In this document: piece by piece, positions 1 through 64,000 of the stretch
How positions within the stretch are numbered: position 1 is the stretch's first letter
Layout: every line of letters starts with the position of its first letter
Assembly: GCA_052327205.1 (NCBI GenBank)
Contig: JBMRGM010000043.1
Coordinates: forward strand, 30,938,001-31,002,000
Direction: 5' to 3'
DNA: 64,000 nt
Origin: Somniosus microcephalus
Taxonomy: Eukaryota
The notes under the pieces: generated by a model
What the model saw: only the letters and a program-made list of their open reading frames with translations
Database searches by the model: none
What the model was told of the DNA's origin: nothing
Position numbers and translations under genes: made by a program

Positions 1-928
1 GGTATGAAAGAACAAAAGGGAAGGTCTGTGATAGGATAGAAGGCTGGAGAGGTTAAGAGACATTAAGAGATATTCAAGGCAAAAGGAATTCGTAATGGGG
101 CAGGTTAAGGAATAAAGGATAGCTCTAGATGAAGTGTAAATTGCGCTGGCAGAATGAAAGACAGTTGCCATGTGTGAGGGAAGAACAGAAGGCACAAACA
201 AAAAATGTGGATAAATCATATATATCTGATAGAGGCCGAGGTTATGTTCTGAAATTGTTGAACTCGATATTGAGTCCAGAAGGCTGCAAAGTGCCTAATC
301 GGAAGATGCGGTGCTGTTCCTCGAGCTTACGTTGAGCTTCCATGGAACAATGCAAGAGGCCGAGGATGGTGAGGTCTGAGTGGAAATGGAGCGGTGAATT
401 AAAGTGACAGGCGGCCGGAAGCTCGGGGTCACCCTTAAGGACTGAACAGAGGTGTTCCCCAAAGCGGTCACCCAATCTGTGTTTGGTCTCCCCAATGTAG
501 ATGAGACCACATCGTGGGCAGTGAATACAGTATACTAAATTGCAGGAAGTACAAGTAAATCGCTGTTTCACCTGGAAGGGGTGTTTGGGGCCCTGGACAG
601 TGGGAAGGGAGGAGGTAAAAGGGCATGTGTTGCAAATCCTGCACTTTCATGGGAAGGTGCCGGGTGAAGGGGAAGGGGTGTTGGGGTTGATACAGGAGTG
701 GACAAGGGAGTCGGGGAGGGAGCCGTCCCTTCAGAATGCTGAAAGTGGAGGTGAGGGGGAAGATGTGTTTGGTGGTGGGATCACGCTGGAGGTGGTGGAC
801 ATAGTGGAGGATGATCCGTTGAATGTGGAGGCTGGCGGTGAAAGGTGAGGACAAGTGGAACTCTATCGTGGTTCTGGGAGGGAGGGGCAGGGGTGAGGGC
901 AGGAGTGCGGCAGTTAGAACGGACACGG
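1..928 (-). mobile_element. Penelope-like retroelement fragment (GIY-YIG endonuclease region), cut by window edge
   Basis: ORF 242..571(-) FTCTSCNLVYCIHCPRCGLIYIGETKHRLGDRFGEH is the Penelope-type GIY-YIG signature; near-identical copy at 44611-45538. Confidence 0.9.
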
Positions 929-3110
929 TCTATGTCAACCTCCATCACTATGTCTATAACTATCTCCATGCCTATGTCTAGCTCTACCTTTATATCTCTA
1001 TCTCCACGTCCAACTCTCTTATCTATATCTCTCTGTATATCCTAGTCTCTTGCATTCAATCTCACTCTATTGCTCTAACTCTCTATCCTTTGTACCTATC
1101 TATCTCTATCTCTCTATCTGTCTGTATATATCCATTTCTATCTCTATCTCTCCTCTCTCTATGGGCTGGATTTTTCGATCGGAGCCTTCCTGCGGATGGA
1201 GGCCTCCGATCGGAAAATATATAACATATAAGAACTTATCTGCTGGCTGCATAGGTCCCTCGACTTCCGATCCTGGGCCTCTGCTCTACGAAATATGCAG
1301 AGGCCCAGTTATCTCAGGGGTGCAGGCGGTTCGCAAGCGTCCCTGGGATCACGTGGGCCATGGGGAGTGGGCCATGGGGAAACAATCAAAGATGGGAAAC
1401 CCCCTTCACACTTTTGAAAGGTCTCTACTCACAGATCTTTCAAAAGTATGAAAGGGGATCACTTACAAATAAGTTAAACATTATTGTTTTTCAAATCCCT
1501 TTTTAAAAATTAGTTAAAATTACATTAAATTAAATATTTTGAAGAAAAATTTGTTTTTGAAAAAAATATAGTTTTTTAAGGAGGTATTATAAATACCTAC
1601 ATTATAAATGTGAAAAAATAATCATTTTTTGTTTTAATTTCTTATGCTGGTGAAAGCAAGCATTACACCTGTGTTTACCAGGCGTAAGATTTTGAAAGCT
1701 TTTCAGCAGGCAGAAGTTGTGCAGAAAGCGGAATTCTTCACCGGCGGAGGTCCTTTTCCCGGGCAGGTGGAGGATCTGTTAAGAAAATTCTTGACAGATC
1801 GGATGAGCCGGGTTTTAATGCATGCGCTTCACATGCCTGAAACTGGCACTTGCGAGGTCCCTACAGGTGAGTGCACAACTCGTACATACCCGGTGTGGGA
1901 AAACCGGCCCCATATCTCTAACACTATCTCAATGACCAAGTCTATGTCTAGCCGACTTCTGCATATTTGTCCATGTCTATGTCTGTGTCTATCTCGAGCT
2001 CGATGTGGATATCTATGACTACCTCCATCACCATGTCTATAACTATCTCCATGCCTATGCCTAGCTCTACCTACATATCGCTATCTCTATCTCGACACCC
2101 ATTGACCTCTCCTATCTATATATCTTTGTATATCCCAGTCTCTCATTCTATCTGTATCCCTCACTTTAAATCAACATCTCTCTATACCTCTAACTCTCTA
2201 TCACTATGTACCTATCTATCTCTATCTCTCTATCTCTGTATCTCTCTCTGTACCTCTCTATATCTGTCTAAACCCATTTCTATTACTATCTCTTCTATCT
2301 CTGTATATCAAAGACTCTCTCCCTATACATATATACATACATGTGTATATATATATATATATGTATATATATAATATACCTCTATTGGTATCACTATGCA
2401 CGTTATTTATTTCTATCGCTATCTCTTGCTCCAGTTCGTTGTCTGAGATTCTCCATCATTATATCCATTTCAATACCCTCTCTGCCCATGTGCATATCTC
2501 TATCTATGCTGATTAATATTTGTATCTCAATCTCTGTGTCGATCTCTAGCACTAGCTAAATCTCTAATACCTCTAACTTCTTCCCTCCAATCTCCATCTC
2601 AATGTATATCCCAGTTGCTCTCATTCTACCAGTATTTCACACACTATTTCTATGTATCTCTATTTCTATCGATCTATCTCTCTACCTATGTCTCCCTATC
2701 GCTATCTCTATCTACCTAACTGTATATATCTCTATTTATCTCTGTCTCTCTACCTCTCCATTTCTCTATCACACTCTCTATCTATGTCCAGTTAGAACTC
2801 TACCGATATCTCACTTATCTCTACCTCTACGCCAATCTCTTTCTACATATTTATATAGCTCTATTTGTATCAAATCATTTATCTGTATCTCCATGTCTAT
2901 CTCTCATTCATTCTCTACCAATATCTCCAAACTTATGTCGGTCTCAATCCGTTCTCTTCCTCTGTGCCTATCACAACCTATGTTGTTTAACATCCCTCTT
3001 TCTCTGTATTCTGTATCTATCTCTATTTTTATAAATATCTCTGCCTGTATCTCAATCTCCATCTATAATCTATAATCTCTATCTCCGTCTCTAATCTGTC
3101 ATTAATCTCT
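929..3110. repeat. Degenerate (TCTA/TC)n pyrimidine-rich low-complexity tract, interrupted by a MITE
   Basis: Continuous tctatc/tctcta repeats; the S/I/L/Y-rich ORFs here are artefacts of it. Confidence 0.85.
1163..1911. mobile_element. MITE-like non-autonomous DNA transposon, about 750 bp
   Basis: Imperfect terminal inverted repeats gggctggattttt ... gaaaaccggcccc, AT-rich core, subterminal hairpin; copies at 45779-46527 and inverted at about 50330-51175. Confidence 0.65.
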
Positions 3111-3248
3111 GATATTTCAGTAGTATCCTTATTCACACCTGCTGATTGCTAAACTGTGTAAATCCTTAATTAAGTGAGATGCATTTCCACAGAAAGAAAA
3201 CGTGCAATACGTAGAGGAAACAGGAAGTTAAATTACGAAATGTTTTAG

Positions 3249-3322
3249 TTACTTTACTTGGTGACTCTGAAGAGCCGAGATGGTTTTACTTATCCACCAC
3301 TCAATTGACCGAAAAAAAGTGA
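3249..3322 (+). CDS. Possible terminal exon of an upstream (out-of-window) short-tailed paralog
   Basis: tttag|TT ACT TTA CTT GGT... reads (V)TLLGDSEEPRWFYLSTTQLTEKK* in phase 1; homologous to 61883 downstream of the last unit C cytoplasmic exon. Confidence 0.25.
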
Positions 3323-6300
3323 TCTTACTGTCCTTAAAAATCTCATTATTAATCCTTATATTCGATCAGATAATTATTTCTTTGTCAAAATATATCAAAC
3401 GAGTAATAGAAATGGGTTTAAATCTGCAATACAATTGTGAATATTGCATTGATAGAATGTTAATTTCCTTTCATGGAAAGTTTGAATCTTCTGACTATTA
3501 CGTGGCTCCTGTGACATGAATCATCAACAATTGGAAGGGAATCGAGAGCCTTGGCCCTAAAGAAAAATACAGATGTTCGGAGTCTGTAGGAAACTACATA
3601 ACCTTCCACAGGCAATAATTGAAGCAAGCATGTTATCCCTACAATTGACTAAAGAAGGTTATTGCAAGGGGAGCACCTCATTTCTGGACGTTCACTCAAA
3701 ACAAAAGCTCTGCAATCGTCACGTTTTAACCAAGATTAGGATATTTCTTCTCAAGATCCTGTATGTACAGTACATGATTCATCTCTCTGTTGTATACAGC
3801 AGTTGATTGATTATCACAGAGAATAAGGCACCCAACTCGAACAACTTAAGCATCTGTTTGTGGATGTAGATGCCAGAATGTCAATGACCGATTGAAACCT
3901 TTGGTAAACTAGCTTCCTGACTGTGATTGGAGTATTTCCATTCGGACCTAAATGTCTTTCTATTGCTTGGACATTTCGCTTGTATACACCAGATTAATAA
4001 CTGCTCATGTCCCAGGTGTTGAGGGACTTCTTCTGATTGATGCATTTCGCCTGGAATTTTCGTATTGGTACTAATTGGTTGCTTATAACTCGGGTTTATC
4101 ATTTCAGCTAATGACCAATTGGATTAAGTTTTTTATATAATCCTGATACTTTCTTAAGCTTACTGAATATTTGTTACTGGAATAAGTCTCTGCTGGACAA
4201 TATCTTTCAGAGTCATGTTTCCTTGAATATAACATATTGACGTCGGAGAACACTGATTGATTGATTTTAACTTGAGGGTTTCATTTCAGCTCCTGATCAG
4301 TTGGGTTCGGGCCTCGATAGTTTCAGGTAAAAGCCGATTGGCTGAATGTAACCTTGGCGCTGTCTTTTGGCAGCTGAACATTTAATTCTAACCGGAATAA
4401 TTCTCTGTTGCCGCCTTCTATCAGTTTCGGAATATCCGAACATTTCTTATGGAATTCGGAGAAAACTGATTGATTGATTGTTTCCACAGTTGGCTCTACC
4501 AAATTAACAATAATCGGCATTACTATTGCAGCACTTATCATCAGGAGAGTATAATCAACCCGACTGGAGACTGTTCCCTATTACTGAATGAACAACACAA
4601 TACTTAGCGCATTCTGCATCTCAATGGCAGGTGGAATCAACGTCTGAGGAAGGGAAGATTCTGACTGATCTATAACATGAATCGTTCTTCTTACAATAGA
4701 ATTAAGTAGATGAATTATTAACGATTAGAAAGACTAAACAGGAAAGATCGGCGTTGGCTATTGTTGAACACACAGGGGGAAGGGGTCGAATCAATGGTTG
4801 AAAGGGTGAAGAAGCACGAAGTTTTGAACTTAAGCATAATGTGAAGATGCCGTGTTTCATTTTTTGAACATGAGCGCCGGGTGTGATACATTTGTTTAGT
4901 AAACCTTCCTGTATCTACCATGTCTAGACTCACTTAAAGTGATGGAAATGGCCTCTTGTATGTTTAACGCTGGTTTATGTGAAACTGTTGCACCAGTTAA
5001 TCTAGGCACAGTAACTGACTTACAGGAATTCAACAGCGGTACAGGTGATTTACTAATAGTTTGAGTCAAGCACAAGTTCAGATGGATGAAAGCATAAATG
5101 AAGGCAACGCTATTGATTAGAGGGGAGAATGATATTGAAGCATACTTAATCGCTACTCACTGATTGTTGTGGTGTTAATGATTCACAGCATACTAGGTTC
5201 CCCACAGCAAGAGGAAGGCAGGATTGATGCTTGACCCATGGCGTTTTTAAAGCCTTGAAGAAAGACTGGGGAGGATAGTATTTTGTGATTGAATAACGAG
5301 GAGAACTGATGATTCGCAGACAGACTGCATTCTACAGACTCGAACAATAGTATTATCCTTTGCACTTAAAATCGAGAAAAAGGGACATTGACGAGGTTTC
5401 ATTGGTTTATCACGCATTAGTAACAATATTAATTTTTAAATAAGAACAACGAAACTGCATAAATATAATGATCATTGCTATTCAGGTTGTTGCTAGATAA
5501 TTGATATTCTGGTGATGCTTAGGACAGTAGCGGAATTATTGATTGTCAGCCAGCCTGCTCAGGGATATGAATTGTCTAAATAAAATAGAAGCAGATAAAG
5601 TGAATGAATTGCAGGCAGGTTGTGGATGAAAGTTATTACCAGCTTGCAAATACTAGGACACCTGATGTATATTTTCAGAACTAGCAATGTACAGGTTTGA
5701 TGCCAGAATGAGAGCAGGAACTAATAGCGAGACAGGAGAAAGCGACAATATTGGAGTTTGAGCTCTACTTTGCACGGGATTTTATGGTCAGCGAGCTCCC
5801 ACTGGCAGAATAGATAACAGATTGAACGGAGACATTGCTCTATTCATAGATTATTTGGGCAGGAGACGTACATGTTGATGGACTCATGTACTCTGAAACT
5901 TCGCCAGGAAATCAGAGGGATACTGTGGGGAAGTGAGTGTGTGTGTGATATTGATAGGTAATGGAAAAGCACGATCGGGGATTTGCATACACTGAGACGA
6001 GGTAATCTACTGCTGGGTGACAGATATATTGTAAACGTAAACCCCTGGTGATTTCTAGGCCTATTGCTCGGGGCATTACTTGTGTACAAAGCAGTGCTTT
6101 TAATAGTGAATGACAAATGTCCTACAGCAGGCGATGAGCCACCATTGTCACTGCACACAGGTTTGAAGAAGTCTATTTCTGTGATTTTAATCAGGGGAGA
6201 GTTATTACTGATGACTGACATTCTGGTGTGGGGGGAGTGTCTGTAATTAAGGCATGTGTTGGTTACCAGCTTCACTTTGACACGGATATTCAGAGTTCAC

Positions 6301-6639
6301 CCCTTCATTGGAAAGTTTCTGACGTACAAAGAATAGGTTGCAGTGTTAAATAAACAACTGAGCTTGTTTTATAATTGTAGACTCTGTTTCGATTGGCAGC
6401 TCAGAAAAATCTAAAGAGCTAAAATCAATTAATTGCTCCTTATAACGAATAAAATTAGTAAATGTATCCTTGCTATTGAAATGCCAGGTGGTTTTTAGAC
6501 ATCTCTGCTGTGCTTCTGGCCCAACTGAAGGATTTACAACCAATGATCTATTTTCAATTTCGATATGCATACTGCAATAAATAATGAAATGTTGTGATAA
6601 CTTCAGAAGGTGGCTTTATTTATTTTACAAACTGAAAGC

Positions 6640-7240
6640 TGACCAGTACCGGTTCAGGTACTGAATGGCATAATCAAAGGGCAGGACCTGTATAGGTCGC
6701 ATATGCATCAGTCCCAGTATTTCATGTAGTATTGACAGTCCTGTACCAGCAGGACACTGTAGGTACTAATCACAGAGCTGTACAAAGAAGGTAGCGTGGT
6801 TAATAATCACAGATCAGTATCAATAGACTTGTGCAGGTAATAATAAAAGCATGCACCTATATGACAGTGCAGTTGTTAATCAAAATCCTGTACCGGTAGG
6901 ATAGCGTTGGTATGATCAGGAATATGTATATTTTGCAGTTTATGTACTGATACCAGGTCTGTAAAATTAGGGCAGTGTCGGTACTAATCACAGACCTGTA
7001 ACCAGACGGCACTGTAAGTACTGATCATAGACCACTACCAATAGGACAGTATATGTACTAGTTATACACGGAATAATCATAGTCATGCACCAGTAGTACA
7101 ATATAGATATTAGTCATAGAACTTTTCCAGTAGAACAATGCCGGAGCTAATCAGAAAAGAGGGTATTATAGTTAATAATTACAGACTAGGACCTCAGCAC
7201 AGGTACTAATCACAGGCCTGTACCAATAGGACAGTTTCGG
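6640..7240. repeat. Degenerate 37-bp minisatellite upstream of gene A promoter
   Basis: Repeated unit like gtactaatcacagacctgtaccaataggacagtatag; resumes at about 7890 after a CR1 insertion; paralog at 36830-37465. Confidence 0.75.
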
Positions 7241-7249
7241 TGCACATTA

Positions 7250-7890
7250 GATAACAAAACATATGCGATCCTGTGCTTCACAAAGAGAGGCGTAGAGTGC
7301 AAAAGCCAGGAAGTTAGGCTAAATCAATATAAATCACTGGTTCGTCCCCAGCTAGAATGTTGTTTCCAGTTCTGGGCACCGCACTTTAGGAAGGACGTGA
7401 AGTCTTTGGAGAGGGTGCAGGAGAGATTTATTGGAATGGTTCCAGGGATGAGGGTTTACAGTTACGTGGATAGCCGAGAGCAGCTGGGGTTGTTCTTCTT
7501 AGAGCACAAAAGGCTAAGAGGAGATTTGATAGAGTTCTTTAAAATGATGAAGTATTTAGGTAGACTAAACAAATGACTGAAGCCTCCATAACCAAACGGC
7601 AGATAATTAAGTTGATTGGCAAAAAAAGCAGAGGCGACATGAGGAGAAACTTTTTAACACAACGAGTGTTTAGGATATTGAATGCATTGCCCAATAGGGT
7701 GGTGGATACAGATTCAATAGCAGCTTTCAAAAGCGAATTGGATAAATACGTGATGGAGAAACAAACTGCAGGGATATGGGGCAAGAGCAGGGGAGTGGGG
7801 CAAACTGGATTGCTCTTCGAAAGAGCCAGAGCAGACTCGAGGGGACGAATGGCCTCATTCTCTGCTGTACTACCCTATGCTACTATAAAA
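7250..7890 (+). mobile_element. CR1 LINE 3' fragment
   Basis: ORF 7573..7893 MRRNFLTQRVFRILNALP = CR1 ORF2 C-terminus, followed by CR1 3' UTR. Confidence 0.85.
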
Positions 7891-8379
7891 TAATAGATCC
7901 GTGCCAGTAGCACAGTATAGATGCAATTTGTAATGCTGGGGCAAATGTTTCACAGTCATACTTAGTAAATGTATTCACAGGCTTATACATCTGCTTATGG
8001 CGACACTGATATGGCTAATAGATTCATACAACACATGCTCAGTAATTAGAATGTTGCACCACAACAATAACAACTTGCATGGATAATTTATTTTAATCAT
8101 ATTCAGCACTGTGTGGGTAAGATGTTCCATTGCCCTGCATGCCTGCAATTAGATGGCTAAACTTATCTAGAGTGCAAAAATTAATGTTAAAATATAATTA
8201 GATTATTCGTTCTGGTAGAGCAAAGTTAATGGTTACCTGGAGTGAGCCGGGTGGTGGGATTAGATTGGGCAGCTAAAGCAGATACACCAGATGAGCCTGT
8301 GTTTAGGCTCCGGCAATTTGTGAGTTGAATCACCTCTTTGTAATACACCGGGTTAAACTCTCGGGACTTTAATGGTTAA

Positions 8380-8760
8380 TGGTGCCAGAGTGAAACACTT
8401 TCAGTGGTCACAGTTCCCACTGGTACCAGCCCATCACCTCGGTTCCCCCTCTACCGTTGTGCCAAGCCAGCTGGGGTGACCGCTTCCGTAAGACCGTGAG
8501 AAAAACAAGCCTTCCGCCTGGGACCACTGACCAGGCCAGTCTCTGTGTTAACGGTACAAGCTGCGGTTAGAATAAATCATGTTTTAAACAGATTCCAGAG
8601 ATGTCTCCGGCCTGTATTCCAAATGTTCGCTTCTGATAAGAATTTATTTTAAAACTGCTTGAGCTCAGTTCACTTTTCAGCGTTAGCGTGGACTCGTCAT
8701 CGCGGTTTAAGTTCCCCTTTTATCCACTGTGGTCAGAAGTGACAGTGATCTCAGTGCGCA
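8380..8760 (+). promoter_or_regulatory. Putative promoter of gene A with haematopoietic TF motifs
   Basis: Conserved with about 37610-38010; TAACGG (MYB) 8549, TGCGGTT (RUNX) 8562, reverse AAAAGGGGAACTT (PU.1/ETS-like) about 8709-8721, TGTGGTC (RUNX) 8728. Confidence 0.5.
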
Positions 8761-8843
8761 GTCGCCTGGTGCATGGGCAGTGAGCTCCACAGCTGCAGAG
8801 TGCTCCCGGGGAACTCGCTCCAGCCGCTGTCTCCTCATTCCCC
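8750..8843 (+). other. Putative non-coding 5' UTR exon of gene A (start approximate)
   Basis: Donor ccc|gtaagt at 8843/8844 conserved in unit B (38098/38099); matching acceptor ttacag at 9255 ahead of the ATG exon. Confidence 0.5.
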
Positions 8844-9339
8844 GTAAGTACAGACTCGGGATCTGCGCGTGTGGGCGTTTGGTACTGAAGAAGTAGAACA
8901 GTGTCAGCGGGTACAATTGTCGGGAGCAGGACTGGGAAGCGGAACAATGCGCTTGGGAATAGATTGTTCTGTGTTTGACGGAATCAATCTGTTCAGGCGC
9001 TCAGTTGAAATGTTCACCCAAATCTGAATAAATAGAGGCGGCATTGAAACAAAGAAAACAATGATCCATGGGTTTTTAATATTTCACATGGCTCTCTTAA
9101 AGGCGAGCGACTATCTGCAAAGTGGAATAATGCAATGCTTTAGGGAAAGGGCAGGGGAGTGGGACCAATTAGCAAGTTCTTTCGAAGAACCGGCACAGGC
9201 ATCAGGGCCGAATGACCTCCTTCGGCGCTGTATGATTTTTGATTTCACTTTACAGATAAAAAGAACTGAAAACAGCTGATCCGAAGCGAGCGACTTCACA
9301 GAGGGAGGGGAGCTTCTGCTCGCATCACCCGCTTTCGAA

Positions 9340-9370
9340 ATGAAACACATCTGTTGCCTTCTGATCTTCT
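9340..9370 (+). CDS. Gene A (inhibitory FcR-like receptor) leader exon S1, MKHICCLLIF
   Basis: gaaATGa start, hydrophobic peptide, phase-1 donor T|gtaagt; paralog at 38281. Confidence 0.8.
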
Positions 9371-9934
9371 GTAAGTGAATCTCAAATATTACCAGTGCCT
9401 TTGAAAATCTGCATCACTCACCCCGGACCCACAATCAGATTAATAAGGCTCATTGTCTAAAAGGCAGCGACGCTCTAAATTGATATTGACAGTTTCTGAA
9501 AGTAAGACATTTATTTAAAATGTGTTGAAATATCATTTGTAGGTTTCAGTTTTAAGCTGAATTTAGTGCAACAATGCTACGTTTGATTATGCAGGGTAAC
9601 AGGATCTTTCTGCTCATCTAAAGAGATCCACTTTACTATAACAGGTTGCTTCTAAACAGCATAATATTTTTGCTTTACCAATTATCTAGCCTCACCTGCA
9701 GAAACTGCTTTCAAATTTCTAATTCTTGTAGTTTTGCTTATAAGTAGGAATTAACAGTGTTATGCACTTCATATCAAGTGTCAGCGTTGTCCCAGTTGTT
9801 TCACTCTTACTAAATGCTATTAATAAATGCGGTGAGCTTTGCAGTGCTTGGTCTCTGTGGCTAGCTGTTAAACTTGGTCTAAAGCATTGCTTCATGATTT
9901 TCTGTGGCCCAGACTGGCTTCTTGTTAAACATCT

Positions 9935-10620
9935 GCTATAGAGAGACTGGTATAAAGATAGATTTATAGAGAGATAGAGAGGGAGAGACTTTCACACAAA
10001 CACAAACACACACACACAAGCAGATAACTAAAAATGCAGAGAGAGACCGAGACACAGATAGAGTCAAAGGGAGAGAGAGCAAGAGAGAGAGAGATTGAGA
10101 TGGAGTCAATGAGTCAGAGTGAAAGAGGAAGATTAGCACACGAGAGAGACAGTGAAAGGGATACCTCAAGTCATAGACACAGATGACTGAGGGAGAGACA
10201 CAAAAAAGAAGCAGAGAGAGGACATGAGGGAGAGAGAAGGAGGTACAGACACAGAGTTAGAGACACAGGTACAATGCAACAACATGCAGTGAAACAGATA
10301 GGCAATGAGAGAGAATAAGCGTCAAATAGACAGAGAGAGAGCAACAGAGAGTGACATGCAGACAGTGACACTGACATAAGTTAATTCAGAGAGAGAGTGA
10401 GACCGAGAGATCTACGGGCAAAGGGATGAAGACCGGGAAAGTTTTACAGAGAGAGAGTGAGTCGGCGAAGGAGAGACAGACAGAGTGAGAGACAGACAAA
10501 CAGAAGGCAAACATGCAGGGAGGCGGTGGGCTAAAGATCCTTGAGAGAGACCGAGAGGGGGAGAGGGGGCAGAGCGAGAGACACACAGATAGGGACAGAG
10601 CGAGACAGAGAGAGATTACA
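9935..10620. repeat. (GA/GACA)n purine-rich low-complexity tract in gene A intron
   Basis: Direct reading; shorter paralog at 38895-39045. Confidence 0.85.
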
Positions 10621-10949
10621 GTCTTTTTTTCAACTCAACTATGCACAAACACTATGATTATATTTTTTAAATTACTGGTGAAAGGGAGAACAACATACAG
10701 CAATGTGTTAACCGGGAACCATTTTTAATTTCAGGCTCGTTTAATATCTGCTGCCTAAACTGGAGTTAACAAAGCTGAAGAAATAACATTTACTTTGATT
10801 TAACTTGAGCTAAACTGACGGCTTCAATGATTTTGGCAGCGAAATTTATAATTGTGGATCTTTACTATTAATGTCTGATGCAATTTACTGGAATTTAGAC
10901 AGAAGTGACTCCTTATGGTCAAATGCCATTGAGACTGCCTTGTTGTGAG

Positions 10950-11015
10950 GTTGTGACGTCAGCGCTCTGTTGTCTTGTTAGCCACTGGACCACAAGAACA
11001 GAAAACAGGAACAAA
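10950..11015. promoter_or_regulatory. Candidate intronic enhancer (CRE-RUNX-ETS)
   Basis: TGACGTCA 10954-10961, GACCACA 10988-10994, ACAGGAA about 11005; all retained at 39332-39390. Confidence 0.4.
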
Positions 11016-11674
11016 CAGTGTCTGCATCTTTAATGTACCACCGACTCTTTCACCATAACCTCATCTAATTTAATAACATGGCGTTAGTTGTGGGACCATG
11101 TTAGCCACAGCTAGTTCCACAGCTTAATGCGGTAAATCTTAAATGATGATTAGTAATGCTTAATTTGTTTGTTCTTGAGCTTATAATCGCCCCCATGTTT
11201 TATATGTTGCTCAGCACATAAACCTTGTTAAAATAATTGGCCAAATTGAATACTTGTAACACTCACCCCATTGTATCCTAGCTGGACAAAAGGCCCAGGT
11301 TCTACATGTTGAGCAGTGACATTCAGAGACATCTGCATTGATCTTTGACCCTTTTGCAATTATTTTTGCAAAGTTTGCAGCAACAGGCATTGCCTTAGTA
11401 ATGTGATTCCTCTGGTCTGAGGCCCGACAAAATCTTTCTGCAGCCAGCTGCTTGATCATGCACCTTCTTCACGACGAGCAGTAGCAACCCAGTCAAAACT
11501 TGTGATGCTGATTAGGATAAAGACGATTTAAATGAAGATAGCAACATAAGAACAGGAGTAGCCCATTCAGCTCTTCGAGGCTGCTCTGTCATTCAATTAT
11601 ACCATGTTTGATCTGTACATCAACTCCAATGACGCCCCTTTGCTCAGCACATATTGTTACCCTCACTCAACTAG

Positions 11675-12065
11675 AGGCAGCCGTGGCTCAGTGTGTAGCA
11701 AACTCGCCTCTGAGTCAGAAGTTTTCTGGATTCAAGTCGCAATCCAGACACTTGAGCACAAAAATCTGGGATCAAATTCCAGTGCAGTGCTGTAGGAGTG
11801 CTGCACTGTCGGAGCTGCCGTCTTTTGGATGATACTTTAAAGCGAGGCCCCGTCGGGGAGATTATCCCCGGTGCCCTGGGCAATATTTATCCTTCAATTA
11901 AGATAAAAAAACAGATTATCTGCTCATTATTATCATCACTGTGAAAATTGACATCTACGGTTCCTACAGTGACTACACTTCAAAAGTATTTCATTGGCTG
12001 CAAAGCGCTTTGGGAAGTCCTGAGTTTGTGAAAGACGCTCTAAAAATGCAAGTCTTTCTTTTTAT
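11675..12065 (+). mobile_element. tRNA-derived SINE (SacSINE1/DeuSINE-like)
   Basis: Head ggcagccgtggctcagtg..ggattcaagtc with A/B-box-like motifs, tail aaatgcaagtctttcttt; paralogous insertion at about 40070-40460. Confidence 0.65.
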
Positions 12066-12542
12066 AACTAAAATCTATCTTGATCTCCGTATTGAAAGTT
12101 CCAATTTACACCCAGATTCCACATCATTCTTAGCGGAGTGAGTTGAATTTTGTGAGAAGGTGCTTCCTGATTTCCATTTTAAATGGCCTATCACTAATTT
12201 TATTCGAAATGTTTCCTTCTCCATGACAGAACAAACACACTCAGTGGCTCTCAGAACAAGGACTCATTAAAATCTTTGTCAGTTTCCTTTCATCTGGCAG
12301 CAACTTTTCCATGTAGTCCTCAGACAATTAGGATCATCAAAATAAATCTTATCTTTGTTCATGAGAGGGTCAATTGTCATAGTTCGGCACGCATAGACTG
12401 GTGGTAAATGTGGTGCTGCATGTTTTATGTCCCTGCCGAAGTCGAATTTCACCCCCCAGTTATTTCCTCTTAGCAGCTGAGGTCAAATTTGAAGATGCTC
12501 TCAGTTCATGAAACATATTTTACATTGTCTTCTCTCTTGCAG

Positions 12543-12572
12543 TGCAAATTATTCATCAGGCGACAACACAAG
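12543..12572 (+). CDS. Gene A leader mini-exon S2 (30 bp), (L)QIIHQATTQ
   Basis: Polypyrimidine tract + cag acceptor, AAG|gtatga donor, phase 1-1; completes signal peptide MKHICCLLIFLQIIHQATTQ-A. Confidence 0.75.
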
Positions 12573-13830
12573 GTATGATGACAATAATGTCCATTTTTGA
12601 TAATCCAGTTTGTGGAATGAACGCTTCCAATTTATATCTACAGGGCAGCAGCAATCCAGCAATGGAGTAATTGTCAGCTGTTCGCCCGAGCGAAAAACTG
12701 ACCTTCTGGACTCGCCACCTATGAGACATGCTCGAACATCATTTTCATTGATTGAGTGGAAATGTAAAGTGGGCGGTTTCTCCAATGGTCGTCCAATCAG
12801 AACCCCAGATTTAAGCCTCAGCACCAAGCTTAATGTTTACCACAATATATTAAAGACAAAATGATTTATAAATTGGTCTGGGTAACTGCCAGCTCAGTCA
12901 CCTGAGGATTGGAAGAGAGCAATCATAATTGAGTAATAAATGGATGGATAAATAGAGAGCTCTTTGATGAAGTAACAGCAAGTGCTGATGAAATGAGTGC
13001 TTAATGAACTTCCACATAACAGACCTGTGAGCAAATTTGAAACCCATGTGAATAAGGGGAAGTGGCAGTGTGGATAAGAAATGGGCTGAGACTAAATGCA
13101 GAGACTAGTTATGAAGTGAATGTTCAGTGGTGTCTCGCAGATGTCTTTATTGGGTTCACTGTTCTGTCTGATAATTATATATCACCTGGATTTGGGTATA
13201 CATGTGCACAACTACAAACCTTGCAGAATCATGAAGCTCGGAAATGTAGCAAGCATTGCGAAAGATAGAAAGAGACTTCAGAAAGAGAAAGACAGACGGC
13301 CGACGTAGGCAGATACAATATATTGCTGGAAATTGCAGAGGAAATTTACTAATATTGTACCAGGGACACGGGATTTCAGTTGCATGGAGAAACGAGGGCT
13401 GTTCTCCTTTGAGCACCGAAGTTTAAGGTGTGATTTGATCGAGCTGTTCAAAATCATGAAAGGTTTTGGTACAGTAAATAAGGAGACACTTTTAAATGTT
13501 ATGTTAATTGTTATAGTTGAAACGCCTACCGGTGACAATGGGAGGCGATTGTGCCGCCCAATCTTTGGTCCTACTGAAAATGGTAGGGTGCTGAGTGTCT
13601 GCGTTAAAGCAATGGTAAGACTACCGACCCCAGTTCGAGACGGTTACCACCCGATTTCACCAAGTTAATGTCACCTCTTAAATAGAAATTTCGATCAATA
13701 GACAGCCGTTAGGTAGCTCCCGGTTGGGACACTGAGTAGAAATACCCACTGTATTGACTACAGTAGATAGTGCATAGATTAGAAATTTCAATATTTCTAA
13801 TCATAAATTCCATTTATTGTCTTTCTGCAG

Positions 13831-14082
13831 CTCCTGGGCCGGAAGTGCTGGTTAGTTACCCCAGCAGTGGTGTGGTAAAGGAAGGAGAGGAATTTAAGCT
13901 GCATTGTCGATACAGTGGCAAAGTTACTTCCACTCATTGGTTTAAAAATAAAGTACATTTAAATAAAACTCACAGTGAGTTTTATGAATCGCTTGCGGAC
14001 AGTAGCAGTGGAGGCTCTTATCACTGTGCCCTGTTGTCAAACAAATGGGAGAGGAGTGAACCTCTGGAAGTGGTCACCATCG
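13831..14082 (+). CDS. Gene A Ig domain exon 1
   Basis: ctgcag acceptor, G|gtaggt donor, 252 bp phase 1-1; KEGEEFKLHC..WFKN..GGSYHC..RSEPLEV C2-set motifs. Confidence 0.9.
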
Positions 14083-14109
14083 GTAGGTGAACTTTGACAC
14101 TTAAAATCA

Positions 14110-14500
14110 TAGAAAATAGAAAAATCTACATTTATATGGCATCTTGCACGACCTCCGATTGCACTTCACAGGCAATTAAGTACTTTTCAATATAGTCACT
14201 GATGTAATGTGAGATAAGTGACAGCTAATTCGGGCAGAGCAAAGCTCCCACAAACAGCAGTGTAATAATGACCAGGTCATCTTTTCAATTCTATTGGTTG
14301 AGTGATTGAGCTTCCAATTATTTTTGTGGGAACTTTAACGCCCACCTAATAGGCGATACAGGGCCTCGGTATAATATCTCATCAAAAAGGCTCCGTTTCC
14401 TTCAATAATGACACCGGGAGTCTCTGGAGTGGGGTTCAAACCAACGCCTCACTATCGCAGAAGCGTTTGGGCAGCAAGTGAGCCACACCTATTGTTAGTT
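14110..14500 (-). mobile_element. Degenerate SINE (SacSINE-like), reverse orientation
   Basis: Resembles reverse complement of the 11675-12065 SINE (catttatatggcatctt...ggggttcaaacc...gtgagccac). Confidence 0.5.
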
Positions 14501-15093
14501 ATTGACTGCTGAGTCAAACCGCTGGAAGTGGCCACCATCGGTCGGTGAACTTTGACCCACAGTCAGCTCAGCCTTTGTCCCGAAAAGTTAAGTTTTTAAA
14601 GAGGTCTCTCAGTAAATCGTAAGACAGTATATCAAACATGTTACATACTTGAACAAAATTGCCAAATGGTCACTGGGATGAAGCGTGTGGCGAGTCCACA
14701 AAGCTGAGGTCACTTTTTCCTCAAATCCCTTCAACCAGCTCTGTTCTAAACAATCCCAGCTCCTCTAGCCTCACCACACCTGATGAACAAATACCAGTCG
14801 TTCCTTGAGAGAGGGCCGAGTTTGTTGCTGATTGGTAGAATCGGATTTCGAAGTAAAAGTTATTTGATTGACATTTGAAGGACCACATAAGGGGGTGTCA
14901 GCTGAACTTAATAAGGGACACGTGACTTTCTAATGCCACACTTGTCGCTGGGGCTTTTTGCATTATAGATGTGGTGTTCGTTACTGAAGTGATTACTATA
15001 GCTGCTCTTTAAAGGAAATAAATATAGGATGTCATACCTGTAGTTTAACATATTCCAGTTTGTGCTTACTTAATATTTCTTACATATTTTCAG

Positions 15094-15354
15094 CTTCTGA
15101 TATGTTTTTAACTCTTGAAGTAAATCCAAGGGCCGCGCTGACAGGTGAAAGAATTATCCTGAATTGTTTGGTGTCTGACCAGAAAGGGAAAGGATACTTC
15201 CTGTGGTATCAGAAAGAAGAGATAATACATGGAACTTCTCAATCTCAGTACATCATAGCTAATGCAAAAATTGCAGATGAGGCATCTTACCGGTGTGAAC
15301 GCAGAATAGGCTACAGGAAGTGGGTCTCACTGGAAGTAAACATCACCATAGCAG
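15094..15354 (+). CDS. Gene A Ig domain exon 2
   Basis: tttcag acceptor, CAG|gttggt donor, 261 bp; TGERIILNC..FLWYQ..DEASYRC. Confidence 0.9.
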
Positions 15355-16916
15355 GTTGGTCACTGGCTTTGTTGTTTTCCTCCGAAACGTGCTGCTTGTT
15401 AATTTGCTGAAAGATGGAAAACGATTCGAAGAATATTCTTTGGCTAGACAATTTCTGTTGAAATTGGTAAATATTGGCAAGTACTGGGAAAACATTACAA
15501 GCTGGGCACTGTAGGCAAGTCTCTGGTTCGCATGTGGCAAAATAACACACTCCGTTAACTCTAAGGGCCCCATGAATCCATAGGAGGGGAGGCCTCCATC
15601 TCCTGAGAACTATCGGGAAATGTCGTTGGAGGTCATTTGCGTTTCATTTCCGTGCTCTCACGCTGCTGGGCGATTTCATGTGCATCCCCGTGCTCATATC
15701 ACTAGGGCTGCATATGGGTTAGTAATAACAGTGTCGTTAGAATGTGGAACTCGCTCCCACAGGGAGTAGTTGAGGGAATTGCATTTAAGGTGAAGCTAGA
15801 TAAACACATGAGGGAGAAAGGAATAAAAGTATATGTTGATGGGGTAGATGATGAAGGCTGGGAAGAAACACGTGTGGAAAATAAGCACCTGCATGGACTT
15901 ATTGGGCTATCTGCTGTAAATAATGTGTACAATGTTCTTTGCGTCAGGAGGAGCTGTTCCGGTCTTCCACTAAATTTTCCTATCCATTTAGCTATGGCGG
16001 ACCACAATAGAGGGGCCACCTGATAAACACTGGTGGTGGAGCTTTCGTCAGAATAATCTGCCAACAAAAGTCTTTTTGAGGATCCAAGGGCATCCTAAAT
16101 AGAGAATATATTATACAGCTTTTTGACTTAAATACAATCACCGAAACTCCCGCCTGCCGATCGTAGGTCCTGGGGGACTTTGAACTGCTAATTTTCAGCC
16201 GCAACCTGAACGTCCCATTTCAGGCTAGTGGCAGTGCTCCAGGGCCAAATGATGTGCGCCTGTGACTGCCGTATGCAAAGCAACGTAAGGCCATCCCAAC
16301 TTAAACGGATTTGCTGCTAATGAATGGGAGATTGTAGCTGAGTCAGGCTTATAGCTGAGGCCTGGAAGATTTGGCGCACTTTTTCCATTATGTTCACAAC
16401 GCACCTCTGGCACCCTGTGCCCGCTGGGCGTCTCAGAATGCAAAATGAGCTGGATGCCCTCCTTACCGACTCTGGTGGGGTGGGTGGAATGCTCCTCAAA
16501 GAATCTGGCGGAATTTCCTTCTATTGAAATCAATGGATAGCATATATGGCGGGTTCAGTATGCTATAACTGATCCTTTGCGCCGGATTTTCGATTCCCTT
16601 ATCTGATTAGGCATTGCTTACCCGCTCTACCAACATAGATCATTTTCAGTGTTCCAACCTAGGAAGAGCTGGGCCAAATGGTGGGGAAGTGCTGCACGAG
16701 GAGGGCAATATCAATAAACCGCAATTAGAACCATCAGTTAATTCATCACCAACTGTCCACTGCTTCCTTTCTGTTCTGTATTGGGCCCAAACTTGATTGG
16801 AGTTGGGATTGGGATTATATAACGTGTCCAATGTATTCGGGCTGTTGTAGAAGCAGTTCTCAGTTTGATTTAAGCATTTGTTGAACTAAACCACGAAATT
16901 CTGCTCCCGCTATTAG

Positions 16917-17171
16917 ATGGCGATGTGGCCTTCCATGTCGACCCACCTTCGGGTTTGGAAGGAGATGTTCTGATTCTGAATTGTCGGTACAGAAACTATT
17001 ATTTGTGGAAAGATGTCGGTTTTTACAAAGGCAATAGAATAATCCACTCAATGAAGTTGAATAATTGGAAAGCTCTGCATAGCATTAGAATGAATAGATC
17101 AAAAGAAAGCGGATCGTACCATTGTACTATTGACGATAAGATTTCTCGAAGTGTTCATGTTCAAGTTTATG
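16917..17171 (+). CDS. Gene A Ig domain exon 3 (FcR D2-like)
   Basis: tattag acceptor, G|gtatgt donor, 255 bp; LEGDVLILNCR..VGFYKG..ESGSYHCT. Confidence 0.9.
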
Positions 17172-18208
17172 GTATGTATGCAATAATTCAATTGGTGATA
17201 TCCCTCTTTAAAATATATTCATCTTTAAGGTCCGAGAAGTTCTAAATCTGTACAAAATTATACATAATTCTGTGATTCCGGAAAAATGTGTTCGCGTTAG
17301 TTCATAAGATGTTTATCTAACAACGTGCTACTTTAGCCGATATATAACCCAGGGCGGGTCTCCTCCCGTGCCAGCACCAGCAGCTTTCTTTCTCCTCCCA
17401 CCCCACCTCAGAGGTGAATTTGGCGGCTACCCCCATTACCACCATGTCACATCTAGAGGCTGACGGGGAGTTTGCTCCCAGGAAACCGAAATATGATGCT
17501 GCCTCTGTCCTTAACAACCACGATGAGGAGTTGACAAAAAGTACCAGCAGGTCCTCGTGAGCCCCTGGAACTTCAGTGGTGAGTCCGCTGACGGACTTTG
17601 TGGTAGGATAGAATAAGCAGTCTGCTCCTCTCCACTCTCTTTTGCTAGCATCACTTACGTGTCTGGCGTAAGCATCGTCACAGACTCCTAATAAACTATG
17701 GGAGCAGATTCCCTTGGATGCCCATGTCATCGCAGCGGGTGTGTTATATCATCACTGATCCATCACCCTGGCCATGACAATCCGGAGTCTTTGTAATTTC
17801 AGATGCTGACAGCTGAGCGGGGGGCTGGCTGGGGACAGAGCGGTGTAGCTGTGAACATTTGTGGAGTTCACCGTGGTCATAGTATACGGTGAGATGCAAC
17901 AGAGCATGGCTGAAAGAGAAAAGATCTATGGGAGGTTTCCTGCTGAAAGATAATTCTTGCCCAGCATGGAATTCCTGTTTCAGCAGAATATATTAAGTAG
18001 ATTAAGTTCTCCGCAATCAAATAATCGAGAGGAAGTCCATAACACCCGCCCGCTCCAGTTTTCCACAGTACAGCTGCTGGTTACCATGAAGTATAGCCGC
18101 CCCTCGTGGCGATTCTTGGTATTGCCTTGCTCTTATTATCAATCACTGCTAGGTGTTTAACTCAGTGATAGGATCCGTTATCTGTCAATCCAGATTCTGT
18201 TTTCACAG

Positions 18209-18487
18209 AACTCTTCGCCAAACCTAAACTGAGGACTGAGCCTGCAGTTGAAATATTTGAGGGAGACCAGTTAAAATTGATCTGTTTTGTTGAAACAATG
18301 GTGTCCAGTATTGGGCTGCAATACTCGTTTTACAAAAATGGCAAAGCTCTGAGCTTGAATGCATACAACAACTTTAATCTCACTGAGGCAGCTTCTTTGA
18401 AAGACTCGGGGACTTACCTGTGTGAAGCAAATGTTTTATACCGTGGTGTGAAAAAGAAGAGCAATGAGGTTTCCATTGTGATAAAAG
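18209..18487 (+). CDS. Gene A Ig domain exon 4 (FcR/FCRL D3-type)
   Basis: tcacag acceptor, AAG|gtaagg donor, 279 bp; ELFAKPKL..EGDQLKLIC..LQYSFYKNG..DSGTYLCEA..VKKKS, the FCGR1/FCRL D3 pattern. Confidence 0.93.
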
Positions 18488-18586
18488 GTAAGGACAACCA
18501 GCTGTAATTATTGTTCATCTTTCATTTAAACATTTCTTCATGTGATTTATTTAAATCAACGTACCAGAGGAATCCATTCTGGTAAA

Positions 18587-20640
18587 GAAACATAGAAACA
18601 CTGAAGCTAGGAGCAGCAGTAGGCCATTCGGCCCCTTGAGCCTGTTCCATGATTTAATGAGACCATGGCTGATCATCTAAATTCAGTACCCTGTCCCTGC
18701 TTTCTCCCCATATCCCTTGATCCCTTCCACCTTAAGAAATATATCTAACTCCTTCTTGAATATATTTAATTAATTGGCCTCAACTGCCTTCTGTGGTAGA
18801 GAATTCCATAGGTTCACCACTCTCTGTGAAGAAATTCCTCCTCATCTCAGTCTGAAATGGCTTACCCCTTATCCTTAGACTGTGACCCCTGGTTCTGGAC
18901 TCCCCCGCCATTGGGAACATCCTTCCTGCATCTAGTCTGTCTAGTTCTGTTAGAATTTTATAAGTTTCAATGAGATCCCCTCTCATTCCTCTAAACTCTA
19001 GGGAATATAAGCCTAATCGATCCAATCTCTCATCATACGTCATTCCTGCCATCCCTGGTATCAGTCTGGTGACTCTTCGCTGCACTCCCTCCATGGCAAA
19101 AACATCCTTCCTCAGATAATGCGACCAAAACTGCACACAATACTTAAGGTGTGGTTTCGCCAAGGCCCTGTACAACTGCAGGAAGACATCCTTGCTCCTG
19201 TGCTCGAATCCTTTCGCTATGAAGGCCAACATACCAATTGCCTCCTTAACCACCTGCTGCACCTGCATGCTTACCTTCAGCGACTGGTGCACAAGAACAC
19301 CCAGGACTCATTGCACGTCCCTTTTCCCAATCTATTGCCGTTCAGGTAATAATCTGCCTTCCTGTTTTTGCCACCAAAGTGGATAACCTCGCATTGATCC
19401 ACATTCTAATGCATCTGCCATGCATCTGTCCAATCACCCAGCCCGTCCAAATCAACCTGGAGTTCCTCAGCATCCTGCTTACAGCACACACACACACCCA
19501 GCTTTGTGCCATCTGCAAACTTGGAGATATTACACCTAGTTCCCTCGTCTAGATCATTAATATATATTGTGACTATCTGGGCTTCTAGCGCTGATCACTG
19601 CGGTACCCCACTAGTCAATGCTTGCCACTCAGAAAAAGACGGGTTTATTACAACTCTTTGCTTCCTGTCTGCCAACCAGTTCTCTATCCAAGTCCCAATC
19701 CCATGTGCTTTAAATTTGCACGGTAATCTCTTATGCGGGACCTTATTGAAACCCTTCTGCAAGTCCAAATGTGCCACATTCACTGGTTTTCCCTTATCTG
19801 TTCTGCCAGTTATATCCTCAAAAAATTCCAGTAGATTCGTCAAGCATGATTCACCTTTTGTAAAGCCATGTTGACTTTGTCCGATCTGGTCACTGTTTTC
19901 CAAGTGCTCTGCTGTTACATTATTCATCATGGAGTTTAGCATTTTCCCCACTTCCGATGTCAGGCTTACCGATCTTTAATTCCCCTTTTTATCTCTACTA
20001 CCTTTTTTAAATAGTGGGGTTACATTAGCTACTCTCCAATCCATGGGCATTGTTCCAGCTTCTATCGAATTTTGGAAGATGACCAGCAATGCATCTACTA
20101 TTTCTAGGGCCATTTCCTTAAGTGCCCTAGGGTGTAGATTATCAGGCCCTGGGGCTTTATGAGCTTTCAATGCCATCAATTTGCCTAACACCATTTCCCT
20201 ACAAATAGTGATTTCATTCAATGTCTCCCTCTCATTAGACCCTATGTTCCCCGACATCTCTGGGATGTTAGTTGTGTCCTCCTTTGTGAAGACAGTACCA
20301 AAGTATGTATTTAATTGGTCTGCCATTTCTTTTTTCCCCATTGTAAATTCCCCTGATTCTGACGGCATGGGACCTACGCTTGACTTCACCAATCTTTTTC
20401 TCTTCACATATCTTATGACGCTTTTACAATGAGTGTATACGTTCCCTGCAAGCTTACCCTCATATTTTATTTCCCCCACTTAATTAATCGCTTTGTCTCC
20501 TTTGCTGAATCCTAAACTGCACCCAATCCTCATGTTTGCTGCTTTTTCTGGCCAATTTAGATGTCCTCTCATTTGATCTTATGCTATCCCTAATTTCCCT
20601 TGTTAGCCACGGTTGAGTCACCTTTTTGTTTTATTTTTAT
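18587..20640 (-). mobile_element. CR1 LINE, 5'-truncated, decayed RT
   Basis: Minus-strand ORFs [45 protein letters not shown]; 3' tail seen as (aaacatag)n. Confidence 0.93.
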
Positions 20641-21723
20641 GCCAAACTGGGATGAAAAAATCCTGTATTAAGATCTACCCACAGGTTTAACACGTAATAA
20701 ATCAATTTTGAGTGCAATCTGTTTAAATCATATCGCCACGTGGCACTTATACAATCCATACATTTGCGAAAAACCGCAAAGTTTGATGACCAGTGCCCAC
20801 TCCCAGTGGGTAATATTAGCTTCCTGTAAGAATGTGGAATGGGCGGTATTTGATTTGCCTCCAATTATATATCCCGCCAGTTTTTGCCTCCCAACATTTT
20901 AATGGATAGGGAAATCGTGCATGGTCTACAGTTGGCACAGGATACGATGCCGCGCATTATACCCCACAGTCATGAGGTGAAGTTACCTCCTCTGTTTCTG
21001 TCTGGCTGAATCAGCACAGGGCAGTAACCGGTCAGGAATAGCTGGGAGATAAATCAGACAATGCCTCATTTCTTACTAGTCCCGGAAATCTTTTATAGTT
21101 GAAAACGCTTGGGTGAAATTTAAAGTTGAGAGCACAGAAGCGGATCAGCAGACAATGGAATAGAAATTGGCCTGTGTTTATAAAGGGATGACCAATCTGC
21201 TACCACGGGTGTTGCACCCAAACCAAACTTGAATTTTCACCTCCTTCCATTTCAGTAAATGGGGAGGAAAAACGCTTGAAGTCACTAAAGTCTGTGCCTC
21301 TGAATTCCTCGGGATTTCTTTTCCATTCAGTTAGATCCAGCCAATCATAACTCTAACTTTGCATTTTCAATGGAGCAGGCAATCTGAACACAATGTGACA
21401 GTTATCGATCCTGTGTCAGCAGTGGATTTCAGAAGAATTGTAGTGTCAAGAACTGAGCTTTTAACAATAACGTCCCAAAATTTGCAGCTGCTGCAACAAT
21501 GATGAAGGAGACGTCACTATCTAACGCCTGGGCGCAAAGCATCGCCTGGGCTGAGAGCAGGGATCAAATTCTGGAATAGGGGAGCATTGGGATTTTTTGG
21601 AATAATCTCAGAGGACCCACAGGATTTGCCTTCCATTCATTGTTCTGCTGCACAAACACGGAAATTGTTAAGTCTGTGATAGACGAAGAACCTGTCAAAT
21701 CCCTATTTCATTCTATTTTATAG

Positions 21724-22002
21724 AGGCCTTCTCCAACCCTACGTTGATGGCTGAGTGTGACGCTCAATTATTGGAGGGCCAACAGTTAAAACTCGCCTGC
21801 TTCGTTGAAATATTTCGATCCAATTCTTCTTTGAGATTCGTATTCTACAAAGATGGACAACCTCTCAATTCAGCAGCAGAACACAACTATTACATCAAGG
21901 AGACATCTAGGCTGGACGATTCGGGGATTTACCGGTGTGAAGCAACTACTTTGAACAGTGAGGTGAAGAAACTGAGTAATGAGGTTTCCGTTTCAGTCAG
22001 GC
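21724..22002 (+). CDS. Gene A Ig domain exon 5 (D3-type)
   Basis: ttatag acceptor, C|gtgagt donor, 279 bp; EAFSNPTL..EGQQLKLAC..FYKDG..DSGIYRCEA..VKKLS. Confidence 0.93.
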
Positions 22003-22998
22003 GTGAGTAAAATTTAAGATAATTGATTATCACTTTTAAAGAGAACCTGAAAATCATAGAAAACGGGCAGCGCTGATTCAACAGATCACCAGGGAAGTAA
22101 AATGGTTTGCAGCAGGGTAGACTTGAGGTACTGGGACTAACACTACCGGGTTAGCCATGGCTAAGGGTTATTTCATTAGTGTTGTTTACATGCCAATTGC
22201 GAGATAGGGCGATTATGGACAGATATTCTCTGATTACAAAGACAGGAAGGAGGGATCAGTAATGTATAATTATCATTAAAGCAGGAGGGTAGCGCTTAGA
22301 AGAACCTTCTTTACATAGACGAGTGCTGGAACATAGAATGATTTGTCAGGTGGAGCGGTGGAGTTAGTTACCATTGCATTTAGGTTTGAGTATTGTTTAT
22401 GGTACTGGAACAGTGCATGGCACCTGCCTTTGAATAGCAGTGCGAAGGGCAACCAAGTGTGGTGTATGATGAGCGGATAATTCCACATCCTGCATTTACA
22501 CCATCTTGTAAAAATTCAAAATACCCCGAGTTGTTCCTTTTAAAATCAGTGCAAGTTGTACTGTTGGCTCATTGTCACCACCTCATTGAGGCCGGTGACA
22601 AACGAACGCTGCACATGAGTGTTTCAGTGCATAAACGAACCTACCAGAAATAATCATCTTGTTTGATAGCACCAAAATATTATCGTCCACTTGCTATATT
22701 CCCGGTTTGATATACAATCCTGTTGAAAACGTTCAATTTTGGATGAAAACCTACTATTTGGAATTATGTGCAGTAACTTTAGTTAGAACTAATATTCGAT
22801 ATCACTGATGGTACAGCACAAGGGCAAATCTGAACTAAATATTTTCACCAATGCATTTGCAGCTGATCAGCAATTCTTGCACTAGTCTGATTTACATATC
22901 TGATTTAATCTATGTTAGTACTCAAAATAATTTCAATTTTGAATTGTCACTTGCAGAATTAGTTCTCTACATCTTCAAAATTATTTGCTTTCCTGTAG

Positions 22999-23280
22999 CT
23001 GGTGCTTCTCTCACTTCCATTAACGACAAAACTGAGATTTCAGCGGGGGACCGTCTCGTTCTCCAGTGCCTGGTGAAGAGAGGCACTGCACCACTTTTCC
23101 TCTGGTACCTGAACAACCAACAGTTAGGAAACAACAGCGAATCTTACCAATTAAACACGGACGGGAGTGAGCTCATTATCAATTCATTCCAGATAGGCCA
23201 CGGAGGTCGGTATCACTGTGTAGCGACCTATGAAGGAATATATAACACAACCAGCAATTATATCAACGTCACGATACAAG
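22999..23280 (+). CDS. Gene A Ig domain exon 6 (membrane-proximal)
   Basis: cctgtag acceptor, AAG|gtaaca donor, 282 bp phase 1-1; GDRLVLQCLVKRGTAPLFLWY..HGGRYHCVA. Confidence 0.88.
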
Positions 23281-24113
23281 GTAACAGAACATTGTGTTTG
23301 ATCTGATTTTATGAATTACTTTTCTTTCGGCAAAGTAAACAGTATATTGCATTTGCATGCTTTATATTCAGAAATGACACATCGCACCTCAGGTGAAAAT
23401 TTATAAGAATAGTTTCTGATTAAGTAATTGAACTTAACTAGGTGAAACTCGTTCTGAAATAAACTAGCAATATTTCCCACGGGCGCATTTGAAGTTGAAA
23501 TCGATAAGGATACAAAGCAGAGCCATGATCATAAAGCGACAGTGAGGGGAATATTGGGAGGGGTGAGCAAAAACCTAGCTGCAAATATGGTTCCTGTGAG
23601 GATGTTTGAAGCAGGCTGTAGTAGATGTGGTTTAGGAGAGTAGAGCCAAAGCACTTTCACTCACTAATTGTCTGACAAAGGAATCGTGTACTCCCAATAG
23701 GCCACAAATCAATTGACTGAGGGCTGTATGGATGGAGATAAAATTGGAGGAGATTTTTTTAAATGATAAGGAACACGAGGACCTGGTGTTTAAAGTTGTT
23801 TCCTTCGAGTACATGAAGCTAGATGGGAAAAATGGCGAGTAGGTTTTGGTGTGGGACAGGGACGTCTGGTTTAGTTGTATTTTGTGGACGGCGGCATTAG
23901 GAGCCCAGAAAGTAAGGCATTGTAATAATCGAGTCTAGAGCTGACAAATCCAGGAATCAGTGTTTCAGAATGACGGGGCTGAGCTGGGTAGAAATGGAAT
24001 CCATTCAGTGCAGATTTTAAAAACAATTGTAATTCTTCCTATGGTGCGAGGTTGAATTTGTACTGCTTGGAACGGTTTGATGTGATTCATGGAACAAGTT
24101 TGTTTGATTCCAG

Positions 24114-24215
24114 CACAAAGTCAAACAACCGCGATCACAGCAACAGTTATTCCAGTTTTTCTGATCGCTGCCCTGATTGCACTGGTTTTCTTCAAACTTC
24201 GGAAGAAGAAACAAG
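24114..24215 (+). CDS. Gene A transmembrane exon (uncharged TM)
   Basis: ttccag acceptor, AAG|gtgagc donor; AQSQTTAITATVIPVFLIAALIALVFFKLRKKKQ = hydrophobic helix plus basic stop-transfer. Confidence 0.92.
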
Positions 24216-24705
24216 GTGAGCAGTGTCTTACGGGCAGGTGATTGGCTCGACAGCCACGGGATGGGATTCATTACCCTCCATATTGAGTTGCATCATTCGA
24301 AATGTAGCAGAATGATTTGAGAGGGAGACGCACATTTTGGGCGGGAGTGCAAAGAGTTATTTACATGGATGGGTTCGGTTGATGAACTCAGCTTACAGGT
24401 ATAAATCTGTGCGAGGGGGAGAATAATAACAGGCACGTGGTTCGGAAGAGAATGTGAAATCTGCTAGATGATTTGTAATGATTGGTGATATCTTAAAGTT
24501 TTCCGTAAGTTCTTTGTGCATTCGTGCTCTGTTTTATTTAATTATTGATATAATAAATGCACGTGTGTAACAGTTTTTAATTATTAGCAATGAATATGCT
24601 TACTGTCTGAAGATTATTTAAGGAAACCCAAACCATCTCTAGGCAGTAAACGTGCCATAGTTATTGCACAACTTGCTGAAATATGTCTCTTCCTATTTTA
24701 TCCAG

Positions 24706-24736
24706 AGAATTCCTCAAGTGTTTCACAGCCGCAGGG
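24706..24736 (+). CDS. Gene A cytoplasmic exon C1, ENSSSVSQPQG
   Basis: atccag acceptor, GG|gtaagt donor, phase 1-2; paralogs at 41461 and 57313. Confidence 0.85.
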
Positions 24737-25004
24737 GTAAGTCTGCAAAATCTTTCTATTAGTCCGTTGTAACTATATCCATGATTTTACTGAAAGCTGA
24801 AATTCCTCTTTGGCATGGGTGCAAATTATACGCCCCCAATTGGAACTGAATATTGGACTGGACGTAGACGGTCGCTAGTTGCACTACAGCCAGTTATGCC
24901 TCCGCGTACAAATGGAATTACACCCCATAGTCTCTGATATAGCTCCGATGGAGACGGTTGGAGTGTTTAATGGCTAAATATTCTATTTTTTTTGTTCTTG
25001 CTTT

Positions 25005-26640
25005 TTAGTTTATCAACAGGTCAGTCAGCCTAACATAGGTATTGGAAACAATTATTAGGGAAAAAATAAACATTTATTTGGAAAGACATTGTTTAATCAA
25101 GGAGATGCAACATGGATTTGTTAAAGGAAATCATGTGTGACTAATTTGATTGAATATTTGATGAGGTAACAGACTTTTGATCAAGATGGTGTTGTAGATG
25201 TTGTATATATTGACTTGCGGAAGGCAGTCATCCGAGACTTGTTAAAAAAGATGTAAACCCATGGGATTAAGAGAAATGGGCTCGGTGACAGGAAGCAGAG
25301 AGTGGTGGTGGATGGATATTTCTCAGACGGGGAGGTGGTTTTGCAGTGGTGTTCCCCAACAGTCATTTTGGGGTCCAGTACTCTTCGCAATTTTAATGAC
25401 TGACCTAGACAAAGGTGTAGGGAGCAACAGTGTAAATCTGCAGATGATACGTAACTTGGCCAGGTAGTAGATTGTGATGAGGATCCTTGTAGTCTTCAGG
25501 GTGACATAGACAGGAATGGTTAAATGGGCAGAAGCATGGCAGCTGGAGTTCAACCCGGAACTGTGAAGTGATGTAATTTTGGAGAACTAATCTGGAAAGA
25601 CAATATACAACAATAGCCACGATTTTGAAAAGTGTAGATGAGCCGAAATAATTTGGTGTGCATATACACAAATCCTTAAATATGACAAGGCAAGTGGATA
25701 AGTTGGTTAAAGAAGCATATGGATCACTTATTTTTTTTTAAATAGCGACTTAGAATGTAAAAGCAAAGAGAACATGCTAGAACTTTATGAATCAGTGTTT
25801 AGGGCTCAGCTGGACAATTCAGGGTAACAACTCATCAAGGCTTCTTCGGCAGCAGCTCTAAAACACGCAAACTCTTCCAACTAGAAGGACAAGGGCAGCA
25901 GGGGCATGGGAACACCACCACCTCCAAGTTGCCCTCCAAGACACACACAATTCTGACGTAGAAGTATATCGCCGATCCTTCATCGCCGCTGGGTCAAAAT
26001 CCTGGAACTCCCTCCCTAACAGCACTGTGGGAGTACCTTCACCACACGGACTGCAGCGGTTCAAGGCGGCGGCTCACCACCACCTTCTCAAGGGCAATTA
26101 GGGACGGGAAATAAATGCTGGCCTTGCCAGCGACGCCCACATTCAAAATACAAATAAAACCACACTTCAGGAAACATAGTAAGAGGCAAAGAAAGGATAC
26201 AGAGGATGCTTACAGGATATTACAAGGGATCAGGGACTTTATTTACGAGCAGTGGTTGGCTAATTAGGACGTGGAACAGAGAAGGTGAGCCATTAGAGAT
26301 TTTCAAGGGGATGAGAAGTTTTGTTAGTGCAGATAGAGAAACAATATTCCCTCTTGGTCAATAACTAGAGGTCAAAGATTTAACATCATTGTATAAAGAT
26401 CTTGAGGGGAGATGTGGAGAAATATTTTTCAATCAGGGAGTTGTCGGGATGTAGAATGCTCTACCTGAAAATTTGGTGGAAGCGACTTCCATCAATAACT
26501 TTAGCAGTGAGTTGGACGGATCGTTGACTATGAGGACCTTTTTAGGGCTGCGGACAAAAGCCAGGGATATGGGACTAAGGACGATTGCTCCTTCAAGGCG
26601 TTCTACGTTCTGTATATCTACTTCTGAATGTTTCTATGAT
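25005..26640 (+). mobile_element. Old CR1 fragment with a nested LINE/SINE 3' tail (about 25820-26160)
   Basis: Decayed QHGF/GVPQ motifs; nested tail ...ctcaagggcaattagggacgggaaataaatgctggccttgccagcgacgcccac also seen at 33670-33915. Confidence 0.75.
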
Positions 26641-26719
26641 TCGGTAACATTTCGTTAAAAGTGAACTTTGCGTTGTTGATGCATGAATCCTTAATATCTG
26701 AGAACATTTTCGTGCACAG

Positions 26720-26811
26720 GGTGGCAACTGAAAATAGATCTCTAACCCCGAGTGAAGAAACATCTGCGACCAATTTCGAGTGTGCAGTTGTGGGATCAGG
26801 CCGAAATACTG
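26720..26811 (+). CDS. Gene A cytoplasmic exon C2, VATENRSLTPSEETSATNFECAVVGSGRNT
   Basis: cacag acceptor, G|gtaagc donor, phase 2-1; paralogs at 43951 and 60679. Confidence 0.82.
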
Positions 26812-27797
26812 GTAAGCGTGAACTGACACATGTGAAAAATATGGTAGATTGTTCATGGTAACATTGGTTCTGCCGCTAACCCATCATATCTCCGGTGGAA
26901 TATCGGTAATAATTCAGGGAAACGACCATTTCTGCATGACTTGCGGCAATATTCCAATGACGTTGTGACAGGACATGGTGGAAATCACCCATGGACATTG
27001 GAGTTTTTCATCTGCAAGCATTCAGCATTCTCTCATGTTAGATTTCCATCTTATTGTCTGGGCATTAAGCATCGCATGGGTCGAGCATACGCAGGGAAAT
27101 AGTTTGGGGCGCTTGACACGGTTCTATTGAACCATGTTAGTGGAAAGAAAAGCTGGTGGGTTCCGTAAAGGATGTGCCTGCTGCTCCAGCAGACTGAGCA
27201 GTCTGCGCTCTTTGCAGGTGACGCTAACTGTTCCTACGCCAAAACAAAAATCTACCCCTATTCCCTTTTAATTTTGAATTCATTATTTCCTCTACACCTC
27301 ATTTTTCTTTTTTCTGATGGTAGTGGTTCTCAATCGGCCGGGATTGATAGGTGGCCATCTGGGTGCTAGTCCAAAGGTTTTATCTCGGAACCTGATAATC
27401 AGACATAAGGAACAATATCTTGAGTACTAAATTGATTTGGGGAACTGTCTCCTCCCCACCATTACAAATCAACTTTCCAAGCAAAGGATGTTGGAACTGG
27501 TCCTCAGCCCGATATCTGGGTGCCTGGAATGGAGAGAATGAGAGAATGTGCTTCTCACCATCACCCTGTTTACAAGCAAGCGACTCAGCCCAGCCCTATG
27601 GCTTGGGACCAAAACACTTCATGAATTTGCTCACGGGCCGATGGATCAGCTTGTATTGATCAGGATAATTAGTTGATTAATTTTAATACCAGTAAACACA
27701 GCAGTAAATTTCCAATCATGAATTGTAGGTTGTGTCTGGTATCTAAAGGCTTCCTTAATTAACTGTCATTGACAGTTTCCATTTTTTCTCTCTACAG

Positions 27798-27854
27798 CTT
27801 CTATTTCCAATCAGATAATCTACAGTGTAGTCCAAGACAGGAAATCTATGGAAG
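27798..27854 (+). CDS. Gene A cytoplasmic exon C3 with ITIM IIYSVV
   Basis: ctacag acceptor, AAG|gtacgg donor, 57 bp; ASISNQIIYSVVQDRKSME. Confidence 0.85.
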
Positions 27855-28634
27855 GTACGGATTCGCCTTGTTACTTGGCTGGAGGGATTTGTATATCTCA
27901 TAGGGCTTCATAACTACTGTGAGGGTAGCGACTGTCTTCAGACTGTGAGAAGTAATCTGGGAAGGGTCTGAATCGATTGATGCATTATAGGACTGGCACC
28001 ACAATTACAGTATTTGTAAATGACAAAATCACTATAGACACTTTGTAAGTTCCATCTCTCGGGAGTAGTATCCTTAGAACCTGCACAGAAACTCCCCTGT
28101 TCTGGTTTTTAGTTAACTATTGTGTGGAACATCGTAATTGGCCGGACTCTTAATGTCACCATAAAATGCAATGATGATAACAAATCTTTAATATAACTCG
28201 ATCGATACAGTTGAAGGCAAATAACGTGTACATTTGGCAAACATAATCCATTCTTGGAAATTTAAATCAATGCTGTGCAATTAATGGTTATATAACTGAT
28301 GGGAATGACATGCTCTAATCACATGCACTATATTCATGTTATGGATACTGATACGATATTCTCAATTCATTATCGCTGTCAATTAATTTATACCAAGCAA
28401 TCAGTCAGTCTAGCTCTCTAAATAGGTATCCATGTACCCATCAATATCTTTCTATCTATGTGTCAATCTATCTTTATATCTATCTTCCAAATATCTATGT
28501 ATCTTTCTATCTATCACTCAATGTCTTCCTCCCTATATCTCTATATATATCTATCACCTCTCTATCATCTATATATTAATCCATCTTAATGAAGCGTCCT
28601 TATTGTCTTGTTTTCTCTTTTTGTTTCTGTTCAG

Positions 28635-28700
28635 ATGATACCGGAACTGCTGCCCATTTAGTGTATTCGGAGGTCACGATCATAAAGTCACGAGGCTGTG
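28635..28700 (+). CDS. Gene A cytoplasmic exon C4 with ITIM LVYSEV
   Basis: Long polypyrimidine tract + ttcag, G|gtaatt donor, 66 bp; DDTGTAAHLVYSEVTIIKSRGC. Confidence 0.85.
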
Positions 28701-28789
28701 GTAATTTCTGTCAATTGTTCGCAGCTGTTGCTAAGCGAGATGATAATTACAGTTCTAGATAATGTTGGGATATTCCTCTGCTTGATATA

Positions 28790-31700
28790 GTGGGAATGAG
28801 GCACATGGACTGTAAACTAAATAGTGGGGGGGGGAGGGTTCAGTTGAAGGGGAATTTAGAAAGTCAAACAGAAAGGAGGAGGTAATAGTGCAAGGTAGTG
28901 ATAGGGGTAATGATAACCAGAGATTAACAGGAGGAGACAGAGCATACAGACATAAACGTGCACCTGCAAATAGTTTCAGAGTAGTTAAAAATGGTATAAA
29001 AATAAATAAATGCTCTTTAACTGAATGCACGCAGCATTCATAACAGGATAGATGAGTTGCGGGCACAAATCGAAATAAATGGGCATGATCTGATAGCCAT
29101 TACAGAGACGGGGTTGCAAGGTGACCAAGGCTGGGAACTGAATATTTAAGGGTATTTGACATTTTGGAAGAATAGGCAGAAAGCAAAAGGAGTTGGGTAA
29201 CTCTTTTAATAAAGGATGTGATCAGTGCAGTGGTGAGAAATGATATTGGCTCAGAATATCAAAATGTAGAATTAATTTTAACGGAGATAAGAAATAGTAA
29301 GGGAATTAAATCATTAGCGGGAGCAGTCTATAGCCCTCCTAACTGTAGCTACACTGTATGACAGTGTATAAATCAAGAAATAATAGGGGCTTGTAAGTAA
29401 GGTACTGCGATAATCATGGGTGATTTTAATATTCATATAGATTGAACAAATCTAATTGACAAGGTTAACCTTGAGGACGAGTTCATAGAATGTATTCGGG
29501 ATGGTTTCTTAGAACAATACGTTGTGGAATCAACCAGGGTGATGGCTATTTTAAATCTGGTAATATGTAATGGGGCAGGATTAATTAATGATCTCCTGGT
29601 AAAGGATCCTCTTGTGAAGAACGATCATAGCATGATGAATTTCTAATTCAGATTGAGGGTGAGAAACTTGGGTCTGAAACTTAAATAAATTCAATTCCAA
29701 AGGTATGAAGAAAGAGTGGGCTAAAGTAGACTGGGAAAATAGATTAAAGTGTAAGACGGTAGATAGGCAGCGACAGAAATTTAACGAGATTTTTCATAAC
29801 TCTCAGCAAAGATTTATTGCAGTGTGAAAGAATGACTCCACGAGAAGGATGACCATCCCGGGCTAACTGAGGAATTTAAGCGTGGTATCAAATTGAAAGA
29901 AAATGCATAAAATGTTGCAAAGATTCGTAGTAGGTGAGAGGATTGGGAAATTTTTGAAAATCAGCAAAGGATGACTAAAAAATTAAAAGAGGTAGAAGAT
30001 AGATTATGAAAGTAAACTAGCAAAAAATATAAAAAAACAGAGACTAAGAGCTTCTACAGGTATATTAATGGAAGATAATAGCTAAAGTAAAACTTGGTCC
30101 CTTAGATGTTGGGACTGGGGAATTAATAATGGGAAACAGGGAAATGGCAGAGACATTGAACAAATATTTTGTATTGGTCTTCACGGTGGAAGAAACAAAA
30201 AGCATCCCAATGATAATTGATAATCAAGGGGCTATATTCACAATATATATCTAAAATTTGGGTGAGGGTCCCAAATGTAATATTTCCAAGTTTGCTAACA
30301 TCACGAATCTAGGTGGGATTGTGAGTTGTGAGGAGGATGCTAATAGGCTTCAAGCTAATTTAGACAAGTTCATTGAGTGGGCAAATACATGGCAGCTACA
30401 GTATAACGTGGATAAATCTGAAGTTATCCATTTCAGTACGAAAAACAGAAAGGCAGAATATTATTTAAATGTTGATAGATTGGGAAATGTTGATGTACAG
30501 ATGGACTTGGGCGTCCATGTACACCAGTCACTGAAAGCAAACATGCAGGTGCAGTAAGGAAGGGAAATTGAATTTTGGCCTGCATTGCAAGAGGAGTTGA
30601 GTACAGGAGCAAGGATGTACATTTATACAGGGCCTTGATGAGACCTTGGGAGTACGGTGTGCAGTTTTGTTCTCCTCACCTAAGAAAGGATATACTTACG
30701 ATAGAGGGAGTGCAGCGAGGGTTCGCCAGACTGATTCCTGGGATGGCAGGACTGTCGTCTCAGGAGAGATTGGGCTGACTAAACTTTATTCACGAGAGTT
30801 TAAAAGAATGTGAGTGTATCTCATTTAAACGTATAAAATTCTGACAGGGCTAGACAGACTGGATGCAGGGAGGATGTTTCCCCCGGCTGGTGGGTCTAGA
30901 AGGAGTGATCACATTCTCAGGAAGGCGTACATTCAAGGGTCTTAAATGAAGTGGCTGCAAAGATAATCGATGCATTGGTTGTAATCAACCAAAATTCCCT
31001 GGATTCTGGAGAGCTCCCAGCGGCTTGGAAATTCGCAAATTTAACGCTCCTATTGAAGAAAGGAAAGAGGCAAAAAGCAGGAATCTATTGGCCAGTTAGC
31101 CTTACATCTGTCATTGGGAAAATGATGGAATCTATTATTAAGGAATGAATAGCAGGACATATAGAAAATCATGATTTTCTATCAGAGTCAACATGGTTTT
31201 ATGGAAGGTAAATTGTGCTTGACAAATTTACTAGAGTTCTTTGAGGATGTAACGAGCAGGGTGGATAAAGGGGAACCAGTTGATGTAGTGTATTTGAATT
31301 TGCAGAAGACATTCGCTAAGGTGCCACATAAAAGGTTACTGCACAAGATAAGAGCTCATGGGGTTGGGAGTAATATTTTAGCATGGATAGTGGATTGGCT
31401 ATCCAACAGAAAACAAAGAGTCGGGATAAATGGGTCATTTTCCGGTTGGCAAACTGTAACTGGTGGAATGCCACAGGGATCAGTGCTGGGGCCTCAACTA
31501 TTTACAATCTATATTAATGACCTGGCCAAATTTGCTGATGATACAAAGGTAGATGAGAAACAAGTTGTAAGGAGGACACAATTAGTTTGCAAAGGGGTAT
31601 CGATATGTTAAGTGAGCGGGCAGAAATTCGGCACATGCAGTATAATGTGGGAAAATATGAGATTATCCACTTTGGTAAGAAATCGAATGAAACAAATTAT

Positions 31701-32425
31701 TATTTAAATGGGGAGAGACTACCTAATGCTGCCGTACACAGTGTCCTCGTACTTGATACACAAAAGGTTAGCATGCAGGTACAGCAAGTAATTAGGAATG
31801 CAAATGGAATGCTGGCATTTATTGGCAGGGGGTGGAGCATAATAGTAGGGAAGTCTTGCTACAACTGGAGTATTGCGTGTAGTTCTGGTCCCCTTATTTC
31901 AGGTGGGATACACTTGCATTGGAGGCAGTTCAGAGAAGGTTCACTAGGTTCATTCCTGAGATGAAGGGGTTGTCTAAAGAAGAAATGTTCAGCAGGTTGG
32001 GCATTTACGCATTGGAGTTTAGAAGAATGAGAGTTGGTATTATTGAAACATATAAGATTCTGAGGGTGCTTGACAGGGTAGATTCAGGGAGGATGTTTCC
32101 CCTCGTGGGGGAATCTAGAAGTAGGGGACAAAGTTACAGGATATGGGAGCGCCCTTTTAAAACGAAGATGAGGAGGAATTTCTTCTCTCAGAGGTTGTGA
32201 ATCTTTGGAATTGTCTACCCCAGTGAGCTGTGGTGGCGGAGTCATTGATTGTATTCAAGGCGGAGATAGACATATATTTGAGCTACAGGGGAGTTAAGAG
32301 TTTTGAGAAGCAGATGGGAAAGTGGCGATGAGGCCAAGATCAGATCAACCATGATCGTATTGAATGGTGGTGCAGGTTCGAGGGGCCGAATGGCCTACTC
32401 TTGCTCCTATTTATGTTTCTTATGA
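28790..32425 (+). mobile_element. Composite decayed CR1 LINE (endonuclease part plus two RT/3' segments)
   Basis: IAITET and IMGDFN endonuclease motifs; jumps at about 30240 and 30925; [26 protein letters not shown]. Confidence 0.88.
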
Positions 32426-32717
32426 AATATCACGTAGATGTTATTAGCAGGTGTAATTTTAACCTAACTCAGCCTGGTCGAAAAGGGACTGGATCTGGTG
32501 AAATGCCTGTTGTCAATCGCACCCAATTTTACTCTCCTACTACAAGGGAGAGTAAAGTCCATTGGGTGTACACCCACCCCGAAATTGTCCCGATCCCGTC
32601 AGTTTACTGCCAGGGTGGGTGATATTAAAATGACCCCGGATTAGGCTGGATTCATCTAATTCTATTCATCAACTTCCCCAGATTGTTGCCTTTATAATGC
32701 ATCTGCTTTATTTACAG

Positions 32718-32749
32718 ATAATGATGATGGCGCCTCAGGAAGGAAACAG
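32718..32749 (+). CDS. Gene A cytoplasmic exon C5, DNDDGASGRKQ
   Basis: tttacag acceptor, perfect CAG|gtaagt donor, phase 1-0. Confidence 0.72.
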
Positions 32750-33324
32750 GTAAGTTATCTTTAGAGGGGAAAGATGCTGGTGAGAAATATCGCGACCAAT
32801 GCGAGTAGATTTCTAACTAACGTTCGCAAAGTAAACGATCAGTTTTAGCAATGGCCCGATTGAAACACACTCCCTTATCGAAAAGATATTCGTTTGGATT
32901 GTGAAAGGAGCAGCACATTCGCTGTCCACCCGTTATGGTCCCACACTGCCCAAAAGCAATTTTAACCCCGATGTCTATTATTCTCTATCATTGGGACAGA
33001 TATGCTGCTTGCGACTTGGGCTTAAAGAGGGCGATGACGATCTTTCACACAGAATGGAAAACACACATTTTTAATTTGCAATGATTTGAATTAAAAATAG
33101 AATCCGGCGGTTCCAATCGACGCCAGTTTTTAGCCTGGGCCCAATTTCTGAAATCTAAATCATTCTGTCTGCAAAGGTCACTGCTAAACTGGCTCCACAC
33201 CACTAAAGTAGCCCCTGATTAGTAATTTAAATCCAGACCATTATTTTAAAATTCAGTTGCCAGTTGTTTACAGAATAATAAAGAACATTGTAGTTTTGTT
33301 CCACCGAAAGATCATTGCAAATAT

Positions 33325-33915
33325 GGGTGCAGTAGCTTCGTGGTTACATAACTGGATCAATAATCCAGAGGTCTCGACTAATGGTCCGAAGACATCAGTT
33401 CAAATCCCAGCACTGGCAGCTGGGGAAAGTAAACTCAGTTAATTAAATACATCTGGAATAAATAGCTCATAACAGTAATGGTGACCATGACACACTCTGG
33501 TTGTTGTAAAACCCAACTAATATCCTCAAGGAAGGAAATTGGCTGTCCTTACCTGGTCTACCCTGTATGTGACTCCAGACTCACTAGCAATGAGGTTGAC
33601 CCTTAACTGCCCCTAAAATGGCGGAGCAAGCCAATCAATTTTACCAAACTGCAAGAAAAGGCATTAACCCTATGGGAACACCTCCCCCTCCAAGTCACAC
33701 ACCATCCTGACTTGGAAGTATATTGCCGTTCCTTCATCACTGCAGTGTCAAACTCCTGGAACTCCCTCCCTACCAGCACTGTGGGAGCACCTTCACGACA
33801 CAGACTGCAGCGTTTCAAGAAGGCGGCTCGCCACCATCTTCTCAAGGGCAATTAGGAATGGGCAATAAATGCTGGCCTTGCCAGCGACGCCCACATCCCG
33901 TCAATGAATAAAAAA
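33325..33915 (+). mobile_element. SINE head joined to LINE-type 3' tail
   Basis: tRNA-like head (gcagtagcttcgtggtta..gttcaaatccc) and the tail shared with 25820-26160, ending in an A-rich run. Confidence 0.6.
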
Positions 33916-35339
33916 TTATCATCGCTTGTTTAAATTTAGTCGGTGGTTTATTCATTGCTCGTTTCAATCCAACCATTTTATTTTGATTTTTAACTATAAA
34001 AGTAAATTAATAGAGGAATTATAAGTGAAATTGTGTGAGCTCAGCCAGTTAATTGTCAGTAGTTTTGACCATACTGTAAATCGGGCAATATTGAATTGGC
34101 CATCCATTATCCATCTCTCCCGACTTCCCTTCCACTGAAATCACCACTGATTCTCTCTCGCCAGCTGTGCACCATCACCTGAGACAATTTCAGCCCCATA
34201 TTCTTTAATTGCAGGATAACAAGATTGGTCCCAGCGACTATTGTGTCACGTACGCCACAGTTAACCGCACAAACACTGAAGCTAGTTTGGAAGGAGGTCC
34301 AATGGAAGAAGGCTGTGTCTACGAAAACCTTCCACGGAAATAAGAGTGAAGCAGGATTAAGAAGCATGGATACAACAAGAAAACAGAATGGAGGCAACGT
34401 CAATCAACTTGTGCTCTGTGCAAACTACCTGCTCTCAGGGACTTTAATCTGAAGGCAGGTTAAGCCATTGTTCCTTGTGCAAGGCCTTCTAGGCACAGCG
34501 TTCCTGCCCGCCAGCCATTCAATTTATACATATGTTTTACTCTGACAGGACTTTATATCTCGAGGGACATCATGTCGCAAGCTTTGCAGCTGATATTTTG
34601 CACAGGGAACCTACGTGTGGCTTTGGTGGTGCTACGTGCAAGTCTATAGAGTGTGTAAGAATATTGCACCGGAACGTACACCCAGGCTAGCCATGTTCTA
34701 ATGCAATTAGTTAATGGATGCGTTGGGGCTCTTGCTCTCTTTTTCCGCCAGTGATCCTGCATTCTTCCAAAACTGCAGAGGGAGATCAGTGGATCCCCTG
34801 GAGAAATTATGCAAATGCCCGAAGATGATGGGAGAAATCCTGTAGCAATTTCTAGGGTCAATTTTATCTTAAGTCATGTTGTAAAATGAATGTTATCGAA
34901 CTGACCACCATGACATATTTCCTTTTCCATTAACTTCAATGTAAAGTAAAACCGGGCATGCTGTATAATGGGAGCCTTGATTGATATCGTCCATTTGCCA
35001 CTCTCGCCCAATATTCAAATTATTCCAATCTATATGAATGCCACAAAAAAACTGTGTATAGAGTAAGTGGTTACTGTTTAATCTTCATCAATTGGGAGTT
35101 TAGCATTGCATTGGCAGAGCGCAGGGTAGAATATCTGGTGGGAAGGATGGCCCATTACTTGCCAAGCCCATCGAATTTTGCTTTCTTTCAACCTTCAAAA
35201 AGCAGGCCGTTCCGTTACCGGCATCCCTTGTGCCAAACTTTCCTTCCACGTTCCGGCAGTACAGACTGAACTTTACCTCACCATATATTAGTGCCAGATG
35301 CATAAGACATAGCGTTTTGTAATGCTACATGGATGATGG

Positions 35340-36300
35340 GATTTTTAAAATTTACACGGAATTTAAAGCACAGTAACAGGCATTCTGCCAAAGTGGCCTG
35401 TGCTGGCGTTTATGTTCCACACGAGACTCTTCTCACCTTCCCTCATCTAATCCTATCAACATATCCATTTTGTAACATATAACATAAAAACATAAGAATT
35501 AGGAGCAGGAGTAGACCATATGGTCCCTCGAGGCTGCTCTGGCGTTCAGTAAGATCGTGGCAGATCTTCGACCTTAACTCCACTTGCCCGCCCGATTTCC
35601 ATATCCCTGGTTTGAACTAGAATCCAAAAATCGATTTTATCTCAGCCTTGAATGTACTCAATGATTCTGCATACACGCCAAATTGGGGAAGTGCATTACA
35701 AAGACTCACAACCCTCTGAGTTAAGAAATTCCACGTCATGGCTGACCCCATAACCTCAGACTATGTCCCCGAGTTTTAGAATCTCCAGCCAGGGGAAACT
35801 GCCTCTCAACGTCTATCCTGTAAATCCCCCCAGAATGCTCGATCATCTCTCATTCTTCTAAAATACAGTGAGTATGGTCGCAATCTACTCAATATGTCCT
35901 CTTCGGACAACCCTCTCATCCCGGGAATCAATCTAGTGGACCCTCATTGAACCGCCTCTGTGATGGAGACCACAAAAGGACACAATACTCTAATGTGGTC
36001 CAACAACATTTCTATACAAATTTAACACGGCTTCTCTCCTTTTCCATTCATTTCCTCTAGAAATGGACTCCAATACTTCGGTAACAACTTGTTTTTCTAA
36101 TTTTAATGATTGTGAATGTGTACGCCTGGATCCCTTTGCTCCTCTACCCCATTTAGATTCTAATTTTTCGAGAATAATGTGGCTTCCTCATTCCTCGGAC
36201 CAAAATTCACAACCTAACTATGTTAAAATTCGCTTGCCATGTACACGCCCATTCAGCATGTTTATTAACGTCTTTTTGTATTTTATCGTGCTTCAACAAT
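35340..36300 (-). mobile_element. Decayed CR1 3' fragments
   Basis: acataagaattaggagcaggagtagacca = reverse complement of CR1 3' end, followed by decayed ORF2. Confidence 0.7.
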
Positions 36301-36360
36301 AACTGTTTTAATCGTTGAATAATAAATACAATTTTAAGAAATATTCCCTGTTGTTCACAG

Positions 36361-36414
36361 ATTGACATCAAGTGTAAGTCTATTCAGCACGATTTCAACC
36401 AAACCTTCTGCTAA
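36361..36414 (+). CDS. Candidate terminal exon of gene A, IDIKCKSIQHDFNQTFC*
   Basis: ttcacag acceptor, phase 0 fits C5; IKCKSI has ITIM spacing. Alternative terminal exon 34549-34593 (DFISRGTSCRKLCS*) is not excluded. Confidence 0.45.
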   Translation: MDIKCKSIQHDFNQTFC

Positions 36415-36829
36415 TTCAATGCACAAATACAGTGGCTTTAGTTTGTATTTGGGGAATGACCATATGGTACTGCCTGGAGACTCCCTCCAAATGAGTGGGT
36501 AGGACAGGGGAGGGAAAATACATTTCTGATGTCTTTAACTCATATTCCGCTGCATATTTAAAATATATATATTTATTTTAATCACTAAATATTCTGGGAT
36601 GCGGCACAATACGAAAATGGAAACAATTAATTTTGATGATGGCGCCAAAACGATTAATCTCTTTTTCTAAAAGTTAGAGAAAGGAATAACAAAAATGCTG
36701 TTAGTTCCTTATGGGCATTCCATATATTGTTATAGCGCATTGTCGGTCTGTTTTATCTACCTATCGATCTATCTTTTTGTGTTAGATTTACTAATTATCT
36801 AACTATGTGTCTGTTTATTCATCGTCAGT

Positions 36830-37465
36830 ATCATAAATAATCAAAGGCATGCAACAATAGGACAATTGAAGTTCCAATTATGGATTGTACCAGTAGAATA
36901 GTACAGGTACTAACCATAGACTCTGTCAGTGGGACAGCATAATTGATAAACAAAGGCCTGTACGAGTAGGACAATAAAGTTTGAAAAAGACCTGCAGCAA
37001 TAGGACAATTTAAACAGTCATCAAAATATCTGATCTAGTATAGGTACTACTCATAGGCATGCACATATAGGACAGTATAACAAATGATTAGAGACATGCA
37101 GCAGTCGGACATTATAGGCACTATTTATAGAGCTGTACCAGAAGGACAGTGAATGTACTGAGCATTGCCCGCCACCTGTAGGGCTATATATGTACTGATT
37201 ACTAACTGCACGAGTAGTAAATTAAAAATTCCTTATCCAGTGTCTCTTTATCGCTCCCAGTCATAGACAGACACCAATTGAACTGCGCAGATTCTAATTA
37301 GAGTTCGCCACAATAGTAAAGAATTGGTATTTATTGGAGATCTGGGCAAAGAGGACAGTATCACTACCAATAGCTGAACTGTACTAGAAGTGCTATCTAA
37401 GCACTAATCATATACATTCTGCAGTAGGAGAGTCGAGGCAGCAATCATAGACCTGCACCAGTAGG
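36830..37465. repeat. Degenerate 37-bp minisatellite upstream of unit B promoter
   Basis: Same unit as 6640-7240 (ggtactaaccatagactctgtcagtgggacagcata...). Confidence 0.72.
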
Positions 37466-37609
37466 TGATATCTAGAGTGAGCCCGAGAGAGGAGCAATAC
37501 TGTGCGACTCAAGGAGATGCCCCATATAAGCCTGGTATTAGGCTTCAGTAATTTGAGGTTCGAATCACCCATTTGCTAAACATTAATGACGAGATTGAAC
37601 TCACGGGAT

Positions 37610-38098
37610 TTAAATGGTTAATTGTGCCAGAGTGTAACAGGTTCAGTGGTCCGATTTTTCGCTGGTATCAGCACTTCGCCTCCCTTCCCCCTCTAAAGTT
37701 GTACCAGGCCACATACACAGAGCTGGGGTGACCGCTTCCCTAAGCCTGTGAAAAAACAAGCCTTCAGCCTGGGGCCACAGAGCAGGCCAGTCTCTCTGTT
37801 AACGGTATAACTGTGGTTAAAATAAATCATATTTAAAACAGTTTGAAGCGGTGTCTCCAGCATGGATGCCAACTGTTCGCTTCTGATCAGAATTCATTTT
37901 AAAACTGACAAGGCTCAGTTAACTTTTCAGCGTTAGAGTGGACTCGTCATCACGTCCGGTTTGATTTCCTGTTGTCTCCAATATGGTCAGAAGTCAGACT
38001 GATCTCAGTGTGCAGTCGCCTGGTGCATGAACAGTGAGCTCCACAGCTGTAGACTGCTTCTTGGGGAACTCGCTCCAGCCGCTGTCTCCTCATTCCCC
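37610..38098 (+). promoter_or_regulatory. Unit B promoter and putative 5' UTR exon
   Basis: Collinear with 8380-8843; TAACGG 37800, TGTGGTT 37812, reverse ACAGGAAAT about 37964, donor at 38099. Confidence 0.5.
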
Positions 38099-38280
38099 GT
38101 AAGTACAGACTCGGGATCTGTGCGTGCAGGCGTTTGGTACTGAAGAATTAGAACAGTGTCAGCGGCTGAATGTGATTCTATGATATCACTTTTCAGGTGA
38201 ACAGAACTGAAAACAGCTGATCCGAAGCGCGCGTCTTCACAGAGGGAGGTGGACTGCTGCTCGGATCCCCCGCATTCGAA

Positions 38281-41200
38281 ATGAAGCACATCTGTCGCCT
38301 TCTGATCTTCAGTAAGTGAATCTCAAATATTTCCAGTGCCTTTGAAAGTCAACGTCACTCACCCCTGACAGTTAATCAGATTAATAAGACTCATTCTGTG
38401 AGAGGGATCATCACGCTATATTAATATTCAGAGATTATTAAGGTCAAACATTCATTTAAAATGCATTGAAATGTCATTTCTATGCTTCAGTTTTAATCAA
38501 AATTGAATGCAACAACAGAAATATGTTTGCTTAGTCAGGCTAACAGGATCTTTCTGCTCATCTAAGGGGATCCCTCTTTACTATTAAAGGTTGCAGCCCA
38601 CTTAAGATTGCTTCTAAACGGTCCAATGTTCATTATTTTACCAATTATTTAGCATCACCTGCAGAATCTGGTTGGACATTTCTTATTGTTCTAGTTTTGC
38701 TTATGAGGAAAAAAAAAATTTATACGCTTCATATCAAGTATCAGCGTTGGCTCAGTTGACTCACTCTTACAAATTGCTATTAATACATGCGGTGAGATTT
38801 AAAGTGCCTGGCTTCTGTAGCTAGATGTTAAAATTGGTCCGTATCATTGCTTGATGATTCGAGATCCACAGGCAAGTTTCTTGTTAACATCTGCCACAGA
38901 GAGAGAGAGAAAGATAGAGAGCAAGAGAACGGCAGAGCGAGAGAGAGATAGGGACAGAGAGAGACAGATAGACAAAGATAGGAAGAAAGTAACAATCTAG
39001 ATGTGCACGAGGGAGAGTGACAGAGAGAGTGAGAGCGAGGGCAGGAGTGTTTTTCAACTCAGCTTTTCACATTCTTTATGAAGGGCTTATTTTATTTTCA
39101 GGTGTGAGGGACAAAATATATATTAGCGGGACGACATCCCTTGAGTTAACAAAGCTGAGGAGAACACATTTACTATGATTTTACTTGAGCTAAACTGACG
39201 GCTTTAGGGTGTTTGGCAGGGAAATTAAAAATGCTGGATCTTTAAAATTAATTTCTGATGCTGTTTACTGGAATTTAGAGATAAGTGACTCTTTATGGCC
39301 ACATGACTTTGAGGCTACCTTTGTGAGATGCTGACGTCAGCGCTCTATTGTCTTGTTACCCACTGGACCACAAGACCAGCAAACAGGAACAAATAACAGG
39401 GTTTGCATCTTTAATGTACCACCGACTCTTTCACCAGAATCTCATCTTTTTCAATAACTTGACATTAGTTGTGGGACCATGTTGATTAAATCTAGTTCGA
39501 CAGATTAATGAGGTAGAGCATAAAAGATGTGAAGTTAATCTCAAATTGATCATTCTTAAGCATATAATAAGCCCCATGATTTATTTGTTGCACAGCACAT
39601 GAAACCCACTTTTTGGAAATATTGGCCTAACTGAATGCTTGAAACATTCACCCTATTGAGTCCCAGCTGGACGAAAGTCCCAGCGTTTACATGTTGAACA
39701 ATGAAATACAGACACATCTGCACTGATCATTGACCCGTTTGCAATTATTTTTGCAAAGTTGCAGCGACAGGCATTGCCTTAATAGTGTGATTCCTGTGGT
39801 CTGAGGTGTGATAAAAGCTTTCTGCTGCTTTCTGCTTCTAGCTGCTGGGTCATGTATTGTCTTCACGAGTATCAGTTGCAACCCTGGCAATACTTGTAAT
39901 TCTGATTAGGTTAAAGATGAGTTCACTGATAATAGGAACATAACAACAGGAGTAGGCCACTCAGCCCTTCGAGACAGCTCTGTCATTCAATTATATGATG
40001 GTTGATCTGTACCTCCACTCCAGTTAACCTACCTGGCTCAGTATCCATTGTTACCCTTACTCAACTAGTGTCAGCCGAGGCTCAGTGTATAGCATTCTCG
40101 CCTCTGAGTCAGAAGGGTCGTGGATTCCGTTCCTACTACAGGGACCTGAGCACAATCATCTAAGCTGATACTCCAGTGCAGTGCTGAGGGAGTGCTGCAC
40201 TCTCGGATTGGCTGTCTTTCGGATGAGACGTTACAGTGAGGCCCCTTCCAGGGTGTTTATCCCTGATGCCCTGGGCAATAGTTGTCCATCAATGACGTAA
40301 CAAGAACAGATAATCTGCTCATTATCAACATCATTGTGTGAACATTGGCTGCCACATTCCTACAGTCACTTAACTTTCAAAGTCTTTCATTGGTTTTAAA
40401 ACGCTTTCGGAAGTTCGGAGGTCTTGAAAGGTGCTATAGAAACGCAACTATTTCTTTCATTTTAATAAATAAATGATCGATCTCCATCTTTAAAGCACCA
40501 ATTTACGTTCCTCTAAAGTCTCATCACCCTGTAACACATCATGTCCTTCATCCAATTGCCACTATTGTTCAATCTTTCTGAAGGTTCTTCCTTTGGAATT
40601 CGTGTCTTAGCTCTCTTGTCCCTCTCCTCCTTAACCCAGCATGTACAAGGGCCGACACAATCCCTGTTGTTCATGGCCCCAGCCAAAGCTGTCACACATT
40701 CACCAGTCACTATTTCACCTTCATCTAGCCAACGGCCCATTCTAAGATGGATAATTCAACCTCCTCAAATTCCTTTCATTCTATGTCTTTTCCAAATTAA
40801 TTTTTAATTAGCTTTGCAAGCAGTTCTGCTAAACAAACTTCAAATTCTATCTGTAGAGATTATAATATGGTTATTAGTAACAATAGTCGAAACAAAGGTT
40901 GGGACTTCACTGGCCAAATTAACAAAGTCAAAACCCAAAATTACATACAACAGATATAGCAGGCCTGGCTGGGCGATCCTATGGACCCCTGTGTGGAATG
41001 TTTATGCCTCACCTAATCTAACCGATTAAATTCATTTTCTCAAATTATAATGCACGTTTTCCAGGAAAAGGAAACTTCATCAGTCACTCACTTCTCTCAT
41101 GCCGAAACATACAGCCATGTAAACACAGTATTATTGGTGTAGCCATATACATTTTTAGCCACCCCTAGTTTCTAACAGTGCTTTTCAGAATAGGTATGCA

Positions 41201-44036
41201 TCTGGGCAAGGGGCAGAACAATAAGTGGCAGCATCACTCGTGGTTAGTGTGAGGAGGTGATGTGGCTTAAAGGATTTGTAATTCACTATATGGGAACACC
41301 TTAAAGGTTTCTGCACGTCTTTTCTGCATTAATGCATTTAATGTACGTTTGTAAATATTTAGAATTGAGATGACTGAATATATTTGCTGTTAAACAAAGC
41401 CAACTGTACAACAATATTTACTACAACTTGCTGAATTAGGTCTCTTCCTATTTTATCCAGATAATTCTTCAAGAATTTCACAACTGGGGTAAGTCCGAGA
41501 ATTTTTTATATAAATAAGACATCGTGATACCCCTGAATATTTCTGTATAGCTGAATTAAATGTGGTAAATGTTTGTGCGGTAGATTTTTAACTTGCTTTG
41601 AGCTTAAATCTGGCATTGGTATCAACTGCCTATTATAGAAATCGTCTCATTGTATTTCATTTGAATTCAATGGGATTGAAAATCATTTGCTTTCTACAAC
41701 CGGAGCCAGTTCCGCGATGCCATTTCTAAGCCGGGTGGCAAGTTGAAAATATGTCCCTTTGACTATAGGCATCAATAGTAGCTCGCACTCACACTATTAT
41801 ACTCTCTGCAGTCTGGAAGAAGTGATCTTTTTTCTAATTTATGTCAGTTGTACCTAAACTTCCTAGCCTAAACTGAGTGAAATTCGCCCTGCATGGTTCA
41901 GTAAAAGGGACAATTACAAATCGTTTTACAGTCCACACGAAATTAGATTCCAGTGACTTGTGAACGATTTTGTGAAGAAGACTTTATACCCCAAACTCTC
42001 CATCACTCAGTGAGCTTGGCCATTCTTCAATCCTCACATTTAATTCATCATGTAAATCACAGGGAACTGAAGCATTCTCGGATTTAGTGTGCAGGGCGAT
42101 TGTGCATGTATTTAATTTTAGTAACATTCAAAGAGTGACTATCTCAGACAGTGCTCCATTTAACTGAACACGCTTTTCTGGATACAGTTCTAAATTTAGT
42201 AGCCTTGAAACCTTTTGTTGGGAGCGAATATCTCGTCCCCTTGTGAATCCAGTCACAGATTGTTGGCCGACTCTACTATACTGGAACTCTTTCCACATGT
42301 GTTTCAACCTCTTACTGAAAGTTGCTTGAAATTCCGATATGCTTCCATGGCCCTCAATTTGAAACTGTAGTACAATCTTCTTGAGCTTCGGTATAAACAC
42401 ATATCTGTATACAAAATCACCAATCCACTCATTATCATAAATAGTTTTGCCAAAAACTTCTCACTCTTCTTTCAAGACTGCACTTTATCAAAATACTCTA
42501 ACTCCTTTCAAGGCTCTGTCTCACAGGTTTTGGAACCAACCTTCTGACTCAGCTGTAATATTCAGGAAGAGTCTAGTATGTTTTTTTAAATGAAAATGAT
42601 ATAAAAATTGTACTCCCTGCGCCAGATGTGGGAAATCTGCTGGGCAGAACACAGAAAGGAAGATCTGGTGGGAAGGATCTCTTGCTGAAAGCAGCAATGC
42701 TTGATTTCTGTTCCATTAAGTACCGTGAATGGAAAATCCGGCGTGTTGTGTTAAGGATGTGTGAAACTCTGCACCACATTCTCCTCTTTGCGTTCCTTCA
42801 ACATAATTCTTAAAAAAAATGGCAGGGAAAAACATTTTACCCCATGAACTTGCAAAAATACCAACTAAAATTTTAAGATGATCTCTCTTGATTTATAAGT
42901 TACACGGTTGTGATGTATCTCAATATTCTCTACACTTTCCTAATTCCCTTTCAACTCTGCACCCACAGTTTTTCCAAACAGATACCCAAATATCAAAGAT
43001 ACAATCTTCCATTTATTCGGTATTGACATCTCCCTTCCATTTAGGACACAATCGTGTGAAGTTCATTTTATGGTGGAGTTGAAAACAGCTGCTAATGGAT
43101 CGCTGGCCACTTTTACCCACCGCCTGATTTTGTTTCCAAATTCAGCTGAAGTGTAAACCGAGTGGTTAATCCTCTACCGCCCGCTTTCTGCTGGACGGTA
43201 AAAGTGAATATTAACATCAACTTTCCAACTTGCCGCTCCAGAATAAACTGGCATTATTGTCAGCCATCCATTAGAGATAGCGCCCGATTTTCCTTTGAAT
43301 TAATTTCGAATTTAGAATAATGCGGCGAGTGCTGTTACTGGGCTTCGATTCCTCCACCAGATTTTTCAATTCTGTACTTGTCCCAGTTGATTCTTACTGC
43401 CCAGGCGGTAATGTCGATCATATACACACCTCCAGCTGTCACTCTTAACAGTTAACAATCTTCAACGATGAGCAGTATAACTTCATCTGGGGCCACAGCA
43501 CACAGCGAGCACTAGTGAAAACGTGTCGCTTTTTGGACTCCGCCGATTTGAATTTCCATAAATTATAATGGTTCAAAAATGATCTGGAGGACTTCTAAAC
43601 GGACATCCATTTCGCTACCTCTCGCTTTGAGCTGTCTTCAAGGACCAAATTCAACTCCAGTTAATCAAGTTGAGTGAACACTGGAAAATTTCAGTGAGAT
43701 CATTCAGGATCTGCTGAGACTAGGTCCTCAGACCCCTTGGGAGGAAAGTGCCAGAGCCCGGGCCCCTGTCTACCTTGAGCTTCTTCAACTTATCCAATTG
43801 ATGTGGCCTTGCGATTTTAAAGAATTGTCTCTTGTAAACTGCTTGCTGATTTTTGACAATTAATCTACGATTTCATTTTATTTAAAAGTGATAGTTCCGT
43901 TGTTGGTGATTATTGTTAACTTTAATCTCTGAAAACATATCTGCACCAAGGGAGACAACTAGAAACAGACCTCCAGGTGAAGAGAAGTCTGCAGACAATT
44001 CCGAGTATGCAGCTGTGGAATCAGCGCAAAGCACCG
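38281..44036 (+). pseudogene. Unit B: internally deleted FcR-like paralog (exons S1 38281-38311, C1 41461-41488, C2 43951-44036)
   Basis: S1 MKHICRLLIF; intron homology to gene A stops at about 40510 and restarts at about 41190 in the TM-C1 intron; no S2, Ig or TM exon between; C2 encodes ..NSEYAAVESAQST. Confidence 0.75.
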
Positions 44037-44415
44037 GTAAGCTCGACCTAATCTGCATGTGATGAACCGTAGATTGTTCGGGGTAACATTTCCAGCGGGA
44101 GCACTCTCAATACTGTTATGGCTTCGGTGGAAGATCGGCGAAATCTCCAGACAGATGAGCCTTTCTGCAAGTTTTCAACCGAAATTCCACAGAAGTTACG
44201 ACGAGGCTGTGGGAAAAGCCACATAGAAATTCTATTTCCTCATCTGCGTACATTCAACACAATATAGCGTTAGATTTTCCCCTTCACCGTCTGGACTTTC
44301 AGCATCAATATCTCTAACAATTTCTCAAAGTCTATGTCAAGTCTATTCCTATGTCTCTGCCTATGTCTATGTCTCTGTCTATCTCCAGCTCTATGCCGAA
44401 ATCTATGTCTACCTC

Positions 44416-45538
44416 AAAAAGAAAATACTGCAGCTGCTGGAAATCTGAAATAAGAACAGTAAATACTGGAGATACTCAGCAGGTCAGGCAGCATCTGTGA
44501 AGAGAGAAACAGAGTTAACGTTTCAGGTCGATGACCTTTCATCAGAACTGGAAAAAAGCAGGAAACAGAACAGATTTATAAGCAAATGTAAGAGCTGGGA
44601 AAGGGGGGAGGGTATGAAAGAACAAAAGGGAAGGTCTGTGATAGGATAGAAGGCTGGAGAGGTTAAGAGACATTAAGAGATATTCAAGGCAAAAGGAATT
44701 CGTAATGGGGCAGGTTAAGGAATAAAGGATGGCTCTAGATGAAGTGTAAATTGCGCTGGCAGAATGAAAGACAGTTGCCATGTGCGAGGGAAGAACAGAA
44801 GGCACAAACAAAAAATGTGGATAAATCATATATATCTGATAGAGGCCGAGGTTATGATCTGAAATTGTTGAACTCGATATTGAGTCCAGAAGGCTGTAAA
44901 GTGCCTAATTGAAAGATGAGGTGCTGTTCCTCGAGCTTACGCTGAGCTTCCATGGAACAATGCAAGAGGCCGAGGATGGTGAGGTCTGAGTGGAAATGGA
45001 GCGGTGAATTAAAGTGACAGGCGGCCGGAAGCTCGGGGTCACCCTTAAGGACTGAACAGAGGTGTTCCCCAAAGCGGTCACCCAATCTGTGTTTGGTCTC
45101 CCCAATGTAGATGAGACCACATCGTGGGCAGTGAATACAGTATACTAGATTACAGGAAGTACAAGTAAATCGCTGTTTCACCTGGAAGGGGTGTTTGGGG
45201 CCCTGGACAGTGGGAAGGGAGGAGGTAAAAGGGCATGTGTTGCAAATCCTGCACTTTCATGGGAAGGTGCCGGGCGAAGGGGAAGGGGTGTTGGGGTTGA
45301 TACAGGAGTGGACAAGGGAGTCGGGGAGGGAGCCGTCCCTTCAGAATGCTGAAAGTGGAGGTGAGGGGGAAGATGTGTTTGGTGGTGGGATCACGCTGGA
45401 GGTGGTGGACATAGTGGAGGATGATCCGTTGAATGTGGAGGCTGGCGGTGAAAGGTGAGGACAAGTGGAACTCTATCGTGGTTCTGGGAGGGAGGGGCAG
45501 GGGTGAGGGCAGGAGTGCGGCAGTTAGAACGGACACGG
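44416..45538 (-). mobile_element. Penelope-like element, 5'-truncated, with probable 14-bp TSD
   Basis: GIY-YIG ORF 44852..45181(-); flanks tctatgtctacctc (44402-44415) and tctatgtcaacctc (45539-45552); empty site near 61149. Confidence 0.88.
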
Positions 45539-46889
45539 TCTATGTCAACCTCCATCACTATGTCTATAACTATCTCCATGCCTATGTCTAGCTCTACCTT
45601 TATATCTCTATCTCTATCTCCACGTCCAACTCTCTTATCTATATCTCTCTGTATATCCTAGTCTCTTGCATTCAATCTCACTCTATTGCTCTAACTCTCT
45701 ATCCTTTGTACCTATCTATCTCTATCTCTCTATCTGTCTGTATATATCCATTTCTATCTCTATCTCTCCTCTCTCTATGGGCTGGATTTTTCGATCGGAG
45801 CCTTCCTGCGGATGGAGGCCTCCGATCGGAAAATATATAACATATAAGAACTTATCTGCTGGCTGCATAGGTCCCTCGACTTCCGATCCTGGGCCTCTGC
45901 TCTACGAAATATGCAGAGGCCCAGTTATCTCAGGGGTGCAGGCGGTTCGCAAGCGTCCCTGGGATCACGTGGGCCATGGGGAGTGGGCCATGGGGAAACA
46001 GTCAAAGATGGGAAACCCCCTTCACACTTTTGAAAGGTCTCTACTCACAGATCTTTCAAAAGTATGAAAGGGGATCACTTACAAATAAGTTAAACATTAT
46101 TGTTTTTCAAATCCCTTTTTAAAAATTAGTTAAAATTACATTAAATTAAATATTTTGAAGAAAAATTTGTTTTTGAAAAAAATATAGTTTTTTAAGGAGG
46201 TATTATAAATACCTACATTATAAATGTGAAAAAATAATCATTTTTTGTTTTAATTTCTTATGCTGGTGAAAGCAAGCATTACACCTGTGTTTACCAGGCG
46301 TAAGATTTTGAAAGCTTTTCAGCAGGCAGAAGTTGTGCAGAAAGCGGAATTCTTCACCGGCGGAGGTCCTTTTCCCGGGCAGGTGGAGGATCTGTTAAGA
46401 AAATTCTTGACAGATCGGATGAGCCGGGTTTTAATGCATGCGCTTCACATGCCTGAAACTGGCACTTGCGAGGTCCCTACAGGTGAGTGCACAACTCGTA
46501 CATACCCGGTGTGGGAAAACCGGCCCCATATCTCTAACACTATCTCAATGACCAAGTCTATGTCTAGCCGACTTCTGCATATTTGTCCATGTCTATGTCT
46601 GTGTCTATCTCGAGCTCGATGTGGATATCTATGACTACCTCCATCACCATGTCTATAACTATCTCCATGCCTATGCCTAGCTCTACCTACATATCGCTAT
46701 CTCTATCTCGACACCCATTGACCTCTCCTATCTATATATCTTTGTATATCCCAGTCTCTCATTCTATCTGTATCCCTCACTTTAAATCAACATCTCTCTA
46801 TACCTCTAACTCTCTATCACTATGTACCTATCTATCTCTATCTCTCTATCTCTGTATCTCTCTCTGTACCTCTCTATATCTGTCTAAAC
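44611..46889 (+). repeat. Near-identical segmental duplicate of window 1-2273
   Basis: Base-by-base match with few substitutions and one 6-bp indel; identical ORFs in the track (1050/45666, 1644/46260). Confidence 0.95.
45779..46527. mobile_element. MITE-like element (copy of 1163-1911)
   Basis: Same TIRs and body, inside the segmental duplication. Confidence 0.65.
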
Positions 46890-47185
46890 AATGTCTTATT
46901 ACTTATGGGGGTAACAGTTAAAATTAAGTGTGCTAAAGCGTATCGGCAGTCAATGGAATAGAAATTGGGCTGTGTATATAACGGATGACCAATCTGCTGC
47001 CATCGGTTTTTCACAGCGGCCAAACATGAATTCTCTCACCTCTAATTTCAGCAGCGTGGGGAAGCAAAACTCTGAGCCTCTGCTGCCTCGGGTACCCCTT
47101 CCATTCCGTTAGCTCTTGGCAATCATAACTCTATCTTTGAATTTTCAAAGGAGCAATCAAATGCATATTTTGTTCTATTTGATAG

Positions 47186-47464
47186 AGCTCTTCTCCAAAC
47201 CTACACTGCGGGCTGAGCATGAAGCTCAATTATTTGAGGGCGAACAGCTAAAACTCGCCTGTTTGGTTGAAACATTTCCCACCAGTTCTTCTTTGAGTTA
47301 CGTATTTTACAAAGATGGACAAGCTCTCATTTCAGCAGCAGACCACAACTATTACATCAAGGATGCATCTGGGCCTGACGATTCAGGGATATACCGGTGT
47401 GAAGCAATTACTCTGAACAGCAAGGTGAAGAAACTGAGCAATCACGTTTCAGTGTCAGTCAGAC
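47186..47464 (+). CDS. Unit C Ig exon (D3-type)
   Basis: gatag acceptor, C|gtgagt donor, 279 bp; ELFSKPTL..LAC..FYKDG..DSGIYRCEA. Confidence 0.88.
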
Positions 47465-48346
47465 GTGAGTAAAATGTACTGCAATTATTTATCATCTTTC
47501 ATTCACTAAATTACCAACACATGCACACAATGGGATTCTTCCTTCTGGTACACGGCTTACCTATATGTTTAAAACGCACTGCATAAATGAATTGAATAGT
47601 AGATAAATATTTGTATATTGATACAAAATATTCGTTGTGCCACAGATAATATGTGCAATTGGGGGCAGTGATTTGCAAAAAGAACATTAAACTCATAGAA
47701 AACGGGCAGTGTTAATTCACCAACATGGCGCCATGCATGGAAACACTTATGATCAGGCTAGGCTTGAGCTATTGGGACTGATATTATAAGAGTAACCAAG
47801 GCTTAGCGGACATTTATTAGTGTTTTTTACAAGGTAAGGGTGACGATAGAGCGAACAGGGAAACGTATTTCCACTGAATGCGAAGTCAGGAAGGAGGCAC
47901 CATCAATGCTTATTTATCACTATAAGCGGGAGGGTAGCGTTTGGAAAAAAACATCCTTATGAGAGGATTGCTGAAACATAGAATGATTTGCCAGATAGAG
48001 CGGTGGAGTTAGATACCATTAATTTTAGGTAGAATAGTGTTTATGATTCTGGAATAGTGCAGCCTTCCTGCCTTTGACTAGCAGAGTCAGTAGGAATCAG
48101 GAGCAGGCTAAATATAGTAGGGTGTTCATAAGTGGATTGCTGTAGGAATCATTGTAGTTCCAGGATCACGATTTCCTCTATTAAATGCGCCTACTGCCCA
48201 AGTAGGAGATGGAGTAGGGCGCCTAATATTGGTGTGGTAACCTAAATGACGAGGCTCTTTATTATGATGAAAGCCCTATTTCACTTTGAAAGTAGCACCA
48301 CAAATTCTAACAAAGCAGTGTAATTAACATGTGGATATATTTATAG

Positions 48347-48634
48347 GAATGACAGTATCCAAACCGGAACTGGCAATCAGCCCTGGTAAAGAGTTAATGG
48401 AAGGAGACACCGTGTCATTAACCTGCTCAGTGTCCAACGGTTCTACCCCGATTACGTACATTTTCTACAAAGACTCAAGTAATGAAATCTACCGAGAGGA
48501 ATCCGACCTAAGCGAAATTACTCACCAAATCGGTAACGTCAACAAAAGCATCCAAGGAGATTACAGTTGCGGGGTTTCAAATGAGGCAACAGAACCTCCT
48601 CTACGCAGCGAATTCTTCTTGGTTACAGTGATAG
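48347..48634 (+). CDS. Unit C Ig exon (FCRL D5-like)
   Basis: ttatag acceptor, G|gtgagt donor, 288 bp; VSKPEL..EGDTVSLTCSVSNGSTPITYIFY..GDYSCGVSN..RSE. Confidence 0.88.
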
Positions 48635-48709
48635 GTGAGTTGTTATACGTACCTCTGCAGCAGAACGAAACAAGTGATTCAATAACTGGTCAGCCCGGGA
48701 ATTGTTGCT

Positions 48710-48947
48710 GGTGCCGTAAGCTTATAAGCTGTAACATCTTCCTTGACATCTATCTGCTGTCGCTATCCCAAAATGCACGCTCCTGAAAGGTGCCATAAGC
48801 TTGGAAGCTGTAACATCTTCCTTGACATCTATCTGCTGGCGCTATCCCAAAATGCACGCTCCTGAAAGGTGCCGTAAGCTTGGAAGCTGTAACATCTTCC
48901 TTGACATCTATCTGCTGGCGCTATCCCAAAATGCACTCTCCTGAAAG
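48710..48947. repeat. 79-bp tandem repeat, 3 copies
   Basis: Units start at 48711, 48790, 48869 (gtgccgtaagct..gacatctatctgctg..ctcctgaaag), nearly identical. Confidence 0.92.
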
Positions 48948-49093
48948 CAGAGCGCAATGATTATTGTAAGGGTCCTTCTCTGAGCCGCTGTACATATTTC
49001 ACTGTATGATCATTAACATGTGTTGTGCTAACACAGAAATTAAGTCTGTGATAGATGCTATAGTTGGCAAATTCATATTTTTTTTTTATATAG

Positions 49094-49372
49094 AGGCCTT
49101 CTCCAAGCCGGAATTGAGGGCTGAGTCCGAATCTCAATTATTTGAGGGTCAACAGTTAAATCTCGAATGCTTGGTTAAGGTATATCGCTCCAGTTCTCCT
49201 TTGAGAATCCTATTTTACAAAGATGGACAAGCTCTCGATACAGCGGCAGGCAACATTTATTACATCAAGGAGACATCTCGGTCAGAAGATTCGGGGATTT
49301 ACCGGTGTGAAGCAACAACGTTGAACAGCGAGGTGAAGAAACTGAGTAATCAGGTTTCAGTTTCAGTCAGAC
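49094..49372 (+). CDS. Unit C Ig exon (D3-type)
   Basis: atatag acceptor, C|gtgagt donor, 279 bp; EAFSKPEL..LEC..FYKDG..DSGIYRCEA. Confidence 0.88.
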
Positions 49373-49546
49373 GTGAGTACAATTTACAGCAATTATTTAT
49401 CATTTTTATTCCACAAAAGTACCAACACATGCTCACAATGGGATTCTTCAGTCTGGCACAGGGCTTATCTATAAGTTTAAAAAGGACTTAATAAATAAAT
49501 GAATAAATCCGGGCATATAGAACAAGGGTAGATCAATTTTTATATA

Positions 49547-49868
49547 TGTGGTAAACCACTTTTATCGTTCACTATCGTTACACTATGGTTATCACTGTTA
49601 TATCGTTACACTATGGTTATCACTGTTTACACTGTTGTATCACGACACGAGGTCGTCTCTTGTCACGCTGTTATACCTGGGCTGACCACTGCTGACTCCG
49701 CCCATGGCTCCACCTACTTGCCCAGGTATAAAGGTGGTCGACTGGCTGGTATTCCTCCTTGTTGGATCCGATCACCCACGAGGGTGGGCTCTGTTATTTA
49801 GCCAATAAAAACCTATAGTTACTGTCTTAACTCATCGCTTTTCATTGGATGAATTGATAGGTATATCA
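49547..49868 (+). mobile_element. Solo LTR with 5-bp TSD (ATATA)
   Basis: TG...CA ends, TATAAA about 49727, AATAAA 49804, atata on both flanks, empty site in the paralogous intron at about 47612. Confidence 0.8.
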
Positions 49869-50329
49869 ATATATTTATACAAAACATTCGTCAGGCCACT
49901 GATAAAGTGGACAATTGGAGTACTTCCATTCTAAAGAGAGCATTATAATAATAGAAAACAGGCAGTTTTGATTCACCAACGTGGCACCAGGGATGGAAAA
50001 TGTAATGATCAGGATAGTCTTGAGCTACTGGGACTGATACTAGAAGAGAACCCAAGGCTAAGAGGACATGTATTAGTGTTTTTTTTAACAATGTAAGTGT
50101 GATGATAGAGCGAATAGGGTAAGTTTTATCCTCTGAATCCGAAGGCAGGAAGGAAGGATCATCAATGCATAATTATCAATCAAAGCGGGAGGGTACAACT
50201 GAAAAGAATGTACTTTAGGTAGACGAGTGCTGTAATATAGAATGATTTACCAGGTGGAGCGCTTGCGTTAGATACCATTGCATTTAAGTAGAGTAGTGTT
50301 TATGTTACTGGAATAGTGCAGAGTTACTG

Positions 50330-51175
50330 AACTAGAAATTTGATTTGGGCGTTTGTGAAAAACCGGCAGTATTGACTGGCCGCCCGTTATACCTAGCACC
50401 AGAAATACAGTGGGCTGCATTTTCCGACTCCCACGGTTGTGTACGAGGTGTGTACGCATCTGTAGGGGCCTCGCAAGTGCCGGTTTCAGGCATGCGAAGT
50501 GCATGCGCTGAAAAGCACTTGTGATCTGTCAAGAAACCGCTTGATGTATCATCCACCTGCTCAGGAGAAGTGCCTCTGCGGGCAGGGAGTTACGGTTGCT
50601 GCAAATCTTCCGCCCGCTTAAAACTTTTAAAAATCTTACACCTGTTAAAAGCAGGCGCAAGGCCTGTTTTTACCAGCATTAGAGTTTACATAAATAAAAA
50701 AATTAAAAGATTTTACTCATTTTTAAGTTTAAAAATACCTTTTCAAAATGTATGTTTATTTTTAGGCCAGTAAAAAACTTTAATTACTTTTTTCAAACAA
50801 TTAAATTTTTATTTAATATTAAATTTAATTTAATTTTAACTAATTTTAAATACATGAATTTTTCAATTGAATTAATATTTATCTCTTTTTAAATGTGATC
50901 CCCATTCATACTTTTGAGAGATCTACGCGTAGAGACCCGCCAAAAGTGTAAATGGGGATTTCCTTCTTTGATTGGTTCCCCATGGCCCACGTGATCCCAA
51001 GAGCGCATGCTGATCACATGCACCGATGGGATACCTGGGCCTCTGCGTATTTCATTCTGCAGCGGCCTCGGATCGGAAGTCTCGGGACATAGGGATCCAG
51101 CAAGTAAGTGCGTAGATTTTTTCCGATCAGAGGCATCCGCACGCAGGAAGCCTCCAATCGGAAAATCCGGTCGAC
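50330..51175 (-). mobile_element. MITE-like element, diverged inverted relative of 1163-1911
   Basis: Reverse-strand match (MPETGTCE pseudo-peptide in both, same subterminal hairpin); absent from paralogous intron near 48070. Confidence 0.65.
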
Positions 51176-51429
51176 TGTGATTGACTGCACTATTACTGAA
51201 TATCAGGCGCTCATTTATCACCACTGCCCGTTATTCACCAGCGCCTGAGACAAATTAGCATAGTCAGTACGAATCAATACCAGGCTGGAGATAGTAGGGT
51301 AGTCTCAAGTGGACTGCATTAGGAATTAATGTAGTTCCAGGATCAGGCTTTCCTATATTAATTCCAACTGCTGCCAAAGTAGAAGATGGAGACGGGCGAC
51401 CAATATTGGTGTAGTAACCTGAATTACAG

Positions 51430-54400
51430 TGCTCTATACTGTGCTGAGAGCCTCATTTGATTTTGAACGGAGATGGCCTATCGGGGGAAGGCAGCAGTAG
51501 CCAACTTCCTTGCTCCGTGGGTGGTTGTGTTGCACAGGACGGGGGGGGAAAACGAGCGGGAGAGCTGAAGTAATGGGGGATTCTAGTGTAAGGGGAATAG
51601 ATAGACGTTTCTGCGGCTTTAAACGAGACTCCAGGATGGTGTGTTGCCTCACTGGTGCTAGTGTCAAGAGTCAAGGGTCTCGGAGTGGCTGCAGGACATT
51701 CTGCAGGGGAAGGGAGAACAGCCAGTTGTCATGGTGCATATAGGTACGAACGATACAGGTAAAAACAGGGATTTGGTCCTGAAAGATAACTACAGGGAGT
51801 TAGGAGGTAAATTAAAACATAGGACCTCAAAGGTAGTAATCTCAGGTTTGCTACCAGTACCACCTTCTAGTCGGAGTAGAAATAGAAGGATATTTCAGAT
51901 GAATACTTGGCTAGAGGAATTGTGCAAGGGGGAGGGAATCAAATCCCTTGGATATTGGAACCGGTTCTGGGGGAGGTCAAACCAGTACAAACTGGACAGT
52001 TCACACCTGGGCAGGACAAGGACCAATGTCCTAGGGGGAGTGTTTGCTCGTGCTGTCGGGGAGAGCTTAAATTAAAATGGCAGGGGTTTGGGTACCTGTG
52101 CAGTGAGACAGAGGCTAGGGAAGCAAGGATAGCAGCAAAAGACAGGAAGGAGACAAGCAAAGTGGCAGTCATAGAAATCAAGGGTGTAAATCAAAGACGG
52201 CCACAGTAAGTAATAATTGTTTCCTGCATAAGACTGTTTAAAAAAAAAAGCTTGAAGTCTTTGCGTCTTAATGAGAGGAGCATTCGTAATAAGGTGAATG
52301 AATTAGCTGTGCAAATAGATGATATAATTGGGATTACGGAGACATGGAGCCAGGGTGACCAAAGCTGGGAATTCAACATCCAGGGGTATTCAATATTCAG
52401 GAAAGGCAGGCAAAAAGGAACAGGAGGTGGGGTAGCATTGCTAGTTAAAGTGTAGATTAACACATAATTAAGGAAGGATATTAGCTCTGATGATCTGGAA
52501 TCTGTATGGTTGAAGCTGAGAAATAGCAAGTGGCAGAAGACGTTCGTGGGAGTTGTATACAGGCCCACAAAGAGTAATGCTGAGGTTGGTGATGGCATGA
52601 AATGGGAAATTAGAGATGTGTGCATTAAGGGCACAGCAGTTATCATGGGTGACTTTAATCTACATATAGATTGGGCTAACCAAATTAGTAACAATACTGT
52701 GGAGGAGGAATTCCTAGAGCGTATACGGGATGGTTTCCTGGACCAATATATCGAGGAACCAACTAGTGATCAGGCTATCTTAGTCTGGGTATTATGTAAT
52801 GAGAAATGATTAATTAGCAGTCTTGTTGTGCGAGGCCATTTGGTGAGGAGCGATCATAATATGATAGAATTCTTCATTAAGATGGAGAGTGAAGTATTAG
52901 ACTCAGAGACTCGGGTCCTGAATTTAAATAAAGGAAACTACGATGGTATGAGTTGTGAATTGGCTAGGATAGATCCCAGATCGTTACTTAAAGGGTTGAC
53001 GATGGATAGTCAATGGCAAACATTTAAAGATCGCATGGATGAACCACAGAATTTGTTCATACCTGTTTGGCATAAAAATAAAACAAAAAAAATGTGACTC
53101 TACCGTGGCTAACATGGGAAATTAGGGACAGCATTAGATCCAAGCAGACGACACATAAATTGGCCAGAGCGGGCAGCAACCCTGAGGATTGGGAGCAGCT
53201 AAATATTCAGCAACGGAGGACAAAGGGATGAATTAAGAGGGGGACAATAGAGTATGTGAGTAGTCTTGCAGGGAATATAAAAACTGACTGAACAATCTTC
53301 TATAGATATGTGAAGCGAAAAAGATTGGTGAAGTCAAGCATAGGTCCCTTGCAGTCAGAATCAGTGGAATTTAAAATGGGGAACAAAGGAATGGCAGTCC
53401 AAGTACATACATATTTTGTTTCTGTCTTCACAAAGGAGGACACAAATAACCTCCAAGAAATGTCGGGGAACATAGGGTCTAATGAGAGGGAGGAACTGAA
53501 TGAAATCAGAATTTGTAGGGAAATGGTGTTCAGAAATTGATGGGATTGAAAGCCGATAAATCCCCAGGGCCTGATAATCTACATCCTAGCGTACTTAAGG
53601 AAGTGGCCCTAGAAATAATAGATGCATTGCTGGTCATCTTCCAAAATTCTATAGACTCTGGAACAGTTCCCTTGGATTGGAGGGTAGCTAATGTAACCCC
53701 ACTATTTAAAAAGGTGCTAGAGTGAAAAAGATGAATTATAGACCGGTAAGCCTGACATCAGTAGTGGGGAAAATGCTAGAGTCCATTATAAAAGATGTAA
53801 TAGCAGAGCACTTGGAAAACAGTGAGAGGATCGGACAAAGTCAACATGGATTTACAAAAGGTGAATCAAGCTTCAATAATCTTCTGGAATTTTTTGAGGA
53901 TATAACCAATAGAAGGGGGGCACGGTGCATAGTGGTTAGCACTGTTGCCTCACAGCGCCAGGGACCCGGGTTCAAATCTGGCCTCGGGCGACTGTCTGTG
54001 TGGAGTTTGCACATTCTCCCTGTGTCTGCGTGGGTTTCCTCCGGGTGCTCCGGTTTCCTCCCACAGTCCAAAGATGTGCAGGTTAGGTTGATTTGGCTAT
54101 GATAAATTGACCCTTAGTGTTAGGGGATTAAATACGTGGGGTTACGGGGATAGGGTGGGATATGTGTCGGTACAGGCTCGATGGGCCGAAATGGCCTCTA
54201 TCTGCACTGTAGATTCTGTGATTCTGTGATTCTGTGAAGAGATAAGGGAGAACCAGTGGATGTGGTGTATTTGGACTTTCTGAAGGCATTCAGTAAGGTG
54301 CCGCATAAGAGATTAGCGTGCAAATTTAAAGCACATGGGATTGGTGGTAAGGTACTGCCTTGCATAGAGAACTGTTTGGCAGACAGGAAGCAAAGAATTG

Positions 54401-55458
54401 GAGTAAATTGATCATTTTCTGAGCGGCAGGCAGTGAGTAGTGGGGTACCGCAAGTTCGGTGCTAGGACCCCAGTTATTCATAATCTGTATTAATGATCTA
54501 GACCAGGGAACTAGATGTAATATCTCCCAGTTTGCAGACAACACAAATCTGGGTGGGCGTGTGTGCTGTGAGGAGGATGCCGAGAAACTCCAGTATGATT
54601 TGGACTGGTTAGGTGATTGGGCAGATGCATGGCAGATGCAGTATAATGTGGATAAATCCACTGTGATGGCAAAAACAGGAAGGGTGATTATTATCTGAAC
54701 GGCAATAGATTGGGTGAAGGGGAAGTGCAATGAGACCTGGGTGTCCTTGTGCACCAGTCGCTGAAGGTAAGCATGCAGGTGCAGCAGGCGGTTAAGAAGA
54801 CAAATGGTATGTTGGCCTTCGTAGTGAGAGGGTTTGAGTGCAGGAACAAGGATGTCTTGCTGCAGTTGTACAGGGCCTTGGTGAGACCACACCTTGAGTA
54901 TTGTGTGCAGTTTTGGTCGACTTGTCTGAGGAAGGATGTTCTTGCCATGGAGGGAGTGCAGCGAAGATTCACCAGACTGATACCTGGGATGGCAGGAATG
55001 ATGTAAGAAGAGAGATTGGGTCGATTGGTCTTGTATTGGCTAAAGCTTAAGAGAATGAAATGGGATCTCTTTGAAACTTATAAAATTCTAACAGGACTAG
55101 ACAGACTAGATGCAGGAAGGATTTTCCCAATTGCGGGGGAGTCCAGAACCAGGGGTCACTGTCTAAGGATAATGGCTAAGTCATTTAGGACTACGATGAG
55201 GAGGAATTTCTTCACCCAGAGAGTGTTGAACCTGTGGAATTCTCTACCACAGAAGGCAGTTGAGCGCAATTCATTAAATATATTCAAGAAGGAGTTAGAT
55301 ATATTTATTAAGGCTAAAGGGATCAAGGGATATGGGGAGAAAGCAGGGACAGGGTACTGAGTTTGGATGATCAGCCATAATCTCATTGAATGGCGGAGCA
55401 GGCTCGAGGGGCCGAATGGCGTACACCTGCTCCTATCATCTATGTTTCTATGTATCTA
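51430..55458 (+). mobile_element. Near full-length decayed CR1 LINE: ORF1 esterase, APE endonuclease, RT
   Basis: VMGDSSVRG..MVCCLTGA..VHIGTND (SGNH/GDSL ORF1); IIGITETW, IMGDFN, SDHN (APE); QHGF, FADNT, RPHLEYCVQFW (RT); (tctatgtt)n tail; many stops/frameshifts. Confidence 0.93.
53915..54235 (+). mobile_element. Young tRNA-derived SINE (HE1/V-SINE-like) nested in CR1 RT
   Basis: A/B boxes (tagtggttagc, gggttcaaatc), core gtgtggagtttgcacattctccctgtgtctgcgtggg, (gattctgt)3 tail, gaag on both flanks. Confidence 0.85.
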
Positions 55459-55681
55459 AATTGGGCTGTGTATATAAAGGATGACAAATCTACTGCCAGA
55501 TGTTATCCACAGCGCCCAAATTGAATTATCTCCCCTCCAATCTCAGCAGCATCGGGAAGCAAAACTTCTGAGCCTCCGCTGTCTCGGGCATCACTTCCAT
55601 TCCGTTAGATCTTGGCAATCATAACTCTATCTTTGAATTTCCAAATGAGCAATCAAATGCATATTTCGTACAATTTTCTAG

Positions 55682-56489
55682 AGCACTTCTACAAACCTAC
55701 ACTGAGGGCTGAGCCTGAAACATAGAAACATAGAAGATAGGAGCAGGAGTCGGCCATTCGACCCCTCGAGCCTGCTCCGCCATTTAATAAGATCATGGCT
55801 GATCATCCAAATTCAGTACCCTGTCCCTGCTTTCTACCCACATCCCTTGATCCTGTTAGCCTTAAGCAACATATCTAACTCCTTCTTGAAAATAATTAAT
55901 GAATTGGCCTCACACTTCCTTTTGTGGTAGAGAATTCCACAGGTTCTCCACTCTCTGGGTGAAGAAATTCCTCCTCATCTCTGTTCTAAATGGCTTACCC
56001 CTTATCCTTAGACTGTGACCCCTGGTTCTGGACTCCCCGACTATCGGGAACATCCTTCCTGCATCTAATCTGTCGAGTCCTTTTAGAATTTTATAAGTTT
56101 TATTGAGATCCCCTCTCATTCTTCAAAACTCCAGCGAATATAAGCCCAATTGACCCAATCGCTCCTCATACGGCATTCCTGTCATCCCAGGTATCAGTCC
56201 AGTTAATCAGCGCTGCACTCCCTCCATGGCAAGAACACCCTTCCTCCGATAAGGAGAACATCCTTCCTCAGATAAGGAGAACATCCTTCCTCAGATAAGT
56301 TACTTGAGGGCCAACAGTTAAAACTCGCCTGTTTGGTTGAAATATTTCGCTCCAGTTCAGCGGCAGACCACAACTATTACATTAAGGAAACATCACGGCC
56401 TGACGATTCGGGGACTTACCTTGGTAAAGCAACTACTTTGCACAGCGAGGTGAAGAAACTGAACAATCAGGTTTCAGTTTCAGTCAGAC
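55682..56489 (+). pseudogene. Unit C D3-type Ig pseudoexon split by a CR1 insertion
   Basis: EHFYKPTLRAEPE (55682-55719) / CR1 / LLEGQQLKLAC (from 56300); 45-bp deletion removing the FYKDG strand; second Cys is Gly (TYLGKA). Confidence 0.88.
55720..56299 (-). mobile_element. CR1 3' fragment inserted in Ig exon
   Basis: ORF 55910..56119(-) MRRNFFTQRVENLWNSLP; acatagaaacatag tail; 23-bp triplication at the truncated 5' end. Confidence 0.9.
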
Positions 56490-56682
56490 GTGAGTACAAT
56501 TTACTGCAATTATCTATCATCTTTCATCCACTAAATTACCAACACATGCACACAATGGGATTCTTCATTCTGGCACAGGGCTTATCTATATGTTTAAGAT
56601 GCACTGTATAAATAAATGAATATATCCGTACATACTTGAAACCGTATTATGTTATTCATGGGATATGTTTATTTTATTCCAG

Positions 56683-56784
56683 TGCAGATTCACACAACCG
56701 CGATCAGAGCCTCAGTTTTTACACTTTTTCTTGTTGCTGCCCTGATTGCACTGGTACTCGTCAATCGTCCCAACAAGAAACAAG
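56683..56784 (+). CDS. Unit C transmembrane exon with Arg (activating type)
   Basis: ttccag acceptor, AAG|gtgagt donor, 102 bp like gene A; QIHTTAIRASVFTLFLVAALIALVLVNRPNKKQ. Confidence 0.88.
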
Positions 56785-57312
56785 GTGAGTCATGTTTTAC
56801 AGGCAGGTGATTGGCTCTATAGTCACGTGAAGGGCTTCAGTGTATTCTATATTCAGTTGCGACATTCAAAATGCAACCATATTATTTGGGCAAAAGAGGC
56901 TGGACTGGACTGGGCTGGAAAAAGAAAAATGTTATTTGAAATGACGATCTCAGAACAGACAGGAGCTTAAGACTGGGGCGAATTTGCCCAGTTAAGTGTT
57001 TTTATTTCCCTTTGTGCTGTTCAGAATTGATATGCATGTGGCCGAGGGGTAGAACAATAAGTGGCAGCATCATTCGTGGTTAGTGTGAGGAGACGATGCA
57101 TCCTAAAGGATTTGTAACGCGGTATATGGTAATATCTTACATGTTTCTGTATATCTTTTCTGTATTGATTCTGTATTAATAAGTCATTTAATGCACGTTT
57201 GTAAAAGTTTAGATTTAATGTGAATGAATACGTTTGCAGTTAAACAAATCCACCTGTACAGCAATATTTATTGTACAACTTGCTGAAGTAGGTCTCTTCC
57301 TGTTTTATCCAG

Positions 57313-57343
57313 AAAATTCTTCAAGAATTTCACAATCGCTTGG
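57313..57343 (+). CDS. Unit C cytoplasmic exon C1, ENSSRISQSLG
   Basis: atccag acceptor, GG|gtaagt donor, phase 1-2. Confidence 0.82.
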
Positions 57344-58254
57344 GTAAGTCCACGCAATAATTAGCTAAATAAGCCGTAGCTATATCCCTGAATATACTCA
57401 GTCTCTGTATAGCTGAACTAAACGCGGTAAATGCTTGTGCGGTAGATTTTATCAATTGCATTGAACTTTAATCTGGCATTACGGATCAGCCTCCTGTTAT
57501 AGAAAACACCATATTTTAATTTAATTTGAGTTGAATGGGATTGAAAAACATGTGGTTTCTACAACGCGTGTCTGTTCTGCTACACCACTTTTTATTCCGG
57601 GCACCGAGTTGGAAAATCTGCCCCATTGAAGATAAGCCTTTACTGTAGCTCGCACTCAAACGATTACACTCCCTGCAGTCTATAAGGAGTGATCATTTTC
57701 TAAGTTATGTCAGTTGTACCTGAACTTCCTAACTTAAACAGAGTGAAATTCACCCTGCGTGGCACAGTAAAAGGGGTGATTACAAATCGTTTTACAGTCC
57801 GCAGATTAGATTCCAGTGACTTGTAAATGAATATTGGGCGGAGTGTAAAAACTGTTGGAGTTTCGTTTAACCCTGCTCTCCACCACCACCCAAGAAGAAA
57901 TTATACCCCAAACTCTTCAATCACTCAGTGAGCTGGACTATTCTTTAATCCTCCAATTTAATCCTCATGTAAATCATAGGGAACTGAAGCATTCTAGGAT
58001 TTGGTGTGCAGGGCGATTGCGCATGTAGTTAATTTTAGTAACATTCACACAGTGACTATCTCAGGCAGTGGTCCATTTAACTGAACAAGCTTTTCTGGAT
58101 ACAGTTCTACTATTGATCAGCTTGAACAGTGTTTGTTGGCTTGGAATATCTAGTCCCCTTGTGAATCCAGTCGCTGTTTATTTTCCGACTCCCCTATGCT
58201 GGACATCATTCCACATGTGTTTTAACCTCTGACTGAATGTTGCTTGAACTTTCG

Positions 58255-59570
58255 ATACGCTTGTGTGGCCCTCAGTTTGAAACTGTGGCACTCTTCTAGA
58301 GCTTTGGTATGGAAGCACATCTCTATACGCATTACCCAATCCTGTCATAACCATAAATAATAATTTTTAAAACTTCTCCATCTTCTTTCAAGATTGATTT
58401 TTTTTTTAATTACTCCAACTCCTTTCAAGGCTTTATCTCCCTGGTTTTGTAACTAATCTAGTGACCCAGCCTTTATATTCAACAAGCGTCTAGTATGTTT
58501 CTCTTATTAAAAAGATATCAACATTGTATTCACTGCGCCAGATGTGGGACATCTGCTGGGCAGAGCACAGAAAGGAAGATCTGGTCGGAATGATCTCTTG
58601 CTGAAAGCAGAAACGCTTGATTTCTGTTCCATTAAGTACCGTGAAAGGAAAATCCTGCATGTTCTGTAAAAGATGTGTTAACCTCTCCACCATATTCTCA
58701 TCTTTGCATTCCTTCAACATGATTCTTAACAAACAAATGGCAGGAAAAATCATTGATACCCCATGAACTTGCATCAATACCAATTATAAATTTACGGTTA
58801 TCTTTCTTGATTTCTGTGGCCCTCAATTTGTAACTGTGGCACTCTTCTTGAGCTTCGGTATTAAAACGCATCTCTAAGCACATTCCACCATCCTGTCATA
58901 ATCATAAATAATATTTCAAAAAATTTCTCATTCTTCTTTCAAGACTAATTTTTTCAAAATACTCCAACTCCTTTCATCACTCTGTCCCCTTGGTTTTGGA
59001 ACTAATCTAATGATCCTGCCTTTACATTCATCAAGAGTCTAATATGTTTCTCTTATAAAAATGATATCAACACTGTACTCACTGCGCCAGATGTGGGACA
59101 TCTGCTGGGCTGACAGCATAACGTATGTTCAGTTGGAAGGTATCCCTTGCTGAACGCAGAACCGCTTGATATAAACACATATAAAACACATCTGTATGCA
59201 CATTTCCCAAAAACCTCTTAATCATAAATAATTATTGCTAAACTTCGCATTATTCTTTCAAGACTGAATTTTATCACAATACTCCAACTCCTTTCAAGGC
59301 TCTATCGCCCTGGTTTTGAATGTAAGCTCGTGACACGCCCTTTATATTCAACAAAAGAATCAATGTTTATTTTATTAAAATGATACCAGCACTGTACTCC
59401 CTGCGCCAGATGTGGGACATCTGCTGGGCAGAACACAGAAAGGAAGCTTGGTTGGGAAGGAGCTCTTGCCGAAAGCAGAACCACTTGCTCCCTGTTCCAT
59501 TAAGCTGCGTGCAAGGAAAATCCTGCCTGTTCTGTAAATGATGTGTGAACCTTTCCACCAGGTTCCTCTT
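58255..59570. repeat. Diverged intronic tandem triplication
   Basis: ctgcgccagatgtgggacatctgctgggc at about 58533, 59082, 59401; single copy in unit B at about 42617. Confidence 0.8.
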
Positions 59571-60678
59571 TGATTTCCTCCAACGTGATTTTTAGCACAA
59601 AAATCATAGAAAAAATGTTTTTAACAAAGGACATGCTCCAATACCAACTATAATTTTAAGGTTATCTCCCGTGATTTATAAGTTACACGGTGGTGATATA
59701 TCTCAACATTCTCTACAGTTCCTAATTCACTTTCAACACTGCACCCACTTTTTTTTTTAAACTGATACCCAAATATCAATGATACATTCTTCCTTTTATT
59801 TGGTATTGAATCCTCCCTTCCATTTAGGACACAATGGGTCAAATTTGCTTTTCCAATGGAGTTGAAAGCAGGTGGTAAGGGATGGCCGGCCAGTTTTACA
59901 CACAGCCTACTTTCCATTTCCAAATTCGGCTGGAGTGTAAGACGAGCGGCTGAGCCTTTACCACCCATATTCTGCTGGACGGTAAAAGTGAATATTAACT
60001 TCAACTTTCCAACTTGCCGCTCGGGCATAAACTGCCATTTCTGGTCAGCCGTCCAATTGAGATTGCGCCCGATTATCCTGTGAAACAATTTCGAAGCTAT
60101 GAAAATCCGGCGAGTGCTGTTTCTTACTGCCCAGCAGTAATGTGGATCATATACCCCCCGCCAGGAGACACTCTTACTACGTTACAATCTTCAACCATAA
60201 TCAGTATAACTTAATTTGGGGCCGCAGCACACAGCGAGCACTAACGAATCTATTGCACATTTTGGACTCGACCGATTTTATTTTCCATAAATTTCAATGG
60301 ATCAAAAATGATCTAGAGGATTTCTAAATGGACAGCCGATTCGCTACATTTCGCTTTGCGGTGTCTTCAAGGACCAATTTCTACTGAAGTGAGTCATGAT
60401 AAGGGAAATCTGGAAAATATCTGAGGTAATTCAGGATCTGCTGAGAGAACGACGTTAGACCCCTGGGGAGGAAAGTGCCACGGATCGGCAACCTGTCTAC
60501 CTTGAGCTTCTTCAACTGGTCCAATGGATGTGGACTTGCAAGTTTAAGGTTATGTCTCTTGTAAACTGCTTGCTTGTTTTTGATATTTATTCTACTATTT
60601 CATCTTATTTGAAAGTAACATTTCCGTTGTCCACGATTATTGTTAAACTTTAATCTCTGTGAACATTTCCGCACTTAG

Positions 60679-60764
60679 GGAGGCAACTAGAAACAGACCT
60701 CCAAGTGAAGAGAATTCTGCAGGCAATTCCGAGTCTGCAGGTGTGCGATCAGCTCAAAGCACCG
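60679..60764 (+). CDS. Unit C cytoplasmic exon C2 without tyrosine
   Basis: cttag acceptor, G|gtaagt donor; EATRNRPPSEENSAGNSESAGVRSAQST. Confidence 0.8.
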
Positions 60765-61059
60765 GTAAGTTCAACCTGATCAGCATGTGATGAACCGTAG
60801 ATTGTTTGGGGTAACATTTCCATCGGAAGTTCTCTCCAATATCGTTATCACTTCGGCAGAAGTTAGGCTACAACTCCAGAGAGATCACCCTTTCTGCAAG
60901 TTTTCCACGGAAATTCCACCAACGTTACGACGAGACATTGGGAAAAACCACATAGAGTTTCTATTTCCTTCTCTGCGTACACTCAGCACAATCTAGCGTT
61001 AGGTTTTCTTCTTCACTGTCTGGATATTGACCTATTATATCTCTAACATTATCTCAAAG

Positions 61060-61735
61060 TCTATGTCAGTGGCTGGTCTACATCTATATCTGTGTCTATG
61101 TCTATGTCTCTCTCTATGTCTATTCCTATCTCGAACTCTATGTTGATCTCTATGTCCACCTCCATCAATCAGTCTTTACCTATCTCCATATCTATGTCTA
61201 GCTCTATCTTTATATCTCTACTTCTTTATCCACCTCCATCTCTCTATCTCTACGTATATCCCAGTCTCTCGCAATCTATCATCATGCCTCACTATATTTC
61301 TTTACATTTATCTCGCTTTCCATCGCTCCATCTCTCTCTCTATCTATCTATTTGTATCTATCTCTATTGATCACTCTGTCTTGCTGGTTACAACTCTATC
61401 TCTCTCTGTCTATGTCCATTTAGATATCGATCTCTAGCTCCCCTATCTCTACGTCTATGCCAGACTCTTTCTATATGTTTATGCACCTCTATTTGTATCA
61501 AATAATTTATTAGTATCTCTATCACTGGCTCTAGTTATTTGTCTACCAGTAACTCCAAATTTATGTCCGTCTCAATCATCTCTCTGCCTCTGTGCCTATC
61601 AATATCTATTTCGATTTATATCCCTCTTTCTCTATATTCTATCTCTATCTTTATCTCTATCACTATCACTATCTCTGTCTCTATCTCTACCTCTGTCTAA
61701 AATCTCTACTCCCTATCTCTTTCTCTAAACCGTCA
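61060..61735. repeat. (TCTA/TC)n low-complexity tract, paralog of 929-3110 without Penelope or MITE
   Basis: Direct reading; collinear with 2600-3110 and continuing into the homolog of 3110-4130. Confidence 0.8.
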
Positions 61736-61882
61736 TTAATCTCTGATATTACAGTCGTACTCTTATGGACACCTGTTGCTTGCGAAACTGTGTAAATCCT
61801 GAGTGAAATATGATGGCTCTCTACAGAATAAAATTGTGCCTTATGTAAAGAATCAGAAAGTTAAATTATACTAATATTGCAG

Positions 61883-61905
61883 TTAATTTACTTGGATACT
61901 CTTAA
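61883..61905 (+). CDS. Possible terminal exon of unit C, (V)NLLGYS*
   Basis: ttgcag acceptor in phase 1; AG position shared with 3248; weak polypyrimidine tract. Confidence 0.25.
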
Positions 61906-62794
61906 GAGCCGAGATGGATTTCCTTCTCCACCACTCGGTCGAACGAAATAAAAGTGATCTTACTGTCCTTAGATATCTTTTTCTTAATCTTTATATTCGA
62001 TCTGATAATTAATTCCTTGTGAAAACATATCAAACGAGTAACAGAAATGGACTCAAAATGTGCAATACAATAGAGAATTTTGCATTGATAGAATGTTAAT
62101 TTCCTTTCATGGAAAGTTTGAATCTTCTGACTGTAACGAGGCTCATGTGACATGAATCATCAGCAACTGGAAGGCAATCGAGAGCCTGAGCACCAAGAAG
62201 ATAAATACAGATGTTCGGAGTCTACAGGAATCTACAGAAAATTCTGAAGGCAATAGTTGAAGCAAGCATGTTATTCCTACAAGTGACTAAAGAACAATAT
62301 TGCTGGGGAGCACCTCAGTTCGTGATGTTCATTCAAAGCAAAAACTGTCAATCGTCACGATTCAACCACGATTTGGATTTTTCTTCACAAGAGCCTCTAT
62401 GTACAGAACCTGATTCATTTCATTGCTGTATACAGCTGTTGATGCCTCATCACAGAGAATAAGGGGCCCAAGTTGAATAACTTCAGCATCTGTTTCTGGA
62501 TGTAGATGCCATGAGGCCAATGATCTAATGAAACTTTTGGTAAACTAGCTTCCTGACTGTGCCTGAAATATTTTCATTCTGACCTAAATGACTTTCGATC
62601 GCTTGGACATTTCGCTTGTATACGCCAGATTAATAACTGCTTACCTCCCAGATGTTTCGGGACATCTTCTGATTGATTGATTTCGCCTGGAGTTTCTGTA
62701 TTGGTACTAATTGTCTGCTTATAAACCTGGATGTATCATTTCAGCTACTGAAGAATTGGATTAGGTTCTGGACAGTTTCATGTGTAAGCCTTAT

Positions 62795-64000
62795 TCATAA
62801 GAACATAAGAAATAGGAGCAGGAGTAGGCCAATCGGCCCCTCGAGCCTGCTCTGCCATTGAATTAGATCATGGTTGATCTGATCCTAACCTCAAATCTAC
62901 TTCCACTCTCCATCCCACCCGAACCTATGTGATCTCCCAGGAGAGGAGAAAAACCAGATAAAAAACCCAATGGCCAATTTGGGAGAAAAAATCTGGGAAA
63001 TTCCTCTCCGACCTATCTAGGCGATCGAAACTCGTCCAGGAGAGCACTCTGTCCATGTTATTCCTACAGTACTTACCTTCTGTAAAAGGTGACCTCCACC
63101 CCAGCCAGCAACAGGCCCAATTTACTCTTGAAGGACACCTAGCTGGCAGCCTGTTCCCGAGGTCTCCACTAATTCCTGTGAATAGAACCATCTCCTGAAA
63201 TGTAGCACAGAATTAGAACACAAGAAGTAGGAGCAGGACCAGGCTACACGGTCCCTGGGCCCACTCCGCCACCCACAGAGCCATGACCGATCCGAACCTA
63301 GACTCATGTCCAATTTCCTGCCCGCTCCCCGTAACCCCTAATTCCCTTTACTTCTAGGAAACTGTCTATTCCTGTTTTAAATTTATTTAATGATGTAGCT
63401 TCCACAGCTTTCTGGGGCAGCAAGTTCCACAGACCTACTACCCTCTGTGTGAAGAAGTTTCTCCTCATCTCAGTTTTGAAAGTGCAGTTTCTTATTCTAA
63501 GATTATGCCCCCTAGTTCTAGTTTCACCCATCATTGGGAACATCCTCACCGCATCCACCCGATCAAGCCCCTTCACAATCTTATATGTTTCAATAAGATC
63601 GCCACTCATTCTTCTGAACTCAAATGAGTAGAGTCCCAATATACTCAACCACCCCTCATATGTCCACCCCCTCATCCCCGGGATTAACCGAGTGAACCTT
63701 CTTTGTACTGCCTCGAGAGCAAGTATGTATTTTCTTAAGTATCGACACCAAAACTGTATGCAGTATTCCAGGTGCGGTCTCACCAATACCGTGCATAACT
63801 GCAGCAATACCTCCCTGTTCTTATATTTTATCCCCCTAGCAATAAAGGCCAACATTCCATTGGCCACCCATGCCAGACTATTTCCCCAATTCCATGATCA
63901 TCTGCTGCACCTGCATACTAACATTTGGAGTTTCGTGCACCAGGACCCCCAGTTCCCTTTGTACTGCAGTACTTTCCAGTTTCTTGCCATTAAGATAATA
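62795..64000 (-). mobile_element. CR1 LINE 3' region (runs off window) with extended or nested 3' sequence
   Basis: ORF 63304..63867(-) RPHLEYCIQFW..MRRNFFTQRVVGLWN; cataagaacataagaa tail at about 62796. Confidence 0.9.

Follow-up and report, generated by a model that had tools for sequence, protein, structure and literature searches.

The described receptor systems closest to the locus studied here are the XFL genes, mammalian FCRL1-6 and FcgRI, the receptors of the LRC, and the teleost LITR. In PMC2413239, XFL is a big tandem family with FcR-type D1-D5 domains shuffled by exon and a two-exon leader, in which ITIM forms with a neutral transmembrane (TM) segment are mixed with Arg-TM forms. 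All of these features recur in the receptor family represented in a 64,000-nucleotide stretch of the Somniosus microcephalus genome, hereafter the window. According to the same source, the activating TM of XFL, TM1, binds FcR-gamma and is a type of its own that has NxxR and shares one exon with the tail, and the family is linked to SLAM/IGSF9/DUSP23, whereas the shark Arg TM appears to have come from the inhibitory TM by a point change, its tail exons C1 and C2 are separate, and the cluster lies in an LRC-syntenic region. Leader exons of 30/21 bp occur in FCRL1-6 and FcgRI but in only some XFL, while those of the shark gene A described below measure 31/30 nt. Mammalian FCRL1-6 and FcgRI provide the best solved-structure matches and also spread their ITIM tails over several exons, but identity is about 30%, PRCC and UFC1 lie on C41 rather than on C43, where the shark family resides, and the classical Fc receptor TM motif, (M/L)Fxx(D/N)TxL, occurs in none of the 19 distinct TM exons compared.

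The LRC receptors LILR/PIR/KIR/GPVI/NKp46/CHIR (PMC6557307) resemble the shark genes in their chromosomal neighbourhood, in an Arg near the outer TM end and in presumed activating forms that come from inhibitory ones, as has been proposed for the descent of activating KIRs; by contrast, the window domains are of FcR type and the TM has neither NxxR nor the C-terminal acidic residue. Adjoining the FCRL-type shark genes is a cluster that has a classical TM and represents the true LILR-type family. Paired receptors and a proposed FcR-LRC link are shared with LITR as described in PMC4810170 and PMC2413239, but those descriptions set LITR apart, with D3-D5-type domains reported absent there and dominant in the shark family. 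The LITR architecture of FcR-like D1D2 plus KIR-like distal domains was not encountered in the shark family, of which D3-type domains form the core.

The window contains one intact gene, gene A (Table 1), which encodes 725 aa with six Ig domains and in which L1, L2, the six Ig exons, the TM exon and the tail join in frame, with AG/GT ends throughout. As in FCRL/XFL genes (PMC2413239), each Ig domain occupies one phase-1 exon and the leader is split over two exons; the tail behind the neutral TM is predicted to be distributed over six exons carrying three ITIMs plus the terminal Tyr motif CVYENL. A sequence-only reading of the window had already joined the leader, six Ig domains, neutral TM and tail in frame, and the ITIMs IIYSVV and LVYSEV as well as both TM exons were found where it had put them; it ended the gene at the LVYSEV exon, however, and missed two tail exons, C5 and C6, which contribute VTYATV and CVYENL and bring the product to 725 aa. 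The LVYSEV exon was ruled out as the last one because its donor and the exons further downstream are conserved. The predicted product of gene A is a receptor of the inhibitory kind whose Ig domains are of Fc-receptor type; on leukocytes, such ITIM forms would recruit SHP-1/2 and damp responses.

Table 1. Features of the receptor genes and gene remnants, in window positions
Feature	Position	Strand	Remarks
Gene A leader exon L1	9340..9370	+	31 nt
Gene A leader mini-exon L2	12543..12572	+	30 nt; N-termini of elasmobranch relatives P0001/P0003 match
Gene A Ig1	13831..14082	+	weakly FcgRIII-like
Gene A Ig2	15094..15354	+	FcgRI is top match
Gene A Ig3	16917..17171	+	without Pfam match; FCRL2 domains top in blastp
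Gene A Ig4	18209..18487	+	FCRL D3-type
Gene A Ig5	21724..22002	+	FCRL D3-type; top matches FCRL5, FcgRI D3
Gene A Ig6	22999..23280	+	clusters with membrane-proximal FCRL domains of birds
Gene A neutral TM exon	24114..24215	+	
Gene A tail exon C1	24706..24736	+	
Gene A tail exon C2	26720..26811	+	Cys replaces Tyr kept by most paralogs
Gene A tail exon C3	27798..27854	+	ITIM IIYSVV
Gene A tail exon C4	28635..28700	+	ITIM LVYSEV; donor at 3' end (28700)
Gene A tail exon C5	32718..32749	+	32 nt; predicted via paralog conservation
Gene A terminal exon C6	34215..34343	+	ITIM VTYATV and CVYENL
Unit B, Arg-class remnant	38281..44036	+	L1 38281-38311, C1 41461-41488, C2 43951-44036 with SEYAAV
Recent duplication breakpoint	46888..46903	.	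unit B fused to mid-part of Arg-class gene
Unit C Ig exon	47186..47464	+	D3-type; equals parent gene Ig5
Unit C Ig exon	48347..48634	+	top match FCRL5, E 2.5e-26; LILRB1 lower, 1.5e-7
Unit C Ig exon	49094..49372	+	D3-type; equals parent gene Ig7
Dead D3-type exon	55682..56489	+	interrupted by repeat insertion; second Cys gone; directly precedes Arg TM
Unit C TM exon with Arg	56683..56784	+	Arg codon 56706-56708
Unit C tail exon C1	57313..57343	+	
Unit C tail exon C2	60679..60790	+	to 60764, without Tyr; read-through stop 60788-60790
Candidate alternative terminal exon	61755..61832	+	AATAAA; frame varies between paralogs; alternative to read-through

Downstream of gene A lie two incomplete units. 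Unit B has lost its Ig exons, its TM exon and L2, and unit C is 5'-truncated, its first four Ig exons being missing; no L2 is present from 38.0 to 47.2 kb. The complete 7-Ig parent of unit C lies about 150 kb upstream (C43 30.806-30.847 Mb), and window positions 46888-64000 match the 3' half of that gene at 98-99% identity, whereas positions 28001-46903 match a different upstream segment at 97.5%; because these two sources meet there, a duplication breakpoint is placed near 46.9 kb. An in-frame fusion of B and C can be drawn, but, having no full signal peptide, it was discarded as a functional form. The features that had marked unit C as the other half of a receptor pair were confirmed: its TM exon has the same length of 102 nt, with AGA at codon 8, where all 11 distinct neutral exons encode Thr, its C2 exon has Ser at the Tyr position of the paralogs, and no ITIM exons were found downstream of its TM within the window. 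As a candidate activating counterpart, unit C keeps the Arg TM exon and D3-type Ig exons, but it is a fragment and not a whole gene, and the Ig exon preceding its TM is dead.

The two-class family that had been claimed from the window is real. At least 44 TM exons of the family lie on C43, and the 40 that were read comprise 21 neutral and 19 Arg exons, 11 of the latter being identical recent copies; the distinct sequences number 11 for the neutral and eight for the Arg exons. All eight Arg sequences use the codon AGA, and the Arg exons form one clade, split from the neutral TMs at UFBoot 100. Judged from these exons, the Arg class is evidently derived from the neutral TM, minus the three ITIM exons. 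An FcR-gamma-like TM exon with an Asp, whose top match is FceRI gamma, is present on C40, and the Arg class is likely to couple to this adaptor as an activating twin. A CD3-zeta-like chain is encoded on C14. Arg forms would pair with the Asp of that chain and signal via its ITAM, and they would have originated from an inhibitory gene through a point change and tail loss, in the manner proposed for activating KIRs. We favour, with a probability of about 0.52, a reading in which the window holds one intact inhibitory-type gene along with two remnants, one gutted and one headless, of an Arg class whose anchor likely couples to FcR-gamma as an activating twin. Turnover of the family may be driven by pathogen or polymorphic host ligands, possibly with Ig among them.

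It is conceivable, though we hold it to be rather unlikely, that only the ITIM genes are real receptors of the inhibitory kind and that the Arg class does not signal, its members being decoys or decaying copies in which the Arg lies at the outer border of the membrane and is carried along on a tail-less cassette by recent duplications. The Arg is followed by 18 hydrophobic residues, compared with 16 in the classical activating TM of the neighbouring LILR-type family and 15 after the adaptor Asp, so that it stands two residues farther from the cytosolic edge than the classical type, and NxxR is absent from seven of the eight Arg types, which have TxxR instead, the sole NxxR type having broken Ig exons. 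The Arg falls inside the parent TM window, yet just ahead of the best 19-residue hydrophobic window, and since the latter begins right after it, the Arg may sit in the headgroups. The Nei-Gojobori dN/dS of the Arg TM is 0.93, and the Arg itself was retained in 25-33% of neutral simulations, which by itself is within chance. Most copies are broken as well: in an automated tally, the leader and all Ig exons were open in two of 19 Arg genes versus four of 21 neutral ones (nine when a lost Cys was allowed), and among 19 RNA reads, the total from two runs whose tissue of origin is not stated, none matched unit C (at ≥95% identity) or its parent.

Against a non-signalling Arg class stands the conservation of the TM exon, which kept its frame, splice sites and hydrophobic core while the introns diverged by 28-32%. 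Across seven Arg types, p was 0.117 in the TM exon versus 0.285 and 0.320 in the flanking introns, with 0 versus 11 indel events, and neutral TMs show a like pattern. In 3000 runs of neutral simulation, frame and splice sites remained intact in 2-4% and a core free of charges and Pro in 0.4-2.5%; third codon positions are conserved as much as the core, however, so gene conversion could explain the conservation. Complete Arg genes also exist with three different ectodomains. Two have seven Ig domains in an ectodomain 76-92% identical to that of an ITIM gene (pN 0.076 and pS 0.119 in comparison with the 25.43 Mb ITIM gene), up to six further Arg genes would be in frame if a D4 exon without its AG is skipped, and the TM-C1-C2 cassette was also found behind a LILR-type 2-Ig ectodomain and a divergent 4-Ig ectodomain. 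As to transcription of Arg-TM paralogs, one sense-strand RNA read spans an Arg TM and is clipped at the predicted splice point, and of the 19 distinct exons compared, only that of the 21.5 Mb paralog agrees with its eight differences.

KIR2DL4 and chicken CHIR-AB combine a charged TM with one tyrosine motif. A bifunctional or weakly inhibitory Arg class of this type, of which the Tyr-free unit C form would be a late derivative, would account for the SEYxxV retained in C2 of five of the eight distinct Arg types, among them the 21.5 Mb gene fitted by the RNA read, which is intact and joins the Arg cassette to a LILR-type ectodomain. A tail free of Tyr, as in unit C, is, with these five types, not typical of the class. 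Nevertheless, we regard such a dual function as improbable, given that both Arg types with intact FcR-type ectodomains lost the Tyr separately, one by substitution and the other through a shifted acceptor and an early stop, and that SEYxxV, an ancestral feature of the C2 exon in every class, may be passive.

The closest relatives of the window proteins are elasmobranch proteins, in agreement with the shark origin presumed earlier. NCBI automatic naming already labels these relatives 'FCRL': proteins to which NCBI/UniRef automatically gave the names Fc receptor-like 2/3/5 or PECAM-like (P0001-P0015, 10 genera) belong to the same family, with 33-54% identity across most of P0001 (13 matches) and identical kinds of leader, TM and tail motifs, and none of the 14 with a TM has Arg at the matching position, which counts against the activating reading. 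FcR-type domains were upheld by solved structures, whose top matches were FCRL5/FcgRI for three of the four window domains searched (Ig2, Ig5 and one unit C Ig), Ig1 being weak. LILRB1 was a lower-ranking match of a single window domain, for which FcRs rank first. An expanded family of PECAM1-like or other IgSF adhesion receptors, with a merely generic FcR likeness, has very little probability in our estimation. Many PECAM1 matches were obtained, some shark relatives carry PECAM-like names, and in domain trees, which are weakly supported and without named LILR, KIR, XFL, LITR or MILR1 sequences, the cIg2 domain clusters with human PECAM1 d4/d5 (SH-aLRT 87). The same trees place the D3-type domains with FCRL (SH-aLRT 81). 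Mammalian FCRL is far ahead of PECAM1 in match strength (E 6e-72 vs 2e-33 at best), the top structural matches are FcRs, and with mammalian FCRL3 D3 as reciprocal query 17 of 17 matches fall in the shark family on C43; the split leader and the tandem array also speak against this origin, PECAM1 being a single-copy gene.

Beyond what the sequence-only reading had proposed, the family sits among LILR-type genes on an LRC-syntenic chromosome and not at a 1q23-type FCRL locus. Its members stand in tandem on C43, duplicate rapidly and have LILR-type genes interspersed among them; about 100 LILR-type exons flank the FCRL-type cluster, and such exons lie about 8 kb beyond the last family exon. A word-index search for the LILR-type domain gave nothing among 593 candidates, but a profile search found matches, and the neighbouring family has LRC-type Ig domains and a looser version of the NxxR TM with its acidic residue at the C-terminal end. 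NDUFA3, PRPF31 and TTYH1 are LRC marker genes according to PMC6557307. On C43, NDUFA3 (16.22 Mb) and PRPF31 (16.29 Mb) lie 9-14 Mb from the family, and a Tweety gene at 26.9-27.1 Mb, of which both exons tested match TTYH2 best, lies between sub-clusters. PRCC and UFC1 mark the human 1q21-23 locus. Among the markers compared, synteny with that block was absent for PRCC and UFC1 (both on C41) and for the FcR-gamma-like gene (C40), and the shark genes are therefore not filed as FCRL orthologs. The linkage to LILR-type exons and LRC markers appears to recur in two other sharks.

Recent reviews and the open literature searched describe sharks as being without FCRL, LRC genes and FcR-gamma, while the Somniosus microcephalus genome has FCRL-type, LRC-type and FcR-gamma-like genes. 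No paper describing this receptor family in sharks was found in the open literature, although subscription work on LITR/LRC synteny may cover elasmobranchs, and the main text and one supplementary file of the elephant shark genome paper gave no matches. A shark IgM Fc receptor was reportedly described at the functional level in 1988 (a study listed among the references of PMC6795676), and the cluster supplies cloneable candidates for it. More speculatively, and with considerable doubt, sharks may keep the ancestral state of FcR-type and LILR/KIR-type (LRC) receptors in one cluster, a second FcR-gamma-binding anchor having arisen in this lineage by point mutation from an inhibitory TM and having since been transferred, as a cassette, to ectodomains of both the FCRL and the LILR type, with family members being the uncloned IgM Fc receptor. 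If the Arg anchor works, a class of activating receptors would have originated here recently and independently. A common origin of the FcR and LRC families has long been discussed (PMC2413239); the mixed FCRL-type/LILR-type cluster makes it testable by synteny and takes the two families back as far as the ancestor of jawed vertebrates.

Gene A, the intact gene of the window for a predicted inhibitory receptor, was found to begin with two leader exons (31 and 30 nt), followed by six Ig exons of phase 1, a transmembrane (TM) exon of 102 nt and a tail; these join in frame, as the sequence-only reading had described, and the splice sites are canonical. The TM and ITIM peptides quoted there were recovered from the sequence, but the tail as described missed two exons, which were revealed by comparison with a Heterodontus relative. 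The full model encodes 725 aa with the tail motifs IIYSVV, LVYSEV, VTYATV and CVYENL. Unit B, a gutted remnant of the class with Arg in the TM exon, retains only L1 of the leader and C1 and C2 of the tail. In unit C, three Ig exons are open and a fourth is dead; the Arg TM and C1 follow, then a C2 that lacks Tyr. These last features of unit C had been read correctly; its own leader is absent, however, and it is hence an incomplete gene. Since a breakpoint near 46.9 kb of the window fuses unit B to unit C, and a complete gene at 30.806-30.847 Mb of the same contig (C43) has a 3′ half that shares 98-99% identity with the sequence right of this breakpoint, the activating-type gene is real and the window copy partial.

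With one family Ig exon as query, 110 of 138 candidates matched, every one on C43, and the family TM exon gave 40 matches among 46 candidates. On C43, where the window occupies 30938001-31002000, we read 30.278-31.702, 25.24-25.54 and 21.49-21.59 Mb plus smaller pieces, leaving out 31.702-31.862 Mb. The annotated part contained 40 TM exons, 21 neutral (Thr) and 19 Arg, and 4 further neutral-type exons lie outside it. Genes carried 3 to 9 Ig domains and broken exons were common. Leader and all Ig exons were open in 2 of the 19 Arg genes and in 4 of the 21 neutral ones, a number that rises to 9 when loss of a Cys is tolerated. Because the AG of a broken D4 exon is gone in every copy of one lineage, up to 6 additional Arg genes could be in frame if that exon were skipped. 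Copies in the array recur about every 71 kb, and a 500-N gap is flanked by an inverted arm (30.37-30.66 Mb), so part of the copies may be assembly or haplotype effects. Window positions 1-2287 and 44611-46903 are duplicates with 99% identity. Among family Ig exons, pN/pS was 0.87-0.97 for D2, D3 and D4 and 0.53-0.61 for D1, D5, cIg2 and D6, hinting at a putative variable ligand surface on domains 2-4.

Top matches were FCRL5 (6e-15) and FcγRI D3 (2e-12) for gene A Ig5 and FcγRI for Ig2; the middle Ig domain of unit C placed FCRL5 first (2.5e-26), with LILRB1 at 1.5e-7. Gene A Ig1 was weak, phage-type Ig proteins outranking FcγRIII. A Heterodontus protein retrieved at least 13 other elasmobranch proteins, then mammalian FCRL and after them PECAM1 (best 120 of 149 matches). 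In trees of 70 domains, Ig4 and Ig5 fell next to FCRL D3 domains and Ig6 next to bird FCRL with modest support, and cIg2 clustered with PECAM1 domains in one tree. Tree-shrew FCRL3 D3 as genome query matched 17 of 74 candidates, all of the FCRL-type family, with a best E of 9e-4, so that sensitivity elsewhere in the genome was low.

The shark family is a real paired-type receptor family, predicted from its genes to work in the same manner as the Xenopus FcR-like receptors (XFL); it differs from FCRL in both synteny and TM, and from LRC receptors in its domains. As PMC2413239 reports XFL to be without the Fc-contact residues of classical FcRs, Ig binding by the shark family would, by analogy, be a minority possibility. 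Three among PMC4016189, PMC5742104, PMC13337447, PMC4536121, PMC6557307, PMC4810170, PMC6795676, PMC2413239 and PMC3964593 report FcRL as absent from cartilaginous fish. Term searches of the main text and one supplement of PMC3964593 (elephant shark genome) gave 0 matches, and no description of the shark family was found in the open literature searched. The existence of the genes is already implied by NCBI automatic names.

The 8 distinct Arg TM exons formed one clade against 11 distinct neutral ones, and also lack the mid-TM Pro and the two juxtamembrane basic residues of the latter. As other sharks have Thr at the equivalent position, Arg is the derived state. Across 7 types (one near-twin excluded) exon divergence was 0.117, versus 0.285 and 0.320 in introns, and the exons had no indels. 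Neutral simulations seldom retained the hydrophobic core, which is intact in these exons. The Arg residue itself was retained in 25-33% of neutral simulations, and third codon positions were conserved to the same degree; dN/dS was 0.93. A decoy or decaying Arg class is possible, though less likely than an activating one. ITIMs bind SHP phosphatases. The genome contains an FcR-γ-like TM exon bearing Asp (L102, on C40), the one of the two adaptor-type loci compared with solved structures, and a second adaptor-type TM exon (L101, on C14), probably CD3-ζ-like. In LRC receptors and XFL, outer-TM Arg pairs with the FcR-γ Asp, according to PMC2413239 and PMC6557307. We give a probability of about 0.5 to the Arg class being activating receptors; a bifunctional class, uniting both roles, seems improbable. 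The Arg lies 18 residues from the cytosolic edge, compared with 16 in the neighbouring classical LRC-like type, a predicted geometry not ideal for adaptor pairing. The ray relatives P0011 and P0013 have full ITIM tails and place an Arg or Lys two positions ahead of this site in the TM exon.

On a 1.1-kb stretch, two RNA runs of unspecified tissue, read to ~24% and 31%, gave 17 and 2 reads respectively, all of them in sense orientation and restricted to exon sequence; being below 95% identity, they were ascribed to paralogs, and unit C had 0 matching reads in these partly read runs. One read over the TM exon has a change pattern that fits the Arg gene at 21.5 Mb and ends where that gene's intron would still match; from this single clipped read we infer a spliced transcript.

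An ITIM gene at 25.43 Mb is the counterpart of the complete Arg gene: domain by domain the two are 76-92% identical, with pN 0.076 and pS 0.119. The Arg cassette (TM-C1-C2) also lies downstream of a divergent 4-Ig and of a LILR-type 2-Ig ectodomain. The ~6 kb preceding the TM of the 21.5 Mb gene align with the 31.51 Mb Arg gene in the same order and at ~90% identity, and the nearest relatives of the 21.5 Mb gene in other species have different TMs, which suggests cassette capture. For the divergent 4-Ig gene, the sole plausible TM is the Arg TM 14.7 kb downstream, a shifted C2 acceptor leads to an early stop, and no leader was found.

Coordinates of Arg-cassette genes and of the neighbouring LILR-type family
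Feature	Position	Strand	Content or basis
LILR-type/Arg gene	G000:C43:21545495-21511691	-	open frame: two LILR-type Ig exons, then FCRL-family Arg TM, C1, C2
Divergent 4-Ig/Arg gene	G000:C43:25273704-25303927, copy at 30278384-30302351		four divergent FcR-like Ig exons
LILR-type family	G000:C43 23.2-25.2, 30.0-30.2, 32.0-42.5 Mb		at least 98 matches on C43 to one LILR-type exon

The LILR-type family encloses the FCRL-type cluster and is the larger of the two; one of its exons gave at least 99 matches, all but one on C43 at 21.5-42.5 Mb, with 150 of 238 candidates scored. Its profile matched PIR-B and LILRB1/2 best; sampled genes had two Ig exons, and their TM was of the classical LRC-like Arg type with a Glu at its C-terminal end in 3 cases and neutral in 1. 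The database relatives looked up (10 of 150) are shark proteins auto-named IGSF1-, TARM1-, OSCAR-, LAIR1- or LILRB-like. NDUFA3 and PRPF31, LRC markers according to PMC6557307, were placed at 16.2-16.3 Mb of C43. A Tweety gene, best matching TTYH2, lies between family sub-clusters on C43. PRCC and UFC1, which we take to be markers of 1q21-23, are located on C41. FCRL-named and LRC-type proteins appear linked in Heterodontus (P0001/P0004/P0005 with P0186) and Heptranchias (P0003/P0008 with P0203/P0212) too, the longest contig being of equal length for both kinds of protein (27,249,576 in Heterodontus, 1,238,652 in Heptranchias). Three histories fit equally: an ancestral linkage (one original cluster) split afterwards in bony vertebrates, an elasmobranch translocation, or retention of different ohnologs, admissible because PMC4536121 treats 1q23 and 19q13 as paralogons. 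The Ig exons of the 21.5 Mb gene have an inverted twin, which is followed by an 88-bp tandem array of more than 20 kb (C43:21.643-21.665 Mb); the 22 kb read there contained no TM exon.

Follow-up and report, generated by a model that had tools for sequence, protein, structure and literature searches.

Cytoplasmic exons ahead of Ig exons in an Fc receptor-like array of Somniosus microcephalus, probably debris of gene turnover

The window, the whole stretch of 64,000 nt that was analysed, holds no N and contains an Fc receptor-like (FCRL) cluster of a cartilaginous fish, according to the best PDB and database matches of its Ig exons and of gene A. Every one of the nearest database proteins in three homolog searches is named Fc receptor-like. 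Among solved structures, exon Ig-a of unit C comes closest to domain 3 of Fc gamma RI (PDB, E 5e-11) and Ig-b to FCRL5 (PDB, E 2.5e-26). Gene A and units B and C hold one Ig domain per phase-1/phase-1 exon and a separate transmembrane (TM) exon, a feature of the FcR/FCRL family given in the excerpted text of PMC2413239. No protein identical to the exons of the window, including those of gene A, appeared in these searches or in one HMMER search, so that the species seems to be unannotated there and the missing model of a chimeric gene is uninformative.

Gene A, the reference for the ancestral exon order, runs S1, S2, six Ig exons, TM, and six cytoplasmic exons (Table 1), colinear with the FCRL-like proteins of horn shark. 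Its signal peptide is split over S1 (31 bp) and S2 (30 bp); leader-exon lengths of 30/21, from which gene A differs, are described for only a fraction of the Xenopus XFL genes in the excerpt of PMC2413239. The elasmobranch FCRL-like genes (RefSeq XP_067878182 and XP_067878416 from horn shark, XP_067833440 from sevengill, and XP_072884649 from stingray) resemble those of this locus in leader, Ig types, TM, and C1-C2, and likewise occur as several paralogs per contig. The Ig exons of unit C are 56-73% identical to elasmobranch FCRL-like proteins.

Table 1. Features of the locus, in window coordinates
Feature	Position	Strand	Remarks
Unit 0 (upstream paralog) 3' tail, intron after C2	1..2272	+	Twin of B tail; unit 0 exons lie upstream of the window
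Gene A	9340..34343	+	Intact FCRL-like, 725 aa; open frame, single terminal stop
Unit B promoter region with non-coding first exon	37469..38098	+	Donor after 38098; 80-84% identity to gene A 8234-8910
Unit B 5' UTR and S1 exon	38197..38311	+	ATG at 38281; coding S1 38281-38311, phase 0-1
Gene A intron 1 homolog in B	38312..40506	+	79-80% to 9371-12109; ends ~430 bp before the S2 position
Junction 1	40507..41177	.	Multi-copy repeat fragment linking intron 1 to the TM-C1 intron
C1 of unit B	41461..41488	+	28 bp, phase 1-2; 3-bp in-frame deletion vs unit C C1
C2 of unit B	43951..44036	+	86 bp, phase 2-1; 77/86 bases match unit C C2
High-copy retroelement fragment, B tail	44415..45538	-	Common to unit 0; missing from unit C tail (B/C alignment gap)
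Twin block (near-identical duplicate of unit 0 tail)	44611..46886	+	Visible part, at least 2.3 kb; left end hidden, as the twin leaves the window
Junction 2	46886..46887	.	Sharp switch from tail to intron upstream of Ig exon
Ig-a	47186..47464	+	Phase 1-1; paralog of gene A fifth Ig exon, 84.6%; Pfam Ig_2 E 1e-11
Ig-b	48347..48634	+	Phase 1-1; domain type lacking in gene A, found in other shark FCRL-like proteins
Ig-c	49094..49372	+	Phase 1-1; second paralog of gene A fifth Ig exon
Decayed Ig exon	55682..56489	+	Third paralogous copy of gene A fifth Ig exon; between Ig-c and TM
TM exon of unit C	56683..56784	+	Phase 1-1; 78% to gene A TM exon; helix without charged residue
C1 of unit C	57313..57343	+	Phase 1-2
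C2 of unit C	60679..60764	+	Phase 2-1; tyrosine motif lost

Unit B holds the only S1/5' UTR exon copy of the window besides that of gene A, in agreement with the first-pass annotation, which regarded its promoter as the sole one between gene A and unit C. The UTR exon is 92% identical to that of gene A and the promoter region is well preserved; the summed DNA depth on promoter and first exon exceeds that of unique bins, and faintly suggests that further close copies exist. Cys6 of the gene A S1 is an Arg in unit B, and no copy of S2 was found within the window outside gene A. At junction 1, S2, all Ig exons, and the TM exon of the B copy are gone. The repeat at this junction has no long match elsewhere within the window and no Pfam match in any of the four frames tried. 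The C2 exon of B retains the ITIM-like tyrosine motif SEYAAV, as previously annotated, whereas the motif has been lost from the C2 exons of gene A and unit C. Horn shark holds an ITIM-like motif at the same place, so the motif is ancestral and its retention needs no selection. The retroelement fragment in the B tail, which we take to be Penelope-like, shows a GIY-YIG match (E 0.0011) below the Pfam cut-off and a depth above 500,000.

The B tail leads into a near-identical copy of the window start. Positions 1-2272 and 44611-46886 are 99.4% identical, with substitutions at 13 sites and a single 6-bp indel in a microsatellite, and the unit 0 tail runs on as a homolog of the unit C tail (1912-4130 vs 61037-62767, 66-79%). 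Identity with unit 0 ends at 46886/7, where low-complexity sequence also ends, and homology to gene A 21111-21382 begins by 46909; unit C here lacks its own promoter and leader as well as its first Ig exons. Junction 2 joins unrelated introns, while junction 1 passes through the repeat fragment. Given the high identity of the tail and the sharp break, the join at 46886/7 looks young, and intact exons are therefore expected; the age of the twin block would date junction 2 only indirectly. A simple tandem duplication was rejected, since the twin with the ancestral continuation is upstream, 44.6 kb off, with gene A between.

Unit C contains three intact Ig exons. Ig-b, 67-69% identical to shark proteins, has no paralog in the window. 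The Ig exons exhibit dN/dS values of 0.41-0.47 and no indels, against 7-25 gaps per kb in the flanking introns, a pattern showing that they were under purifying selection in the past. The decayed Ig exon holds a LINE fragment inserted near its start, a 45-bp deletion, and a stop 14 codons in, and has lost its second cysteine, with acceptor and donor intact. Reading through past the donor of the unit C C2 meets a stop after 8 codons. Paralogs of the gene A exons C3, C4, and C5 and of its last exon are absent elsewhere in the window, including the 3.2 kb after this C2, and there is no tyrosine motif after the unit C TM up to 64000.

Units B and C had been proposed to form an in-frame chimeric gene. 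All nine exons lie where they were first annotated, with AG/GT ends and the proposed phases, and joining them by coordinates yields 403 open codons, as long as the decayed exon, both of whose splice sites are intact, is skipped. The phase fit is nevertheless uninformative as a ground for calling this a gene, and phase compatibility was rejected as a sign of selection: all 720 of 720 orders of six 1-1 cassettes stay open after S1, as do 272/272 ordered pairs drawn from the 17 cassettes of the window. Because every family cassette is phase 1-1, the fit is no better than chance. Chained phases thus mean nothing in a family of phase-1 cassettes, which serves as a warning for similar loci.

The chain departs from functional FCRL genes in several respects. 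These encode a signal peptide over two exons, with a core that is hydrophobic, follow the order leader-Ig-TM-cytoplasmic, and end in a cytoplasmic tail with tyrosine motifs and a stop codon, while in B+C the C1-C2 exons precede the Ig exons. The leader had been described as crippled, and this is borne out by the absence of S2, the Cys-to-Arg change, and weak hydropathy: the best 8-residue value in the hydropathy scan is 1.8 for the chimera (2.1 with C1-C2 skipped), whereas gene A reaches 3.5 and four shark relatives 2.8-3.8. Unlike elasmobranch FCRL-like genes, B+C carries C1-C2 twice and has neither S2 nor, up to 64000, a tail end; within the window the chain is without a second leader exon, a stop or terminal exon, and the three ancestral tail tyrosine motifs, and it keeps none of those of the gene A tail. 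A C1-C2-like stretch occurs in 15 of the 162 proteins fetched, and in 15/15 it follows the last Ig domain. No FcR-family gene with cytoplasmic exons preceding Ig exons was found described in open-licence PubMed Central or bioRxiv texts.

Two known systems offer partial parallels. The Xenopus XFL genes, in the excerpted account of PMC2413239, form expanded clusters with phase-1 Ig exons and birth-and-death evolution, in which inter- and intragenic recombination, domain shuffling, and scattered gene fragments or pseudogenes have been described. However, the cDNA-supported XFL genes always have a two-exon leader, unlike B+C, and the shuffling in that excerpt concerns ectodomain exons, its scheme leaving cytoplasmic exons unmapped, whereas B+C moves cytoplasmic exons. 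The human FCGR2C gene and the FCGR2A/2C and FCGR3B/A chimeras (excerpt of PMC11659932) are likewise young and combine adjacent Fc-receptor paralogs from a cluster of variable copy number, with FCGR2C described as possibly drifting to a pseudogene. In that excerpt, homologous unequal crossover generates the chimeras and leaves their exon order normal. An FCGR2C-type crossover was rejected for B+C, where the breaks are non-homologous and the exon order is scrambled.

Reads were mapped from four of ten candidate runs, namely X1 and X2, which are DNA-like, and the RNA runs X6 and X7. Repeats dominated the mapping tables: 15 joints are listed and a further 235 are left off, and for loose ends the figures are 24 and 2504. 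Not being on these lists therefore proves nothing, and the results rest only on the depth per bin and on the pieces that are listed. X1 and X2, which carry two organism labels, come from one study and are possibly tied to the assembly; they cover 30/30 bins and yield near-identical pieces on B and C, although at gene A the X1 contigs show as many as 18 differences in 527 relative to the window. Depth in bin 40655-41191 is 3,894 and 7,584, against 25-83 across the next six bins. Summed depth, not to be read as copy number, is 26-29 (X1) and 19-20 (X2) on the C introns, and 49-83 and 25-42 on the B C1-C2 region. One X1 contig (40993-41415) bridges the right edge of junction 1 with 0 differences; among the 16 pieces listed of ~137,000, none crosses 46886/7 or the left edge of junction 1.

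About one quarter to one third of each RNA run was sampled, with tissue unspecified. The junction reads that the first-pass annotation had called for were not seen: depth is 0 on the B C1 and C2 exons in both RNA runs, as well as on Ig-b, and no exon-exon joint is among the 15 listed, with 235 further joints off the list. About 4 sense reads fall on the S1 bin in X7, without Ig-a depth, and about 6 on the Ig-a bin in X6, without Ig-b depth, so there is low-level transcription of S1 and Ig-a or of close copies of them. Gene A, used as a control, received about 4 reads on its last exon and 3' UTR in X7 and 0 in X6, and this near silence gives the RNA comparison low power for the expression of the chimera. 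In the run search, no RNA run was listed as covering 46700-49450, which carries no weight either way.

The most probable reading is that B+C is real and constitutes young birth-and-death debris of the FCRL array, without a working protein. In the window, a promoter, leader exon, and first intron of gene A type are linked, via a fragment of a repeat, to a C1-C2-tail block from another paralog. This tail is nearly identical to the paralog end that lies immediately ahead of the window, and it switches abruptly to an intron preceding the Ig exons of unit C, a paralog truncated at its 5' side. Two non-homologous breaks probably produced this order, either by two deletions, one internal to B and one separating it from C, or by one templated insertion, where an upstream block of ~6 kb would have taken the place of S2 and the leading Ig exons in a single gene. 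The frame stays open because all family cassettes are phase 1-1, and the exons are intact, probably because they were part of selected genes until recently; under assumed inactivation rates, the probability that 1179 exon bases survive intact by chance at the age of the twin block is 0.5-0.85. If the B promoter fires, the spliced product would lack a signal peptide, its Ig domains would be held in the cytosol, and it would be degraded. Ig-domain disulfides would not form in the cytosol. Of the exon shuffling originally proposed, the rearrangement of paralog parts stands and is probably young, while calling it a gene on account of its phases is not supported, and no evidence of a transcript was seen in the two RNA runs; the non-functional product that was offered as a fallback is the likeliest outcome.

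Against debris stand the intact state of all chain exons and splice sites, the well-kept B promoter region, and the low-level sense reads on the S1 and Ig-a bins. A regular chimeric mRNA from the B promoter, in which C1-C2 are spliced to the Ig exons and the protein is mis-targeted and functionless, would be in line with the canonical splice sites, with the few sense reads on S1 and Ig-a, and with B holding the only S1/UTR copy between gene A and unit C. However, these reads come from separate runs, without Ig-a depth in X7 and without Ig-b depth in X6, B C1, B C2, and Ig-b have no depth, and no exon-exon joint is among the 15 listed; poly(A)-type hexamers inside the B introns (40464, 43242, and 44721) also argue against it, albeit weakly, as they are common. 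This possibility is rather unlikely. An assembly or phasing artefact, where a near-identical block occurring at two places or on two haplotypes was given the wrong neighbour to its left or right and the B leader and unit C never shared one molecule, is unlikely to a greater degree. The twin block adjoining junction 2 is a typical mis-join setting, the break falls at the end of low-complexity sequence, and the lower depth of the C introns is what copy-number or haplotype variation would give. Nevertheless, the window holds no N, 13 sites distinguish the twins, the right side of the break is non-homologous, so that some molecule probably carries it, and the bridging contig at junction 1 matches fully in a run that diverges from the window at gene A.

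The first-pass annotation also considered a mis-oriented product, an idea of low probability. A functional new FCRL of this kind, without a signal and inserted inside-out by its only TM, so that the three Ig domains and the ITIM-like motif face the cytosol to serve as an intracellular inhibitory adaptor or decoy, is very improbable. The same holds for a stable spliced mRNA from the B promoter giving rise to it, as the outcome of a young rearrangement that may still segregate in the population. In its favour, the only hydrophobic stretch of the chimera is a TM near residue 340, and its sole ITIM-like motif, kept in B and lost in the C2 of gene A and unit C, is N-terminal to the Ig domains. On the other hand, the N side of the TM has no excess of net positive charge (+2, vs +3 on the C side), the motif is ancestral, the order is present in 0/15 relatives, neither a 3' end within the window nor a transcript was seen, and the junction seems to be of recent origin. 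Were the chimera expressed and stable, leader loss and the moved signalling exon would flip receptor topology in one step, a switch brought about by a single young rearrangement.

As debris, the locus provides a tidy example of turnover in an immune receptor array. Searches of open-licence PubMed Central and bioRxiv listed no description of it. FCRL genes are stated to be absent from cartilaginous fish in PMC4016189, which is repeated in a 2026 review (PMC13337447), while fcrl3 and fcrl5 have been reported in bamboo shark B cells (PMC11372145). FCRL-like genes in sharks are not new in themselves, as RefSeq already names shark proteins in this way; the contrast between the published absence and the intact FCRL-like gene of this window, within a cluster that is expanding, may matter more to specialists.

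Judged by sequence, the window is an Fc receptor-like (FCRL) cluster of cartilaginous fish, given the layout of its intact reference gene and the database matches of the Ig exons of unit C, the downstream part of the proposed chimera. The reference gene, gene A (9340–34343), encodes a spliced product of 725 residues: its leader is split over two exons, six Ig domains follow, and a transmembrane (TM) helix leads into a tail carrying several tyrosine motifs. The unit C Ig exons match Ig families in Pfam, have Fc gamma RI domain 3 and FCRL5 as their best solved relatives, and find their nearest database proteins in shark Fc receptor-like proteins (56–73% identity), while no identical protein was found when the protein databases were searched with the window exons. 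Gene A has no exon of the type of the second unit C Ig exon (Ig-b), which its horn shark relatives possess, and at 14517–14556, inside the intron after its first Ig exon, a stretch of 40 bp repeats the end and donor of that exon at 92% identity. The first ~45 residues of the sawshark FCRL model P0003 match LINE-derived stretches of the window, and the start of this database model probably lies in a retroelement.

The first-pass annotation described units B and C as a chimeric gene with cytoplasmic exons placed before Ig exons. Its sequence observations were read correctly: the nine exons lie where claimed, all with AG/GT ends, and join into 403 stop-free codons; a copy of the second leader exon (S2) is confined to gene A, and the sole second copy of the first leader exon (S1) and 5' UTR exon is that of unit B. 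The interpretation stands in part, namely for the crippled leader and the faulty product, but not for the phase fit. S1 ends in phase 1, and all Ig exons, the TM exon and the pair of cytoplasmic exons C1 and C2 begin and end in this phase. When the six B and C cassettes were permuted after S1, all 720 orders were open, and so were 272/272 ordered pairs formed among the 17 cassettes of this kind that the window contains. Owing to these shared borders, family parts joined by any accident on one strand give an open frame, and the in-frame fit of the chain means little.

The B–C region was divided by self-alignment into three blocks, with a repeat after the first to which Pfam gave no name.

Blocks, repeat and proposed exons of the B–C region
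Feature	Position	Content	Observation
Block 1	37469–40506	copy of gene A promoter, S1 and intron 1, ~80%	ends ~430 bp short of the place of S2
Repeat after block 1	~670 bp	multi-copy	depth 3,894 and 7,584, against 25–83 in the following bins
Block 2	41178–44408	copy of the end of the TM–C1 intron, C1, C2 and tail	introns 79–84% like unit C
Twin block	44611–46886	twin of window 1–2272 (tail of unit 0, an upstream paralog)	13 substitutions and one microsatellite indel
Block 3	from 46886/7	intron upstream of an Ig exon	gene A homology from 46909
Unit B exons S1, C1, C2	starts 38281, 41461, 43951		
Unit C exons Ig-a, Ig-b, Ig-c	starts 47186, 48347, 49094		
Unit C exons TM, C1, C2	starts 56683, 57313, 60679		

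Identity with the upstream twin ends abruptly at 46886/7, and this position would be a derived join, since past it the twin resembles the tail of unit C instead. Either a recently duplicated copy would have suffered two deletions, or a single templated insertion from the upstream paralog would have displaced S2 and the first Ig exons; both histories are consistent with the window, which cannot separate them.

That the B–C order is an artefact of assembly or phasing is quite unlikely. Of ten sequencing runs listed for the region, four were placed on 32600–48700, namely two DNA-like contig sets (X1 and X2, two organism labels from one study) and two RNA runs (X6 and X7), and the DNA contigs covered 30/30 bins. 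Listed pieces differed by 0–5 bases per 294–569 in the B C1–C2 region and by 0–2 per 419–467 in unit C, and one X1 contig spans the repeat/intron edge at 41177 unchanged. On the other side, none of the pieces listed (16 of ~137,000) crosses 40506 or 46886/7, the latter adjoining low-complexity sequence of a type skipped in read placement. The arrangement is thus probably real, though not proved. Summed DNA depth, which is not a measure of copy number, falls from the B 5' end through B C1–C2 to the C introns, hinting at copy-number variation. Non-repeat bins at 37433–39580 (B promoter, S1, intron 1) have depths of 125–289 (X1) and 72–136 (X2), exceeding those of unique bins and hinting at further close copies of the B 5' end in the genome. 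The gene A 3' region (32936–36955) differs from X1 by 4–18 bases per 370–527, more than B or C, which reads as a divergent allele or close paralog.

As regards the product, sequence and exon layout place the parts of B+C in the FcR/FCRL family, and the tests of the leader and of the exon order expected of a working receptor gave negative results; a functional inside-out receptor is very improbable. The best eight-residue hydropathy of the chimeric leader is 1.8 (2.1 with C1–C2 skipped), compared with 3.5 in gene A and 2.8–3.8 in four shark relatives. Ig domains lacking a signal peptide are expected to stay in the cytosol with their disulfides unformed and to be degraded. A single TM segment is predicted near residue 340, with a flanking net charge of +2 on the N side and +3 on the C side. 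The sole ITIM-like motif lies in B C2, ahead of the Ig domains, and is inherited, as horn shark carries it at the equivalent place; C1–C2-like stretches, found in 15 of 162 fetched proteins, follow the last Ig domain in 15/15. Paralogs of exons C3, C4, C5 and the last exon are absent from the 3.2 kb after unit C C2 and from the unit 0 tail, and read-through at the C2 donor meets a stop after eight codons. An open chain also requires the skipping of a decayed Ig exon between Ig-c and TM, whose acceptor and donor are preserved and whose frame reaches a stop 14 codons from its start.

The remaining rival, a chimera regularly transcribed yet useless, is unlikely, and the RNA outcome neither supports nor refutes the chimera. 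Sense reads number ~4 in the S1 bin (X7) and ~6 in the Ig-a bin (X6), and may derive from paralogs, at 94% likeness; depth on B C1, B C2 and Ig-b is zero in both runs, in which gene A is nearly silent. With ~4 (X7) and 0 (X6) reads on the last exon and 3' UTR of gene A, these runs hardly probe expression. Intactness does not point to selection on the chimera. Paralogous Ig exons gave dN/dS of 0.41–0.47 and no indels, with 7–25 gaps per kb in flanking introns; the exons were under selection while in their parent genes. A young join would leave the 1179 exon bases without an inactivating hit with a probability of ~0.5–0.85, under assumed rates and with the join taken to be as old as the 0.57% twin divergence that would date it. 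B+C is probably a genuine relic of recent origin that yields no working protein.

The tails of unit 0 and unit C (1–8273 and 60764–64000) both lack the C3-to-last paralogs, so the signalling tail of this subfamily may have been lost before the rearrangement. At 4490–4554, in the unit 0 tail, an acceptor opens a phase-1 frame of 22 codons, most of them hydrophobic, that ends in a stop and could be a recruited terminal exon; it lies inside a degenerate local repeat, and no clear copy was found elsewhere in the window. The first UTR exon of B (~38027–38220) holds an upstream ATG whose frame of ~31 codons ends before the main ATG when the UTR intron is spliced. Two LINE 3' ends, presumably CR1-like, lie in opposite orientation at 54921–56260 (87% alike), on both sides of the point where the decayed Ig exon begins, and a possible hairpin in the pre-mRNA could favour its skipping. 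Unit C introns also hold a 79-bp repeat in three copies (96%; 48710–48947) and, between C1 and C2, a degenerate repeat of ~320–550 bp (58261–59677).

For the Xenopus FcR family, PMC2413239 describes shuffled domains, birth-and-death turnover and isolated gene fragments. Young chimeras are known from the human FCGR cluster (PMC11659932) but preserve exon order, whereas that of B+C is scrambled. No account of the locus or of this exon order was found in a search of the open-licence literature. [quoted passage not shown]
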